A stretch of 64,000 nucleotides of DNA, from the NCBI GenBank assembly GCA_964106645.2, contig OZ067044.1. One strand, 5' to 3'. This document shows, in pieces, positions 1 through 64,000 of this stretch. How positions within the stretch are numbered: the stretch's first letter is position 1; the number at the start of each line of letters is the position of its first letter. Made by a program: the position numbers and the translations under genes. Under the pieces are notes generated by a model. The model ran no database searches, was not told the DNA's origin, and saw nothing but the letters and a program-made list of their open reading frames with translations. This DNA is from Podarcis pityusensis (Eukaryota).

Positions 1-632
1 AGATTGAAAACAGATTGCTCTTCCCGGTCCAGATTTTTCCCCAACACCAGCTCAGCAGATTTGGCACCATTTTCTTCAACTTGCACCTCCAGAGAAAAAT
101 GGCTACTGCCTGTGAGTTGGTAGGTCTGTATAGAATTTATCCCTAGGTCTGGATCCTGAGCTTCAGGCAGAGGGAACCGGGATCCAGCAGTAGATGCCTC
201 ACTGATTTTCAGTTCCTGTTTCCCCGATGAGAACTGGGGAGCATTATCGTTTATATCAATAATTTCCACTTGAACCCCATAGATCTCTATTTTGCTCTCA
301 ACTATAACATCAAAACTTAAAACACACCTTTCTGCCCTTCCACAGACTTCCTCTCTGTCTATTCTCTGAGAGGTTTGTAAATGGCCACTGTTGTAATTCA
401 AAGCAAAATACTGACTCGTACCTGACCTGGTAACAATCCGTAGTCCGTGGTCTGAAAGATGATTTCCATCCACGCCTAGATCCTTTGCAATATTCCCCAC
501 AAAAGAGCCTTTCTGCATCTCCTCAGGAATGGAATAATGAATCTTCCCAGAAACTATCTTCCAAGCAAGCACAATTATGAGGCATCGTAAGACCCTTTCT
601 TTGCAGATCCACAGCTTTTGATTTTCTTCCAT
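1..632 (-). CDS. PCDHG: Protocadherin gamma-type variable exon, 5' part only (signal peptide, EC1, most of EC2); runs off the window edge
   Basis: Not in the ORF track (no stop inside the window). Manual translation from the ATG at 632: MEENQKLWICKERVLRCLIIVLAWKIVSGKIHYSIPEEMQKGSFVGNIAKDLG...RIDREEVC...DINDNAPQF...ELVLGKNLDREEQ. CSE motif lies ~200 bp upstream. Confidence 0.9.
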   Translation of the reverse strand, partial: MEENQKLWICKERVLRCLIIVLAWKIVSGKIHYSIPEEMQKGSFVGNIAKDLGVDGNHLSDHGLRIVTRSGTSQYFALNYNSGHLQTSQRIDREEVCGRAERCVLSFDVIVESKIEIYGVQVEIIDINDNAPQFSSGKQELKISEASTAGSRFPLPEAQDPDLGINSIQTYQLTGSSHFSLEVQVEENGAKSAELVLGKNLDREEQSVFN

Positions 633-820
633 TATCTTGCAACACTATCTAGGACTCAGGAGCTTCTGGGTTTTAAATTAGTGGTTTTTAAAAAAATAAA
701 AAATAGAAGTCTCTCTTAACAGTGCCTACAATATCTGTGCAAGTTTGATGCATCAGATATTTTGTGCTTGTGTTTAAGAATACTGTGGCTGGGTTAGCTG
801 AATATCTGTCTTCCTGTGCC

Positions 821-866
821 AGATTAGTAAACAGCGACACTCAGAGGCTCAACTGAAAACTGGAGA
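821..866 (-). promoter_or_regulatory. cPcdh promoter conserved sequence element (CSE, CGCT box / CTCF site)
   Basis: Minus strand CCAGTTTTCAGTTGAGCCTCTGAGTGTCGCTGTTTACTAAT, ~200 bp upstream of ATG 632; aligns with the sites upstream of the other gamma exons. Confidence 0.85.
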
Positions 867-1658
867 TTATTTTTCCTACATTGGTAGTCCTGTATTTGCC
901 ATTATGAAACAATTATTTTGCTTTAAGAATGGGCATAACACGAGTATAAATTTTTATAAATAAAAAATTGCCCTAAAGAAACAACATCAAACATTTAGAC
1001 TTCAGATAAATTTGTACTGGTGGTTGTTGTCGGCTATTACAATTTTTTTAAAAAATAGACTGGTGTTTTAGGCATTTATTGACAACTCTGTATAAAATAG
1101 TGCGTATAAGAGATTATTCACTTATTTTAATAAAATAGGACTAAATTCCATGCATGAACACCAATGTTAATTCATTGGCTTCAATCTTCAAAAGTCAGGC
1201 ATCAGAGCCTTGAGAGCTATTTATTCTGATGCTCCACATTAGAATATCCTTCTATCATAGTTCACTAGATGGAATTACTATCTATTAAAGCATATAGAAT
1301 TTTTGTCACTGATCTGATGTTTCCATCAGATTTGCCCAGTCTGTAGCCTAGCGACAAAGAAATAAAGGTTACTTTAAAATATGTAGAATTAGATGTGGGT
1401 CTTTTCTTCCTTAGCCTATGTAAATGTAGTTACGGTAGTTATGCTTAAACCCTTTCAGTGTAGAAATAGTTATGTCCATGGTGGAAGGAAGAAGTTTGTG
1501 TTCCAAGCTATACTGAAGGAATGGGTTTCTGTGTAGTAAGTTTAAAAACTGACTCAACCCTCCCCCCTTTTGTTCTTTCAAAAGAGAGCACTTTTAAATG
1601 CGTAAAACTTGAACTGTTGAGCAAAACCATAATAAGGACACAACTGCATAAACAGTTC

Positions 1659-2233
1659 TGTCCTTTATCAGGACAGGCAAGGGATGGCCTTGGCTCCCCA
1701 GGGGAACAACGAAAACACATCAGAACTTTATCTTATGTGCTGACCACAAAGACGCGCAGACCCACGTCTGGGAATAACGCCAGAGTGTGTTCTTGGAAAT
1801 GGTGACCTCTGCGTCCCAGATAAGAGTAGGAAGAGGAAGATCCTTTTATGGTCAGAAGTACAGGAAGGAAGATCCTTTTATGGTTGAGAGTACCAGAGCA
1901 GGAACATATGTGATGTCAACCTGTGTACGTAGGCCGACGTGGTTGGGCTCCTAGGGGAGGAGTGAGAGGGTGCCTGGAGGATATATAAACTGCATGAAAC
2001 CTGTCATTTCTTTGGACTTGCTGTGGACTTGATCATGCAAGTGCCTTCTGCTATCCGGAGAGCAGAATAAACTCTTTCTTTGAACCAACTCGGTGTCATT
2101 TTGACTTCCTTCCTCCTGTCACGGAGCAACGCAGACCCAATCGGTGAACTCCAATAAGGCTTCAATACAAATAAATCTATACTTATTTGTGCTTGTGAAT
2201 CGTCCTTTAAGACTTCTGGAGGAAGGATATACA
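1659..2233 (+). mobile_element. Possible solo LTR
   Basis: TG...CA candidate ends, TATA-like GGATATATAAA near 1980, AATAAA near 2170, internal direct repeat AGGAAGATCCTTTTATGGT x2, locally CpG-richer. No clear TSD; boundaries uncertain. Confidence 0.35.
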
Positions 2234-2729
2234 CATGCCCTGTAAGAGAGCTGAAGCTAGGAGCAGCCGCCATCGTGGGCAGTTATCCCTTTGTAAGAAA
2301 GGGAGATCACTTACCTCAGCCAGTGAGGATGAAGTTTGGCCATCTCTGTAAGGCCCTGAGCCCTTAACTGCAGGTCAGGACTGAGGTTTGATTTAAAAAT
2401 TCAAAACAAACTACACAGTTCCCAAAGGTGTAATTCCCTGTCTGCTTTGCTTCTTTTACTTTATAAAGGACTTGTTCCTTTCATTTCCCTGAGTTGTTGG
2501 TGTTGACAGCCTTTTGGGAAGGCAGCTGTGGAGCTGAAGCCAGTGGACAGAGGCAGTCTTCCTCCCATTGTGGCCAGTAGCCAGGCCAAGGCTCTGATGG
2601 CAACCAAGGAAGGAGTGGCACTATTTTTTCATTTTGTGTCATTTATGTAAATTGTGCTGTTTATGTAAAAACCTAGTACATGTCAATTTATCATTTGATG
2701 TTTCTCTGCATTTGCTGTGACTGTGAGAC

Positions 2730-3086
2730 CATACCCTCCAGCATTTCTCTAATGAAAAAAGGGATGTCCAGTGTCATTTTCCTAGAAAAAGAGGTTCTGG
2801 AACTCACCATGAATGCCTCCCTTGTTCTCTTGCAATGGCGCCCACCTGAGAGGTGCTGGAACTGATTTCTGGTGAGTTCTGGCTGAAAAAAAGCCCCTTG
2901 GCCATCCCATTCCATGTCCCTCCAACATTTCTCCGATGAAAATACGGACATACCCTCCAACATTTCTTTGATGAAAATAGGAACATCCTAAGGAAAAGTG
3001 GGACATTGCAGGATCAGATCAGAAACCAGGATGGCTTCTGTAAATCTGGAGCTGTTCTTGGAAAATAGGGGTACTTGGAGGGTCTG
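2730..3086. mobile_element. Non-autonomous DNA-transposon-like element with ~33-bp subrepeats and a nested TIR element (~2770-2899)
   Basis: Ends CATACCCTCCA / TGGAGGGTCTG are inverted. Three copies of CCCTCCARCATTTCTYYRATGAAAA. The inner segment is bounded by imperfect inverted ends. Confidence 0.5.
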
Positions 3087-3332
3087 TGAGTCCTTCCAGA
3101 GACCCTGAATAAATTTCTTTGGCACAGAAAAGCACAGTGGAATTTCATAAATGAGTAGCATTTGCTTTCAATAATCATCTCTTAACATTTTGTTCTAAAA
3201 TATTTATGGGAAATGTTCAGTTAAGACACATGTTTATTTTCCATTTTAAAGGAAACCTTTTCAAGAATATGACCATAGATAGTCTAAAGATTTAGAAGAC
3301 TAAATGTGGTAGACAATACCACACTGAATGAA

Positions 3333-3555
3333 GGCAGAGGGCAGAGGGCCTTCTTGGTAGTGGCGCCCTCCCTGTGGAACACCCTCCCACCAGATGTCAA
3401 AGAGAACAACAACTACCAGACTTTTAGAAGACATCTGAAGGCAGCCCTGTTTAGGGAAGCTTTTAATGTTTGATGCATTACAGCATTTTAATATTTTGTT
3501 GGAAGCCGCCCAGAGTGGCTGGGGAAGCCCAGCCAGATGGGTGGGGTATAAATAA

Positions 3556-3588
<33 letters not shown>

Positions 3589-3589
3589 T
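3333..3589 (+). mobile_element. L2/CR1-group LINE 3' end with (ATT)n tail
   Basis: Highly similar to 62690-62885 (GGCAGAGGGCCTTCTTGG...AGAAGACATCTGAA...CCCAGAGTGGCT); ends in an ATT microsatellite. Confidence 0.75.
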
Positions 3590-5858
3590 GCCTGAATTCA
3601 TGTAATGCAGTTTCCTTTGCCATCAAAGCTCGCTTCAAGCAATAATAGTAAATGGTAAGTACATTATTGAGACAGTAGTACAAGGATGCAAGGCTGGCAC
3701 CACCACACATACCCCTCTGTGGCTGGTTCCATGGCCTTCCAACTTGTGGTAGATGACTGAAGCCTTTTGTGCATCTAGAGGCACCAATCTATGGGAAGTG
3801 GAAGCAGCTGAGCAGATGTTCTCTGCCAGTGAGGGACCACCACATTCTTCACCAGAGCACACAAGGCCTCTGGAAGGGCTTCTTAATGTCACATAACTGA
3901 AGCATTACATAGGAACATTGTGTCCCATTGCTGCCACTGCTTGTAGAACCAGCTAAACTGGCTGCATATGCACACCCACCCACAGAATCCAAGGAACTGT
4001 AGGTTGTTAAGGATGCTGGGAATTTTAGCTCTGAGAGGAGTAAAATATGGCTCCCAGGATTCTTTGGGGAAAGCCATGTGCTTTAAGTGTGTGCTGTGTA
4101 CACAGCCTAAAAGGGAGGGGGAATTTGCTGCTGTTGCTTTCCCTAGTAAGCTCCTTACCCCATTTCTCAACATTTGTCCTCCTTAGCACCACAATGTCCC
4201 GATTTCCATTGTAAAAAGTTAATTTTGAAAGCTCATTCAGCTCAGCTCTATATTTCAACATGTACAGGATCCTATCTGAATTTTAACATAGCCTTTTCAT
4301 GTGGGTAATTTAATATGACCTGATGAAGGGAGTCATTGAACCTTCATTGCTGTTTAGTGTTGGAGCCTCGACCACTGGAGAATCCTTCAGTGAATGCTTT
4401 CTTAGATTCACCTGTCACACACCAATGTGGAAATCATTAGACCAAAAAGTACCAACAAAGGAGCTTCTGTGTGCACGTATATAACATTGAGGCCAACATA
4501 GATTAAGATCATGAAATTAATTACTGCGATGCGATCTAAATACTGAAACTTGATATGTACCAGTTTCGATTCACCTTACGAAATCCATAGAACCATGACC
4601 ACTAAAAAGGAGGAACAGATTAAAGCAAAATTGATTTTTTAGAATGATAGTAACTGTACTTCTAATCTCAGGACCATAATCCAGAGAAAGATTAAATCAA
4701 TCAAGTTTATGTCTGTTTTACACACTTACTGATTTCAATACCAACCTCACTGCAGTGTGCCAACATCACTGCTGCAGTGCCCCCTCATGGTAAAGGGCAG
4801 CAACTCACCTGCCAGGAGGTCAGGCTGCCCACCATGCTCTGTCCACTGCTGCCTGAAGCTATGCATGAATGATTTGAACTCTCCTCATAAGGATGCATTT
4901 TCATCACTGAAAATCGTTATTGTCCTTCTCCACACTTTTTTCAGTCATGCTATAACTTTTTATGGTGGAAGTAATCCAAACTGCATGATATTGGTGGCTA
5001 CATGATTATAACAACATTATCTTCTTGCATTGCAATGAGCCAACCATTTCAAGGAACTCCAAAATAACTTTTATTGAGTTTCAGTAGCAAAAGTTGTACA
5101 TTCCTAAACAAAACCTCATGTGAATGCTGTTCTATCACTTGCATGCCCTCTTATCTGCTGAAAAGATAACTGTGGGCAAGCGTTCTGCTGGAGGATCACT
5201 GAGTGGTTTGGCTACAAACCTGAGTAGCTTCACAGAAAAGAGACAAATGTCTGTTCTGGCAGACCATCCATCACTGACAACCGTATTATAAAAGGTTAAA
5301 AAGAAATACTAGGTCACAAAGCTGTGCTGATGTATGTGCCTGTCTATTGCCTTAAATATAGTTCAGATTGTATGCAGCTGACCAGACCTTAGTATTGCTC
5401 CTTTCCCCTCTCCAGCAACCTCCTGCATTGTGGCAGGCAAGTGGAAAAGCCAAGGATCGTTGCCAGCCTCCTAAACACTTCTGTGATAGAACAAAGAATA
5501 TTGGCCTTCCTGTGACTGTTTCTAACCTGGTCAGAAGGTGGATTTCAATATAAGTTATGCACAATAAAGGTCTTTAGGAATAGTACACAAGTTTCCTTTC
5601 AAAACAAAATCTGATCCAGCTTTCCGTTATCCTTAGAAAAATTGTTTAAAATATGACATAGATCAAAATACATTATTTATTAGAATCAATAAAGTAAGTG
5701 CTTCATCATTTAATGAAACACCATCTCTCTTTACATCTTTATTACAGAAAGCATAAACAGATTTTTCCAGGATTTGTTATTTTAGAAATTCTTTTAAATT
5801 TCATAAAATAGAACCTATTGAATAATGAGGGCCAAAGTATTGAAACTTATGTGCTCAC

Positions 5859-8288
5859 CTGATGGGTTGCTGCCTCCTCCGTACCCGTGTTAGAATCACC
5901 TATGAGTAACACAGGGGCTGGCTTATCTGGAGCCTGTTGTGGTGTCAGAGTATTGGTACAGCTTCCGATTGGAAAAAGAATCTGACTTTTCCGAGAGCCT
6001 GAAGTCAGTGAAACCTCATGGCAATAAGACTGAAGAAATGCCCGGACTCCATCAATCCCCACAAATTGAGAGATGGGAGCACCATCAAAATGCACACTTC
6101 CATTGTCACATAGCTGAGAATTTTTCCACCTGCGAAGTTTGAGTGCCAGTAACACAAGGAGGAAGGCGAGGAACAAGCAGGAGACAAAAGCCACTGCAGT
6201 CACCAAGTAGAAGGTGAGATCTGACTGTGGGTCTTCAGATACTGGGACGCTGCTCAGATCAGTCAGCATGTCAGGGATGCTGTCAGCCAAGACCACAGTG
6301 ACAGTGACTGATGCCGACATTGGAGGCTGCCCATTGTCCTTGACTAAAACCACCAGGCTTTGCTTGAGGGCATCTTTCTCCAGAAAGAATCGGGCTGTCC
6401 TGATCTCTCCCGTGTGGAGCCCCAGAGTGAAGAGCCCTGGCTCGGTGGCCTTGATCAGCTGGTAGGAGAGCCAGGCATTCTGGCCAGAGTCCGCATCCAC
6501 GGCCACCACCTTAGTGACCAGGTAGCCTGGCTCAGAGGAGCGAGGGGCCAGCTCTATCCCTGTGGAGCCATCAGTGGGAGGGGAGGGGTACAGGATTTGG
6601 GGAGCATTGTCGTTCTGGTCCAGGATGAAGAGCGTCACTGAGACGTTGGAGCTGAGTGGTGGAGAACCTCCGTCCTGAGCCCCTACATGGAACTTAATCT
6701 CCCGAAACTCTTCATAATCAAAGGTTTTCAAGGCATAGCCAACCCCTGTTTCCGAATTAATGGAAAGGTAGGAGGAGAGTGAGGAATCAAACATTTGACT
6801 TTCAATGATGGAATAGGTTGTTTTTGAATTTCCCCCCCAGTCTGGATCCTCTGTTTTCAGAGAAAATATAGAGTCCCCTCTCTGGTTGTTCTCCACAAGG
6901 TAAAAAGTATATTCTGGTTGCATAAAGTATGGAGCATTGTCATTCTTGTCTAAAACCTGAAGGAGGATTAAAGTGGTTGATGAAAGAGGTGGCATCCCTT
7001 GATCTGAGGCTGTGATGGTGATGTTGTAGGCTGCTACTTGCTCCCTGTCCAGCGGTCTAGCAATGACCATAGTGTAATAGTTAGCATTTGCTTTTGTTAA
7101 TTGGAAAGGGATATTACTAGGAATAGAACATATGACTTTCCCATTCTCTCCAGAATCATCATCGTGCACGTTTATCAAGGCAATGGCAGTTCCAGCTTCA
7201 GAATCCTCAGGAACTGAATTGGCAAGTGACCTGACAGCTATTTCAGGTGCGTTGTCATTAACATCACTTACAAAAATCACAGCTTTTGATATATTAAATA
7301 GTCCTCCCCCATCAATGGCCTGAATCTCTATTTCATACAGTGTAGATTCTTCATAATCCAGCTTCCCCACAAGAATAATTTCACCTGTCTCTGAGTTTAT
7401 GTGGAAGTTCTGAGAAGCTATGTCAGATATTTTTCTGAAGGAGTATGTTATTTCTCTGTTGATTCCTTCATCCAGGTCAGTGGCTTTTACTGTGACTACT
7501 GTATAGCCTGTGGGCACATTTTCTGCAATGGTCACTTTGTATACAGGTTGGCTAAAAATGGGTGCATTGTCATTTGCATCAAGGACAATAATATGGATTT
7601 GGGTTGTGCCAGATTTGGGTGGATCCCCCCCATCAAAGGCGGTGAGAATAAGGTCATGCACATTTTGTTCTTCTCGGTCCAATGATGTTTCCAGTACAAT
7701 CTCTGCATATATTGCACTATCCAATCCAGTTTGCACATCCAGAGAAAAGTGTTTGTTTGCACTGAGTTTATAATTCTGGACAGAATTCATCCCTAAATCT
7801 GGATCCTGGGCATCTTCCAGACGGAATCGTGTCCCACCTTCAGTCATCTCACTGATTTTTATCTGGAGTTGAGCTGATTTGAAGCTTGGAGCATTGTCGT
7901 TGACATCAATTATTTCTACTTCAATTGTATAAATCTTCATTGCATCTTCTATAATAACTTCACAATTAAAGAGACATCTTTGTATCTGGGGACAGGTCTG
8001 CTCTCTATCCAGTCTTTCCTTCATGTATAAATGGCCATTCTTATTGTTTAAAGCAAAATATTCCATCTTACCTCTGCAAACAAAGCTGACTCCATAATGT
8101 GAAAAATCCTTTATATCCAGTCTAAGATCCTTTGCAATATTCCCCACAAAGGAACCTTTTGGCATTTCCTCAGGAACTGAATAATGAATCTGTTCAGCAG
8201 CAGTCTCACATGCGATGCAAAAAAATATGATGGAAATGAAAGCTGTGTCCTTGTAGAACCTAAGACAGAAATGTGTTGCAATAGCCAT
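5859..8288 (-). CDS. PCDHGA: Protocadherin gamma-A-like variable exon (signal peptide, EC1-EC6, TM, variable cytoplasmic region), 810 codons to the splice donor
   Basis: ORF 5847..8288; six cadherin repeats (DRE, DxNDNxPxF, AxDxD). Gamma-A signatures DQNDNAPQILYPSPPTDGSTGIELAPRS and FVGIDGVRAFLQSYCHEVSLT. Donor CAG|GTGAGC at 5859/5858, phase 0. Confidence 0.95.
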
Positions 8289-8474
8289 TTCCAGATGTTA
8301 TCTTCTTACTTTCAGTCCCTTAAACCTGGATGGTCCAATATCTTAGCAAAAATAAAATAAAATAAAATAGCAAATCCAATGGATCTAGATCTTCTTTGTT
8401 TCTGTTCCCTTGCATTCTCTTTCTAGGTGGAGCAGCAGCACTGAGATGGCAACATCTCTCATTGCATTTCTCTG

Positions 8475-8520
8475 CCTGGTTAGGGAGCAGCGACATCCAG
8501 AGTCTCAACCAAAAACTGCA
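8475..8520 (-). promoter_or_regulatory. CSE / CTCF site of the 5859-8288 exon
   Basis: Minus strand TGCAGTTTTTGGTTGAGACTCTGGATGTCGCTGCTCCCTAACC: CGCT box plus upstream TGCAG module, ~200 bp from the ATG. Confidence 0.88.
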
Positions 8521-10155
8521 CCAGCATGTTACAATAATTCCTCAGATGGGGTGTATGCCTTTTGTACTTTCATTCTGATATAGGAATATCTATCATTCCA
8601 AGCAAATGATCCTCCTGGGAGAAGCTCCAAAGTAAAACAACTCAGAGGATCTTGCTTTACTTACAATAACAATGCAGAAATTGTCCAGCATGTTCCTATT
8701 GCAATGCATTTAGGTACATGCTCATATATGCTAGTGATGTTGGTTGAGATTTACAAATTATAATTGTCTTCTTCTCTCCTCCCACCCCATAGCAAGCAAT
8801 GGACACGGGGCAGTCAGGTGCATGACCCAAACATTTCAGTTATTGATTCAAAAAAAATGTGGATTACACTGCAGCAAACTGTAGCTTTTTATATAGGTAT
8901 GCTGTGTCCTAGGTATTTTGCATGGTGCTTTATATTATGACAGGATTATTTTATGGATGATTCCCACCTACCCAAACATCTCACATACACTTTTAATGAT
9001 CAGTGTGCTAATTATTATATTTCCTAAATATAACGAAGTCCCACTTGTATAGCTGTTATCCAGGTAACAGGATTACAGTTCCACACAGTCATTCTGGTAG
9101 CACAGCAACCTTATGTGTATTCCATATGTTCTAAAAAAATATTCAGTGTCAAAATTTCTGTTATATGTAACACCGAAACATACATTAAAAAAACAACTGA
9201 ATGAAATCTGGTACTGTATTGCATAGCTTATTGCATATGTTGTTGTTATTTGCTGGTGTATTGAATTTGAGTTTGTTTTAGCATTGTGTAAAATGGTTGG
9301 AAATGGCTATTGAGTGTGGTGATCCCAGTGTGAACAAGGAAAAAAATGCCCTATAGCCTCTCCATAGCGCTTCCACTTCTTTGCTCCCCTGCAGGTATGC
9401 AGTGTGGCTTAGGATCAGCATTAATCTTTTAAACTTACCTCATATGGAAGACTTGTCTTTCTTGATAGTTTTCATTGGCCTTTTCTTTACTTCTTTTGAG
9501 TTGTGCTATATTCTTTTTAAGCATGATCAGGAACGGCACAATATTCTCGAAGCATGGTTGGACCTTTATAACAGCTTTTGCATTATGTTCTTGCTCTGTT
9601 CTGATTTCTGATTGACAACTGCAGTGCACTTACCTGACCATTTCAAGTGGCAATTCATAATGATTCCAAAAGGTCTTTATTGATAACTGGCAACTAATAC
9701 AATGCCAGTGCCCCTCACACAACACATTTTTTATTTGTACCTGTGATATAGTTCTATATTCCAGTGTAGCTCAAAGGTCCCATCTAGAGTGGCTGGAATT
9801 TCACACCACCACAGTGAACCCTAAATAGACAGCAATTCCCTGTTTTAGTTTTGAATATACATCCTTATGTTGGTTCATTTCTCTCACTGGCCAGAATTAG
9901 CTGGTTTTCTCTCTCTCTCTCGCTCACTTTTTAATTGTTTTTATTAAAGATTATTAAAGATTATCTTGGGCTACAAAAGTAGACATTGTCTTTATTTTCA
10001 GATCATAAAGTCCTTTCTGCAGATCAGTTATATTCTGATATGCACGTTCAGGGTTGTTAAGAAAGTGGAATAAGCTTCTAAGTAAATTTCTGATTTGCCA
10101 CAGAAACCACAGAACTGATCTCATGTTTTGACTAAGCAACAATTCAGCTCCACCA

Positions 10156-10290
10156 AAGATCCTTTGCAATATTCCCCACAAAGGAACCTTTTGGCATTTC
10201 CTTGGGAACTGAATAATGAATCTGTTCAGTTGCAGTCTCACATACGATGCAAAAATTACATATGATGGAAATGAAAACAGCATTTCCATG
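10156..10290 (-). pseudogene. Truncated relic of a gamma variable exon 5' end (signal peptide plus start of EC1)
   Basis: Near-copy of ~8124-8250, encoding ETATEQIHYSVPKEMPKGSFVGNIAKDL versus ETAAEQIHYSVPEEMPKGSFVGNIAKDL. No continuation and no CSE seen. Confidence 0.85.
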
Positions 10291-10319
10291 TGCTCTGGAA
10301 CTTATCATGGTGTCCTGTT

Positions 10320-10480
10320 GCACCAGAAGCAGTTTAGACATGCTGGCCACATGATCTGGAAAGCTGTCAAGAGAACAAACACCGGCTGCTTTGGCCTGAA
10401 GCAAGATGAGTGCTGCACCCCATAGTCGCCTTTGACTGGACTTAACCACCCAGGGGTCTTTTACCATTACCTTTACCTTT
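10320..10480 (+). mobile_element. Sauria SINE 3' fragment (diverged)
   Basis: CACCAGAAGCAGTTTAGACATGCTGGCCACATGA... ending in ACCTTT-type repeats; matches the 3' half of the full copies at 30317 and 52247. Confidence 0.75.
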
Positions 10481-10899
10481 TTTCCACTTTAACCAACCTC
10501 CTCTCCACCCATTTTTCAATACTGGATGCAGTGAAATGGCTATTACTGCACCCTGACATTATGGCACACAGCTTGTGAAACCAATCACTATTGCAAACAT
10601 ATGTGTTGGTACCAAGACACACTGGTCTTTTCATTACTGATCACAGTCCTATTAGGAGATGTTTTCCAATACAAATTGCTTAAAAGTAGTGTCTTCTGGA
10701 ACATGAGAGTCCTTCCTTCTGTTTATAAAGCCACCCCTCATCATTGATCCCAGGGGGAGCTACAACAAAATATAGATCTGAGCCAAGCAGGTCAAATACC
10801 ATAAAACATAAGACACAATACAAAACATGTAAAATATACACAGTAACTCTAATAAATGGACCATTACATTGCAGGTGATACCCTAACAGCTACTGGCCA

Positions 10900-11720
10900 C
10901 AGTACCAACCCCTCTCCAAAAGCCTGAACAAAGAGGTTTGTCCTTAAGTGGCAATAAGATAAGGGGCAAAAGTGAAGTTCTCAAACAAAGAAGGTTTTTT
11001 CCTGCATGCTCCCCCCTCCACTTCATTAGATAGGGGAACAATGAGAATGCACACAGAGAGAGAGATCAGACTGGACAGTTTCATACAGAAGCAAATATTC
11101 CTTCCTTGAATTGGGGTCAGAAATGTACAGACGCTCAGCATCAGTTCTTCAGGACCAGTGCTGTTTGGACAAGACTGGCTGTACCATTCAGCAATCTGGG
11201 AGGTGCATTCTGTGCTTAGCTGTATCTTCTGAGCCATCTACAGAGATAGCTCCATGTAGCATGCATTATAGTAATCCATTCAGGGGATTACCTGAGCCTG
11301 GATCGCAGCAGCAGAACAACTGTAGCTGAAGAACCTGTCAAAGCAGGTAATAGATATTCTTTGTCAGATATGTCACTTCAGACTCCAGTGACAATGTAGA
11401 ATTCAACAACAGCCCCAGACTACAATGTGGTTCCTTTAAAGACAATTGTTACCTCTTCCAGAACAGGTCATCAACCTAGTCCTCAGATTTGGAAACTGCC
11501 AACCTACCATGCCTGCATCTTGTCAGAATTTAGCTTCAACTTAATGGCCCATATCCAGCTCAATACTACCTGCAGATAGTGATTCAGGACCTGAACGGGT
11601 TCTCTTGCTTCTGATGATATGCAAAAAAATGGACCTGAGTGTCATCTAAGTGTCAATGACACTGCCCTCCAAATCCCTTGATGACACCCCGAGAAGCTTC
11701 TTACAACCATCTTATAGAAA
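10900..11720 (-). mobile_element. Degraded L2-type LINE reverse transcriptase remnant
   Basis: Minus-strand translation near 11515-11560 gives WIWAIKLKLNSDKMQ, resembling the WMxxNKLKLNPDKT motif of L2/CR1 RT. Boundaries approximate. Confidence 0.45.
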
Positions 11721-12038
11721 TTCCGCAAGTAAGATTACTTTGATGCAATACATGATCTGGCTTTGCTATTCCCGTCAGTAGCAAATTTTACACTCAGAGG
11801 AATCATTAAAACACTACCTAGATAAAATGCAATATTTATTTAAATTAATGAAGTAGTTGCTTCATCTGTTAAAAAAAGGAAATGACACTAAAATTTATTG
11901 CAAATAATTAAATTAAGCTTTGTAATTTTTAAAAAATAATTAAATTACATAAAATGAAACCTATTGAATAAGGACAAATAAAAGAACTGACTTTCTGAAC
12001 TTTAAAATAAACGGAAGTACTGAAATTCATGTACTCAC

Positions 12039-14453
12039 TTGACAGGTTGCTGCCTGCTCCTGAACAGTGTTAGAATCACCTATGAGTAATATAGGATCTG
12101 GCTTATCCGGAGCCTGTTGTGGTGTCAGAGTATTGGTACAGCTTCCAATTGGGAAAAAAATCTGGCTTTTCCGAGAGCCTGAAGTCAGTGAAACCTCATG
12201 GCAATAAGACTGAAGAAATGCCCGGACTCCATCAATCCCCACAAATTGAGAGATGGGAGCACCATCAAAATGCACACTTCCATTGTCACATAGCTGAGAA
12301 TTTTTCCACCTGCGAAGTTTGAGTGCCAGTAACACAAGGAGGAAGGCGAGGAACAAGCAGGAGACAAAAGCCACTGCAGTCACCAAGTAGAAGGTGAGAT
12401 CTGACTGTGGGTCTTCAGATACTGGGACGCTGCTCAGATCAGTCAGCATGTCAGGGATGCTGTCTGCCAAGACCACAGTGACAGTGACTGACGCCGACAT
12501 TGGAGGCTGCCCATTGTCCTTGACTAAAACCACCAGGCTTTGCTTGAGGGCATCTTTCTCCAGAAAGAAGCGGGCCGTCCTGATCTCTCCCGTGTGGAGC
12601 CCCAGAATGAAGAGCCCTGGCTCGGTGGCCTTGGTCAGCTGGTAGGAGAGCCAGGCATTCTGGCCAGAGTCCGCATCCACGGCCACCACCTTAGTGACCA
12701 GGTAGCCTGGCTCAGAGGAGCGAGGGGCCAGCTCTATCCCCGTGGAGCCATCAGTGGGAGGGGAGGGGTACAGGATTTGGGGAGCATTGTCATTCTGGTC
12801 CAGGATGAAGAGCGTCACTGAGACATTGGAGCTGAGTGGTGGAGAGCCTCCGTCCTGGGCCTTGACCTGGAAATTAATCTCTTTAATCTCTTCATAATCA
12901 AAAGAGATCAAGGCATAAACAACCCCCGTTTCAGAGTTAATAGAAAGGTAGGATGAAAGAGTAGAATCGCCAACACTTTGATCAATGATTGAAAAAGTGA
13001 CTGTAGCATTTTCCATGCAGTCAGGATCACTTGCTTTCATGTAGTAAACAGATGCTCCTCTGATGTTATTCTCAGTTACATAAGAAGTATATTGTATGTT
13101 ATTGAAGATTGGGGCATTGTCATTTACATCTGAAATTTCTACAAAGAACACCGTAGTGGTTGATAATGGAGGGTTCCCTTTGTCTGTAGCCATGATAGTT
13201 ATACTATAATTTGATGTTTCTTCTCTGTCGAGAACTCTGTCAGTCATCAAATGGTAATAGTTATCAAAGGATTTCTCTAAGTGGAAAGGAAGAGTTTTAG
13301 GAACTGAGCACAAGATTTCTCCATTCTCACCCATATCTCTGTCTTGTATGTTTAGTAGAGCAACCACAGTTCCTGGAGAGCTTCCTTCACTGATTGAACT
13401 GAAGAAGGTAGTAATAGTTATCTTGGGAACATTGTCATTAACGTCAATAAGGATGATCAAGACTTTAGCCCTGTCGGAGAGACCTCCATTGTCCTTTGCT
13501 TGAACTTCCATTTCATGTAATGCATCTTCTTCATAGTCCAACTTCCCTGTTGTTGATATCTCCCCACTTCTAGAATTTATTTGAAAGAGTTGCGATGCTT
13601 TCTCCTTTATTTTTAGGAATGAGTAAATCACCTCAGAATTTGTTTCTTCATCGGCATCTGTAGCATTTACAGTAAGCAGCAGAGAGCCTATGGAAACACT
13701 TTCCAAAACACTCACTTTATAGAGAGGTTGGTTGAAAATGGGTGCATTATCATTTGCATCAAGAACCGTTACATAGATCTGCAGAGTGCCAGACCTCACG
13801 GGATGCCCACCATCAGTGGCCGTTAGGATGAGTGAGTAAAATGCTTCCGCTTCTCTGTCCAAAGATTTCTCTAGCACCAGTTCTGGAAACTTGTCCTTAT
13901 CAGATCTGCTCTGCAGTTTCAGGGAGAAATACCTGCTGCTGCTCAGATGGTAGTTCTGAAGGGAATAATCTCCAATGTCAGAATCCTGAGCTTCTTGCAA
14001 GGCAATACGAGTCCCTACAATGGCCGTTTCACTTATTTTAAGATCTAAGCGTTCCTGGGTGAAAGTTGGACCATTGTCATTTATATCTGTGATTTCAATT
14101 TCTACGGTGAACAGTTTCATTTTATCCTCAACAAGGACTTCAAGACTTAAAACACACTTCTCTTCCCACCCGCATATTTCTTCCCTGTCTATCCTTTCGG
14201 AGACATATAACTGGCCATTCTTAGAATTCAAAGTAAAATATTGAAGCGTACCTTCAGAGATGATGCGAACTCTGTTGTCTGACAATTTATTGGAACCCAG
14301 TCCTAGGTCCTCTGCTATATTCCCAATGAAAGAGCCTTTCGGGACTTCCTCAGGAACTGAGTAGTGGAGCTGTGCATAATTTGTCTGCCAGATGGCAATA
14401 AAAGCAAACCAGAAGGAGCCACTGTGTTGTCGGAGTCTCAGCATAGCTGCCAT
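12039..14453 (-). CDS. PCDHGA: Protocadherin gamma-A-like variable exon, 805 codons to the splice donor
   Basis: ORF 12027..14453; six EC repeats, TM, gamma-A cytoplasmic motif. Donor CAA|GTGAGT at 12039/12038, phase 0. Confidence 0.95.
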
Positions 14454-14644
14454 TTCAAAGAATTACCTTTGGAACATCTACCTATTTCTCTTTCTCGTGG
14501 CAAAGGATCTTGTAGCAAAGAACCAGAAAATCCTTTTGTTAATCTATACTGATTCACTGAGAGAGAGGACGTGTGCCAATTTAGCTGCCTTTCTAGCAAT
14601 GTGCAAGAACTTACCCTGCATCTTTCGTTTCAGTTTGCTTTCTC

Positions 14645-14686
14645 ATTGGTAAACAGCGGCGCCCAGAGTCTCAACCAAAAACTGCA
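14645..14686 (-). promoter_or_regulatory. CSE / CTCF site of the 12039-14453 exon with adjacent CCAAT box
   Basis: Minus strand TGCAGTTTTTGGTTGAGACTCTGGGCGCCGCTGTTTACCAAT, ~200 bp upstream of the ATG. Confidence 0.88.
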
Positions 14687-15060
14687 ATGGCTAAAGTAAT
14701 ACAAAAGGCAAAGACAGCCTAGTTGACATGATTACGCAGTTTACTTCCTTCATGTGTGGATAACTATCTATAAACAAAGCATAAACAAACCAAGTATATT
14801 AAAAGCATATTAAAAAGTATAAACCAGAAAAGTCTTTAATAAACCTGTAATTTCTATTCTATGAGAAATAGTTGATTTTTACAAAATACCTATTCCACAG
14901 AATTCTTTGTTTTCAAAATTAGTAAGTAAATGTATCCTTTGTCTTTATTTGGAGAAATAATATTACCAATGCATATTTAATGTTGTATTTAATGAGATTT
15001 TCTTTGCTTTGTTTCTTTGCTTCGCTCCAGTAAAGGATCACTGTAGCTAACAGAACATTA

Positions 15061-15143
15061 AGGCTGCAATCCTACACAAACTTACCTGGGAATAAATGAC
15101 ATTGGAAATTTACTCGTGAGTAACCATATATAGGATTGTACTG
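15061..15143. mobile_element. Short palindromic MITE-like element (same family as the insert in the pseudogene EC5)
   Basis: GGCTGCAATCCTACAC...TATAGGATTGTACTG imperfect hairpin flanked by TTA/TAA; aligns to 27538-27630. Confidence 0.65.
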
Positions 15144-15679
15144 TAAATTAAAGTAACATTCCAAATATCACCATTTCATTGTGTGTAACTTATAACATTA
15201 TTTAAGTAAAACCAGGCACCCTTCCTGATTATTTCCTTCCTGGCCTATTCACTATTTTAGTTTAGACATTTTAGAAGCCATATATATTTATATATTTTTT
15301 TCATTTCTTACCACAAATAACTTCTAGAAATTAGAAATATATCTGAATTTATTGCCATCTTGTCTTTAAAACCTCTACCCAGTTAGACTAAAGGACTTGA
15401 ATTTAAAAGATAATAAGCATTTTGCTTCCATATCTAGAATGAGCATACCAGGAGGACAACAAAGTGAAGATTGAACTAGGGCCACAATTTCGGCCACCAT
15501 TTCACTAAGTAAAAGAGTTTATATGCAACATGGTTAACTACTTAACTGACAGCCTCCCTTATGGTCTGCAACTGTAGGAGCTGGAAAAGAATTTTCTGCT
15601 ACCTACCTTGGTCGGACAACCTTACCTTGACTCTGGTAATAGGAACCAACTCCTACAGGCCTTTGGCCCCAACAAGAAA

Positions 15680-15717
<38 letters not shown>

Positions 15718-15729
15718 TTTCTACCCCGC

Positions 15730-16214
15730 TGTGGCAATCACACAGGGTCCCCGGACGTTTGATGGTCTATTGATCCCTGTGCCACCACTGTGCTCGCTTC
15801 TCCGCTGCCACCAACCCGTTACTCTCAGGTACACACTGAGTCCAGACAGTTGTTAAAATTAAATCAAATAAACAAGTTTATTTTGTAAGCATTAACAAGC
15901 ATGGTTTCTCAGTTAATTTTCTTGTCAGTTTCTTATCCTTAGTTTCTTTACCGGCCTATACCTTCCTAATACCTTCTGACTGATTATCTCAACTTAACAG
16001 TTTCTCTCACTCTCTCACATCAGAGTAGCCCAACCCACAGACTTATCCTCCCTCCCTCTTCTCTGACTCCAGATTGACTTCTTAACAACTCCAACTCTAC
16101 CTCTAACTCTAGCTCCTCCCCTTGGGTTCCTATAGGTTAGTCATTTTACAATTAGTTAACCCTTTCCTTATGAACCCAGTATGATGTCACACACCTAGGA
16201 GGGCAAATGCCACA
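15730..16214 (-). mobile_element. Solo LTR (485 bp) inserted in a LINE tail
   Basis: Ends TGTGGCA...TGCCACA; perfect 5-bp TSD CCCGC (15725-15729, 16215-16219); minus-strand AATAAA near 15880. The flanks rejoin into the reverse complement of the L2-type tail seen at ~3510-3589. Confidence 0.85.
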
Positions 16215-16656
16215 CCCGCCCATCTGGCTGGGTTTCTCCAGCCACTCTGGGGGAAATGCTGGAGGGGGCTGGACCCCTACAAAATTGATGGGCATTCCCA
16301 TTCAAATATGGGTGTTCTGCATCATGTGATCAATTATGCGGGGCAGGGCCTACACAAACCTTCACAGTATTTTATTCAAGTTGGCACACCTGATCAACTG
16401 AAGAAGTTTGCTGTTTCTTGCCTATGCACATTCAAGGTGTGCTGGGAAGATTCCGCCAGGGCCATCTGCCTGTAAGGGGTTTTTTTTTTTTGAGGGTGTG
16501 TGTGTGAATAAGCCCAAGCATTGTCCAAGAGTGCCACTCATCTGAGGTCCCCACAAGTCACTGGAAGGCTGGGTTAGATAAGCAATTTTTAATGCTTTGG
16601 GTGTTTTTGAATTCCACCTTCACTGAATCTGCTGGTCATATCTTATTTGTCTAGAT

Positions 16657-16842
16657 CAGGGGTTGTCAACCTGGTCCCTACCACCCACTAGCGGGCGTTT
16701 CAGGATTCTAGGTGGGCGGTAGGGTGTTCTACGGCACAAGTTGAATCCTCCTTCCATCAAGCACTGGTGGGAGGTAAGGAAAGTTTACCATCAAGAAAGA
16801 TACATTAGTGGGTGGTAGGTATAAAAAGGTTGACTATCCCTG
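16657..16842. mobile_element. hAT-type MITE (186 bp)
   Basis: TIRs CAGGGGTTGTCAACCT / AGGTTGACTATCCCTG; perfect 8-bp TSD GTCTAGAT (16649-16656, 16843-16850). Confidence 0.9.
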
Positions 16843-17789
16843 GTCTAGATGCTTAAGAAAATGACTTGCTTAATTTGGAACAAATACACACTCAATAGTG
16901 CAGAGTTGACAAAAATAACTCCCTTTAAGGCTGATCAGGGAACGAGAGTCAAAAGATTCCCACTTCACCTGCAAACAGCTAACATTGTACTGCCTGAGAT
17001 ACTGTGGGTTTCTCCAGGGTTTCTTCAGAGAGGAGACTTTCCAAGCTTTCCTGGAGATTATATGGATTGTACCTGAGATCTTTTGCACACAAAGCATATG
17101 CTGGGCTACAGTCTTTTAGTTTATTTCAGTTTAAATCCAAATACCTTGGTTTTATTAAGTTATGCATCAGAAACAATTATCTGATTATGTCATTTCCTTC
17201 TTACTAGCTGCTTATAGTTAAACTCATGTTTACCTTCTTAGTTCAACTCCTTACAGTTAAAACATTGCTTTGTTGTGTAACAGAAATAATTTTTACCTTT
17301 ATTAACCATATGGTTGTGAGCATTTAAAGCACTGCCTTTAAAATATGGTTCTACGTCTCATTCTGACATTCAAAGAAGTAGAAATGCTGGTGTACCTCCA
17401 TCCACATTTATTAGATAATGCTGATTCATCCATCATTTTTTCAAATTAAAAGATCACAGGAGTCATGAATGAAATGTCTAGAACACAGGGTGTAGGAGCA
17501 GATGTTACTGCACACAGGCTAGAGCCTGTTTTACATGTTCAGTCATGGTAATGATTGTGGTGAACAGAGATTCCTTCACATCCACCAGAGTTGTATCTGA
17601 GAAATGCCATCCAGAGGAGCTGCTAAGTAGCAATGGAGCTTATTCATCTGCAATTTACAAGAATCTTCAATGATCCAGTGTGACTTATTCCCAAAACATT
17701 TCATAGAAAAATGACTTGAGTGATGGATTGCTTATAGGACTGGGGATTGCTTATAGGACTGGAAGTTCCTGTGGCCCCATCCAGACCCT

Positions 17790-18620
17790 TTTGCTGGGAT
17801 GAATTTTCACTATTGCAACTTAATGTTATTTGCAGCTTGATATTATCGGAGAGGTGTTTCCCCTCTATGTTCAACTCTTGTTGCCCACCACAGCATCAAC
17901 CCAGAAGGGGTAGTAAATTGGGTTCAGGTGGCAATAAGTACTTCATTAAAAGAAGAGAATATCCCAGCAACCTTGAAGGAGGCACCTCTGAGACAACTCC
18001 TTAAAAATTTATGGATGATTCCCCACCACCACCACCCCACAATTGGCCAGTTGCTAATCCCCCTTTCTTGGGCAAGTGGCTTTACTAGACAGTGGCTTCT
18101 CAACCTCAGACATGCCTGGATGAAATGGATTATTTGGATCTATTTCAGTCTGAATTCTGTCATGGTTTGGGGGCACTTTGGTCACCCCCACAGAAAACAT
18201 GTGCTAGGAGAGGAACACATGGGAGTGCAGTCCTGTTGATTCTTCTGGATCTCTCAAAGGCTATCAATTTGATGTTTTGATGTATCAATTATAATATACT
18301 TCTGAATCATCTTCTGGTTTGGGGGCATAGTGTCCCCTTGGTTCTGTTCTTGTCTGTCACGTTAGTCCCAAACAGTTACACTGTAGTACTTCTGTTTCAC
18401 TCCAGAACATTTATCCTATTGAGTAACATGTACCCAGCTGTAGGAGGAAATTATCTAGAGATGATAATGAGGCATCATCACTATGCTAACGACACCCAGC
18501 TCTATTTCTCCTCTTTGTCTAGTGTAGATGACACAATGAATGTTCTTAAAAGGTGCTTGGTATAGTAATGTGTTGGATATGGGCTAATAAACCAAAGCTC
18601 AGTCCAGACAAGATAGATGT
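17790..18620 (+). mobile_element. Degraded L2/CR1-group LINE RT fragment
   Basis: Frameshifted RT motifs LDEMDYLDLFQSEF, LLILLDLSKA and HHYANDTQLYFS (YADD-like). Confidence 0.75.
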
Positions 18621-19732
18621 TCTGTAGGAAGGCAATGAAGTTGATTAGTGATTCAGTGTTCATCCTGTTTTGTATAAAGTTGCTTTCCCCCCAAAATGTC
18701 AACTTTTCATTCTCTCTGCATTAGGATGGGAAAACAACTGGTGGGAGTAGGGTGAGAGTGAGAATACTGTCACTATTTCATTCATGTGTAGAAAAAAACT
18801 AGAATACAGAATATAAATAAAGGAAAACTTCCATGCCTCTGACATTATGAACAACACTACTGATTTTGCTGTTCAAAATGATAGTAATAGAGCTCCATAA
18901 CATGGAAATAACACCTTGATACCAATAAAACTTAACAATGATAAAATGGAATAAAATTCACTAAATAAATTGATGCAAGATGTCTGCCAGTGGAACCCCA
19001 TGTGCAGCTGCAATGTAGATGAGGTGCAATTTTTGCTATAAAGCAAGGGTTATATTGCCATCCCACAAATGCTGACCCACTGCCAGTGCCTACCCATCTA
19101 CAATCTGTAGCATACTGCAACAAAAAAGTAATTTTAATATTTATTCCTGCCCTGCTACTAGGGGTGCTCCCTGTGGTTGGACTGCTCATCTGTCAGATGA
19201 TAATTATGATAGGGAGAAATAGGGCAATGAAGTGCCTGGGCATGTCAGTTTAGTCCAACATGGAGTTAAAGATTTTAAAGCTTGGCACTTTTAAAACTCT
19301 TGGTTAAGATACAGGCAGTGGAAGTAGTCTTCTTTTACTTTCCCAAAAAAGCATGTGATAGAGTAGAATGCGAGTTATCATCTACAATCATGAAAAAATG
19401 AACTTTAGTGTTGCAGATACATAAAAGCTCAGCTGCATTTTAAGAGGGTCTTATTAGAGAGTCCAGAGATTTTTTTTAATAGCCAAAACACATACTAAAT
19501 TGACAATTTCATCAACCATCTTGCTGACCACATATGAAGTTGTTGCTTTATTCTTGAGCCCCTACTCCTGTGCTTCCCATATGAAGTCCATCACTTTCTC
19601 CTACAACGGGTTCAACTATCTATCCCCTTACCTAAAATTCTCTAGGCATCTCCCACCTTGACTACTGCTATGTTTTACTCTCTGGCTTGGACTTTGAAGC
19701 AGAAACCTCCCTGTTTCTTCTTATTTAAATAC

Positions 19733-20191
19733 TGTTATGCCCCCCTTCTAATTCATGGATCCAGCATGGATTCAATTCCTGGAATAGTTAGGCTAACTTC
19801 CTGATGAGATAATGGCCCTCTAAGTATGGACCTTTAAGGTAACAAAGAAAGTGTCTCTGTGTTGCATGACAAAGGGTGGGCTTTCCTCCCTCAACAAACC
19901 GGTAGTTAGAAGGATAAAGGTCAGAATGGAGAGTTTAGTTATGTGAGCTGGAAGGTAGAAGAGAGTCTGCAGGCTGGGAAGCTGGGATACAGAGTTACGC
20001 CTGATTTCTGGTTGAATCCAAGGTTTGGCTATGGTGGAAGCAAAACCCCTCCATCATAGGCTCAGGTTGCATATATGTGTAAATAAACAATATATCATAA
20101 AGACACCACAGTCTCCACTGTCCCTCATTCCAAAAGGTAAGCACCTGGAATCCATGGAATCTTACATTGCTTGGAGATTGGGGTGGCAACA
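19733..20191 (+). mobile_element. Probable solo LTR (~459 bp)
   Basis: TGTTATGCCCCC...GGGGTGGCAACA imperfect inverted termini, AATAAA near 20082, near-TSD ATAC/ATCC. Confidence 0.55.
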
Positions 20192-20497
20192 ATCCACTTT
20201 TATTTAAACCCAAACATTAAACAAAGGAGAGGTTTCTTAAGGAGTTAAACTTAGATTAAATGAGAAACAGCAAATTACAGTCTGAATTAAGTCAAAAAGG
20301 GCAAAATTATCTTCAAGATGATCAAGATTTTTAAATGTTTCAATTCTTACAGTGATTCTTACAGAAACACTTGTTCAGTTGCAGTGAAGTTATTCTTGAA
20401 CATCAAATAAAAGGTAAAAATAATTCAACTAGATAAATATTATATTGACATAAGGTTTTATAAAACCTTTTCAAAGTTTAGTGAAAGCAAAACATAC

Positions 20498-22915
20498 CTG
20501 TTCGCAGGTCTGCCCTTCCTTATTGATATTTGAATCATTTGCAGTAAACAGAGATCCAGAGATTTGAGAAGTCTGATGTCCTGTCAGTGTGTTTGTACAG
20601 CTTTCAATGGGGAAAAAAATCTGACTTTTCCGAGAGCCCGAAGTTAGTGAAAACTCATGACAATAAGTCTGAAGAAATGCCCTGACTCCATCAATCCCCA
20701 CAAACTGTGAAACAGGAACCCCATTTAAATTTACACTTCCAGTGTCACACAACTGAGAATGTCTCCACTTGCGAAGCCTTAGTACCAATAATACAAGGAG
20801 GAAAGTGAAGAACAAGCAGGAGACAAAAGCCACTGCAGTCACCAGGTAGAAAGTGAGGTCAGACTCAAGACTGATAGGAGCTGAGATGGTGCCCAGATCA
20901 GTCAGCATGTCAGGGATGTTGTCAGCCAAGACCACAGTGACAGTGACTGATGCCGACATTGGAGGCTGCCCATTGTCCTTGACTAAAACCACCAGGCTTT
21001 GCTTGAGAGCATCTTTCTCCAGAAAGAAGCGGGCCATCCTGATCTCTCCCGTGTGGAGCCCCAGAGTGAAGAGCCCTGGCTCGGTGGCCTTGGTCAGCTG
21101 GTAGGAGAGCCAGGCATTCTGGCCAGAGTCCGCATCCACGGCCACCACCTTAGTGACCAGGTAGCCTGGCTCAGAGGAGCGAGGGGCCAGCTCTATCCCC
21201 GTGGAGCCGTCAGTGGGAGGGGAGGGGTACAGGATTTGGGGAGCGTTGTCATTCTGGTCCAGGATGAAGAGAGTCACTGAGACGTTGGAGCTGAGTGGTG
21301 GAGAACCTCCATCCTGGGCCTTGACCAGGAACTTCAGCTCCCTCATCTCCTCATAATCAAAGGACCGTAGGGCATAGATTACTCCAGTCTCAGAGTTTAT
21401 AGAAAGGCAGGAGGAGAAGTAGGAGTAACTCATCTCACCTTCAGTGATTGAATAAGTAATTTTGCCATTCATCTCCCAGTCAGGATCAGTTGCTTTTAGT
21501 GTTAAAACAGAGGATCCAGCTGAAGTATTTTCTGTAATTGAAGTAACATAGGACCTCTTTTCAAAGGTGGGTGGATTATCATTTTTATCTAATATTTTCA
21601 ACTGAATAGTGGTGGTTGTGGAGAGAGGAGGATTTCCTTTATCTGTTGCAATAACTGTAACATTGTAATTAGATACATCTTCTCGGTCCAGGGTTCTGCC
21701 AGTCACTAAACTGTAATAATTATCAAACGTTTTCTCTAAATGAAATGGCTGGTTGCCAAAGATGGAGCATGTAACCAGCCCATTGTCTTCTGAATCCCTG
21801 TCTATTACTTTTAACAGTGCAATTACAGTTCCTTCTGGGCAGTCTTCACTCACAGCATTAGTAAGAGATGTGACTGCAATTTCTGGTGCATTATCATTTA
21901 CATCGGTAATAGCCAACAAAATATTTGCTCGACCTGATAACCCTCTTCCATCACGAGCTTGAACCTCCATTTCATACAAAGCACATTCTTCAAAGTCTAT
22001 CTCCTGCCTCACCCTTACTTCTCCAGTTCTCGGATCCAAATGGAAAGTGTTTGAAGCCTTTTCTGATACCTGCCTGAATGCATATGTTATCTCTGAATTA
22101 ATGCCTTCATCCAGATCAGTAGCATTGACTGTTACAAGCAGGGAATTAACAGGAATGTTTTCTGCAGTGGTCACTTTATAAACAGATTCTGAAAAAACTG
22201 GTGCATTGTCATTTGCATCTTCAACGGAAACTTTGATGTGTGCAGTTCCGGATTTGACAGGATTCCCCCCATCACTGGCTGTAAGGATTAAGTCATGGAA
22301 AGCTTCTACTTCTCGATCCATAGACCTTTCAAGTACTAACTCAGCATATTTGGCTCCACTTGCTGTCATTTGCACATCAAGAAAGAAGTGTCTGTTAGGG
22401 CTGATTTGATAGCTCTGTAAAGAGTTCACTCCTAAGTCTGGGTCCTGTGCATCTGGAAGAAGAAATCGAGATCCCACAGCAGTACTTTCTGGGATATTTA
22501 GCTGCAATGTCTCCACTTGGAATGCTGGTGCATTGTCATTGATATCTTCGATTTCAATTTCTACTGTATAGACTTTTAGCTGCTCCTGAATAAGAATCTC
22601 CAACTTCAAAATACAAGTTAAGAGACGTCCACATATTTCTTCTCTATCTAGTCTTTCATTAATATATAAATGACCATTTTGGAAATTGAGGGCAAAGTAT
22701 TGTGTCCTACCTTCTGTAATAATCCGAACACCACCAGGCAAGAGTTGCTTCATATCCAATCCCAGATCCTGTGAGATATCCCCAACAAAAGAACCTTCCT
22801 GCAGTTCCTCAGGAACTGAATAATGGATCTGTCCAGTAACTGCCTGAAAAACAGCTAGCAGCACAAGGCAGGATGTCTGTCTCCTTCTATCCAAGAGTAT
22901 TTGTATACAAGCCAT
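20498..22915 (-). CDS. PCDHGA: Protocadherin gamma-A-like variable exon, 806 codons to the splice donor
   Basis: ORF 20471..22915; six EC repeats, TM, gamma-A cytoplasmic motif. Donor CAG|GTATGT at 20498/20497, phase 0. Confidence 0.95.
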
Positions 22916-23125
22916 TTCAGCCTCTGCCAGGTCCTATCAGTCCATAGATAACAGGCACCAGTGTTTAAACTAGGCTTTCTTAATAGACTAATGTGCCTAT
23001 TTAAGACTTCCTTTTATTTTCCATCAAACAAGATCCTCCTTTTTCTTTTAGGTCAGAGACTATAATAAACCTTTTGTGTTTTTGCATCTCGGTGGTCTAG
23101 CTGGTTCAATCCAGTTTCTCTCCTT

Positions 23126-23168
23126 ATTGGTGAACAGTGACACCCAATGGATCAGTTGGTAAATGCAG
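23126..23168 (-). promoter_or_regulatory. Variant CSE / CTCF site (CGCT box changed to CACT)
   Basis: Minus strand CTGCATTTACCAACTGATCCATTGGGTGTCACTGTTCACCAAT, ~220 bp upstream of ATG 22915; positionally equivalent to the other gamma CSEs. Confidence 0.75.
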
Positions 23169-23585
23169 TCTTTTAAAAAGCTTTGCAAAATAACATTTCA
23201 TTCCTTTTTATTTAATAATAGGTATAAAAACAAACTTCCATTAACATACTACATCCCATCTAGAAAGCTCAATGGAGATTGGATAAGCACCACAATGGAT
23301 GAGTAATGCAGTGTACCTCCTTATTAACAGGATTGTGTCAAAAGTAATCAGTGACTATTGATCTAATGACAATTTCCACCTTATATATTTTTTAATCAAC
23401 CTAATTCAGAGTACAATCACATGGGGTTTTTTTGAAGTGTCTTCTCCGAATGTGGTAGTAGGGTTGCTGGAATGAGGGGGAGCCATGTGTGTGTTTGGAG
23501 ATGTGGGCTCAGATTTTACGCTACATAGCCTTGCCTACGCCTTCACTCAGAGGTAACCTGCTGGTGAATATTTAGTTTGTAGAGT

Positions 23586-23850
23586 GGACAGATCCTGAAG
23601 CTGAGGCTCCAATACTTTGGCCACCACATGAGAAGAGAAGACTACCTGGAAAAGACCCTGATGTTGGGAAAGATGGAGGGCACAAGGAGAAGGGGACAAC
23701 AGAGGACGAGATGGTTGGACAGTGTTCTCGAAGCTACCAGCATGAGTTTGACCAAACTGCGGGAGGCAGTGGAAGACAGGAGTGCCTGGCGTGCTCTGGT
23801 CCATGGGGTCACGAAGAGTTGGACACGACTAAACAACTAAACAACAACAA
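23586..23850 (+). mobile_element. RTE-BovB LINE 3' fragment
   Basis: Encodes LEKTLMLGKMEGTRRRGQQRTRWLD...AWRALVHGVTKSWTRLN, typical of the BovB C-terminus, followed by a (CAA)n tail. Confidence 0.9.
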
Positions 23851-24589
23851 CCACAATGGTGGTAGAAGACATTTAGTCGTGAGGGAAAAGCACTCTGCAC
23901 TTGCTCAGACATGCTTTTCTTCCCATATTACAGGTTCAGGTCTGCTATAGAAGACAGATTCTTAGACTAAGTTCTGGAGGGTCCTTACACAATTAGGTAA
24001 GTCAGGGAAGACAGAGGCAAGAATAGTTTGACTTAGAAAGAAAGAGAGGGAGTTACTAGCGGAGGGAAAATGAAGAGTGGCCAGTGAGTTGTGCTGATAT
24101 TGGACTAGTCCTTTATTATTATGCTTTGCTTCTCCTTCTTTGTAAAATGGGGCCTCTAGCCTCTTTGACAGTCCTGTTACTGAAGGAGGGCTTATAAAAT
24201 TGACAATCAATTAAACATGCTGCATGTACTGTAGGTGTGCTATTGTATTTGACGGTCATCAGTTATCTTATTTGGAACCACTTGCTTGCATACACTTTTA
24301 GTTTTTTCTTTTGTTTTGTAACACCTTTGAATCTGAATTTTGTTGGGCCACCTTTGCCCTCTGGGTCATTGTGCTTGACTAGCCCCATCCACTCATGCAC
24401 AACAATGCATTGAATGCTATATTGTCCACAACTTTGTGGGGTCAGTTTCAGCTTCTGCAGCCTGAAGACATGGACAGGGTGCATGCAGGGATACCCTCTC
24501 AATCCCTGCCCATCTTGGCTGTTGAAATTGAGCCTGGGGCTTGACTGGATGGATCCAAGTGGCAAAGGTCTTTATTTTTATTTTTGCAT

Positions 24590-24860
24590 GAAGGAGTGGC
24601 ACTTGCTGACTTAAAGAAGTTGGTGTGGGCACTACTGAAAAAGCCAGCCCTGGACAAATTGGCTTACATTTGGGGGAAGGTGATTGAAAGAGTTGTGGTG
24701 GAACAACTGCAACATTCCTGGATGAGAATGATTTTCTGGATCCATTCCAGTCTGGTTGATGCCTGGGTTAAGGACTGAATAATCCTTGGTCTCTCTGATG
24801 GATGACAATCCTTGATTCTTTTGCTTGCTATCTCAGCAGCTTTCAGTACCATTGATAAAG
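24590..24860 (+). mobile_element. Degraded L2-type RT fragment
   Basis: Translations KKPALD...WGKVIERVVVEQLQ and LILLLAISAAFSTID resemble L2/CR1 RT motifs. Confidence 0.6.
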
Positions 24861-25123
24861 TGCACCAGTGAAAACATCTTGAACCCTGCCCCCTCTCTGG
24901 TGTGTGCAGCAATGTGCAAATGTGACTTGAAATGTAGCTAGGAAAATCTATCTCGCTGTGTTTTAAGCTGCTAGTGCTTACATAGCCTTAGTGTACACCA
25001 ACAGAAAGGCATAGCAGACAAGGATGGTATAAAATTCACTAGCTCCCATGGGATTAGAAATCTGCCCTTTCCTCCCTCAGTGTCCTTTCTACCCAAGCAC
25101 AGGCATCTCATCTTAAGAATCAT

Positions 25124-25360
25124 AGCCAGTGTGGTGTAGTGGTTAAGAGCGGTGGACTCATAATCTGGTGAACCGCGTTCACATTCCCGCTCCTCCACAT
25201 GCAGCTGCTGGGTGACCTTGGGCTAGTCAGAAGTCTCTCAGCCCCACTAACCTCACAGAGTGTTTGTTGTGGGGGAGGAAGGGAAAGGAGAATGTTAGCC
25301 ACTTTGAGACTCCTTAGGGTTGTGATAAAGCGGGATATCAAATCCAAACTCCTCTTCTTC
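25124..25360 (+). mobile_element. tRNA-derived SINE with CTT tail (resembles squamate Squam3-type)
   Basis: A-box-like GTGGTGTAGTGG head, CTT tail, short TSD TCATAG; highly similar to the reverse complement of 27919-28166. Confidence 0.85.
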
Positions 25361-27537
25361 ATAGTGGGAAAGAATCCATTTTTATATTGTGTTGCATTGC
25401 TTTCAAATGGCTAGTGGAGTGCAAGTAGATTCAGGTTTGGTGGTCAGTCTCGGCTTCAGGTTTTGGAGGGCCCTTGGGAAGAACCTTGCTCAATAAGCCA
25501 TAATCACCAGGTGCTACTGCTTTCCCCCAAGCTGGAAAGGACAGGATATCCTTCTGGTCATTGCCTGGTCTGACCTGACCTAAGGTACAACCACCTACTA
25601 ACTAAACCCAGCTCACTAATATATGGAAACTTCTGTTTTCAATTCTGGTGCCTCAACTGTGGTCCAGCAGAGTTTTTGTAATGACAGTAGAAAAGACGTG
25701 TTCCAAAAGTGGGGAAGGCAAGAAGAAATGCCAGCAGAGAACTGAAACCAAGGATTGATCTGTTGTAGCCAGAGTTGTTGAATGTTAAGGAAAGTTACTT
25801 TGTTTGCAGCAGCAAATATTTCAGTTGTCTGCTCTATATATCTAAAACCATCTTTCACCAGAGATTTCAAGACAATTTAGAAAAATTAGAGCAAGTAGAA
25901 CAATAATAAATACACTCAGCTCTTGCCTCCTCCAGCCGTGTTCAATGATCAGAGGGAGAGGTGAGCAGTGGCAGCTGCACATTTTCCTCCCTCCTATCTC
26001 TGCTCATTGACTCAGAGACAGCATCCGAACAAGCAAGGAGAAGCACCTGGAATCGGAGACCTCAGGGATTGCTCGTAGGCCCCTTGCTGTGGCCCAATAA
26101 TGCCAGTTCCCAATGCCAGCTTGACTTCGGATAGTTTAAGCAGCTACTTGCCAAGAGCAATGAACCTCTCCCTGGTGATATAGATAAATCCAACCCAGTA
26201 ACGAACCCAAACGACATCTATTAAGGAAACACTTTAATTGGACCTCTTGTCTGCAAGTGTTTGTTCCTTTATGCCCATTTCTTTCCCATTACTTGCCACT
26301 AAAAAATTCAGCCATGGTCCCTAGACAGCAAAGAAAGTGCAAAGAAAGCGGGGGCGGGGGGGGCGGGGAGGCAAATGCCACTCACTTTCTGAATTTATGA
26401 AGTGCAAAAATCAACTAATGTTTGGTGGGGTATTACTCAAAATACATGGCTAAACGCTTGTAAAATAAATATAAATCCACTCTGCACAATTCTTAGCTCG
26501 GTGCCCAATGAGCTCTGCAGACTGTATCACATTCAACTTGTTTCTGCTTTGTACATTGTAAAATGTGAGCAATCTTAATTTTAGAAAATGAAACTCACCT
26601 GCTCAGAGTTTTGTCGTACTGTATCAGTGCTTGGATCTCCCATAGTTAATAAAGGACCTAGATTATCAGCAGCTGGATGAGATGAGAGAATATCTGTACA
26701 ACTTCCAATTGGAAAAACAATTTTATTGTTTTGGGAGCAGGTAGTTAGTGAGCCATCAGGACAGTAAGACTGAAGAAAAGCCCGGACACCATCAATGCCA
26801 ACAAACTGTGAAACAGGTACTCCATTGAAATTTCCAAATCCTGAGTCACACAATTGTGAGTTTCTCCACCTATAAAGTCTAAAAGCTAGTAACAAAAGCA
26901 GAAAGGTGAAGAACAAGCAGGAGACAGCAGCTACTGCAGTCACCAGGTACGAAGTGAGCTCACCATCAGATTGTGGGTCTTCAGATGCTGAGATGCTGCT
27001 CAGGTCTGAGAGGATTGCAGGGATGGTGTCAGCCAGAACCACAGTCAGAGTGGCTGAAGCAGAGAGAGGTGGCTGCCCATTGTCCTTGACTAAAACCACC
27101 AGGCTTTGCTTGAGGGCATCTTTCTCCAGAAAGAAGCGGGCCGTCCTGATCTCTCCCGTGTGGAGCCCCAGAGTGAAGAGCCCTGGCTCGGTGGCCTTGA
27201 TCAGCTGGTAGGAGAGCCAGGCATTCTGGCCAGAGTCCGCATCCACGGCCACCACCTTAGTGACCAAGTAGCCTGACTCTGAGGAGCGAGGGGCCAGCTC
27301 TATCCCCGTGGAGCCGTCGGTGGGAGGGGAGGGGTACAGGATTTGGGGAGCATTGTCATTCTGGTCCAGGATGAAGAGAGTCACTGAGACGTTAGAGCTG
27401 AGTGATGGAGAGCCTCCATCCTGGGCCTTGACCAGGAACTTAATCTCCCTGATCTCTTCATAGTCAAAGGAGTGTAGGGCATAGATTGCTCCAGTTTCAG
27501 AGTTAATTGAGAGGTAGGTAGGAAGGAAGGTATTTTT

Positions 27538-27630
27538 GACTTTAGTCTCATGCTCACTTATCTGAGGGTAAGTCACATTGAGCTCATTGGAATTTACTTC
27601 TGAGTAGACTTTCTTAGCACTGGGCTGCAC
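27538..27630. mobile_element. 93-bp palindromic MITE-like element inserted in frame in EC5
   Basis: 31 extra residues relative to all paralogs; DNA aligns with the free intergenic copy at 15061-15143. Confidence 0.75.
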
Positions 27631-27918
27631 AATATCTCTTTCGATGATAGAGTAAATTATTCTGCCATTTTCCTCACAATCAGAGTCATGTGCCTTCAAA
27701 ATAGTAATGAATTCACTTCTGTGGTTATTTTCCTCAAGATAAAAAGTGAATGCTGTATTTTTAAAGGTGGGTGGGTTGTCATTTTCATCTAATATTTCTA
27801 GTGGGAAGTAAGCAGTTGTTGAGAGAGAAGGTATCCCGTGGTCACTTGCTATTATTGTGATGTTATATTCTGAGACCCTCTCCCTGTCAAGGACACTTGC
27901 AATCTCCAAGTTGTAATA

Positions 27919-28166
27919 GAAGAAGAAGAAGAAGAGTTTGGATTTGATATCCCGCCTTTCACTCCCCTTCAGGAGTCTCAAAGCGGCTAACATTCTCCTT
28001 TCCCTTCCTCCCCCACAACAAACACTCTGTGAGGTGAGTGGGGCTGAGAGACTTCAGAGAAGTGTGACGAGCCCAAGGTCACCCAGCAGCTGCATGTGGA
28101 GGAGCGGAGACGCGAACCCGGTTCCCCAGATTACGAGTCTACCGCTCTTAACCACTACACCACACA
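27919..28166 (-). mobile_element. Young tRNA-derived SINE with (CTT)n tail inserted in a coding exon
   Basis: GTGTGGTGTAGTGGTTAAGAGCGG head, retained CpGs, clean (CTT)5 tail; sits between the AAC and TAT codons with at most 1-2 nt duplication. Confidence 0.92.
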
Positions 28167-29530
28167 GTTGTCAAATGCTTTCTTCAACAGAAACGGAAGT
28201 CCTGCTGGTATAGAACATGAGACCTCTCCATTTTCCCCATCATCTCTGTCATTTATATTTATAAGACCTATTACAGTTCCTGGAGGAGAACTTTCTTCAA
28301 CCTTGCTGAAAAGTGGTGTAATTGCTATCTCTGGTGGATTGTCATTCGCATCCATGACTCTTATGACTACTCTAGCGCGAGTAGACAAGCCAGCCCCATC
28401 TTGTGCTTGGACTTCCATTTCATGTGCTATAGATTCTTCAAAGTCAATATTCCCAATGACTGATATCTGCCCTGTTGCGGAATCCAAGTGGAATATTTTG
28501 GAAGCTTTGTCTGAAATTTTTCTGAATGAATACATTACCTTTGAGTTTATTCCCTCATCAAGGTCAGTTGCATTCAGAATTAACACGTGCGACCCTTTAA
28601 GCATGTTTTCCATAACGTCCGCTTCATACAGAGACTTACTGAAAATAGGAGCATTGTCATTTACATCTGCAACAGCAACACGGATTTCCACCGTACCAGA
28701 CCTGGCAGGTTCTCCTTTGTCAGCAGCAGTGAGAATTAGTTGGTGTACTTTTTGTTCTTCTCGATCTAACAGCTTTTCAAGGACTAGTTCTGCGTATTTG
28801 ATCCCATCAACTCCAGTTTGTACATCCAAGGAAAAGTGTCTGTTGCTACTGAGATGGTAGCTCTGGAGAGAATTCGTCCCTAGATCTGGATCCTGAGCCC
28901 CTGGTAAAAGAAACCTTGCCCCAAGACCTGAGTTTTCAGCAATTGTTAATTCAAACTCCTCTACAGGGAAGCTGGGTGAGTTGTCATTAATATCAGTTAT
29001 TTCAACTTTAGCCATAAAAAACTTCACTTTATCCTTCACAAGAATCTCAAAATTTAACAGACATTTTTCTACCTGGTGGCAAATCTGCTCCCTGTCAATT
29101 ACTTCCTTGATAAACAAATGTCCATTTCTCAAATCAAGTGAAAAATATTGCTTCATACCTCTGGAAATTATCCTGGTGTCTCCACTTGATAACTCCTTTA
29201 TGCTCAGTCCAAGATCCTTTGCAATATCTCCTACAAAAGAACCTTTCTCCATTTCCTCAGGAATCAAATAATGTATTTGCCCAGAAGCTACCTCCCAGAC
29301 CATCGCCAGCACAAAGCAAAGCACACTATTCTTTTGATAGCATAGAATCCTTCCAGCCATTTCCAGGTAGACTGTCAGATTGTTGTGCCCTTATTGTCCA
29401 GTTTGGACCTTACAAAGGTTCCAAAGGCTCCCTAGATATTTCCTCCTGCAAATCCAGACTTGCTGAACGCGGATGTGAGCTTTGTGTATTTGCAGAATGA
29501 GAGCAGAACAGGGATTTGTAGTTCTTGGCT

Positions 29531-29575
29531 TATGAGCAAACAGCGACACTTAGAGGTTCAATGAATAATTACACC
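29531..29575 (-). promoter_or_regulatory. CSE / CTCF site of the SINE-disrupted gamma exon
   Basis: Minus strand TGTAATTATTCATTGAACCTCTAAGTGTCGCTGTTTGCTCAT, ~180 bp upstream of ATG 29360. Confidence 0.82.
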
Positions 29576-30316
29576 AGTTTTAGTCCTTCCGCAGTGTTTT
29601 TCTGGGCGGGGGGAAGACTTCAAGCAAAACCCAATTAATTTTAGATAATAGTCTATTATTCCTAAGGAACACCAAATAGCAACTAGTCATGTGTACCAAT
29701 TTGCTTTACAATTTTTAAGTCAACCTATGGAAAGATGCTGTTATGTTAATTGTTCTGATCTATCTCCCAATTTCATGCCTATGATGCTCAAGGTTTTCTT
29801 ACATCTGGTGAACTGGGCCACAAAACTGTTGTTTCTTTCTGCAACAGGCTAAGATGACTAGCCCTCTGAATATGCTTCCCTATTGTTCCTATTTTTCATC
29901 AGTAATAATAATAATAATAATAATAATAATTTTATTATTTATACCCCACTGATCTAGATAGCTTGCCCCAGAGTGTTGAAAATAAACACTGAGCATTCAA
30001 TAAATACATATATAATACTGGGAGAAAGCAAGTGAGAGGGGACAGATTTTGAACTATGTAAACAATCGTTTTTAATTTTCTATTTTCATTATCAGTTGTA
30101 GAAGGGGAGTATGCTTAGTAAAACAGTGGATTTTTAAGTGTTGTACAATGCATGACTGCAGTGACTACATTATTACATGAGCACTGCATTATTTATATAC
30201 ATTCATTCGAAATAAGATGGGTTTATGAAGCATTCTATATCCACCCACCATGCTGATGAAGAATTCTATGAAACAGTAGCCAATATCTGGAATTACTGTT
30301 CAGTATTGGACATCAT

Positions 30317-30665
30317 AGGGATGTGGGTGGCACTCTGGGTTAAACCACAGAGCCTAGGACTTGCCGATCAGAAGGTCGGCGGTTCGAATCCCCACGTCGG
30401 GGTGAGCTCCCGTTGCTCAGTCCCTGCTCCTGCCAACCTAGCAGTTCGAAAGCACGTCCAAGTGCAAGTAGATAAATAGGTACCACTCCTGCGGGAAGGT
30501 AAACAGCGTTTCCGTGCGCTGCTCCGGTTCACCAAAAGCGGCTTAGTCATGCTGGTCACATGACCTGTTGTACGCCGGCTCCCTCGGCCAATAAAGCGAG
30601 ATGAGCGCCGCAACCCCAGAGTCGGCCACGACTGGACCTAATGGTCAGGGGTTACTTTACCTTTT
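30317..30665 (+). mobile_element. Full-length Sauria SINE
   Basis: GGGTGGCACTCTGGGTTAAACCACAGAGCCTAGG head, B-box GGTTCGAATCC, ACCTTT tail; 13-bp TSD TATTGGACATCAT (30304-30316, 30666-30678). Confidence 0.92.
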
Positions 30666-31201
30666 TATTGGACATCATTGTTGAATACACAAAGCTTCAC
30701 AGCTTGTCTTCCACCATACAAAGTTTGGTACCTCGCTTTATTTAAAGATTTTCAGAGACTTTGAGACTAAAGATTTCATTCTGAACTTTTTATGATTTGA
30801 AGGAATTCTATAAAGATTGTCTATTACGTATGTATATGGTCATTGTGTTGCCTAGACATTGTTGGCGTTCTCTTTGCAACACAGGGGATTGTTTGGATAC
30901 CAGCTGGGACCCAGGCAGCTGAGCCAAGCCAGACAGATCTTAAGTTGGTTTAAGTCATGGAAAGTGGGTATGGTTGGGGAGGATCCGGGGGAGGACTTAG
31001 GCTGGATCCTAAGCTCATTGAGAATGGTCATATAACCCAGGTTAGCAAAGTAGGTTGGCAAGGAGGGTGATGTAACCCAAACACCTGTTTTCAAGGCTTG
31101 TTTTTCCCTCCGCCAGGCTTAGACATGCTTCAGAATGGAGTTTGGCTCTGGCATACTTTACCCCAGCTTAACTTCACACCAGGTTTTTATGTATAGGATT
31201 G

Positions 31202-31223
31202 CCCTAACCCTAACCCTAACCCT
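31202..31223 (+). repeat. Short interstitial telomeric-type repeat (CCCTAA)3.7
   Basis: CCCTAACCCTAACCCTAACCCT seen directly. Confidence 0.7.
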
Positions 31224-31248
31224 GCCTATGTATTACTATTTGTTCTCT

Positions 31249-31460
31249 GAGAGCCAGTGTGGTGCAGTGGTTAGAGTGTCAGACTAGGACCTGGGAGACG
31301 CAGGTTCAAATCCGGACATGGCCTTGTGTGACCTTGGCCATTCACAGTCCATCAGCCTAACCTACCTTGTTGTGAAGGCAAGATAGGAAGGAAGAGAACT
31401 ATGTATGAGCTCCTTGCACTCCTTGGAGGAAAGTGGGATACAAATGAAATAAATGAATAA
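31249..31460 (+). mobile_element. Older tRNA/CORE-type SINE (MIR-like or Squam3-like)
   Basis: GCCAGTGTGGTGCAGTGGTTAGAGTG head, B-box GGTTCAAATCC, CORE-like TGTGTGACCTTGG, TAAA-rich tail. Confidence 0.75.
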
Positions 31461-33257
31461 TACATTCAAATAAAAGAAAGAAAATGAATCTTAGTTTCCC
31501 CCCCAAACAAGGGAAGAATACCGGGTTGATATTTAACCTTCTTGGGGCACAGTTCAAATCCTGATAAAAGTCGGAAATACCCAAACATTTCTTGGCATAT
31601 CTGGCATATCAGGATTTGTGTAGTGCCCAAAAAAGGTGAAATCATATTTAAAGAAGACTAGTTAAGCCCCTTGTTGAATCAAATGCAATAGGAGCTCAGG
31701 AATTGGACAAAATAGAATTTATATCGACTTGGACACCTAGCAATTGTTACAATAATGTTATTGTCAAAATTCCTGTTCCTGTTCCAGAACTTGCCAACCT
31801 CAATCTTTCCCAAACAATTTAAGATCTGGCCAACTTTGCTCAGTAAATATATACCGTACATGGGGGTAAAAAACCCAGAGTCAGCAATCAGATTCTGTAG
31901 ATTACAGCCCTTACTTTGATGCAGTTCAGATTAGACATTTATGTTCCTTAATCAATAATGAAGATGGCAAACCTTGTGTCGGGATAATCAATTAATGCAC
32001 TTCCTGTTAGATCTGGTGATAGCTGCCCAGGCAACCTGCGGTTTTGTGGGAAATACGTTTTTGTTGAGAACGAAGACTATGTGAACTAGACGTTGTAGCC
32101 ACAGAAGATGAAATTGTGGGTGAAAATTGATTTTTGCTCCTTGCTTCTTTAAAACTGATACCTAAATGGTGTCTTGCTCCCATGAAACTTTTCAGAATCA
32201 CTAATACAGCAAGCTCAAATTGAAGGAGATTATGTGGTGAACTTGGGACTTACCTTCATATGCGATGGCAGTGCCCAGTGAAACAAATCTTTTCATCAAG
32301 AGTATTTTCAGAGATTATGCTTAGCACAGGTTAACCTTTGAAGATTGCACCAGTTTTAGCTGTGTTAAACTTTTCTGATAGTCCTAATCAAGATGTGTGG
32401 TTTAAAGATCTAATACTAGTGGCTACATACTTGGAAGCAGAACACAAATGGTTCCTAAACTCATAGGTGTGTCTGGAAAATTGCTTTAATCAAAAAATTC
32501 ACGTCAAATCAGATAATGAAATAGACTTTGGTTTCCTAGACTGATTGCATGATCCTTACTTATACGGACTGCTGCAAATTTTATTTGTATTGGAATGTAT
32601 ATTTTTACCTGTCTCTTCATTGGAGGGGATTATGGAATTAACTTGGAAACCCAGCAAATATCCTAAGGCTTAAATATTAAGGTAGTGAATACCTCATTGT
32701 TTATGTAAGAACTGGCACATCTCTTAACCTGTGGTTGACAAGGGGAGCCATTGTGGAGGTTCTTTAGTTCAATGTGGAATCCAACATAATAAAGGAAAAT
32801 CTTTGTAAGCCTGGGAGATAGGCAAACAGAGGGCTGCTACTTAGGAATAAGATTCTCCCAAGAGTCTGGTGAGTTGAAGGACTGCTTAGTCCCAGGAAAG
32901 TGGATAGTGCTTTAATTGGCTTTATTTTGCTATTTTGTTCGGGGGTGTGTGTGTAATGGTTTTCTGTAACTTTTGCATTACATATCTTTCTTTTAAAACT
33001 CCATATTTTTTTCCGTCTTTCTAAACACTTTATTTGTTTCATAACCAATGTGGTCTCAGCTTATTTTAACACCCTCACACTTAGAAGCTATGTCACGTTA
33101 CCTTAAAAGGCATCAGGGAAAGCACAGGAAATTGGGAGACTGATAAGGGACGGCCTTGTGGGAATAACCTCTTGTCACTACACTTGGTAGCAATCTGGGA
33201 AATGTTCCAAGGACTTAACTGTGACTTTGTTGTTGTCTTCTTATGTTTGATTGTTTG

Positions 33258-33362
33258 AAGACCAAGTTATATGGTGAAAGTTTGAAGGAGGTAGGTATAT
33301 ATAATCTGGAGAAGAGAAGATTAAGAGGACATGATATCTGTCTTCAAATGTTTGAAGGCTTT
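33258..33362 (+). mobile_element. CR1 LINE ORF2 C-terminal fragment
   Basis: Encodes YGESLKEVGIYNLEKRRLRG, resembling the CR1 motif YEERLxELGLFSLEKRRLRGD. Confidence 0.65.
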
Positions 33363-36300
33363 TCACTTCCTTCTTTTTTGTGTCTTATCTTACTCTGTGC
33401 ACTTGTAATTTTGTGCTTTTTATTTAAAGTGTATGTATGTGTGCATAGGCAGCAGGGTAAGCTATAAAGTATCCCAGCAGTTAGTAATACAAGTAGTGAA
33501 TAATATAGTCAAGCTGAGGGAAATTGACAGAATGCCTTCATTCTCCAGGTGTCCTCTAAACTCCCATCCCGATGTTTATTGTAAGGAAATGGCTCTAAAT
33601 TATTACAACCACAATAGGTTGGTGAAGCAGATCAGGGAGAATTTCTTCCCTCTGGCCCATGCCTGGTCTGTAAAGCAGGCTATGGTTTGTGGCCTTGGTA
33701 GTTTGCCTTGCTGATGCTTGCTGCCCCACCCTAGGGATCCTGTTTCACAAAGCATTTCCATCCATAGATTTTAGAAAGTGATTTTATTATTTTATGAACA
33801 TACAAAAATGATATTCAAATCTAGCAAACAATATGTAAAAGTACACAGCATCTTTTTCATCTTCTCATAACAAAAAGATGACATTGACAGTGCATAAAAA
33901 GAAATATGTGCATTCTATATCTTAAAACTAGCATGTTTCCCTGCTGATTCCAGTTGTATATAAATTGCACTCTTTCCTATCCTGTTTCACTATAATACTA
34001 CTTGCCACTTCCTTTCATCCACAGACTTCAAAATGCTTCACTATTGTGAATTTTTGTCATTGTAAGAATATAATACAATTCCCAAAACACAAAGGTTTAC
34101 TGAAAATTCTATTCCAAACTGCACAACTACATAACCACATAACTGTGAAACCACACTGTTATAATATAGTCTATAATTCCTGTTTTAGAGTGTTTACAGT
34201 AGCAGTTTATCATAGGCTGATAGCTGGGTTTAACACTAAATTGTCCCTGTCACTGTAGAGAATGAAGATTGGAATCAATTTGGTGTTAAGTCCATCTAGT
34301 TGCCACCAGAGTAGTTCCAAACACCATAAATAAACCAACATTAAAGGCCAGCTTTAAATAATGTGATTTAGCATAGTTTACATTGTTCTTTTCAAATACA
34401 GTATGCTTCATTATTCCATTGCTGGAAAGAAGTATTGATTAGCTTGCAAACAATTTCTCAGCATCAGCCGCAGTGTTTGAAACTCCCATTTTTCTAGGCA
34501 CATTTTGCGGCAGAGAATTTCATTAGCACGAGCAGTTTCAGAGCTCTGGACGCACTTCTGTGACTAAGATTTCAGATTAAAACTGCAGAGTGGAAGGAAA
34601 AGAGGACCTTTTTCTGTCTCCCTGCTTCCAGCTACTCTCTGAAAACTGGAGAAGAGACCATCTTAAGAATATTAGGGGGTTGGGCAGGGGAAGGACTAGA
34701 CCATGTGAAAAATGAGCATAATATTTTAGATGCAGTTCATTTTCAGTTTTGTATTCTTCCTATAAAAAAGCACGCCTAGACATTTCATTGTTGCGCCCAT
34801 AACTAGGTTTAAGGTTCCTTTTAGCTCCTAGCTTTCATATCTCAGTTTTTAACACTGGCCGCAGATTGTGGGTCAATTGCAGGAAAACAGGAATAGTTAA
34901 ATTTCAGAGAAAACATGTGCACATGTATGTGTATGCACACATGCAGTGTGTGTATGTGGACTCGACAGCCTGGTTTGCACATAACACTAAGCTATGGTTT
35001 ATTAATTTATGGTTCATTAAACTGCAGCTGACTGTTATGTGTGAACCCAACTCAACAGTTTAACTATGGTTCATTAATAAAAATTTGTAGCTGGTTTATA
35101 TATCTTAGTATTAACCACAATGTAAGCGCTACATGTCAGCCCGGACCTCCTCCAAAAGCTACAGAGCTGCAAGTGATGAGTGGCAAAAATTTCAAACTGT
35201 TCTCTAGGCTTGACTGCTCTCGCTTGTGCTTTTAACTGTTCTGTGATATAATAATCAAGTGAGCATCTAGATTTAGTTCAGTGTTATGTGCAAACTAGGC
35301 CAATGAAAGAGAAGTTGCTAACACAAATATAGCTACAGGAAACGGTAGAATTGAGCATTTAGACAGGAAAGTGCACACACAGTGTAACTATGACTAGAAA
35401 ATAAAGTGTAAATTCACTGAGAAATGGAAGTCCTATGTGCAAGCTTCGCTGAAATAAATGGGAGAAATATTCTCTTACAAAGCTCCCATTCCTTTCAATG
35501 TCCCAGTGGACTATGTCCAGACTTCTTCCCCTAACTGATTATACTCATTCATTTGTCTCGCTAGGTCTTCAAATGAAGCTACTGGATACTACTAACAGCT
35601 GCATTACAACCAGCAAACAGAATTTCTGAGAAATTGCTATAACCATTGAAAATATTTGAAGGAAAGCAGCAAAGCTAGCATAAAAGTAAACTAAGGAATA
35701 ATTACAACAATGAGCATGCAATAAAGTCACCTACATTTCTTTAACCAGCTAGATCAAAAGAGCAGTGGGCTATTGTAAAATCCTACAAAGCATAAATATA
35801 ATTGTCTACTAGGTCAATGTATGTGGACAATCCAGCTACACATTCTCCTACAGAAGCTCCATCGAAATGAATGAGAACAGTACAAGAGCATTTCTGTTCT
35901 TTTCTATTTGCTTGCACAAGAGAGTTTCCTGGTATCTTTCTCCTTTAGGCAGAGGACCCATATTTTTTTAGGCCAGGGGTCAAGTTTCTTGCATGAGACT
36001 TGATCATTTGGTTATTTGTCTTCAGAGAAAGAATGATGGATGGAGTTGGTCGTCCTCATCTATTGATAGGTAAGCCAGTCATTTTGACCACAGTTTATAT
36101 TTGCCCCAGTTGCCTGATTGACAATGCAACCCGGGGCTCCAGATCTGGGGGCAGCGTCTTCAGAGAGAGATGCTCTGGCCTGCAAAGGACATAAAAAAGT
36201 GCATTGTAATTTTCTGAAAGCTGATGTGGTTTTCATTAGATAAATGCTGCCAAGGCATTAAGCTGCAGTAAGAAGAGTGTAATGAAATGCCATGCTTACC

Positions 36301-38289
36301 GGACAGGAACATAGCAAACGTTTTCTGAAAACCCAAAATATGAACTGTGACTGTGCGATATAACAATGTTGTACTATGGAGTACTATGAGTTTGGTGGCA
36401 ATCCCGTTTCTTTTCAGCTTGAACGAACTCAATACAGTGCCTGAGATCATAGCAGGGCACTCATTATACCAAAAACAACTATACCTTTTGTCCAGCAGCA
36501 GCTTTGTAGCATTAACGTTTGCTACTAACCTCCATTCCCAAGCCTTCTTTCCTTCATTAGAGTGACACAAATAGTTGTTAGCTTGTTCACACAATCTGTA
36601 CCCTACTTTTCTATGAGGCAGCTCACAACATTTTCAATAAAACAAGAATAAAATCCAAAATCAGGAAAGCAGCCCAGCTCAAACTAAATACACCAGCTAA
36701 GAGACTTATGCCACAATTACTTACCAACAATCACCAAAAAAATCATCTACAGCTAAGCCAAGGTTTGGCTTAGATGGTGGAGGAAAATGGAGCATAGCAG
36801 CTGATCTAGATGTGCAGGCAAATATGCACGGGAGGACACAACCCTTAAGGCATGCAAGCAATGTTCAACATATTTTATCAGCCATATTTTGACCGCTACG
36901 GCAGGGAATGATTCCTTTCTGAAACCCTAAAAAGTGTTTGCAATGCTGGGCTAGAGGGACCAATGGTCTGGCTTGGTATAAGGCAGCTTTCTATGGGCCA
37001 ACTGAAGTTTTCAAGTGCTCTGCAAAGACAGTCCCAGGTTAATTCACATTATAGCAGTCTAATGTGGGTATTACTTTGGCGTGGGTCACTGTTGCCAGAA
37101 GGGGCACGGCTGGCACACTGGTCAGAGTTAATGAAGAGGTTCTCTTGCTCAGACTGCCACCTGGAGATCCAGGAGCCTCCTCCCAAATAGGCTCCGGTTC
37201 CTAAGAAGGAGGAGCACAATGCCATCACAAACAAGTTATGATCTTGGATCCTGACGGTACTTCCTTGTTATCTAGATGAAGTTTCAACTTTCATTCTACC
37301 TCTATAAATTATACGCCTCTTCTTTCTCCAGTATCACTCATGGAGTTTAAATGGCTGAATGAAAGATGTGAACTTACTGCTCTAGTTACTGCGCATCTTA
37401 TCACCAAACGAATGACTCCTCATAATTGCCTTCATGATTCTTTTGAGTCTTACACCATACTTTAATAATTAGTTTTTAGCTTCGTAACTCTCACCATTTT
37501 TTAACATATATCTCTTTTGTTTCCCAAATGGTTCTCTTACCCAGTTTCTCTTCAGCCAATTTTAGTCTTCCATGCTGCTGTTGGAAATTGGGACTTCCTT
37601 CCGGAAGATTTATTGTATTGTTCTAATCCCCATATTCACACCAAGGAATGACATATCTTCAATAACTCCCCATAATTATCATTCTTCCACTCACCGTATA
37701 TTCTCCTCCCCTTTAGCAAGAACATCATTTACACAGAGCATTCAGAATATATTCATAAAAAAGTCTCATTGCCAATAATGTATTCCAGTTTCATTAATTC
37801 ACAATCTGTCTTACATTTCTCTGAAATAATATTTACTATGTAGTGATGAATATATTGGATTCTCAATTTACTACCCTATTTAAGCCATATATAGCAAAAG
37901 CCCAATTGATTTGCAAATTAAGCCTCCAACTTAAAGCATTCTCTCGTTTCAAAAAGGCTTCCCTTAGGTAAAATACCCTAACTCAGAGTTATTTTCAGAA
38001 GTGGAAAGAATGAATTTCTGGGTAAATGTGATTAATGAAGTTTGGTACTCAATGGACAGACATTATATTTGAAGAATCTGCAACGAAATACTGCAATCCA
38101 TTTCCACAAATGACATGTAAACTGGTTTTTGTCTTTCCCATATATGTAATATTAAATCTGGTCTGAAAGTTTGGGGAATGTGCAGTGCAACAAAAGGAGA
38201 GAAGTATATTGTGTGAGTGTTTTGACTATTGATCCAAACCCCTAAAATGTATTTTATATAATTGACTTTTCATTTCTATTCTTTGTATA

Positions 38290-38530
38290 CAGTGGTACCT
38301 CAGGTTACAAACTAAATTCGTTCTGGAGGTCCGTTCTTAACCCGAAACAGTTCTTAACCTGAGGCACGCTTTCGCTAATGGGGCCTCCTGCTGCCGTCAT
38401 GCCACCGGCGTGCGGTTTCCGTTCTCATCCTGGGGCAAAGTTCAGAACCTGAGGTACTACTTCTGGGTTGGCGGAGTTTGTAACCCGAGGTGTTTGTAAC
38501 CTGAAGTGTTTGTAACCCGAGGTACCACTG
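38290..38530. mobile_element. Tc1/mariner (Tigger-like) MITE, 241 bp
   Basis: TIRs CAGTGGTACCTCAGGTTACAAAC / GTTTGTAACCCGAGGTACCACTG flanked by TA on both sides. Confidence 0.9.
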
Positions 38531-38701
38531 TATCGTATTGTTTTATTGCTATGGCCGATGGCTGACGCAAATGAAGATTCATTCATTCATTCATTGTGTG
38601 AGTGAACCTCATTCCACACAAGCATACCTCACTTAGCACTTTGTTGAATCCCATCCTTAAAAATTAAATATTAGAAAACAAATTCCCAACAGTGTTCTCA
38701 C

Positions 38702-41125
38702 CTGAACCCCATGTTGACTTTCACCTGCATGACTGGGGACACCTTCAGAATCATTGGAACTCCTTGGATTCACCTGAGTGTTAGGAGGCTCCACAGAGAA
38801 AACAGGAAACAGGGGCCTGAGAAACCGGAACTCGCTGTTCAGAGACCCACCAGCTAAGCACACCTCATAGTTGTAAGCCTGGGATAGAGATCCAGCACCA
38901 GAATCCGCAGAGTTCTCCTGGGAATCAGGTCCCACCGGGAAATTGGCTGTGGAGTTGTAGGTTCCTATGAACTTTTCACGTTTCTGCAACTTGATTACAA
39001 CAAAGGCCACTACAGAAATGAGAAAGATGCTTGAGATGGCAGCCAAGCAGATGATCAAATACATCGTCAGGCTGGGGTCTTCCTCCTCCACTGTTTCCTC
39101 CTTTGGGAGAGCCACACTTTTCAGATAAGGGTCAGAGAAGCCGTCCACTAGAAGGATTCTGAGCGTGGCAGAGGTGGACTGGGGAGGATGGCCATTGTCT
39201 CGGACCACCACAATCAGATTCTGCTTGAAGCTGTCTCGGTTGCTGACCGGCCTCAGGGTGGTCACTTCTCCATTCTGGGCCCCCACCGTGAACAGACCCG
39301 GCTCTGTGGCCTTCAGCAGTTGGTAGGAAAGCCAAGAGTTCTGTGCAGAATCCCTGTCCACAGCCACCACCTTGGTGACCAGGTAGCCAGTCTCTGCCCC
39401 TCGGGGAACCAGGTCATTCGAGGGGGAAGTGCCATTCTGGAGAGGGTAGAGGATGAAGGGGGCATTGTCATTTTCATCCACGACCTGAACGCGGATGGGA
39501 ACTTCGGAGCTCAGTGGAGGGGAACCTGAATCCACAGCCCTCACCGTCACATGGCAATCTTGTACTTCCTCATAATCCAGAGACCGGATGGCATACAGGT
39601 TCCCCGTTTCAGAGTTGATGGAGATGTAAGAGGATGTGGGGCCATCATTGACCTTCCCAGGCAAAAGCGAGTAGGTCACTTTGGCATTCTGCGCTGTGTC
39701 CAGATCAACAGCATGGACGAAACCGATCAGAAGACCAGGAATATTGTTTTCTCTTAACTGCATTTCATAGAATGTCTTTTCAAACACTGGAGGGTTGTCA
39801 TTGACATCTGAGATTTGCACATGAAGTATTCTTGTGGAAGTGAGTCTGGGAGAGCCCCTGTCCATGGCTGTAATGGTGATGTTATACTCAGAGGCTTGTT
39901 CTCTGTCCAGTGGTTGTTGGGTTACCAGCTGGTAATAGTTGTTCTCTGTGGGTTTGAGCACAAATGGCAGATTTACTTCAGTGGTGCAGGCAGTTCTGCC
40001 ACTGTCTCCAGAGTCCACATCTGTGACACTGAAGAGGGCCACCACTGTGTCTGGGGGAGAGTCCTCAGGTAAGGGACTGGTGATGGATGTGATTGTAATC
40101 TCTGGAGCATTGTCGTTCTCATCCTCAATCTCTACAATGACTTTACAGTAAGCAGAAAGGCCTCCTCCGTCTGTAGCTCTGATGTTCATCTCATAATTTG
40201 TGTTTTCTTCATAATCAATTATACCTGAGATAGTAAGTTCCCCAGTATTTTTATTTAACCTGAATGGTCTCTGCACATTTTCTGGCACTTGGCTAAATGA
40301 GTAAGTGATTTCAGCATTGGAACCAATATCCTTGTCTCTGGCTTCAACTCTTGTGACTAATGTACCCAATGGGCTGTTTTCCATCAGTTTTTCCTGGTAC
40401 ACAGATTTATTAAATAGAGGAGCATTATCATTGGTGTCCAGAACATCTATGATGATTTGTGCTGTTCCAGTTTTGTGGGGTATTCCTCCATCAGCAGCTG
40501 ACAGAATTAGGAAAAGCTTTGCTTCCACCTCACGGTCTAATGGTTTCTCCAATACTAGGTCTGCATATTTAGTACCATCACTGTGACTCTGCACATCCAA
40601 CCTAAAATACTTATTAGGACTAAGTGTGTAATTCTGAACAGTATTTTTTCCTTTGTCTGAATCTTGAGCTCTCTCCAAAGGGAATACAGTATTTATGTGA
40701 GTTTGCTCAGGTATTTCAAAAATAAATTGATCTTTCGAGAATTTGGGGGAATTATCATTCACATCCTCTATTTGAACTTCAATTCTATATAGCTTCAATG
40801 GATCTTCTAGCACAATTTCAGAGAGCAGAACACAATGGTCATTCTGACCACAGAGAGCCTCTCGATCTATCCTATCCTTTAATATCATGTTGCCAGAATG
40901 AGGATCCAGCTGGAAATACTGCTTGCTGCTCTTAGAAACCAGCCGGGCTCTCCGAGCAGACAGCTCCTTTGCATCCACTTTCAAATCTTTCAGCACATTA
41001 GCCACCAAGGACCCTGTTTTCCTTTCCTCTGGCACTGAATATTGGATGGAATTGCATATTGCCCCATACATGCAGAGAGACAGAAAGAAAAAAGTCACTT
41101 GCCTGTTCCTGTTATTCATTTCCAT
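38702..41125 (-). CDS. PCDHB: Protocadherin beta-like exon, subfamily A (A1, last beta exon); 808 codons to the donor, unspliced stop at 38657
   Basis: Beta signatures PFILYPLQNGTSP, LLVDGFSDPYL and SLSQAYNYEVCLAGGSLNSEFRFLRP. Likely ATG at 41125 (MEMNNRNRQV). Donor CAG|GTGAGA. Confidence 0.93.
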
Positions 41126-41327
41126 TGCTCCAGATTCACTCAAGACAGATTGAACAACAGAAAAATATGTTAGCTGTATCCCTTTGCTGTATTTATTCCT
41201 GAAAATGCACACCGCTGTCTCCCTCCTCCTGATTTTTTTTGCAATGAAGACCTGTATCTCTTTTGCTTCCAGATTGTTTTGCCCTTGTCTATGCTTTCCA
41301 GAGATTAATCTTTTAAGAATATGTGCT

Positions 41328-41370
41328 GTGCAATGGCACCATCTTGTGTTTGAAATACATATAACTGCAA
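41328..41370 (-). promoter_or_regulatory. CTCF-like promoter element, beta-A type
   Basis: Minus strand AAACACAAGATGGTGCCATTGCAC; conserved upstream of all three A exons. Confidence 0.7.
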
Positions 41371-44300
41371 TCTTTGTCAGTTAGCTGGTCCTCACCCCTT
41401 ACTATTAATATCTATACAAAGCTCCTTATAGAGAAAGATATGGATGCAGATCTTGGGGTTTGCAGTTAATGTGAGCCTGTTTGTGAAGGTGAATAAATAA
41501 CATTGACCCCATATTAACTGGAAGGTATGGAATGTGTATACAAATTCATTATATGAACATGGAATTTTGAACACAGCTCAGGCCATCACTCAACTAAAGC
41601 CAGCTAATGTAAACTAACCTCTGGATACATTTCACACATTAATGAGACAATATCTGAAAAATACAAACAATTGCCAACAATGGAGGCTGGCATGTTAAGG
41701 CAAATGGGGTACTGCCCCATCCACCTCTCTGTCTTGATTCTTACATACTACCAGTTCTGGAGGTGGCACTGCTCCTCACATGCTATCATTAGTTCTGGCT
41801 CCACCTACTGTTGGTCTCCCTTCCTTCTGCCCTACCAGTCCCAATAGATATGGTGGTGTTAGCTGTATATATGGGTGGCACTGTGCAAGGAGGGTAGAGG
41901 TCGCAAGCAGGAAATTTAAGTTAGTCATGCTTTACCTGGTGCTCTGTTAATCCCACATGGTGTCAGAATGGAGACTATCTATGTTCCCTGCAGTGTTCTG
42001 ACAGCCTCACAAAACAGAAAGGTAGTCACAGGTTAACACTCAGAGAATACTAGGAGGCCCAGCTACTGCAGCCACAGTGTTTATCTCTCAAAATAACAGG
42101 CAAAAGAGAGGCCTGGAAACTGAGAGTACCTGCAGGAAGGCTCTGCTGGTGCAGCTACTGACGGGGTATCACTCCAGAAAAGGAGGAAAGAAAACAGAGG
42201 CAGAGGCGAGACCTGGAACTAAGAGAGTCTACAATGACCCATAAAGGTGAGTCCAAGCCATCTATGACCCCTCTGAACAGGGCTACTCCATCCCTGGTTG
42301 ATTTCCACATTGCATGAATAGTTTGATTTCCAGCACCCTGAAGGCTGGCCATTTTAGATAAGCAGATTCCAAAGGTTCTTCCAGACATCTGGACACAGGA
42401 ACAGCGAGTAACACTCTTTTGTGCACTATGGAGCCAGCAGTAGGGAATATAATCCTCTCAAGGAGACTCACAAATGTCCAGATATAACTGTTTTAAAACA
42501 GACAAAGAAGAGCTAGAGAAGCACTTTCTACCTCATTGCAAAGTAATGTTTGAGCCGGTCTAATTCCACTCTCGCAAGCAGGATGGTCAAAGAAAGAAAA
42601 CTTGGGAGTCAGCAGGAGGTTGCAGACTTAGACACTACAAACTAACTCATGTGATGTTAACCTGGCAAAGGGAAGGAATACAGCAGGTAACCCAAAGACT
42701 GCCCTTAGTGTGGCAAGTCACCCTACAGCAAGAAGACAGTCAGACATTATCAGAAAAGGGGGCATTATGCTGCAGTGTGCTGTTCTAAACACATCATAGC
42801 ACTGGTTCTCCAAAAAGACCACCTGGGAGCCATTGGTAATGGTCAGAATGAGCCTCCATGGATTACCACCATTGTCTTGGGAGAGCTTTCAATTGAATTT
42901 AAAATTGTCATGGGGCAGGTGTCAAAGTGACCCCAACTTCATTGTACAGGAAGCTAAAGGCTTCTACTTCGACTTTATTTTGCTCTCAGAAGGGGTTGGG
43001 TCTTTCTGCAGAGTAAAGCATTCTGGGGGAGGTTGCCCAGGAAAATGCCTGTACCACATCTACTTTTCAGAAACAGCTAAACATCCTTTTAAAATGTTGG
43101 AATCCTAGAAGCCAAGACCCCAGTTTTGGGCAAGCACTCTTTGGTGAGAGAACCTCAGCAGAGATTTAGCATCACACAACAAGCAGCAGAGAAAAACATG
43201 GAAATTTAAGGAAAACCTTAAAACGTGCCCTTCAAGTAAGTCCCCAAATGTCCAGTTTTCAAAGTTCTTTTCACTGTATCCCATTTCCCTAGCATATCAA
43301 CCACATGTTTTGCAAGCCATAACATGGTTTACTAGCAAAACTCTTCAGAGGTCAGATTCATGTGTTTTTCCATACAGCAGCCAGAAAAGATGCACAATCA
43401 GTTAAAACATTGCTTAGCTATAAAAGGTAAAAGTTTCTAAATATTGATAGACACAAACACTAGTTTGAGCCTCTGTTCTGGTATGAAACAAAAAAGCCTG
43501 GTTAAAACCATGAGGGTAGAATGACCTCCTTACAACAAAGGCTTCTTGACCCATTTCCTCTCCAGGTGAGCAGTGATGACTGCCTGGCAGGACAGCTTAC
43601 TCTACGGTTTAACCCCTTCATGTGCCATCTAGATTCAAACATCCTAGAGGTATATGTGACTGGAACCCTACCATCAAAAACACTACTTAAAAATTAAGAG
43701 AGAATGACTAACCACTAGAGCTGTATGTTGGCTCTGCATGAAGCACAAATTCTGAGGTGTTCGTGGGTGATTTGGGTGAGATTTTCACACACAATCAAGT
43801 GTGTCATTAACAAGGTGTCTGGAGTTGGAGCAGAACTGCTTAAAGTCCTGAGTCTCAGACTGCTACTTTGTTTTTAGTTTTTTTATAAAAGAAGAAGTCA
43901 GTAACTTAGTCATCTATAAAGCAAAATGTTGAGGGAATGTTCTAGGGTTTATTAGGCAGATATGGAGGTGTTGCAATTGCTAAGGTCACTTTGTTACGTT
44001 GCTAAGCAATCAGAAGTAAGGAATCGGGAGGCATTCTCTCTATCTTTGCTTTCTTTCAACAGGAACAGCCTGCAGTGAGAGGTACAGCAATGGGAATAAA
44101 GCAAATTATGGCTAGCACCTTTAGTATATAGTATGTCTATCTTACAAATATTGATCAGGGCAGGCCTTTTCTTTTATGGAAATACAATTATGGATAAAGC
44201 TTAACCCTTTCACATTCTGTCTGTCAGGCAACTTATTACCTGTGTGATATACTTTTGAACCTTTTACTTAAGAACAGCAGCTTGTGACATTATGAATGCT

Positions 44301-44429
44301 GAAAACATGTTGAGACTGAATTGGGACTTGAACTGGACAAATTCATTTTGTAAAGGGACAAACTGGAACTAGAACTAATCCCTTTTTGGACAGGATAAAG
44401 TAGAACTTTCCAAGCACTGCTAGTAACAA

Positions 44430-44525
44430 GTTCCTGCTTGGCAGGGGGTTGGACTCGATGGCCCTTGTGGTCTCTTCCAACTCTATGATTCTATGATTCT
44501 ATGATTCTATGATTCTATGATTCTA
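44430..44525 (+). mobile_element. CR1 LINE 3' terminus with (ATTCTATG)n tail
   Basis: GGGGGTTGGACTCGATG...TTCCAACTCTATGATTCTATG with about five octamer repeats, diagnostic of CR1 3' ends. Confidence 0.88.
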
Positions 44526-45354
44526 ACATGTAGAAGCTTAAATCAATTACAGAAAAATAGCATTAATTCATAAATTAATCTGGTTAAAAAGTAGGTGTAA
44601 TCTAGAAACTTCCTTTATATCTTAATACCTAAATTATTAAATTTTCCTTTTCATATCAGGTTATTGAATGTGGTCAGCTTCTTCATTAAACAGATATAAA
44701 TTATATATGTTCTTTGATATCAAGTATGCAGTGATGTTAACCAATTAAATTTTAGATATTGACAGTTTGGAAGAACTGAAACACTTTTTTAAAAATTCTG
44801 AATTCCTGGCACAGTTCTAGGATTGAGAGAGGTGTTACTGCACTTTCCTGGTAAACAAGGCAAGAGTTTTTAAAGTTTAAGAGAATATTGTAAGCATTCA
44901 GAAAAGGTGGGATCATAAGACTGATGTACAGGAGAGAAATGGAGAAATCATTGGGTTCTAGGTCACTTGGTCCTACGTATTTGGATATTGGTCCTACCCA
45001 CTTCGGCCTTGGAGGCTTGGCCAGAGAAGAATGTGGTCCTTGACAGGAAGATCCCCAACCCCCTGTTCTACAGAGAAGTAAAAAAAAAAAAACAAACCAA
45101 TGCCCTGAAAAATAAAAATAACAGAAGATCAAAGAAAGGTTCAAGGAACTAAAATGGCTCCAAGTGAAGAGAGTAGGTGGGTTAAAAAAGAAAGGCAAGA
45201 ACAAATATTATTAAATGGCTATAAAAGAGGCATTTCAAAATTTACAAACTGCAACATAAAGAATTAACCAAAATAGGATGATGTGAAGAAACAGATAAGA
45301 AAAGTGACTTATGATGTAATATGCTTTCTCCAACTATAATTACTAATCGCTCAC

Positions 45355-47775
45355 CTGTTTCCCTGATTCTGTTTTCCCCGCCTGGTCAGGAATATCTTGG
45401 GAAGCAGACGGAGGGGTCTGGTTCACATTGAGGTTTGGGTCCCCCACAGAAAAAACAGGAATGAGGGGCCTGAGGAACCTGAACTCGCTGCTCAAGGACC
45501 CACCGGTTAAGCAAACATCGTAGTGGTAACTCCTGGAAAGCGACCCGCTCTGAGAATCGCCACAGTTCTCTGGGATGTCGGGTCTGGCAGGTGGGAAGTG
45601 AGGAGGGGCAGCGATAAAACTTTCCCTGGGATCCCTCCTGCAGATCTTGATGGCAGCAAAGGAAACAATGCAAACGAGGAACACAAAGGAGACTGCAGCC
45701 AGGCAGATCACCAGATACAAGGTCAAGGTCCCATCTTCTTCGTGTTCCTCTTTACTGACCTCCACAGCCTTCATATAAGGATCCGAAAAGCCACCCACGG
45801 GAAGGACATGGAGCATGGCAGTGCTGCTCTGGGGAGGGAGCCCGTTGTCCCTGACCACTATCAGGAGTCTCTGCTTGCTGGTGTCTCGCTCGCTCAGGGC
45901 TCTCCTGGTTCTCACTTCCCCATTCTGGGCTCCGATGCTGAAAAGACCAGGGTCTGTGGCCTTCAGCAGCTCATAGGAAAGCCACGAGTTCTGGCCAGAA
46001 TCTCCATCCACAGCCACCACCTTGGTGACCAGGTAGCCGGCCTCCACCGACTTGGGGACCAGCTCATTGCAGGGGGATGTGCTGTTCTGAAGAGGGTAGA
46101 GGAAGAAGGGAGCGTTGTCGTTTTCGTCTAGGATTACGACTCGGACAGTAACTTCTGAGCTGAGGGGAGGAGACCCTCCATCTGTAGCCCTCACCGTCAC
46201 TTTGAAATCTTTGATCTGCTCATAATCCAGAGATCGGAGGGCATACAGATTTCCACTTTCAGAGTTGACTGAGATGTAAGAGGCCACAAGGCCATCAGTA
46301 ACCTTCCCAGGCAAAAGGGAGTAGGTGACCTTGGCATTCTTCTCGGTGTCCAGATCAGCAGCATGGACTGAGCCAATGAGCAGTCCTGGAATATTGTTTT
46401 CCCGTATCTGCATTTCACATGAAGACGTTTCAAATACTGGAGGGTTGTCATTGATATCTGAGATCTTAACATTAATCATTCTTGTTGAAGTGAGCCTGGG
46501 GGAGCCTTGGTCAACGGCTGTGATGGTGATATTATATTCCGGGACCTTCTCTCTGTCCAGGTAGCTTTGGACCACAAGCTGGTAATAGTTATTCATAGTG
46601 GATTTTAAGACAAAGGGAAGGTTTGTCTCCACAGAGCACACGGTTCTGCCATTGTCTCCAGAGTCTCGGTCTGTGACTGTGAAGAGAGCCACAAGTGTCT
46701 CCAGGGGAGAATCCTCTGCCAGAGGACTAGTGATGGATACGATGGACACTTCAGGGACATTGTCATTCACGTCTTCAATCTCTACCAGGACCTTGCAGTG
46801 ACCTGAAAGATCCCCTCCATCTGTTGCTCTGATGCTCATGCTGTAACTGGTTTCTTTTTCAAAATCAATTTGTCCCAAAACAGTTATTTCCCCAGTGAGA
46901 TCATTTAAGTGGAAGCAACGGTGTATTTTTTCAGGTACCCGATCAAATGAGTACGTTATTCGTGCATTTGAACCAAAATCTGAATCTGTAGCTTCCACTT
47001 TGGAGACCAGGGTGTCCCTAGGGCTGTTTTCCTTTAACCTTACTTTATATTCAGAATGAGTAAACTGAGGGAAATTATCATTGATGTCCAAAACCTTGAT
47101 ATTTATCTGAACTGTGCCTGTTCTCTGTGGCTCTCCTCCATCTGCAGCTGTGAGAGTCAGTCCAAACTCTGCTGCTTCTTCCCTGTCTAGAGGTTTCACC
47201 AAAATAAGGTCCAAATATTTGTTTCCACTTTCATCACTTTTTACTTGGAGCCAGAAATGCTCATTGGAACTCAGAGTGTAGTTTTGAACGTTATTTTTAT
47301 CCAAATCTGTATCTTGTGCAGATTCCAAAGGGAATTGGGTGTTGATAGGGACATTCTCTGGAATATATAGCTTGAATTCCTTTTTTGAGAATTTGGGAGT
47401 ATTGTCATTTACATCTTTTATCTCTATCTCTATACTGTAGATCTTTAAGGGGTTTTGGAGCACAATTTCAGAGAGCAGCAAGCAAGGATCAGTCTCACCA
47501 CACAAAGCTTCCCTGTCTACTTTATCATTTATCAGCAGATTCCCAGTGTGGGTATCAAGGTGGAAATACTGCTTTGTGCTTTTGGACACTAGCTGGGCTC
47601 TGCGAGCAGACAGCTCCCCTGTTCCCAGTTTCAAATCCTTCAGCACATTAGCCACCAGAAATCCACTTTTCTTTTCTTCAGGCACAGAATAGCGTATTGA
47701 GATACACATCACTCTAGACACAGAGAATAAGAGGAAGAGATACAGACCTTGCCTGTTCCTGATGCAGTCTTCCAT
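45355..47775 (-). CDS. PCDHB: Protocadherin beta-like exon, subfamily B (B1); 807 codons to the donor, unspliced stop at 45343
   Basis: PFFLYPLQNSTSPCNELVP and SLSRSYHYDVCLTGGSLSSEFRFLRP motifs. Likely ATG at 47775 (MEDCIRNRQ). Donor CAG|GTGAGC. Confidence 0.93.
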
Positions 47776-48028
47776 GGTTTCTCTCCCTTCTTGGTAAGAT
47801 ATATAGGTTCCGGCCAAAAGACCAATTTTTCGGTTTTCTCCTGTGGCTCCCTGTGCTGTTGTGTAAATTGTTTCTTTTTCCTCCTGTCGTGGTCAATGCT
47901 TGCTCCCTTGAATTTTGTATTTCCTTTCTAGAAAAGGAGTCTGCACCTTTCTAGTTCAGTTATCTCTGTTCATAGCTTCCCCTCAGTGCTGCTACAAAGC
48001 AATATTGTGAATAAAAAATAATGTGCTT

Positions 48029-48052
48029 GCCAATATTGCCACCTTGTGGTTC
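48029..48052 (-). promoter_or_regulatory. CTCF site, beta-B type, with adjacent CCAAT/ATTGG
   Basis: Minus strand AACCACAAGGTGGCAATATTGGC, a near-consensus CTCF core; same element at 57781. Confidence 0.8.
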
Positions 48053-48353
48053 ATCTAAGAAAAATGTGTTAATAGCCTAGAAAGTCCATTTGACAGCAGG
48101 CCAGTGAAAATTGAGTTTAGATTCATGCTCATTTAACTGTTAGCTCATGTGTACATGAGATCATAATTTTCTTAATCATGCCAATAAATAGAAAAAAGAA
48201 TAATTTGATAAGTACATTACATTTCAAACCTTACTTACATTTCCGCGTATCCTGTTCTTTCAGTGAGCATAAGTCATCAACCAAGTATCATTGATTGAAT
48301 ATAATAATTTTTATTCATTCAGAATATAATCATATTATACTAATTATCCTCAC

Positions 48354-50777
48354 CTGACATCTCAGACGCGTTTCTTCTTCATTACAAGACACTTCTTGGG
48401 ACCCACTGGAACTCCTTGGATTCACCTGAGTGTTAGGAGGCTCCACAGAGAAAACAGGAAACAGGGGCCTGAGAAACCGGAACTCGCTGTTCAGTGACCC
48501 ACCAGCTAAGCACACCTCATAGTTGTAAGCCTGGGATAGAGATCCAGCACCAGAATCCGCAGAGTTCTCCTGGGAATCAGGTCCCACCGGGAAATTGGCT
48601 GCAGAGTTGTAGGTTCCTATGAACTTTTCACGTTTCTGCAACTTGATTACAACAAACGCCACTACAGAAATGAGAAAGATGCTTGAGATGGCAGCCAAGC
48701 AGATGATCAAATACATCGTCAGGCTGGGGTCTTCCTCCTCCACTGTTTCCTCCTTTGGGAGAGCCACACTTTTCAGATAAGGGTCAGAGAAGCCGTCCAC
48801 TAGAAGGATTCTGAGCGTGGCAGAGGTGGACTGGGGAGGATGGCCGTTGTCTCGGACCACCACAATCAGATTCTGCTTGAAGCTGTCTCGGTTGCTGACC
48901 GGCCTCAGGGTGGTCACTTCTCCATTCTGGGCCCCCACCGTGAACAGACCCGGCTCTGTGGCCTTCAGCAGTTGGTAGGAAAGCCAAGAGTTCTGCGCAG
49001 AATCCCTGTCCACAGCCACCACCTTGGTGACCAGGTAGCTAGTCTCTGCCCCTCGGGGAACCAGGTCATTCGAGGGGGAAGTGCCATTCTGGAGAGGGTA
49101 GAGGATGAAGGGGGCATTGTCATTTTCATCCACGACCTGAACGCGGATGGGAACTTCTGAGCTCAGTGGAGGGGAACCTGAATCCACAGCCCTCACCGTC
49201 ACCTGGAAATCTTGTACTTCCTCATAATCCAGAGACCGGATGGCATACAGGTTCCCCGTTTCAGAGTTGAGGGAGATGTAAGAGGATGTGGGGCCATCAT
49301 TGACCTTCCCAGGCAAAAGCGAGTAGGTCACTTTGGCATTCTGCGCTGTGTCCAGATCAACAGCATGGACCGAATTGATCAGAAGACCTGGAATATTGTT
49401 TTCCCTTAATTTCATTTCATAGAATGGCTTTTCAAACACTGGAGGGTTGTCATTGACATCTGACACTTCAACATGAAGTATTCTGGTGGAAGTGAGTCTG
49501 GGAGAGCCTCTGTCCGTGGCTGTGATGGTGATGTTATACTCAGAGGCTTGTTCTCTGTCCAGTGGTTGTTGGGTCACCAGCTTGTAATAGTTGTTCTCTG
49601 TGGGTTTGAGCACAAATGGCAAGTTGACTTCAGTGGTGCAGGCAGTTCTGCCACTGTCTCCAGAGTCCACGTCTGTGACACTGAAGAGGGCCACCACTGT
49701 GTCTGGGGGAGAGTCTTCAGGTAAGGGACTGGTGATGGATGTGATGGTAATCTCTGGAGCATTGTCGTTCTCATCCTCAATCTCTACAATGACTTTACAG
49801 TAAGCAGAAAGGCCCCCTCCATCTGTGGCTCTGATGTTCATCTCATAATTTGTGTTTTCTTCATAATCAATTGTTGCTGCAGTAGTAAGTTCCCCGGTGT
49901 GTTTATTTAATTTGAATATTCTCAACATATTTTCTGAGACTTGCCTGAATGAATAAGTGATATGTGCGTAGGAACCAAGATCCCTGTCAGTGGCTTCAAC
50001 TTTGGTGACCAGTGTACCTGGTGGAATGTTTTCGAGTAGTTGCACATTATATACAGATTTATTAAAGTGAGGGGCATTGTCATTGGTGTCCAGAACTTGA
50101 ACAATAATTTGTGTACTTCCGCTTCTTCTTGGGATCCCTCCATCAACAGCTGACAGCATTAATGTAATCTGTGGCTTCTCCTCACGGTCTAGCGGTTTCT
50201 CTAACACCAATTCCGCATGTTTGCTACCATCACTGTGACTTTTCACATCCAGCCTAAAATGTTCATTTGGACTAAGGGTGTAGTTCTGAACAGCATTTTT
50301 TCCTTTGTCTGAATCTTCAGCTTTTTCCAAAAGGAATCGGGTATTCGTGGGTGTCTGCTCAGGTATTTCCAAGACAAACTGTTTTTCAGAGAATATGGGG
50401 GAATTATCATTCACGTCCTCTATTTGAATCTCAATTCTGTGCAGCTGCCATGGCTTTTCCAGCACCATTTCACAAAGCAGAACACAAGGGTCATTCTGAC
50501 CACACAGGGACTCTCGGTCTATTTTATTTTTTATTATCACATCCCCAGACTGGGGATCCAGCTCAAAATACTGCTTGGCAGTCTTAGAAAGCAGCTGCGC
50601 TCTCCGAGCAGACAGCTCCTTTACTTCCATTTTCAAATCTTTCAGCAGATTAGCCACCACAGACCCACTTTTCCTTTCCTCAGGCACTGAATAGCGGAAG
50701 GACTCACACACCCCACCACAGGTACAGAGACAGATAAAGAAGAGACAAACTTGCCTGCTATAACGGAGGATTTTCAT
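48354..50777 (-). CDS. PCDHB: Protocadherin beta-like exon, subfamily A (A2); 808 codons to the donor, unspliced stop at 48330
   Basis: Within ORF 48330..51086; the first ATG preceding a signal peptide is at 50777 (MKILRYSRQV). Donor CAG|GTGAGG. Confidence 0.93.
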
Positions 50778-51033
50778 TTTCTTTCCCAGCTTTGTTCTCA
50801 AGGCAGGTTGCAATCCAAGGTGCCTCTTTGTAAAGCAGTTGCCAGAATTGCCCTTTTCTCTGTTATAAGGTCCCTTTGTTGTCCTTGTTTCGTGAAGTAG
50901 ATGCAGCAGTGCTTGCCTCCTACAGATTCTGCAGATTTTGTTGCAATCAAGAGCTGCTACCCTTTTTTCAGATTCCTTTCTTCTAATGGTCACAGCTTCT
51001 GGCACCGCGCAGCAGCTCTGATTTCCACTGCCT

Positions 51034-51060
51034 GTGCAATTGCACCACCTTGTGTTAGAA
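51034..51060 (-). promoter_or_regulatory. CTCF-like promoter element, beta-A type
   Basis: Minus strand TAACACAAGGTGGTGCAATTGCAC. Confidence 0.7.
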
Positions 51061-52078
51061 GTTAAACGCAGCAGCTGTAAGAGCACTCAGACATTGTTGA
51101 TAAGCACAGAACAGTTCTTCTCAAACTCTTTCCGCCCCCTGCACCAAGACTGATCACTGCCAAATAGCTGAGTGTCTTGGTGGACCACCTAATGATCTTT
51201 TAGCTTGTTGTAGCAACTGTAATGAGCTGTTGCTAGATTGTATTTGTATAGTGTTGTATTTTTATTGCTTTTTTATTTCCTATATTGTATTTTATTATAT
51301 TACCATCTGAATTCCATAGACAAAATACAAAATACTGTAATAAAAGTAAAATTCAACATAAGAAGTAAAATAAGCAATAAAAGTACAATGGGAAGCTAAC
51401 GTGCTAAACCCACCATTCATAGGTGCTGGTCTCCACGGATGACCTGAATAAAGCTTGCAGACCACTGGTGGTCTACAGGCAACAGTTTGGAAACCCCTAG
51501 CATAGAATATTCTTTGATATTTAATGCCTGTTACGTTTACATTTTATAAACAGTAAATAATTATACTCATACATACACACAAACACATTTCTTCACCATA
51601 AAACTCAGTGAGATGTTTAGAATATGAAGGGAACAACATTGGCATGACTATATCCTCATAGCAAAAAGGTATGCAGGGAGGCCAAGGAAAAAGAAATGAA
51701 AGATGAACACTGATCTTTAAGGTCCCTCTTCATCTGATAATGTTTAGGATGCCCAGGGAAAACCACGAAGATGTCCAGCCCTCATCTAGACCTATCATCA
51801 GAAAGTTCACAGTTCCATTCACAGAGATTCAGGAACTGAAATTCCATTAGTAAAATGTCTCCAGCATCCCCTTGTGGAAGTGACCCTGGCAAGGCTCTCT
51901 CATTACTTCATTTAAGATGGCCTTTAACCTTCTCGCCCAAGCCATGCTGCTTTGCTATGAATCTCTGATTGAGTTCTAGAAGTGCCTGTTGCTGATGATG
52001 CAATGACAAGGAGAAATAGAGCAGCTGGAACTCTCACTTGGTCCCCGCTAGTAAGCCCACCACCACTGGGACCAGGTA

Positions 52079-52080
<2 letters not shown>

Positions 52081-52122
<42 letters not shown>
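52081..52122 (+). repeat. (AC)n microsatellite
   Basis: About 21 AC units seen directly. Confidence 0.95.
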
Positions 52123-52123
<1 letters not shown>

Positions 52124-52246
52124 AATTGGCTCTGGAGAAAAGGCTTTTTATTTCCCACCACACCTAGTCTGCATTGCAGTGGTGGAAGGCGGCCTGCCTT
52201 GATGAATGGGACTGGTGTTAATTACATTTGGCTATCTAACTAAAAA

Positions 52247-52595
52247 GGACACGGGTGGCGCTGTGGGTTAAACCACAGAGCCTAGGGCTTGCTGATCAGA
52301 AGGTCGGCAGTTCGAATCCCCGCGACGAGGTGAGCTCCCGTTGCTCGGTCCCTGCTTCTGCCAACCTAGCAGTTCGAAAGCACGTCAAAGTGCAAGTAGA
52401 TAAATAGGTACCGCTCTGGCGGGAAAGTAAACGGTGTTTCCATGCGCTGCTCTGGTTCACCAGAAGCGGCTTAGTCATGCTGGCCACATGACCTGGAAGC
52501 TGTACACCGGCTCCCTCGGCCAATAAAGCGAGATGAGCACCGCAACCCCAGAGTCGTCCACGACTGGACCTAATGGTCAGGGGTCCCTTTACCTT
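52247..52595 (+). mobile_element. Full-length Sauria SINE
   Basis: Same family as 30317-30665; TSD TATCTAACTAAAAAG on both sides; ACCTTT tail. Confidence 0.92.
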
Positions 52596-55131
52596 TATCT
52601 AACTAAAAAGGGAGTGGCTTGCTAATAATGATGGGAGAGGAAGTAAAGAGATGTAACTTGGTGAACACCCTGAGTCACCATTTGGGTTATTTAGATGGGT
52701 AAGGGGGCTTCTTCTGACAAGCCTTTCAGGGGTCCTGGGCTTGAAAAGTCAGAATCCTCTGCTCAGTTACACAAAACTAGTTGAGCTCAGAGAAGGTGTG
52801 ACTCTGATCTGGTGTGCCTTGGCAAGTCTTTGGCTCTGTGGGCAGGGAGGAGCAGGATGGGGTCTTCCTGACTAGTGTCTCCACCATCTCACCCAAGTGG
52901 TGTTAAAAAAAAATACCTGCCCTGGGCAACTACCATGAAAAAGAATGTATCTCACTGCAGTCTTACAAAATAATACAGCTCCAGCCCTTCAACCCCAAAA
53001 TCTTGAGTTCTCATTCCTTATTCTTGGGCTGATGTACTGTATAACTCTGCAATACTCACTTCCCATAAATATGTATCTGCACTTTCAGTTGCCTTGCAGA
53101 CTTCGGAGCTGAATAAAGCATCTAACATTTTGTAATGCTGCCCCTAATATCTGCAGTTCCCAGCGCCTATACCTAACCCTATGACAGTAGACTTCTTCCC
53201 CCGAAAAGGCCCTAAGCCCCTGGCTGCCCCACTTCCTGCCTGCCTCAGTCTCAACTCCCTCTCCACATCCTGCATCATCCGTCAGCCTTGATCACCATTC
53301 TCCCAAACTGAAATAAAGGAATACAAAGTAAGCGTCAGGAAGTCAAGTGAGTGGCAGCCCCTGAGTGCCCACAGCCCCCATATTGCTGTCAGCTTTAGTA
53401 CTGCCCCACACCTGCTGAAGGAGAGTATTGGAGCTGAAAGACAAATGCTAAGTATTGGTACACACAGGCTAAGGTGTAAGAAGCACAAAATTTGAGACTC
53501 TACATCGTCTTTACATGGCTTTTGGGAACGTGAGTGAACTTACAGGTTGCAACTGTGACCTGCAGCTGTTTACAAATAACATGCTATGCGCTGAATGGTG
53601 TGAGGGGTTGGATTTTGAGTGAAGAAATATACTGTTAGCTAGAGCAAGAAAGACCAACTGTGAGACAGATTAATTAATTAAATATGCTTCAACAAAGTTC
53701 CAGAAAAGTTGTCAAAGAAAGATCAATATCAGGTGGTATATTTTGCCTGTATGATTCCTGCATTTGCTCTATTAGAATTCATATATTTTCAGGGTTTGTT
53801 TAAACATGAAAGCTATTCAGCCAACAACCTGTTCCATATGTTTAAAATATTCCACATTTACACATTAAGCTCTTGTTCTCAGATGTGATGAAGATCACTG
53901 AACATGTTAGATACAACACACTGTTGTCTTGCTTTCTGTTACACCTCTTCTGCATATACCATATCAGATTTGGGGGATAAAACATATGATTAGTAATAGA
54001 GACAAGCAATTTAAATACACACAAACAAATCACCCTGTTTAATTATTTGAATCAGTACTTGCAATCTTAACTCAAAACCTCAACTAAAACTCTGAACACA
54101 TCCTAACCATACATTTAAAGCACTAAGCTTCCTCCAAATAATAATAGGAACTGCGGTTTATCTCTCATAAAGCTTTAGATGTGCTATAAATATATGGTGC
54201 GGATGTGGCCTCCATTTCAGCCTGCACTTTTAAGGAATCTGGGTGAGTATAAACTGAAAAGGAAGATATGTGCCGTTGGGAGAAGAGAAGAGGAACCTGG
54301 AACAAGAGTAGACAGAGGCAGTGGGAGAGGGGAGCCAGAGAGGTGATGTGAGAAGGATAAAGGAAGGTGGCCTCATGTAAAACACCTGAATAATGGAAAG
54401 CATTCAGGGACGGGATATCCGGTGGGCAGGGAAGCAATAGCTTGTGGTGGAGTCAAGACACCCCATTATCTCTACATTGGGTTACTTTAAAATGTTGCAG
54501 GATCTGAAGGTGTTGCCAGCGGGGATTTGGGACTTACTCAATATTTGACCGGCTTCCATACATTTATACTTTTGTGCTTATGGTTCCTATCCTCCACCAT
54601 CACCCTTGCAGGTTGTTACATTTTTACTCCTTTTTCCCTCCCGAAAGGTCATAATACAAAATCCTACCATTGGTTTATCTACACCAGTAATGTCTGATTA
54701 GAAGTCACTCTCCAAGTTTTCAATGCCTTGATGGACTAAGACTAGATTTCCTAGGCCACCCAGTGAGTTAATGGTTCAACCGGGATTTCAAACAAGGTCT
54801 CTGTGTGCAACCCCCCTAATAAGGGCACAAGGATGCCTGAAAGGAAAGAGCAGGATCCAGAAACAGGTGCAATGGGACAGTTAAGACCTGCATCAGTGGA
54901 ATAACTACAGGCAGAGAACCGTCACTGATCCACAATGGATGTGTGAGGGTAACTGCAATCAAAACCCCACTCAGCCCTAACCAGTTCTCGCATATAGTCG
55001 TCTCACTTTACCAAATAGGACAGTCAGGTTGTTGAGGTGTTTCACAGAATATCATTGCAGAAATCCTATTTGAATCTTTCCATCCCTCCCCCTCTCTATA
55101 CTCAGCAAAAGGTTCTTTAAAATTATCTCAC

Positions 55132-57552
55132 CTGTTCCACTGGCTTCCTGCTCTCCAAAGCATCAGGAATATCTTGGGAAGCAGACGGAGGGGTCTGGTT
55201 CACATTGAGGTTTGGGTCCCCCACAGAAAAAACAGGAATGAGGGGCCTGAGGAACCTGAACTCGCTGCTCAAGGACCCACCGGTTAAGCAAACATCATAA
55301 TGGTAACTCCTGGAAAGAGACCCGCTCTGAGAATCGCCACAGTTCTCTGGGATGTCGGGTCTGGCAGGTGGGAAGTGAGGAGGGGCAGCGATAAAACTTT
55401 CCCTGGGATCCCTCCTGCAGATCTTGATGGCAGCAAAGGAAACAATGCAAACAAGGAACACAAAGGAGACTGCAGCCAGGCAGATCACCAAGTACAAGGT
55501 CAAGGTCCCATCTTCTTCGTGTTCCTCTTTACTGACCTCCACAGCCTTCATATAAGGATCCGAAAAGCCACCCACGGGAAGGACATGGAGCATGGCAGTG
55601 CTGCTCTGGGGAGGGAGCCCGTTGTCCCTGACCACTATCAGGAGTCTCTGCTTGCTGGTGTCTCGCTCGCTCAGGGCTCTCCTAGTTCTCACTTCCCCAT
55701 TCTGGGCTCCTATGCTGAAAAGACCAGGGTCTGTGGCCTTCAGCAGCTCATAGGAAAGCCACGAGTTCTGGCCAGAATCTCCATCCACAGCCACCACCTT
55801 GGTGACCAGGTAGCCGGCCTCCACCAACTTGGGGACCAGCTCATTGCAGGGGGATGTGCTGTTCTGAAGAGGGTAGAGGAAGAAGGGAGCGTTGTCGTTT
55901 TCGTCTGTGATTACGACTCGGACAGTAACTTCTGAGCTGAGGGGAGGAGACCCTCCATCTGTAGCCCTCACCGTCACTTTGAAATCTTTGATCTGCTCAT
56001 AATCCAGAGATCGGAGGGCATACAGATTTCCGCTTTCAGAGTTGACTGAGATGTAAGAGGCCACAACGCCATCAGTGACCTTCCCAGGCAAAAGGGAGTA
56101 GGTGACCTTGGCATTCTTCTCAGTGTCTAGATCAGCAGCACGGACTGAGCCAATGAGCAGTCCTGCAATATTGTTTTCCCGTATCTGCATTTCACATGAA
56201 GTCTTTTCAAATACTGGAGGGTTGTCGTTGACATCTGAGATCTGAATGTTAATCACTCTTGTTGAAGTGAGCCTGGGGGAGCCTCGGTCAGTGGCTGTGA
56301 TGGTGACATTATACTCTGAGACCTTCTCTCTGTCCAAGGGACTTTGGACCACAAGCTGGTAATAATTATTCATAGTGGATTTTAACATAAAAGGAAGGTT
56401 TGCCTCCACAGAGCACATGGTTCTGCCATTGTCTCCGGAGTCTTGGTCTGTGACTGTGAAGAGAGCCACAAGTGTCTCCAGGGGAGAATCCTCTGCCAGA
56501 GGACTGGTGATGGATATGATGGACACTTCAGGGACATTGTCATTCACATCCTCAATCTCTACCAGGACCTTGCAGTGACCTGAAAGACCCCCTCCATCTG
56601 TTGCCCTGATGTTCATGTCATACCTGGTTTCTTTTTCATAATCAAGCTGACCAGAAAGAGTGATTTCCCCCGTGATTTCATTTAAATAAAAGAAACTGTA
56701 TATTTTTTCCGGTGCCTGGTGGAATGAGTAGGTGATCTGTGCATTTGAACCAAAATCCAAATCTGTAGCTTCCACTTTGAAGACCAGAGTGCCCTGTGGG
56801 CTGTTTTCTTTTAACCTAGCTTTGTATTCAGGCTGGGTAAACAGAGGAAAGTTGTCATTATTGTCAAGAACATCAATATTTATTTTAACTGTTCCTGTTC
56901 TCTGTGGCACTCCTCCATCTACAGCCATGAGGGTCAATCCAAAGTGTGAGTCCTTCTCCCTGTCCAGTGGCTTCTGCAGAACAAGATGCACATATTTCCT
57001 TCCATCCTTGTTGCTTTCCACATATAGTCGGAAATGCTCATTGGGACTGAGTGTGTAGTTTTGGATACTGTTTTCTCCTAAGTCCTCATCTTGGGCAGAT
57101 TCCAAGAGGAACTGTGTGTTTGTAGGAACCATCTCTGGAATTTCCAGATCAAATTTATCTTTAGAGAATTTGGGAGTATTGTCATTCACATCTTCTATCT
57201 TCATTTCTATACTGTAGATATTTAAGGGGTTTTGAAGCACAATTTCAGACAGCAGCATGCAAGGATCAGTCTGGCCACATAAAGCTTCTCTGTCTATTTT
57301 ATCATTTATCAGCAAATTCCCAGAGTGAGTATCAAGGTGGAAATATTGCTTTGTGCTTTTGGACACTAGCTGGGCTCTGCGAGCAGAGAGCTCCCCTTTT
57401 CCCAGTTTCAAATCCTCCAGCACATTAGCCACCAAAAACCCCTTTTTCTTTTCTTCAGGTACAGAATAGCGAAATGAAATGCAGACTGTTTTCAACACAA
57501 AGAGAAAAAGCAAAAGATACAGACCTTTCATCTTTCTGAAGCTATCATTCAT
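55132..57552 (-). CDS. PCDHB: Protocadherin beta-like exon, subfamily B (B2); 807 codons to the donor, unspliced stop at 55123
   Basis: ORF 55123..57561; first ATG at 57552 (MNDSFRKMKGLYL). Donor CAG|GTGAGA. Confidence 0.93.
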
Positions 57553-57780
57553 GGTTTCCACCTCTTCCAGAGTGTTAAAGCACTGACCAAAGCTTCTTTC
57601 ATCCTCTGATCATCTTTGCAGCTTGATGAATAATCTTTGTGCTGCAATTTTTATTGTTTTTCATTCTCCTGAGCCTCATATCTTCACACCAGCATCTACC
57701 TCCCGTATCATTGCTATACTGCCTCTTCAAGGTTTCAACAAATGCAACAATACAATATTCTCAGTGTCCATGAAAATGTT

Positions 57781-57804
57781 GGCCAATTCTGCCACCTTGT
57801 GGTT
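57781..57804 (-). promoter_or_regulatory. CTCF site, beta-B type, with adjacent CCAAT/ATTGG
   Basis: Minus strand AACCACAAGGTGGCAGAATTGGCC. Confidence 0.8.
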
Positions 57805-58107
57805 AAATAAAAATAAAACCAATATTGCACTTATACAAGAGATACACTTGTGTGGAAATCTCCATTTTATTCCTAATAATCTGTTATGTGGTTTAATTGT
57901 CAGCAGCTAATATATACATAGGATTATTAAGAATTTCCAAAATCAATGGATGAATGAAAAAAAAGAGAGAGAGAACAACATTCCCCCATTTACAATTCAT
58001 TGTGCTCATGCTTAAATGCCTCTGTAATAACTAGATTATAGTACAGAGAGGGAACTAATCATAAACATACCTTGCAATGTTAAAAATAAAGAAAAGTATA
58101 TTCTCAC

Positions 58108-60531
58108 CTGAACCCCATGTTGACTTTCACCTGCATGACTGGGGACTCCTTCAGAATCACTGGAACTCCTTGGATTCACCTGAGTGTTAGGAGGCTCCAC
58201 AGAGAAAACAGGAAACAGGGGCCTGAGAAACCGGAACTCGCTGTTCAGAGACCCACCCGCTAAGCACACCTCATAGTTGTAAGCCTGGGATAGAGATCCA
58301 GCACCAGAATCCGCAGAGTTCTCCTGGGAATCAGGTCCCACCGGGAAATTGGATCCAGAGTTGTAGGTTCCTATGAACTTTTCACGTTTCTGCAACTTGA
58401 TTACAACAAACGCCACTACAGAAATGAGAAAGATGCTTGAGATGGCAGCCAAGCAGATGATCAAATACATCGTCAGGCTGGGGTCTTCCTCCTCCACTGT
58501 TTCCCCCTTTGGGAGAGCCACACTTTTCAGATAAGGGTCAGAGAAGCCGTCCACTAGAAGGATTCTGAGCGTGGCAGAGGTGGACTGGGGAGGATGGCCG
58601 TTGTCTCGGACCATCACAATCAGATTCTGCTTGAAGCTGTCTCGGTTGCTGACCGGCCTCAGGGTGGTCACTTCTCCATTCTGGGCCCCCACCGTGAACA
58701 GACCCGGCTCTGTGGCCTTCAGCAGTTGGTAGGAAAGCCAAGAGTTCTGCGCAGAATCCCTGTCCACAGCCACCACCTTGGTGACCAGGTAGCCAGTCTC
58801 TGCCCCTCGGGGAACCAGGTCATTCGAGGGGGAAGTGCCATTCTGGAGAGGGTAGAGGATGAAGGGGGCATTGTCATTTTCATCCACGACCTGAACGCGG
58901 ATGGGAACTTCTGAGCTCAGTGGAGGGGAACCTGAATCCACAGCCCTCACCGTCACATGGAAATCTTGTACTTCCTCATAATCCAGAGACCGGATGGCAT
59001 ACAGGTTCCCCGTTTCAGAGTTGATGGAGATGTAAGAGGATGTGGGGCCATCATTGACCTTCCCAGGCAAAAGCGAGTAGGTCACTTTGGCATTCTGCGC
59101 TGTGTCCAGATCAACAGCATGGACCGAATTGATCAGAAGACCAGGAATATTGTTTTCTCTTAACTGCATTTGATAGAATGGCTTTTCAAACACTGGAGGG
59201 TTGTCATTGACATCTGAAATTTGAACATGAAGTATTCTTGTGGAAGTGAGTCTGGGGGAGCCCCTGTCCGTGGCTGTGATAGTGATGTTATATTCACTGA
59301 CTTTTTCCCTGTCCAGTGGTTGTTGGGTCACCAGCTGGTAATAGTTGTTTTCTGTGGGTCTGAGCACAAATGGCAGGTTGACTTCAGTGGTGCAGGCAGT
59401 TCTGCCACTGTCCCCAGAGTCCACATCTGTGACACTGAAGAGGGCCACCACTGTGTCTGGGGGAGAATACTCAGGTAAGGGACTGGTGATGGAAGTGATT
59501 GATATCTCTGGGGCATTGTCATTCTCATCTTCAATGTCTACAATTACTTTACAGTAAGCTGAAAGCCCTCCTCCATCTGAGGCTTTGATGTGCATCTCAT
59601 AGCTGGTGATTTCTTCATAGTCAGTCATCCCTACAACAGTGAGTTCCCCAGTGTGTTTGTTTAACTTGAATGATCTCAACACATCTTCTGGAACTTCACT
59701 GAAGGAATAAGTGATGTGAGCATTGGTACCAGAATCCCTGTCAGTGGCTTCCACTTTTGCGACCAACGTATCCAATGGGCTGTTTTCCATTAGTTTCACA
59801 TTGTACTCAGATTGTGGAAACTGAGGTACATTATCATTAGCATCCAGAATATCGATGAGAAGCTGTGCTGTTCCAGTTCTTTTTGGGATCCCCCCATCGA
59901 TAGCTGACAGAGTAAGATAAATGTGTGGATTCACCTCACGGTCTAGTGGTTTCTCTAACACCAATTCTGCGTATTTGCTACCATCACTGTGACTTTTCAA
60001 ACTCAGCCTAAAATGTTCATTAGGACTAAGGGTGTAGTTCTGAACAGCATTTTTTCCTTTGTCTGAGTCTTGAGCTTTCTCCAAAGGAAATCTGATATCC
60101 ACAGGAGTCTGCTCAGGTATTTCAAGAAGGAATTGATTTTTAGAGAATTTGGGGGAATTATCATTCACATCCTCTATCTGAACTTCAATTCTGTGTAGCT
60201 GCAATGGCTTTTCCAGCACAATTTCAGACAGTAGAAGACAAGGATCATTCTGACCACACAGGGACTCCCGATCTATTTTATCCTTTACTGTCACATCCCC
60301 AGAATGAGGATCCAGCTGGAAATACTGCTTGGAGCTCTTAGAAACCAGCCGGGCTCTCCGAGCAGACAGCTCCTTTGCATCCACTCTCAAATCTTTTAGC
60401 ACATTTGCCACCAGAAACCCATTTTTCTTTTCCTCTGGCACTGAATAGCGGAAAGACTCACACATTGCTATGCATGCACAGAGACACAGGGAAAAAGACC
60501 AAACTTGCCTGATCTTGAGGGGCATTTCCAT
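58108..60531 (-). CDS. PCDHB: Protocadherin beta-like exon, subfamily A (A3); 808 codons from ATG 60531 (an in-frame upstream ATG exists at 60564), unspliced stop at 58036
   Basis: ORF 58036..60564; same beta-A signatures. Donor CAG|GTGAGA. Confidence 0.93.
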
Positions 60532-60770
60532 TCTCCCAGCCTCTCCTCCTGAAATGCAAGGCATTGTCCTCTTCTCTATTCCAAGGCGTGTCTCTTCTTA
60601 ACTGTATTTATCTTCTGAAAGTGACACTGTGTCCTGCTTATTCCTACTGAAATTTCTGAAGACTGGCTTGCAATAGGGGTCTGCTGTTTTTCCTGTGCTG
60701 ATTCCTTTGTCTAATGGCTACAGCTCTTGAGGAGAGCAACTGCTGCTCCCCAATTTCCTTCTTTTATCTT

Positions 60771-60800
60771 GTGCAATACCACCACCTTGTGTTTGAACTA
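60771..60800 (-). promoter_or_regulatory. CTCF-like promoter element, beta-A type
   Basis: Minus strand AAACACAAGGTGGTGGTATTGCAC. Confidence 0.7.
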
Positions 60801-62415
60801 TGTTATGGCGTTACAAAAACCAAAAGATTTTCCAGAATAAGAGCTGGTAAACATGAGCATCCGTGTGGAGATGCAAGAGAACAGCCACCCCAATGGAACA
60901 TAAACCCCATATTCCCAGCTTGCTTTCTTTTTAGAACTTATAGAACCTGAGATAGGAAGCAAAATGTACAGACCCCATGTCTTCCCATTTTTGTGAGAAG
61001 TTACCTATTTCCTCCTTTAAGTGTTTTCCTTACCCCTGCCCACCTGAAAAAATCCTGTGCACAACCAACTTGCAAAGATTACAATATTTCAGAATGCATA
61101 TCCCCTTCACCTGTGTTATATACCAGGGCCTGTGCTCCTTGCTCATTCTGCTTGCCAATGCCCTTACATTTCCCCAACATTAACCCCCAAGAGCTTCCCC
61201 TTCTCAATGCAACTATTAAGCTTGCCTTTCACCTTCCAACACAATTTTTGGGGTCACTCCTCTTCGGCAGTCCCAATTTGTAGCCAACTTTGTAATCCAC
61301 TTTTTACCTTCGTCCCATATCCATGCCTCCCCCCTACTATTGTGCAACACCCCCTTCACACAAACCACTCCCTTGCTAACTTGCTACATCTTCTGCCAGC
61401 TATTGTGCATCTTTTTCACCTTCTCTCCAATAATGAAACCACCAACACAGGGGACAAGACAGAATCTAACAGCAAAAAGCTAACACAACAGAGCCTTCCC
61501 AACTCCCTTCTCACTGTAGTCAAACCCTGGTTTAAACCACCACTTCACCCACCTTCAGGGTCTCGCCTGCTCAGGCTACTCAAACCTCTGCCATTGTTTA
61601 AAATCACCACTTTCCCTCTCTGTTTTCCCCCATTCCTGCTTTATTCAAATGTCTGCTGTTGCATAAAACCACGATTTTTCAGCTTCCCTCCATCCATGCT
61701 TTACTCAAACCGGTCTGCTGATTAAAACTGCCCCTGCTCCTCTTTCAGTTTTTCTCCCTTCTTGTTCCTGTGTCCTTGGCCATTGCTCTTGTGCAACCTG
61801 CCTTCTTGCACCCAAAACTGAGGGGGACCACTGCAAGATGTGTGTGTGTGACATCATGCACATGACACATGTAGCGCATGTAATATCATGCAGCGGGTTC
61901 ACATTGTTCATGTGTGACATCATATGCGCAGCTTGTGCACAACATTACATCATGAGGAGGAGTCGAAGCATGGAGCCCAATGTAATGTGGCTTCAATAGC
62001 TGGCAGCTCCACCTCTCCCATACTCAGGAGGAATTTACGCCATGCTCGCATCCACACTCAACTTCCTCTGCCGCGTAAACATTGAGGGGGGTCTAGCCCC
62101 CTCTCAACAGATTTTGAGGGGGCAGAAGACACCTCGGCCCTATAGAGTTGGCACGCCTGCTGGCTGCTGATCAGAAAAACCTTAAAATGGGAACCATATG
62201 TGAGTTGTAGGATTTATATGCATCTAAGTCATACTTGGAGTACGCTCATTTAAATCAATGAATCCCATGGGTCTACTCTGAGTATGAAGTAGTCGAATAC
62301 AAGCATTGAAACTTCAATCCTGCTCTCATAATTATTATGTTTACATTTTTTTCAGGCTGCTGCAACCTTCCCAATGTGTAGTCTCCACCCCATTATCATT
62401 TATACATCATATCTT

Positions 62416-62887
62416 GGAAACTACAACTAATCCAGGATGCGGCAGCTAGACTGGTGACTGGGGGTGGCCGCCGGAATCATATAACTCTGGTCCTAAAGGA
62501 TCTTCACTGGCTCCCAGTGTGTTTCTGAGCACAAATCAAAGTGTTGGTGCTGACCTTTAAGGCCTTAAATAACCATGGCCCAGTATACTTGAAGAAGCGT
62601 CTCCTCCCCCATTGCTCAGCCCAGACACAGAGGTCCTCCTGAGGGTCTTCTGCTGGTTTCCTCACTGCGAGAACTGAAGTTACAGGGAACCAGGCAGAGG
62701 GCCTTCTTGGCAGTGGCACCCTGCCTGTGTCAGATGTCAAGGAGATAAAGAACTACACAACTTTTAGAAGACATCTGAAAGCAGCCCTGTTTTGGGAGGT
62801 TTTTAATGTTTGATGTTTTATTATGTTTTAAAATATTCTGTAAGCAGCCCAGAGTGGCTTGGGAAATCCAGACGGATGGACGGGGCA
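62416..62887 (+). mobile_element. L2-type LINE 3' fragment
   Basis: Encodes KLQLIQDAAARLVTG...HITLVLKDLHWLPV (L2 ORF2 C-terminus), followed by a 3' UTR shared with 3333-3589. Confidence 0.85.
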
Positions 62888-63484
62888 TCCTAACCCCAAC
62901 CCTTAACATATTAGCAGTTCAAATGGCAAAACAGAACACAATGAGAGTCCAGATTGAGTTTGTTTGAAATGAAAACTGTTTTAAAAGTCTGGGTCAATAA
63001 AAAAGCTCTCAATCCAGCACCAAAAAGGCCATGAAGATGGTTCTGGGCAAGTCTCCCTTGGGAGGCCACTCCGCAGATGGGTGCAACTACCAAGAGTCCC
63101 TATAAACAATTTATATAACCGGGGAGTCTGTCTCATAAAGGGCCCCTGTGTGCATGTAAGCTGTCTTAGACACATTAGGGGTATATTCTAGTACACACAG
63201 CTGTATATGCAGCAACTGTGATTAGTACATAGCATTTTGAGCTAAGTTTAATACAGAGAAGACTCAACAATAAGGGAACAAAGGAACATAAGAAGAATAG
63301 GATGTAGAGTAAGAAGGAAACAATTCTGACATGGATTTGAAATAAAATAAAAAACTGAAGCCCTGTCTCTGTAGTCACTGTATCTTATCAACAAAGAACA
63401 ACGGAAGAAAAACATCTGATGTTATTCATAACCAAGCAAAAGGCATTATTAATCACAACTTAACTCACTGGCATAATCCCTCAC

Positions 63485-64000
63485 CTTTTTCTCTGATTCT
63501 TTTTCTTCCACCAGATTAGGAATGTCTTGGGAAGCAGACGGAGGGGCCTGGTTCACACTGAGGTTTGGGTCTCCCACAGAAAAAACAGGAATGAGGGGCC
63601 TGAGGAATCTGAACTCGCTGCTCAAGGACCCACCGGTTAAGCAAACGTCGTAGTGGTAACTCCTGGAAAGCGACCCGCTCTGAGAATCGCCACAGTTCTC
63701 TGGGATGTCGGGTCTGGCAGGTGGGAAGTGAGGAGGGGCAGCGATAAAACTTTCCCTGGGATCCCTCCTGCAGATCTTGATGGCAGCAAAGGAAACAATG
63801 CAAACAAGGAAAACAAAGGAGACTGCAGCCAGGCAGATCACCAAATACAAGGTCAAGGTCCCATCTTCTTCGTGCTCCTCTTTACTGACCTCCACAGCCT
63901 TCATATAAGGATCCGAAAAGCCACCCACGGGAAGGACATGGAGCATGGCAGTGCTGCTCTGGGGAGGGAGCCCGTTGTCCCTGACCACGATCAGGAGTCT
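63485..64000 (-). CDS. PCDHB: Protocadherin beta-like exon, subfamily B (B3), 3' part only (end of EC6, TM, cytoplasmic region); unspliced stop at 63449
   Basis: Near-identical to the B1/B2 3' ends. Donor AAG|GTGAGG at 63485/63484. Confidence 0.92.

Follow-up and report, generated by a model that had tools for sequence, protein, structure and literature searches.

A variable exon of the protocadherin-gamma type in the lizard Podarcis pityusensis carries, within its fifth cadherin domain (EC5), a stretch of 31 codons that neighbouring exons lack. Where did this peptide come from, how long has the gene lived with it, and does the receptor make any use of it? We addressed these questions starting from a 64,000-nucleotide stretch of genomic DNA (the window) and a first-pass annotation that had read the insert as an old palindromic transposon retained in a functional gene.

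An insert in EC5 of a protocadherin-gamma exon

The window falls within a protocadherin cluster encoded on the minus strand; its exons are gamma-like below position 29,400 and beta-like from about 38,600 on. The insert and its host exon comprise the following features:

26599..29360, minus strand: protocadherin-gamma variable exon with signal peptide, EC1-EC6, transmembrane helix and variable tail; interrupted by a SINE
29531..29557, minus strand: CGCT-core element, 185 bp upstream of the start codon
27538..27627, minus strand: palindromic MITE copy, 90 bp, contributing 30 in-frame codons to the EC5 C-D loop
27628..27630, minus strand: presumed upstream copy of the target duplication, 3 bp, diverged (GTG, Val)
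27535..27537, minus strand: presumed downstream copy of the target duplication (AAA, Lys; Arg in other lacertids)

The host has the attributes of a clustered protocadherin-gamma variable exon: six EC domains, a transmembrane helix, a 3′ donor (GT at 26598) and an upstream conserved element, with the coding region in a single exon. Similar CGCT-type elements lie ~205 bp upstream of two neighbouring exons, and the core resembles the conserved promoter element of clustered protocadherins. Across EC1-EC4, the exon is 99% identical to Podarcis raffonei (370 columns). A tree places it among squamate ‘gamma-A12-like’ sequences and, judged by sequence, it is the orthologue of that gene. Elsewhere in the window (38657-64000), beta-like exons of two types alternate (those at 38657, 48330 and 58036 versus those at 45343, 55123 and 63449) and have near-identical 3′ halves, a pattern that tandem duplication of a two-gene unit, or gene conversion, would produce.

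The spacing between the motifs IIE/IID/ITE and Y/C-LSINSETG is 41 residues in the target exon and 10 in the window paralogues, the same counts as in the first-pass annotation. The extra DNA comprises 93 bp at 27538-27630, and its minus-strand translation yields the 31 stop-free, frame-preserving codons described there. The insertion point is position 8 within the 15-residue EC5 loop. Against the consensus of its repeat family, the insert aligns without gaps and with 25-26 mismatches in 90 positions. The 93 bp therefore hold as the total inserted, but the element proper is 90 bp long (27538-27627), the remaining 3 bp being a presumed target duplication. We presume a 3-bp duplication because the difference between filled and empty sites, 31 codons, equals 90 + 3 bp; the triplets now flanking the insert (GTG vs AAA) differ, and the duplication is no longer recognisable there. 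The proposal that ATT|AAA was the original empty site is doubtful, since Arg follows the insert in the three other lacertids and Gly is found at the gecko empty site. The imperfect hairpin reported for the insert is a clear property of the family, whose consensus is self-complementary at 58 of 90 positions, but is weak in the exon copy (38 of 90), where the only palindrome found is a central one of 17 nt at 76% and the terminal inverted repeats have decayed.

The insert belongs to an abundant MITE family

The window holds a second copy of the element outside any gene:

15062..15143, minus strand: free intergenic copy of the same MITE, 82 bp, with an internal deletion; TTA at both flanks in this orientation

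The likeness between this copy and the insert, noted at first pass, was confirmed by a single family profile that matches the insert (E 3e-11) as well as the free copy (E 4e-13). Searching the lizard’s own genome with the insert returned the site itself once and at least 35 further places, and a search by end pattern found 60 copies with both ends exact, against 0 for a control pattern. Thirty full copies were fetched, with lengths of 88-92 bp, a range fixed by the search pattern; 17 of the 30 were exactly 90 bp long, and these gave the consensus and made up the family profile. In 40 arbitrary 10-kb stretches, the profile identified 21 distinct places (29 matches, both strands) in 400 kb, with 0 for the reversed control. 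This corresponds to ~52 copies per Mb or, by extrapolation, roughly 80,000 per genome. The transposon reading had been said to stand or fall with a multi-copy family, and the further places, the exact-ended copies and the extrapolated total all reveal one.

At the termini of the consensus, 10 contiguous bases pair, and identical ends were recovered from 43 copies gathered irrespective of their ends (21 from the arbitrary stretches and 22 from the flanks of other loci). Five of the six frames of the consensus contain stops, and there is no transposase coding capacity. Given its size, ends and copy number, the family is a MITE. T-N-A is present at 18 of 29 right flanks and 12 of 29 left flanks of the free copies, which are old, and identical 3-bp flanks were seen in 4 of 30 copies (left-right agreement, permutation p 0.07). 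A 3-bp duplication on insertion is likely, and on the strength of the T-N-A-like flanks the family probably belongs to the PIF/Harbinger superfamily. It may correspond to Chompy, a name for PIF/Harbinger-type (Tourist-like) MITEs of reptiles; these are likewise ~90 bp long and palindromic, with terminal inverted repeats, T-N-A-like 3-bp flanks and tens of thousands of copies. Two copies ~224 kb apart were identical over the bases shown and shared the same flanks, probably through segmental duplication.

Distribution and age of the insertion

EC5 loops were collected by two protein searches (best 120 of 5,854 and best 120 of 7,944 matches listed), plus cluster look-ups. Counted from the C-strand Tyr, the loop is 15 residues long in 243 of 276 matched loops of 240 proteins, and all 8 loops of 38-46 residues in this set come from the orthologue group of the target exon. 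The loop measures 46 residues (+31 aa) in Podarcis raffonei, Zootoca vivipara, Lacerta agilis and the GenBank model of Varanus komodoensis, 44 in Hemicordylus capensis (+29), 42 in Elgaria multicarinata (+27) and 38 in Pogona vitticeps (+23). Absence from close relatives, or presence in pseudogenes alone, had been raised as possible objections to the first-pass reading: three other lacertids carry the +31 aa, and full-length stop-free models carry the insert, so not all orthologues are pseudogenes. The plain 15-residue loop is found in geckos (Euleptes, Gekko kuhli, Gekko japonicus, Heteronotia, Eublepharis and Sphaerodactylus) and in the turtle outgroup. In Tiliqua scincoides, the loop has 17 residues, only 2 extra and 29 short of the filled state. 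A turtle paralogue, from Macrochelys (second unit), has 23 residues in the same EC5 loop instead of 15, and these 8 extra residues suggest that the loop can accept insertions independently.

Compared with the translated family consensus, the loops of Lacerta, Podarcis, Zootoca, Varanus, Elgaria and Hemicordylus outscored 3000 of 3000 shuffles, and that of Pogona gave a p of about 0.007-0.01; the Tiliqua loop and the three gecko loops tested did no better than chance. Lineages also have differences from the consensus in common, such as the Lys at codon 27 of Varanus, Elgaria, Pogona and Hemicordylus. The domains flanking the insert are 70-90% identical across families and keep their calcium-linker motifs, with alignment over the whole exon for Hemicordylus, Elgaria, Pogona and Tiliqua. 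In Varanus, where the model with +31 aa is truncated, both models diverge from the exon within EC6, and the gene may therefore be disrupted or poorly assembled. Searched against proteins on its own, the insert region gave only two lacertid clusters out of 12 candidates, the word filter being too strict for diverged inserts. Two Podarcis muralis models and one Varanus model were rejected as empty sites, as they are chimeric and switch to a neighbouring gene before EC5. The chimeric P. muralis models could reflect a lesion like the SINE in the present genome.

A tree was computed from EC1-EC4 units, leaving the insert outside the aligned region, for 50 reptile proteins chosen from 247 together with 5 window frames; 58 units passed the BLAST filter and were kept. 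All insert-bearing rows, the window exon and six gecko species formed one clade of 18 rows (100/100). Within it, the geckos (7 rows, 100/97, all empty) were sister to the remaining 11 rows, a non-gecko clade whose support of 93/86 is just below the tool’s strong threshold. Three turtle rows with the plain loop fell outside the 18-row clade (96/90).

At the level of protein sequence, these data show a homologous insert common to five non-gecko families, four of them with full-length models, and absent in geckos and turtles. Because filled non-gecko families stand against empty geckos and turtles, the simplest history is likely a single insertion after the gecko split and before scincoids parted from the rest. 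The squamate splits concerned lie at about 170-190 My. No snake or pleurodont iguanian orthologue was present among the best 120 matches listed per search, and the gene may have been lost there. A published account (PMC11303007) has the major squamate clades split before 125 My, and the insert is thus likely more than 125 My old, much older than the first-pass annotation had supposed. A clock date based on divergence was dropped, as a rate of 0.0008 per site per My taken from the literature would make the family older than squamates and is evidently too slow here.

A young SINE interrupts this allele

The exon in the window carries a second, younger insertion upstream of the MITE:

27918..28165, minus strand: SINE, 248 bp, (CTT)n tail, Squam3B-like, in EC4; breaks the reading frame

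Its boundaries were taken from a relative’s contig that skips exactly 248 bp. The SINE has no target duplication and is 8 bp short at the 5′ end; a second Squam3B-like copy at 25129-25360 is 89% identical to it. Squam3B is described in PMC7983390 as about 238 nt long with a (CTT)n tail, rarely with a target duplication, and young in lacertids. By length, tail and lack of duplication the SINE fits a Squam3B-like element, a match to the published description and not to a sequence. With the SINE skipped, the exon reads through 843 codons with no stop, which bears out the first-pass statement that the exon has no other lesion. Over 838 positions, it differs from P. raffonei XP_053253330.1 at 18; 11 of these differences are private to the window, and three (N558K, P570S and P613S) fall at EC5-EC6 positions identical in other lacertids. 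The SINE junctions were present in one DNA run of the best-matching organism and absent in one relative, but since that run possibly derives from the source sample it lends the SINE no independent support. The allele in the window probably became a pseudogene recently, and this lineage can likely do without the gene.

Predicted structure of the loop

In the AlphaFold model of the Lacerta orthologue (30-row alignment), residues 497-526, between strands C and D, have pLDDT values <50, and the flanking EC5 blocks have values of 84-92. The insert is thus predicted to be a disordered loop with EC5 folded around it, disorder being a prediction only because a thin alignment also lowers loop confidence. 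Modelling had been suggested at first pass as a check for a surface loop, and it returned a low-confidence loop on a folded domain. The best structural match of the model was gammaA4. Like mouse gammaA4 (5SZQ), gammaB4 (6E6B) and gammaB7 (5V5X), the lizard protein has six cadherin domains, a transmembrane helix and a variable tail in one exon that is spliced to constant exons; it differs from the clustered protocadherin-gamma structures in its long EC5 C-D loop, seen in none of the five top structure alignments shown.

In mouse gammaB4, E497 is needed for ordered cis assembly and its mutation disrupts the in-situ zigzag assembly, according to a tomography study (PMC11830823). We placed E497 at loop position 10 through an alignment with 6E6B, using an offset of 30 that was checked at four other residue groups; chain positions 466-468 of 6E6B, which were not displayed, were placed by this offset. 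Isoforms of the gammaA type prefer the EC6 side in cis dimers (PMC8901172).

Tolerated passenger or functional loop

We think that the insert is probably a tolerated passenger, a flexible surface loop that the protein does not need. This is the most likely reading because the insert has diverged like the free copies and has been trimmed in frame in some lineages. Divergence from the unselected consensus is 0.28 for the exon copy, compared with a free-copy median of 0.30, and the peptides of the five families match the consensus at 9-14 residues, compared with a median of 13/30 in free copies. Among four lacertids, variation affects 7 of 30 insert columns, compared with 39 of 637 in the remaining ectodomain (p 0.003). 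The first-pass claim of long retention in a functional gene is upheld in so far as the insert reaches back to the ancestor of cordylids, anguimorphs, agamids and lacertids; it does not extend to a selected function, given that the peptide drifts about as fast as the free copies.

The reading frame has fared differently from the residues. Only 7 of the 43 free copies are without an indel, and 4 of those are also stop-free. The loop has been shortened in frame by 2, 4 and 8 residues, so that the deletions in the five families are whole codons only (0, 0, 2, 4, 8). A point against the passenger reading is that three lineages keep almost the full insert length after >125 My. An open frame in five families, with deletions of whole codons only, points to selection on the frame, though protein databases show only intact models, so that broken orthologues are invisible and the conservation of frame is partly ascertainment.

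A passenger of this kind could have arisen as follows. A transposase, probably of PIF/Harbinger type, would have placed the MITE with a 3-bp duplication. The resulting 93 bp would preserve the frame, with the frame used being the sole open one of six. The peptide is predicted to protrude as a loop from between strands C and D, at a distance from the EC1-4 surface used in recognition, with EC5 staying folded, and tolerance may be helped by the fact that gammaA-type isoforms make little use of EC5 in cis dimers. Later selection would have purged stops and frameshifts, and spared amino-acid changes and in-frame deletions. The insert has likely been translated as an extra loop ever since insertion. 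In this genome, the young SINE breaks the exon, with a presumed loss of function of the allele.

It is possible, if unlikely, that the insert has instead been co-opted, with a possible role in cis assembly. The insertion point, at loop position 8, is two residues from the equivalent of gammaB4 E497, and a potential glycosylation site has persisted: an N-x-T sequon at codons 17-19 is kept in four of the five insert-bearing families (in lacertids, Varanus, Elgaria and Hemicordylus), compared with 3 of 43 free copies. The sequon reported at first pass is therefore present, but its NVT form is private to this genome (Val), other lacertids having N-G-T. The element may have brought the Thr with it when it landed, and Pogona is without the sequon, having lost it by the deletion of 8 residues. 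A further argument for co-option comes from the differences between the exon copy and the consensus, of which 2 are silent and 23 replacement, whereas 25% are silent in free copies (p 0.033, post hoc). A silent share as low as this is seen in 1 of 43 free copies. This excess of replacements in the lacertid copy hints at directional change; three of the replacements occur only in this allele, which may be dead. Tyr-Ser is kept in all five families, but we rejected its conservation as a sign of constraint, as 15 of 43 free copies have Tyr-Ser and two shared residues of 30 are near expectation. Co-option also sits poorly with the 2 extra residues of Tiliqua, if that model is right, with the SINE-broken allele of this genome, and with the lack of snake or pleurodont orthologues among the matches listed.

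Does the peptide reach the protein?

Tolerance and co-option both concern a translated loop, and we consider it very unlikely that the element is mostly spliced out as a small transposon-made intron, with little of it reaching protein. Such splicing has been annotated once. For Varanus komodoensis, RefSeq XP_044278784.1 drops 28 insert codons as an intron and GenBank KAF7235478.1 keeps them; XP_044278784.1 fuses two genes, typical of homology-driven prediction, and its intron therefore reads as a prediction artefact. The Tiliqua model, 29 residues below the filled state, would also fit removal as an intron, as would two GTAAGT donor motifs in the coding orientation of the family consensus. Both motifs are altered in the exon copy, although 21 of 43 free copies are also without both, and in Elgaria the deletion has taken out the codons of the second. 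Loss of the donor motifs as selection against mis-splicing was dropped as not significant, given those 21 free copies.

Four sequencing runs were compared, two of them RNA-type by guess, one a true single-cell RNA run and one a DNA run. Contigs of two lacertid relatives, from the runs guessed to be RNA, cross the insert, and one of them also skips exactly the 248-bp SINE. In the true single-cell RNA run, ~1 read covers the insert, with that relative’s alleles. None of the 13 joints listed in the four runs skips the insert, at a low RNA depth and with unspliced RNA or DNA possible among the reads. An insert that is stop-free and in frame in five families is also more than would be required of an intron.

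Least credible is that several independent insertions struck one codon, or that the gene is long dead and the insert a pseudogene relic: although the MITE family is very abundant (21 copies in 400 kb), the non-lacertid orthologues are known from protein models and not genomic DNA, and the window allele is broken, the five families agree in site, orientation and frame with shared departures from the consensus, the flanking domains retain their 70-90% identity and calcium-linker motifs, and the Podarcis raffonei, Zootoca, Elgaria and Pogona models join constant exons.

Discussion

The insert is real, old and spread across lizard families, a capture of a transposable element into a protein with filled, trimmed and empty alleles. 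Its closest working analogy is with the Rickettsia palindromic elements (RPE) that are fused in frame into active enzymes; an RPE-bearing guanylate kinase is reported to stay active with changed affinity (PMC2229807). RPE and bacterial MITEs resemble the lizard case in that a short, palindromic, non-autonomous element lies in frame inside a conserved gene and is apparently tolerated. The lizard case differs in that the host is a vertebrate neuronal adhesion gene and the insertion a single, datable one common to families, and in being known from sequence and prediction.

In vertebrates, coding sequence derived from transposable elements is mostly described as exonization (Alu, MIR and LINE exons; PMC7786948). 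There too, transposon sequence reaches coding mRNA and can add a disordered segment. Exonization, however, creates a new and often alternative exon from intronic sequence via splice sites, whereas the lizard MITE lies inside an existing large exon and a folded domain and needed no new splice site; it is contained within a continuous exon of 843 codons. A full-text literature search, covering few subscription journals and no supplements, found no report of this insert, which a supplement or repeat annotation could list, and keyword matches in the anole protocadherin cluster paper (PMC2764143) held no mention of it.

If the loop is merely tolerated, it would be a well-dated curiosity and not a new mechanism. 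A bolder proposal, which we regard as speculative and doubtful, is that the MITE was domesticated in place >125 My ago as a glycosylated loop that sets the isoform’s side in the asymmetric cis dimer. This would give non-gecko lizards a self-recognition receptor with its own lattice geometry, and the insertion would also be a clean presence/absence marker for squamates above geckos.

In most of the vertebrate cases considered here, transposon-derived protein comes from exonization or from a tamed transposase; in this lizard receptor for neuronal self-recognition, a complete non-coding MITE is embedded in a folded domain. As a practical matter, gene predictors mis-model such inserts. The insertion is a rare genomic marker for a deep squamate node. 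The filled, trimmed and empty versions in lizards constitute a natural series for how a random 30-residue peptide is tolerated, trimmed and used over >125 My, and the same series also lets the role of the EC5 C-D loop in protocadherin cis assembly be probed.

What the first reader, a model, noticed from the sequence alone, without database searches (positions are those of the whole stretch)
38657..63490. All six beta exons end in a strong phase-0 splice donor: candidate beta-to-gamma-constant splicing system
Seen: each beta exon has (C/A)AG|GTGAG at an equivalent position (38702, 45355, 48354, 55132, 58108, 63485). In the five complete exons this is exactly 808 (A) or 807 (B) codons from the ATG, in the same phase 0 as the gamma donors. 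The donor is kept even where the preceding residues differ between paralogs. Read-through tails are unconserved, 2-23 aa long and AT-rich like introns; A1 and A3 match up to GTGAGAA and then diverge. Known: mammalian Pcdh-beta has no constant exons and is treated as single-exon, whereas gamma variable exons splice to three downstream constant exons. Inference: in this lizard the beta exons may act as extra variable exons of the gamma constant region, giving beta ectodomains a gamma intracellular domain and making beta+gamma one splicing unit. No candidate constant exon was recognised in the beta-gamma gap. Donor-like sites may also persist in mammalian beta genes, so the novelty would lie in actual usage.
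Basis: partly seen in the sequence, partly recalled or inferred. Interest (0 to 1): 0.8.

Follow-up and report, generated by a model that had tools for sequence, protein, structure and literature searches.

The report
Protocadherin-beta cluster with own constant exon
The six lizard protocadherin-beta exons do end in real splice donors, but the evidence says they join a small beta-specific last exon lying just downstream (a recycled scrap of an old beta exon, shared by lizards, geckos and turtles) and not the gamma constant exons, which contradicts the published view that beta genes have no constant exon.

Summary
All six beta variable exons (minus strand) end in (C/A)AG|GTGAG in phase 0, 808 or 807 codons from the ATG.

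It has a pyrimidine tract plus CAG acceptor, 39 codons in phase 0, a TAG stop, about 2.3 kb of 3'UTR and an AATAAA signal at 33788-33783.

- **Gene models:** its 39-residue product is the shared C-terminus of predicted "protocadherin beta-16-like isoform X.." models in lacertids, iguanians, a teiid, an anguid, a cordylid, an amphisbaenian, geckos and turtles.
- **RNA from a close relative:** depth is about 136 over this exon against 9 in the intron. The contig breaks exactly at the acceptor. Stranded raw reads show minus-strand coverage confined to the exon.
- **Conservation:** between lizard and turtle only this exon is conserved (76% of bases; dN/dS 0.26).
- **Origin:** the exon is an in-frame relic of a beta variable exon at the EC5/EC6 junction.

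No junction-spanning read row was displayed, so the splice itself is strongly inferred rather than seen. Splicing to gamma constant exons is not supported as the main route. The papers I could search state that beta clusters, the anole's included, lack constant exons.

The parts
36063..36179 (-). Coding part of the beta-specific constant (terminal) exon: 39 codons, phase 0, followed by the TAG stop at 36062-36060
   Evidence: tblastn of the shared tail of the Podarcis muralis model P0005 gives 97.6% identity, E 2e-25. The sequence was read. There is no Pfam family match. Against the turtle Chrysemys it is 76% identical in bases with dN/dS 0.26.
36180..36200 (-). 3' splice site: pyrimidine-rich tract ending in CAG
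   Evidence: Sequence read. In frame it reads F-L-C-P-L-Q, which matches the F-L-Y-P-L-Q of beta variable exons. The RNA contig of depth 135.7 ends at 36182, three bases into this CAG.
33769..36059 (-). 3'UTR of the terminal exon, with AATAAA at 33788-33783 and transcript end near 33769
   Evidence: AATAAA scan. X1 contigs of depth 104-136 cover 33769-36182, and depth is 0 at 33501-33700. Stranded raw RNA reads cover 33901-36300 in one orientation only.
36045..36197 (-). Relic of a beta variable exon (EC5/EC6 junction), which contains the constant exon in the old reading frame
   Evidence: tblastn of the window's own beta exons, residues about 558-609: 31-36% identity, E 2e-6 to 1e-5. In the turtle the same relic aligns over 58 codons at 43% identity, E 9e-13. 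phmmer of the tail against 1.84 billion representatives finds protocadherin EC6 segments, E 4e-16 to 7e-5.
38702..41125 (-). Beta variable exon 1 (type A, 808 codons); donor CAG|GTGAG with last exon base 38702; intron to the constant exon is 2522 nt
   Evidence: Pfam gives Cadherin_2, 5 Cadherin stretches and Cadherin_C_2. The ortholog P0014 is modelled as spliced to the tail. RNA depth is about 48 in the exon against 11.9 across the donor.
45355..47775 (-). Beta variable exon 2 (type B, 807 codons); donor CAG|GTGAG at 45355
48354..50777 (-). Beta variable exon 3 (type A, 808 codons); donor CAG|GTGAG at 48354
   Evidence: The ortholog P0018 carries the tail.
55132..57552 (-). Beta variable exon 4 (type B, 807 codons); donor CAG|GTGAG at 55132
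58108..60531 (-). Beta variable exon 5 (type A, 808 codons); donor CAG|GTGAG at 58108
   Evidence: The closest models, P0005 and P0008, carry the tail.
63485..64000 (-). 3' part of beta variable exon 6 (type B, cut by the window end); donor AAG|GTGAG at 63485; intron to the constant exon is about 27.3 kb
41337..41349 (-). Promoter-region motif MCACAAGRTGGYR upstream of beta exon 1. The same motif occurs at 48037-48049, 51043-51055, 57790-57802 and 60780-60792, that is 210-280 bp upstream of each complete beta ATG.
   Evidence: 5 matches against 0.01 expected, all upstream of beta exons. That it resembles a CTCF/CSE site is my reading; its activity was not tested.

Best explanation
The beta array is a variable-exon/constant-exon transcription unit of its own.

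Mechanism:
- Each roughly 2.4-kb beta exon has its own upstream promoter motif. It encodes six cadherin repeats, the membrane span and a short cytoplasmic stretch, and it ends in a phase-0 donor.
- Transcripts started at any beta exon are spliced in cis to one shared terminal exon at 36179-33769 (minus strand), which lies between the last beta exon and the first gamma exon.
- That exon adds a common 39-residue C-terminal peptide, a stop codon, a common 2.3-kb 3'UTR and a poly(A) site. The poly(A) site ends beta transcription before the gamma array.

Origin: the exon is an old beta variable exon that decayed. The codons for F-(I/L)-L-Y-P-L-Q at the EC5/EC6 junction became the pyrimidine tract plus CAG acceptor. 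The next 39 codons are still read in the old frame, and a leucine codon became the TAG stop. The exon is shared by squamates and turtles, so it dates at least to their common ancestor.

Shown here: the sites, frame, conservation, homology, RNA depth step and strand.

Inferred: the actual exon-exon joins, taken from gene models and from the contig break, and any function of the peptide. The peptide probably acts as a conserved intracellular docking or phospho-regulated tail.
For: - Exon anatomy: acceptor, 39 codons in phase 0, TAG stop and AATAAA.
- Shared tail: 67 predicted models in hand, with 23 distinct tail sequences, end in this peptide and always at the C-terminus. They come from lacertids, Rhineura, Elgaria, Hemicordylus, Anolis sagrei, Sceloporus, Pogona, Salvator, five gecko genera and several turtle genera.
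- Shared end coordinate: 8 coding models in Podarcis muralis, 15 in Anolis sagrei, at least 18 in the gecko Heteronotia and 2 in Chrysemys (a third, of 830 residues, ends 100 bases earlier) start at different variable exons and stop at one coordinate.
- RNA, contigs of run X1: depth is 135.7 over 34686-36182 and 104-121 down to 33769, against 8.98 over the intron 36156-38269. The break falls three bases past the exon start. That is what is expected if exons ending in CAG are joined there. Depth is about 48 in exon 1 against 11.9 across its donor.
- RNA, raw reads: two stranded bulk runs cover only 33901-36300, first mate on + only, which means minus-strand RNA. They give zero depth over the unique intron parts. 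The single-cell run has 8-10 reads at 36120-36168 and none beyond 36300.
- Constraint: lizard against turtle, only window 36186-36043 aligns (75.7% over 144 nt). dN/dS is 0.26 against Chrysemys and 0.10 against P. muralis. Window to gecko and window to turtle are each 25 of 39 residues identical, and 10 columns are invariant across 20 tails.
- Donors elsewhere: turtle beta exons end in GAG|GTGAGT in phase 0, and P. muralis orthologs keep CAG|GTGAG.
- Relic origin. The spacing between the Y/C-P and P-R residues is 12, as in beta exons, against 13 in gamma exons.
Against: - No row for a joint 36179<->38702, or for loose ends at 36180, was displayed. The tables were filled by a multi-copy element at 38287-38533, and 9 joints and 412 loose ends were not shown.
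- Run X1 is only guessed to be RNA, and it comes from a close relative that differs by about 2% of bases, not provably the window's species.
- Raw RNA depth is low, 0.2-5x.
- All protein models are automatic predictions. No transcript-derived protein was found.
- Some models of the same species read through the donor as single-exon genes, and about a quarter of the RNA depth crosses donor 1 unspliced.
- No snake, bird or crocodilian tail was seen.
Confidence: 0.87

Rival explanations
1. One reading: beta variable exons splice across the gamma array to gamma constant exon 1, giving beta ectodomains a gamma intracellular domain as a regular product.
For: - Beta and gamma donors share phase 0 and a similar consensus.
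- Both arrays lie on one strand, with beta upstream of gamma.
- A 2020 review says beta exons probably arose from gamma variable exons (PMC7811963).
Against: - A competing acceptor with a stop codon and poly(A) signal lies between the beta donors and every gamma exon.
- RNA depth over that exon is about 136, against about 48 for beta exon 1 (the only beta exon laid), and it ends at the poly(A) site.
- None of the lacertid, other squamate or turtle beta models listed shows a tail of gamma-constant length.
- By an earlier unchecked note, the gamma constant region is more than 267 kb beyond the window.
Confidence: 0.05
2. The beta exons are single-exon genes as in mammals. The donors are unused relics, and the proteins end in the short read-through tails.
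For: - Several database models read through the donor, ending for example in Q-V-R-I or Q-V-R-V.
- A read-through contig of depth 11.9 crosses donor 1.
- The literature describes anole beta genes as lacking constant exons (PMC2764143).
Against: - The donor 8-mer is kept in six paralogs while both flanks diverge to 0.48 and 0.34 identity.
- It is also kept in P. muralis and, as GAG|GTGAGT, in turtles.
- The read-through tails are unrelated and 2-23 codons long.
- RNA depth falls about four-fold at donor 1 and rises fifteen-fold at the acceptor.
Confidence: 0.04
3. The 36179-33769 exon belongs to a separate gene or non-coding RNA. Its attachment to beta exons in database models is an annotation artefact spread by homology between species.
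For: All tail-bearing proteins are automatic predictions. No junction read row was displayed.
Against: - The open frame is kept for 39 codons with dN/dS below 1 from lizard to turtle, and the conserved island stops within 17 bases after the stop codon.
- The boundary of RNA coverage coincides with a consensus acceptor, not with a start site. The contig break lies three bases upstream, as expected for CAG-ended partner exons.
- The phase matches the beta donors.
- Coverage sits on the same strand as the beta exons.
Confidence: 0.03

Closest known systems
[quoted passage not shown]
   Same: - Tandem ~2.4-kb variable exons, each with an upstream conserved motif.
- A phase-0 donor at the end of each variable exon.
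- One shared downstream acceptor, a common C-terminus and a common 3'UTR.
   Different: - One constant exon of 39 codons, instead of three exons encoding about 125-150 residues.
- No similarity to the alpha or gamma constant domains and no Pfam family.
- The exon derives from a decayed variable exon.
Mammalian Pcdh-beta genes (single-exon, no constant region), and the anole beta subcluster as described by Jiang et al. 2009 (PMC2764143)
   Same: The variable exons are beta-type. The best named hits are protocadherin beta, identity is 53% to a turtle beta against 36-40% to this window's gamma exons, and the exons sit 5' of the gamma array.
   Different: Here the exons keep working-looking donors and share a terminal exon. 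Jiang et al. searched with mammalian constant exons and confirmed splicing by RT-PCR only for delta, alpha and gamma, so a beta-specific exon could have been missed.
Other multiple-variable-first-exon loci such as UGT1A
   Same: Promoter choice selects one first exon, which is then spliced to common downstream exons.
   Different: An unrelated protein family. In UGT1A the common exons encode a large functional domain, not a 39-residue tail.
Exonisation of pseudogene or repeat fragments into new terminal exons
   Same: A decayed coding fragment supplies a cryptic acceptor and an open frame, and is then fixed as an exon.
   Different: The donor fragment is a paralog from the same array and is read in its original frame. 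An extracellular cadherin strand thereby becomes an intracellular C-terminus, kept at least since the lizard-turtle ancestor.

Membership tests
Clustered protocadherin, beta subfamily (variable exons) | One large exon encoding the N-terminal Cadherin_2 domain, further cadherin repeats, the membrane span and the Cadherin_C_2 juxtamembrane segment | tested here: met
   Pfam on exons 1 and 2: Cadherin_2 (E 4e-35 and 2e-33), Cadherin in 5 stretches (E 6e-84 and 3e-82), Cadherin_C_2 (E 4e-21 and 2e-21).
Clustered protocadherin, beta subfamily (variable exons) | Closer to beta than to gamma paralogs | tested here: met
   The closest proteins carrying a protocadherin name are all 'protocadherin beta-..', with mammalian beta hits at 48-49%. 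The turtle beta P0108 is 52-53% identical to the window's beta exons and 36-40% to its gamma exons. No tree was built.
Clustered protocadherin, beta subfamily (variable exons) | Array lies between the alpha and gamma arrays, on the same strand | tested here: inconclusive
   The gamma side is met: gamma-type exons at 5847-29360 lie downstream on the minus strand. The alpha side is outside the window.
Clustered protocadherin, beta subfamily (variable exons) | No constant exon; each gene a single exon (the definition used for mammals and, in print, for anole) | tested here: not met
   A shared terminal exon lies at 36179-33769, with acceptor, frame, stop, poly(A) signal, RNA depth step and cross-species models.
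Variable/constant-exon transcription unit of the Pcdh-alpha/gamma kind | Each variable exon has its own promoter element | tested here: met
   A motif 210-280 bp upstream of all five complete beta ATGs, 5 matches against 0.01 expected. This is sequence only; promoter activity was not tested.
Variable/constant-exon transcription unit of the Pcdh-alpha/gamma kind | Every variable exon ends in a 5' splice site of one phase, matched by a shared downstream 3' splice site | tested here: met
   Six phase-0 donors. A phase-0 acceptor at 36180/36179.
Variable/constant-exon transcription unit of the Pcdh-alpha/gamma kind | Transcripts that join a variable exon to the constant exon | tested here: inconclusive
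   Indirect evidence only. Depth steps from 135.7 to 8.98 and the contig breaks at 36182. Stranded reads are confined to the exon, and 8-10 reads abut the acceptor with none beyond it. The gene models of many species agree. No junction row was displayed.
Variable/constant-exon transcription unit of the Pcdh-alpha/gamma kind | Three constant exons encoding a domain homologous to the alpha or gamma constant region | tested here: not met
   A single exon of 39 codons with no Pfam hit. Its only distant relatives are EC6 segments of protocadherin ectodomains.
   The gamma constant exons are outside the window (note s1-733754) and the one read-laying run was used on 33301-39300. No model with such a tail appears among the listed hits.

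The most novel reading that the evidence does not exclude
The beta constant exon is older than the reptiles: it was already present in the amniote ancestor. Mammalian (and perhaps avian) single-exon beta genes would then have arisen by losing this exon and the donors. That would decide between the two origin scenarios the 2020 review leaves open, and it would mean that beta protocadherins originally carried a common intracellular tail.
Probability: 0.3. Interest if true: 0.7.

Novelty: new variant of a known kind. Interest (0 to 1): 0.62.

Why it matters
Reviews and the only published reptile study state that the beta cluster has no constant exons, so that beta proteins lack any common intracellular part (PMC2764143, PMC4978886, PMC7811963).

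If the exon described here is used as the evidence indicates, three things follow:
- Reptile beta protocadherins do share a conserved 39-residue C-terminus and a common 3'UTR.
- The beta array is a third (in lizards a fourth) variable/constant unit of the locus.
- A constant exon can be born from a dead variable exon of the same array.

This bears directly on the open question of how the beta cluster arose and how it lost, or never had, constant exons. It also gives a short, conserved peptide whose partners can be looked for. The exon is already present in automatic gene models, so the novelty lies in recognising and explaining it, not in raw discovery.

Tried and rejected
- **Fragment search:** a word search with the C-terminal 108 residues of the stored model P0014 (by reference), meant to find transcript-derived fragments crossing the junction, found nothing.
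- **Cluster members:** the members of seven lacertid clusters are all predicted XP or UniProt entries, none transcript-derived.
- **Read laying:** the joint and loose-end tables were filled by a multi-copy element in the intron, so the decisive rows were not shown, and the cap is one call.
- **Anole and gecko DNA:** none could be fetched because the gene ranges exceed 100 kb. Only their gene tables were used.
- **Tail search:** the search of 1.84 billion representatives gave no non-squamate tail. This is not evidence of absence, because the turtle tails surfaced only (clustering at 50% hides them).
- **tRNA scan:** the scan for SINE heads found none.
- **Earlier findings by words:** the search gave nothing for constant or splice.
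- I did not resend typed letters and redid the count from stored files.
- **Joined models:** I built and searched no joined beta-plus-constant model of my own. The exons were searched apart by reference.
Full report
**What is in the window.** Ten long open frames, all on the minus strand, are protocadherin variable exons.
- Gamma-type exons lie at 5847-8288, 12027-14453, 20471-22915 and, broken, at 26581-29360.
- Beta-type exons lie at 38702-41125, 45355-47775, 48354-50777, 55132-57552 and 58108-60531. The 3' end of a sixth is at 63485-64000.
- Pfam gives the expected Cadherin_2, Cadherin and Cadherin_C_2 architecture.
- The closest proteins carrying a protocadherin name are called protocadherin beta. 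A turtle beta protein is 52-53% identical to these exons and 36-40% to the window's gamma exons.
- The window has no N.

**The observation.**
- The pattern MAGGTGAG occurs 14 times against 6.3 expected, and no shuffle reached 14.
- All six are in phase 0, 808 or 807 codons from an ATG.
- The read-through tails are 2-23 codons long and unrelated.
- Around the invariant 8-mer, paralogs are only 0.48 identical on the exon side and 0.34 on the intron side.

**The missing exon.**
- The best hits to beta exon 5 are predicted 'protocadherin beta-16-like isoform X1, X2 ...' proteins of about 845-858 residues from many squamates. That is about 39 residues longer than the exon.
- Their sequences share one C-terminal peptide that begins right after the residue encoded by the donor's CAG.
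- tblastn places this peptide at window 36185-36063 with 97.6% identity, E 2e-25.
- The DNA shows a pyrimidine-rich tract ending in CAG at 36180, 39 codons from 36179 to 36063 in phase 0, and TAG at 36062-36060.
- AATAAA lies at 33788-33783.
- The intron from beta exon 1 is 2522 nt. From exon 6 it is about 27.3 kb.

**RNA evidence (window 33301-39300, four runs of a coded 'organism A').** The RNA comes from a congener or a divergent individual: its contigs differ from the window by about 2% of bases.

Contigs of run X1:
- Depth is 104.7 over 33769-34593, 120.8 over 34564-34710 and 135.7 over 34686-36182.
- Depth is only 8.98 over 36156-38269, the intron.
- It is about 48 over 38754-39300 in beta exon 1, and 11.9 in the contig that crosses donor 1.
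- Depth is zero at 33501-33700, just past the AATAAA.
- The deep contig stops at 36182, three bases beyond the exon start. Those three bases are the CAG of the acceptor, and five of the six beta exons also end in CAG. This is therefore exactly where spliced mRNAs and unspliced RNA begin to differ in a word graph.
- X1 is only guessed to be RNA, but fifteen-fold steps at splice sites are not what genomic DNA gives.

Raw reads:
- The two stranded bulk RNA runs cover the unique sequence only from 33901 to 36300, with first mates on + only. That means minus-strand RNA. They give zero depth at 36301-36900 and 37101-38100.
- The single-cell run has 8-10 reads over 36120-36168 and none past 36300. 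The depth of that bin (3.89 x 200 bases) is about what ten reads ending at 36179 would give.

What is missing: the rows that would show the join itself were not displayed. A multi-copy element at 38287-38533 took the table space, and 9 joints and 412 loose ends were not shown. The splice is thus strongly inferred, not seen.

**Other species.**
- In Podarcis muralis, eight coding models that start at different variable exons all stop at one coordinate (L001). The exon there differs from the window by 4 bases.
- Anolis sagrei has 15 such models over 141 kb, and the gecko Heteronotia has at least 18.
- Searching with a turtle beta protein showed that turtle 'beta-16-like isoform' models (Chelonoidis, Chrysemys, Pangshura, Trachemys, Malaclemys, Gopherus, Dermochelys) end in a clearly homologous 39-residue tail.
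- In the Chrysemys locus the exon has the same acceptor position and the same stop. The first codons after the stop also match (L002).
- Turtle beta exons end in GAG|GTGAGT in phase 0.
- In all, 67 models with 23 distinct tails carry the peptide, always at the C-terminus.
- Ten of 39 columns are invariant. Window to gecko and window to turtle are each 25 of 39 identical, against 6 of 39 (ungapped) for the preceding 39 residues between the P. muralis and turtle models.
- Between lizard and turtle the only alignable stretch, comparing 5.4 kb with 10 kb, is window 36186-36043.
- dN/dS is 0.26 against turtle and 0.10 against P. muralis. These are small samples.
- No snake, bird or crocodilian tail was seen. 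The bird models in hand end in a different conserved C-terminus. Because squamates and turtles bracket all living reptiles and birds, the exon was present in their common ancestor.

**Origin.**
- The tail also hits the start of EC6 in every variable exon of the window.
- With the window's own beta exons as queries, the alignment runs from 36197 to 36045. It crosses the acceptor (F-L-C-P-L-Q against F-L-Y-P-L-Q) and the stop codon.
- In the turtle it spans 58 codons at 43% identity, E 9e-13.
- An exhaustive profile-free search of 1.84 billion representatives found one short reptile fragment. All the other hits were EC6 segments of protocadherins.
- Spacing and the L-Q pair match beta exons, not gamma exons.
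- The exon is therefore a piece of a dead beta variable exon, still read in its old frame. Its acceptor was made from the codons of the EC5/EC6 linker.

**How it most likely works.**
- Promoter choice at one beta exon is followed by cis-splicing to the first available acceptor, the beta terminal exon. Each exon has a private motif 210-280 bp upstream (5 matches against 0.01 expected).
- The poly(A) site of that exon ends the transcript before the gamma array.
- The products differ in ectodomain and share a 39-residue intracellular end and a 2.3-kb 3'UTR.
- The function of the peptide is inferred only from its conservation. Its first eight residues carry a basic-Ser and acidic-Ser pattern that would suit kinases. 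This is speculation.

**Comparison with what is known.**
- The papers I could search say that beta clusters lack constant exons. The anole study says so too. It looked for constant exons with mammalian queries and confirmed splicing only for delta, alpha and gamma.
- A 2020 review leaves open how beta lost its link to constant exons.
- Further searches found no description of a beta constant exon. Only open-access papers are covered, so prior description elsewhere remains possible.
- The automatic gene models already contain the exon.

Beta-to-gamma splicing is not supported as the main route, but rare hybrids cannot be excluded.

- I made and searched no joined exon model of my own. The exons were searched apart by reference, and one stored database model was searched in part by reference.

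Noticed in passing
window 38287-38533: A ~247-bp element with 26-bp terminal inverted repeats (38287-38312 against 38533-38508) sits in the intron between beta exon 1 and the constant exon. RNA runs pile up on it at depths of 60-215 in the raw-read runs (tens of thousands in X1's summed contig depth), with loose ends at both termini, so it is a multi-copy MITE-like transposon. It crowded out the splice-junction rows.
   Followed up: partly
window 34500-34900 and 36900-37100: Two more stretches have several-fold excess RNA depth on both strands: one inside the 3'UTR of the constant exon and one in the intron. They have no second copy in the window and are probably dispersed repeats.
   Followed up: partly
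window 8493, 14658, 29545 (about 185-205 bp upstream of gamma ATGs): Gamma exons 1, 2 and 4 carry a CGCT box at -204, -205 and -185. The beta exons have none within 400 bp and carry a different motif (MCACAAGRTGGYR). The gamma exon at 20471-22915 lacks an exact CGCT.
   Followed up: partly
window 12027-12040 and 20471-20500: Two gamma donors depart from the others: CAA|GTGAGT for the exon at 12027-14453 and CAG|GTATGT for the exon at 20471-22915.
   Followed up: no
proteins P0201, P0222, P0236 (sea turtles), P0192, P0206 (Mauremys): Some turtle beta models join the same donor to other short tails, for example one beginning L-S-H-K-V-A. This suggests alternative terminal exons in turtles, or mis-predictions.
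   Followed up: no
protein P0117 (Hemicordylus capensis isoform X16): This model joins the constant tail to an upstream point inside the variable cytoplasmic segment (after Y-N-Y-E). That implies an alternative internal donor about 50 codons before the usual one.
   Followed up: no
proteins P0150, P0153, P0154, P0158, P0166, P0172, P0190 (birds): Bird beta-like models lack the reptile tail and end in their own conserved C-terminus (..L-S-F-N), from tinamou to songbirds. Whether birds lost the constant exon was not examined.
   Followed up: no
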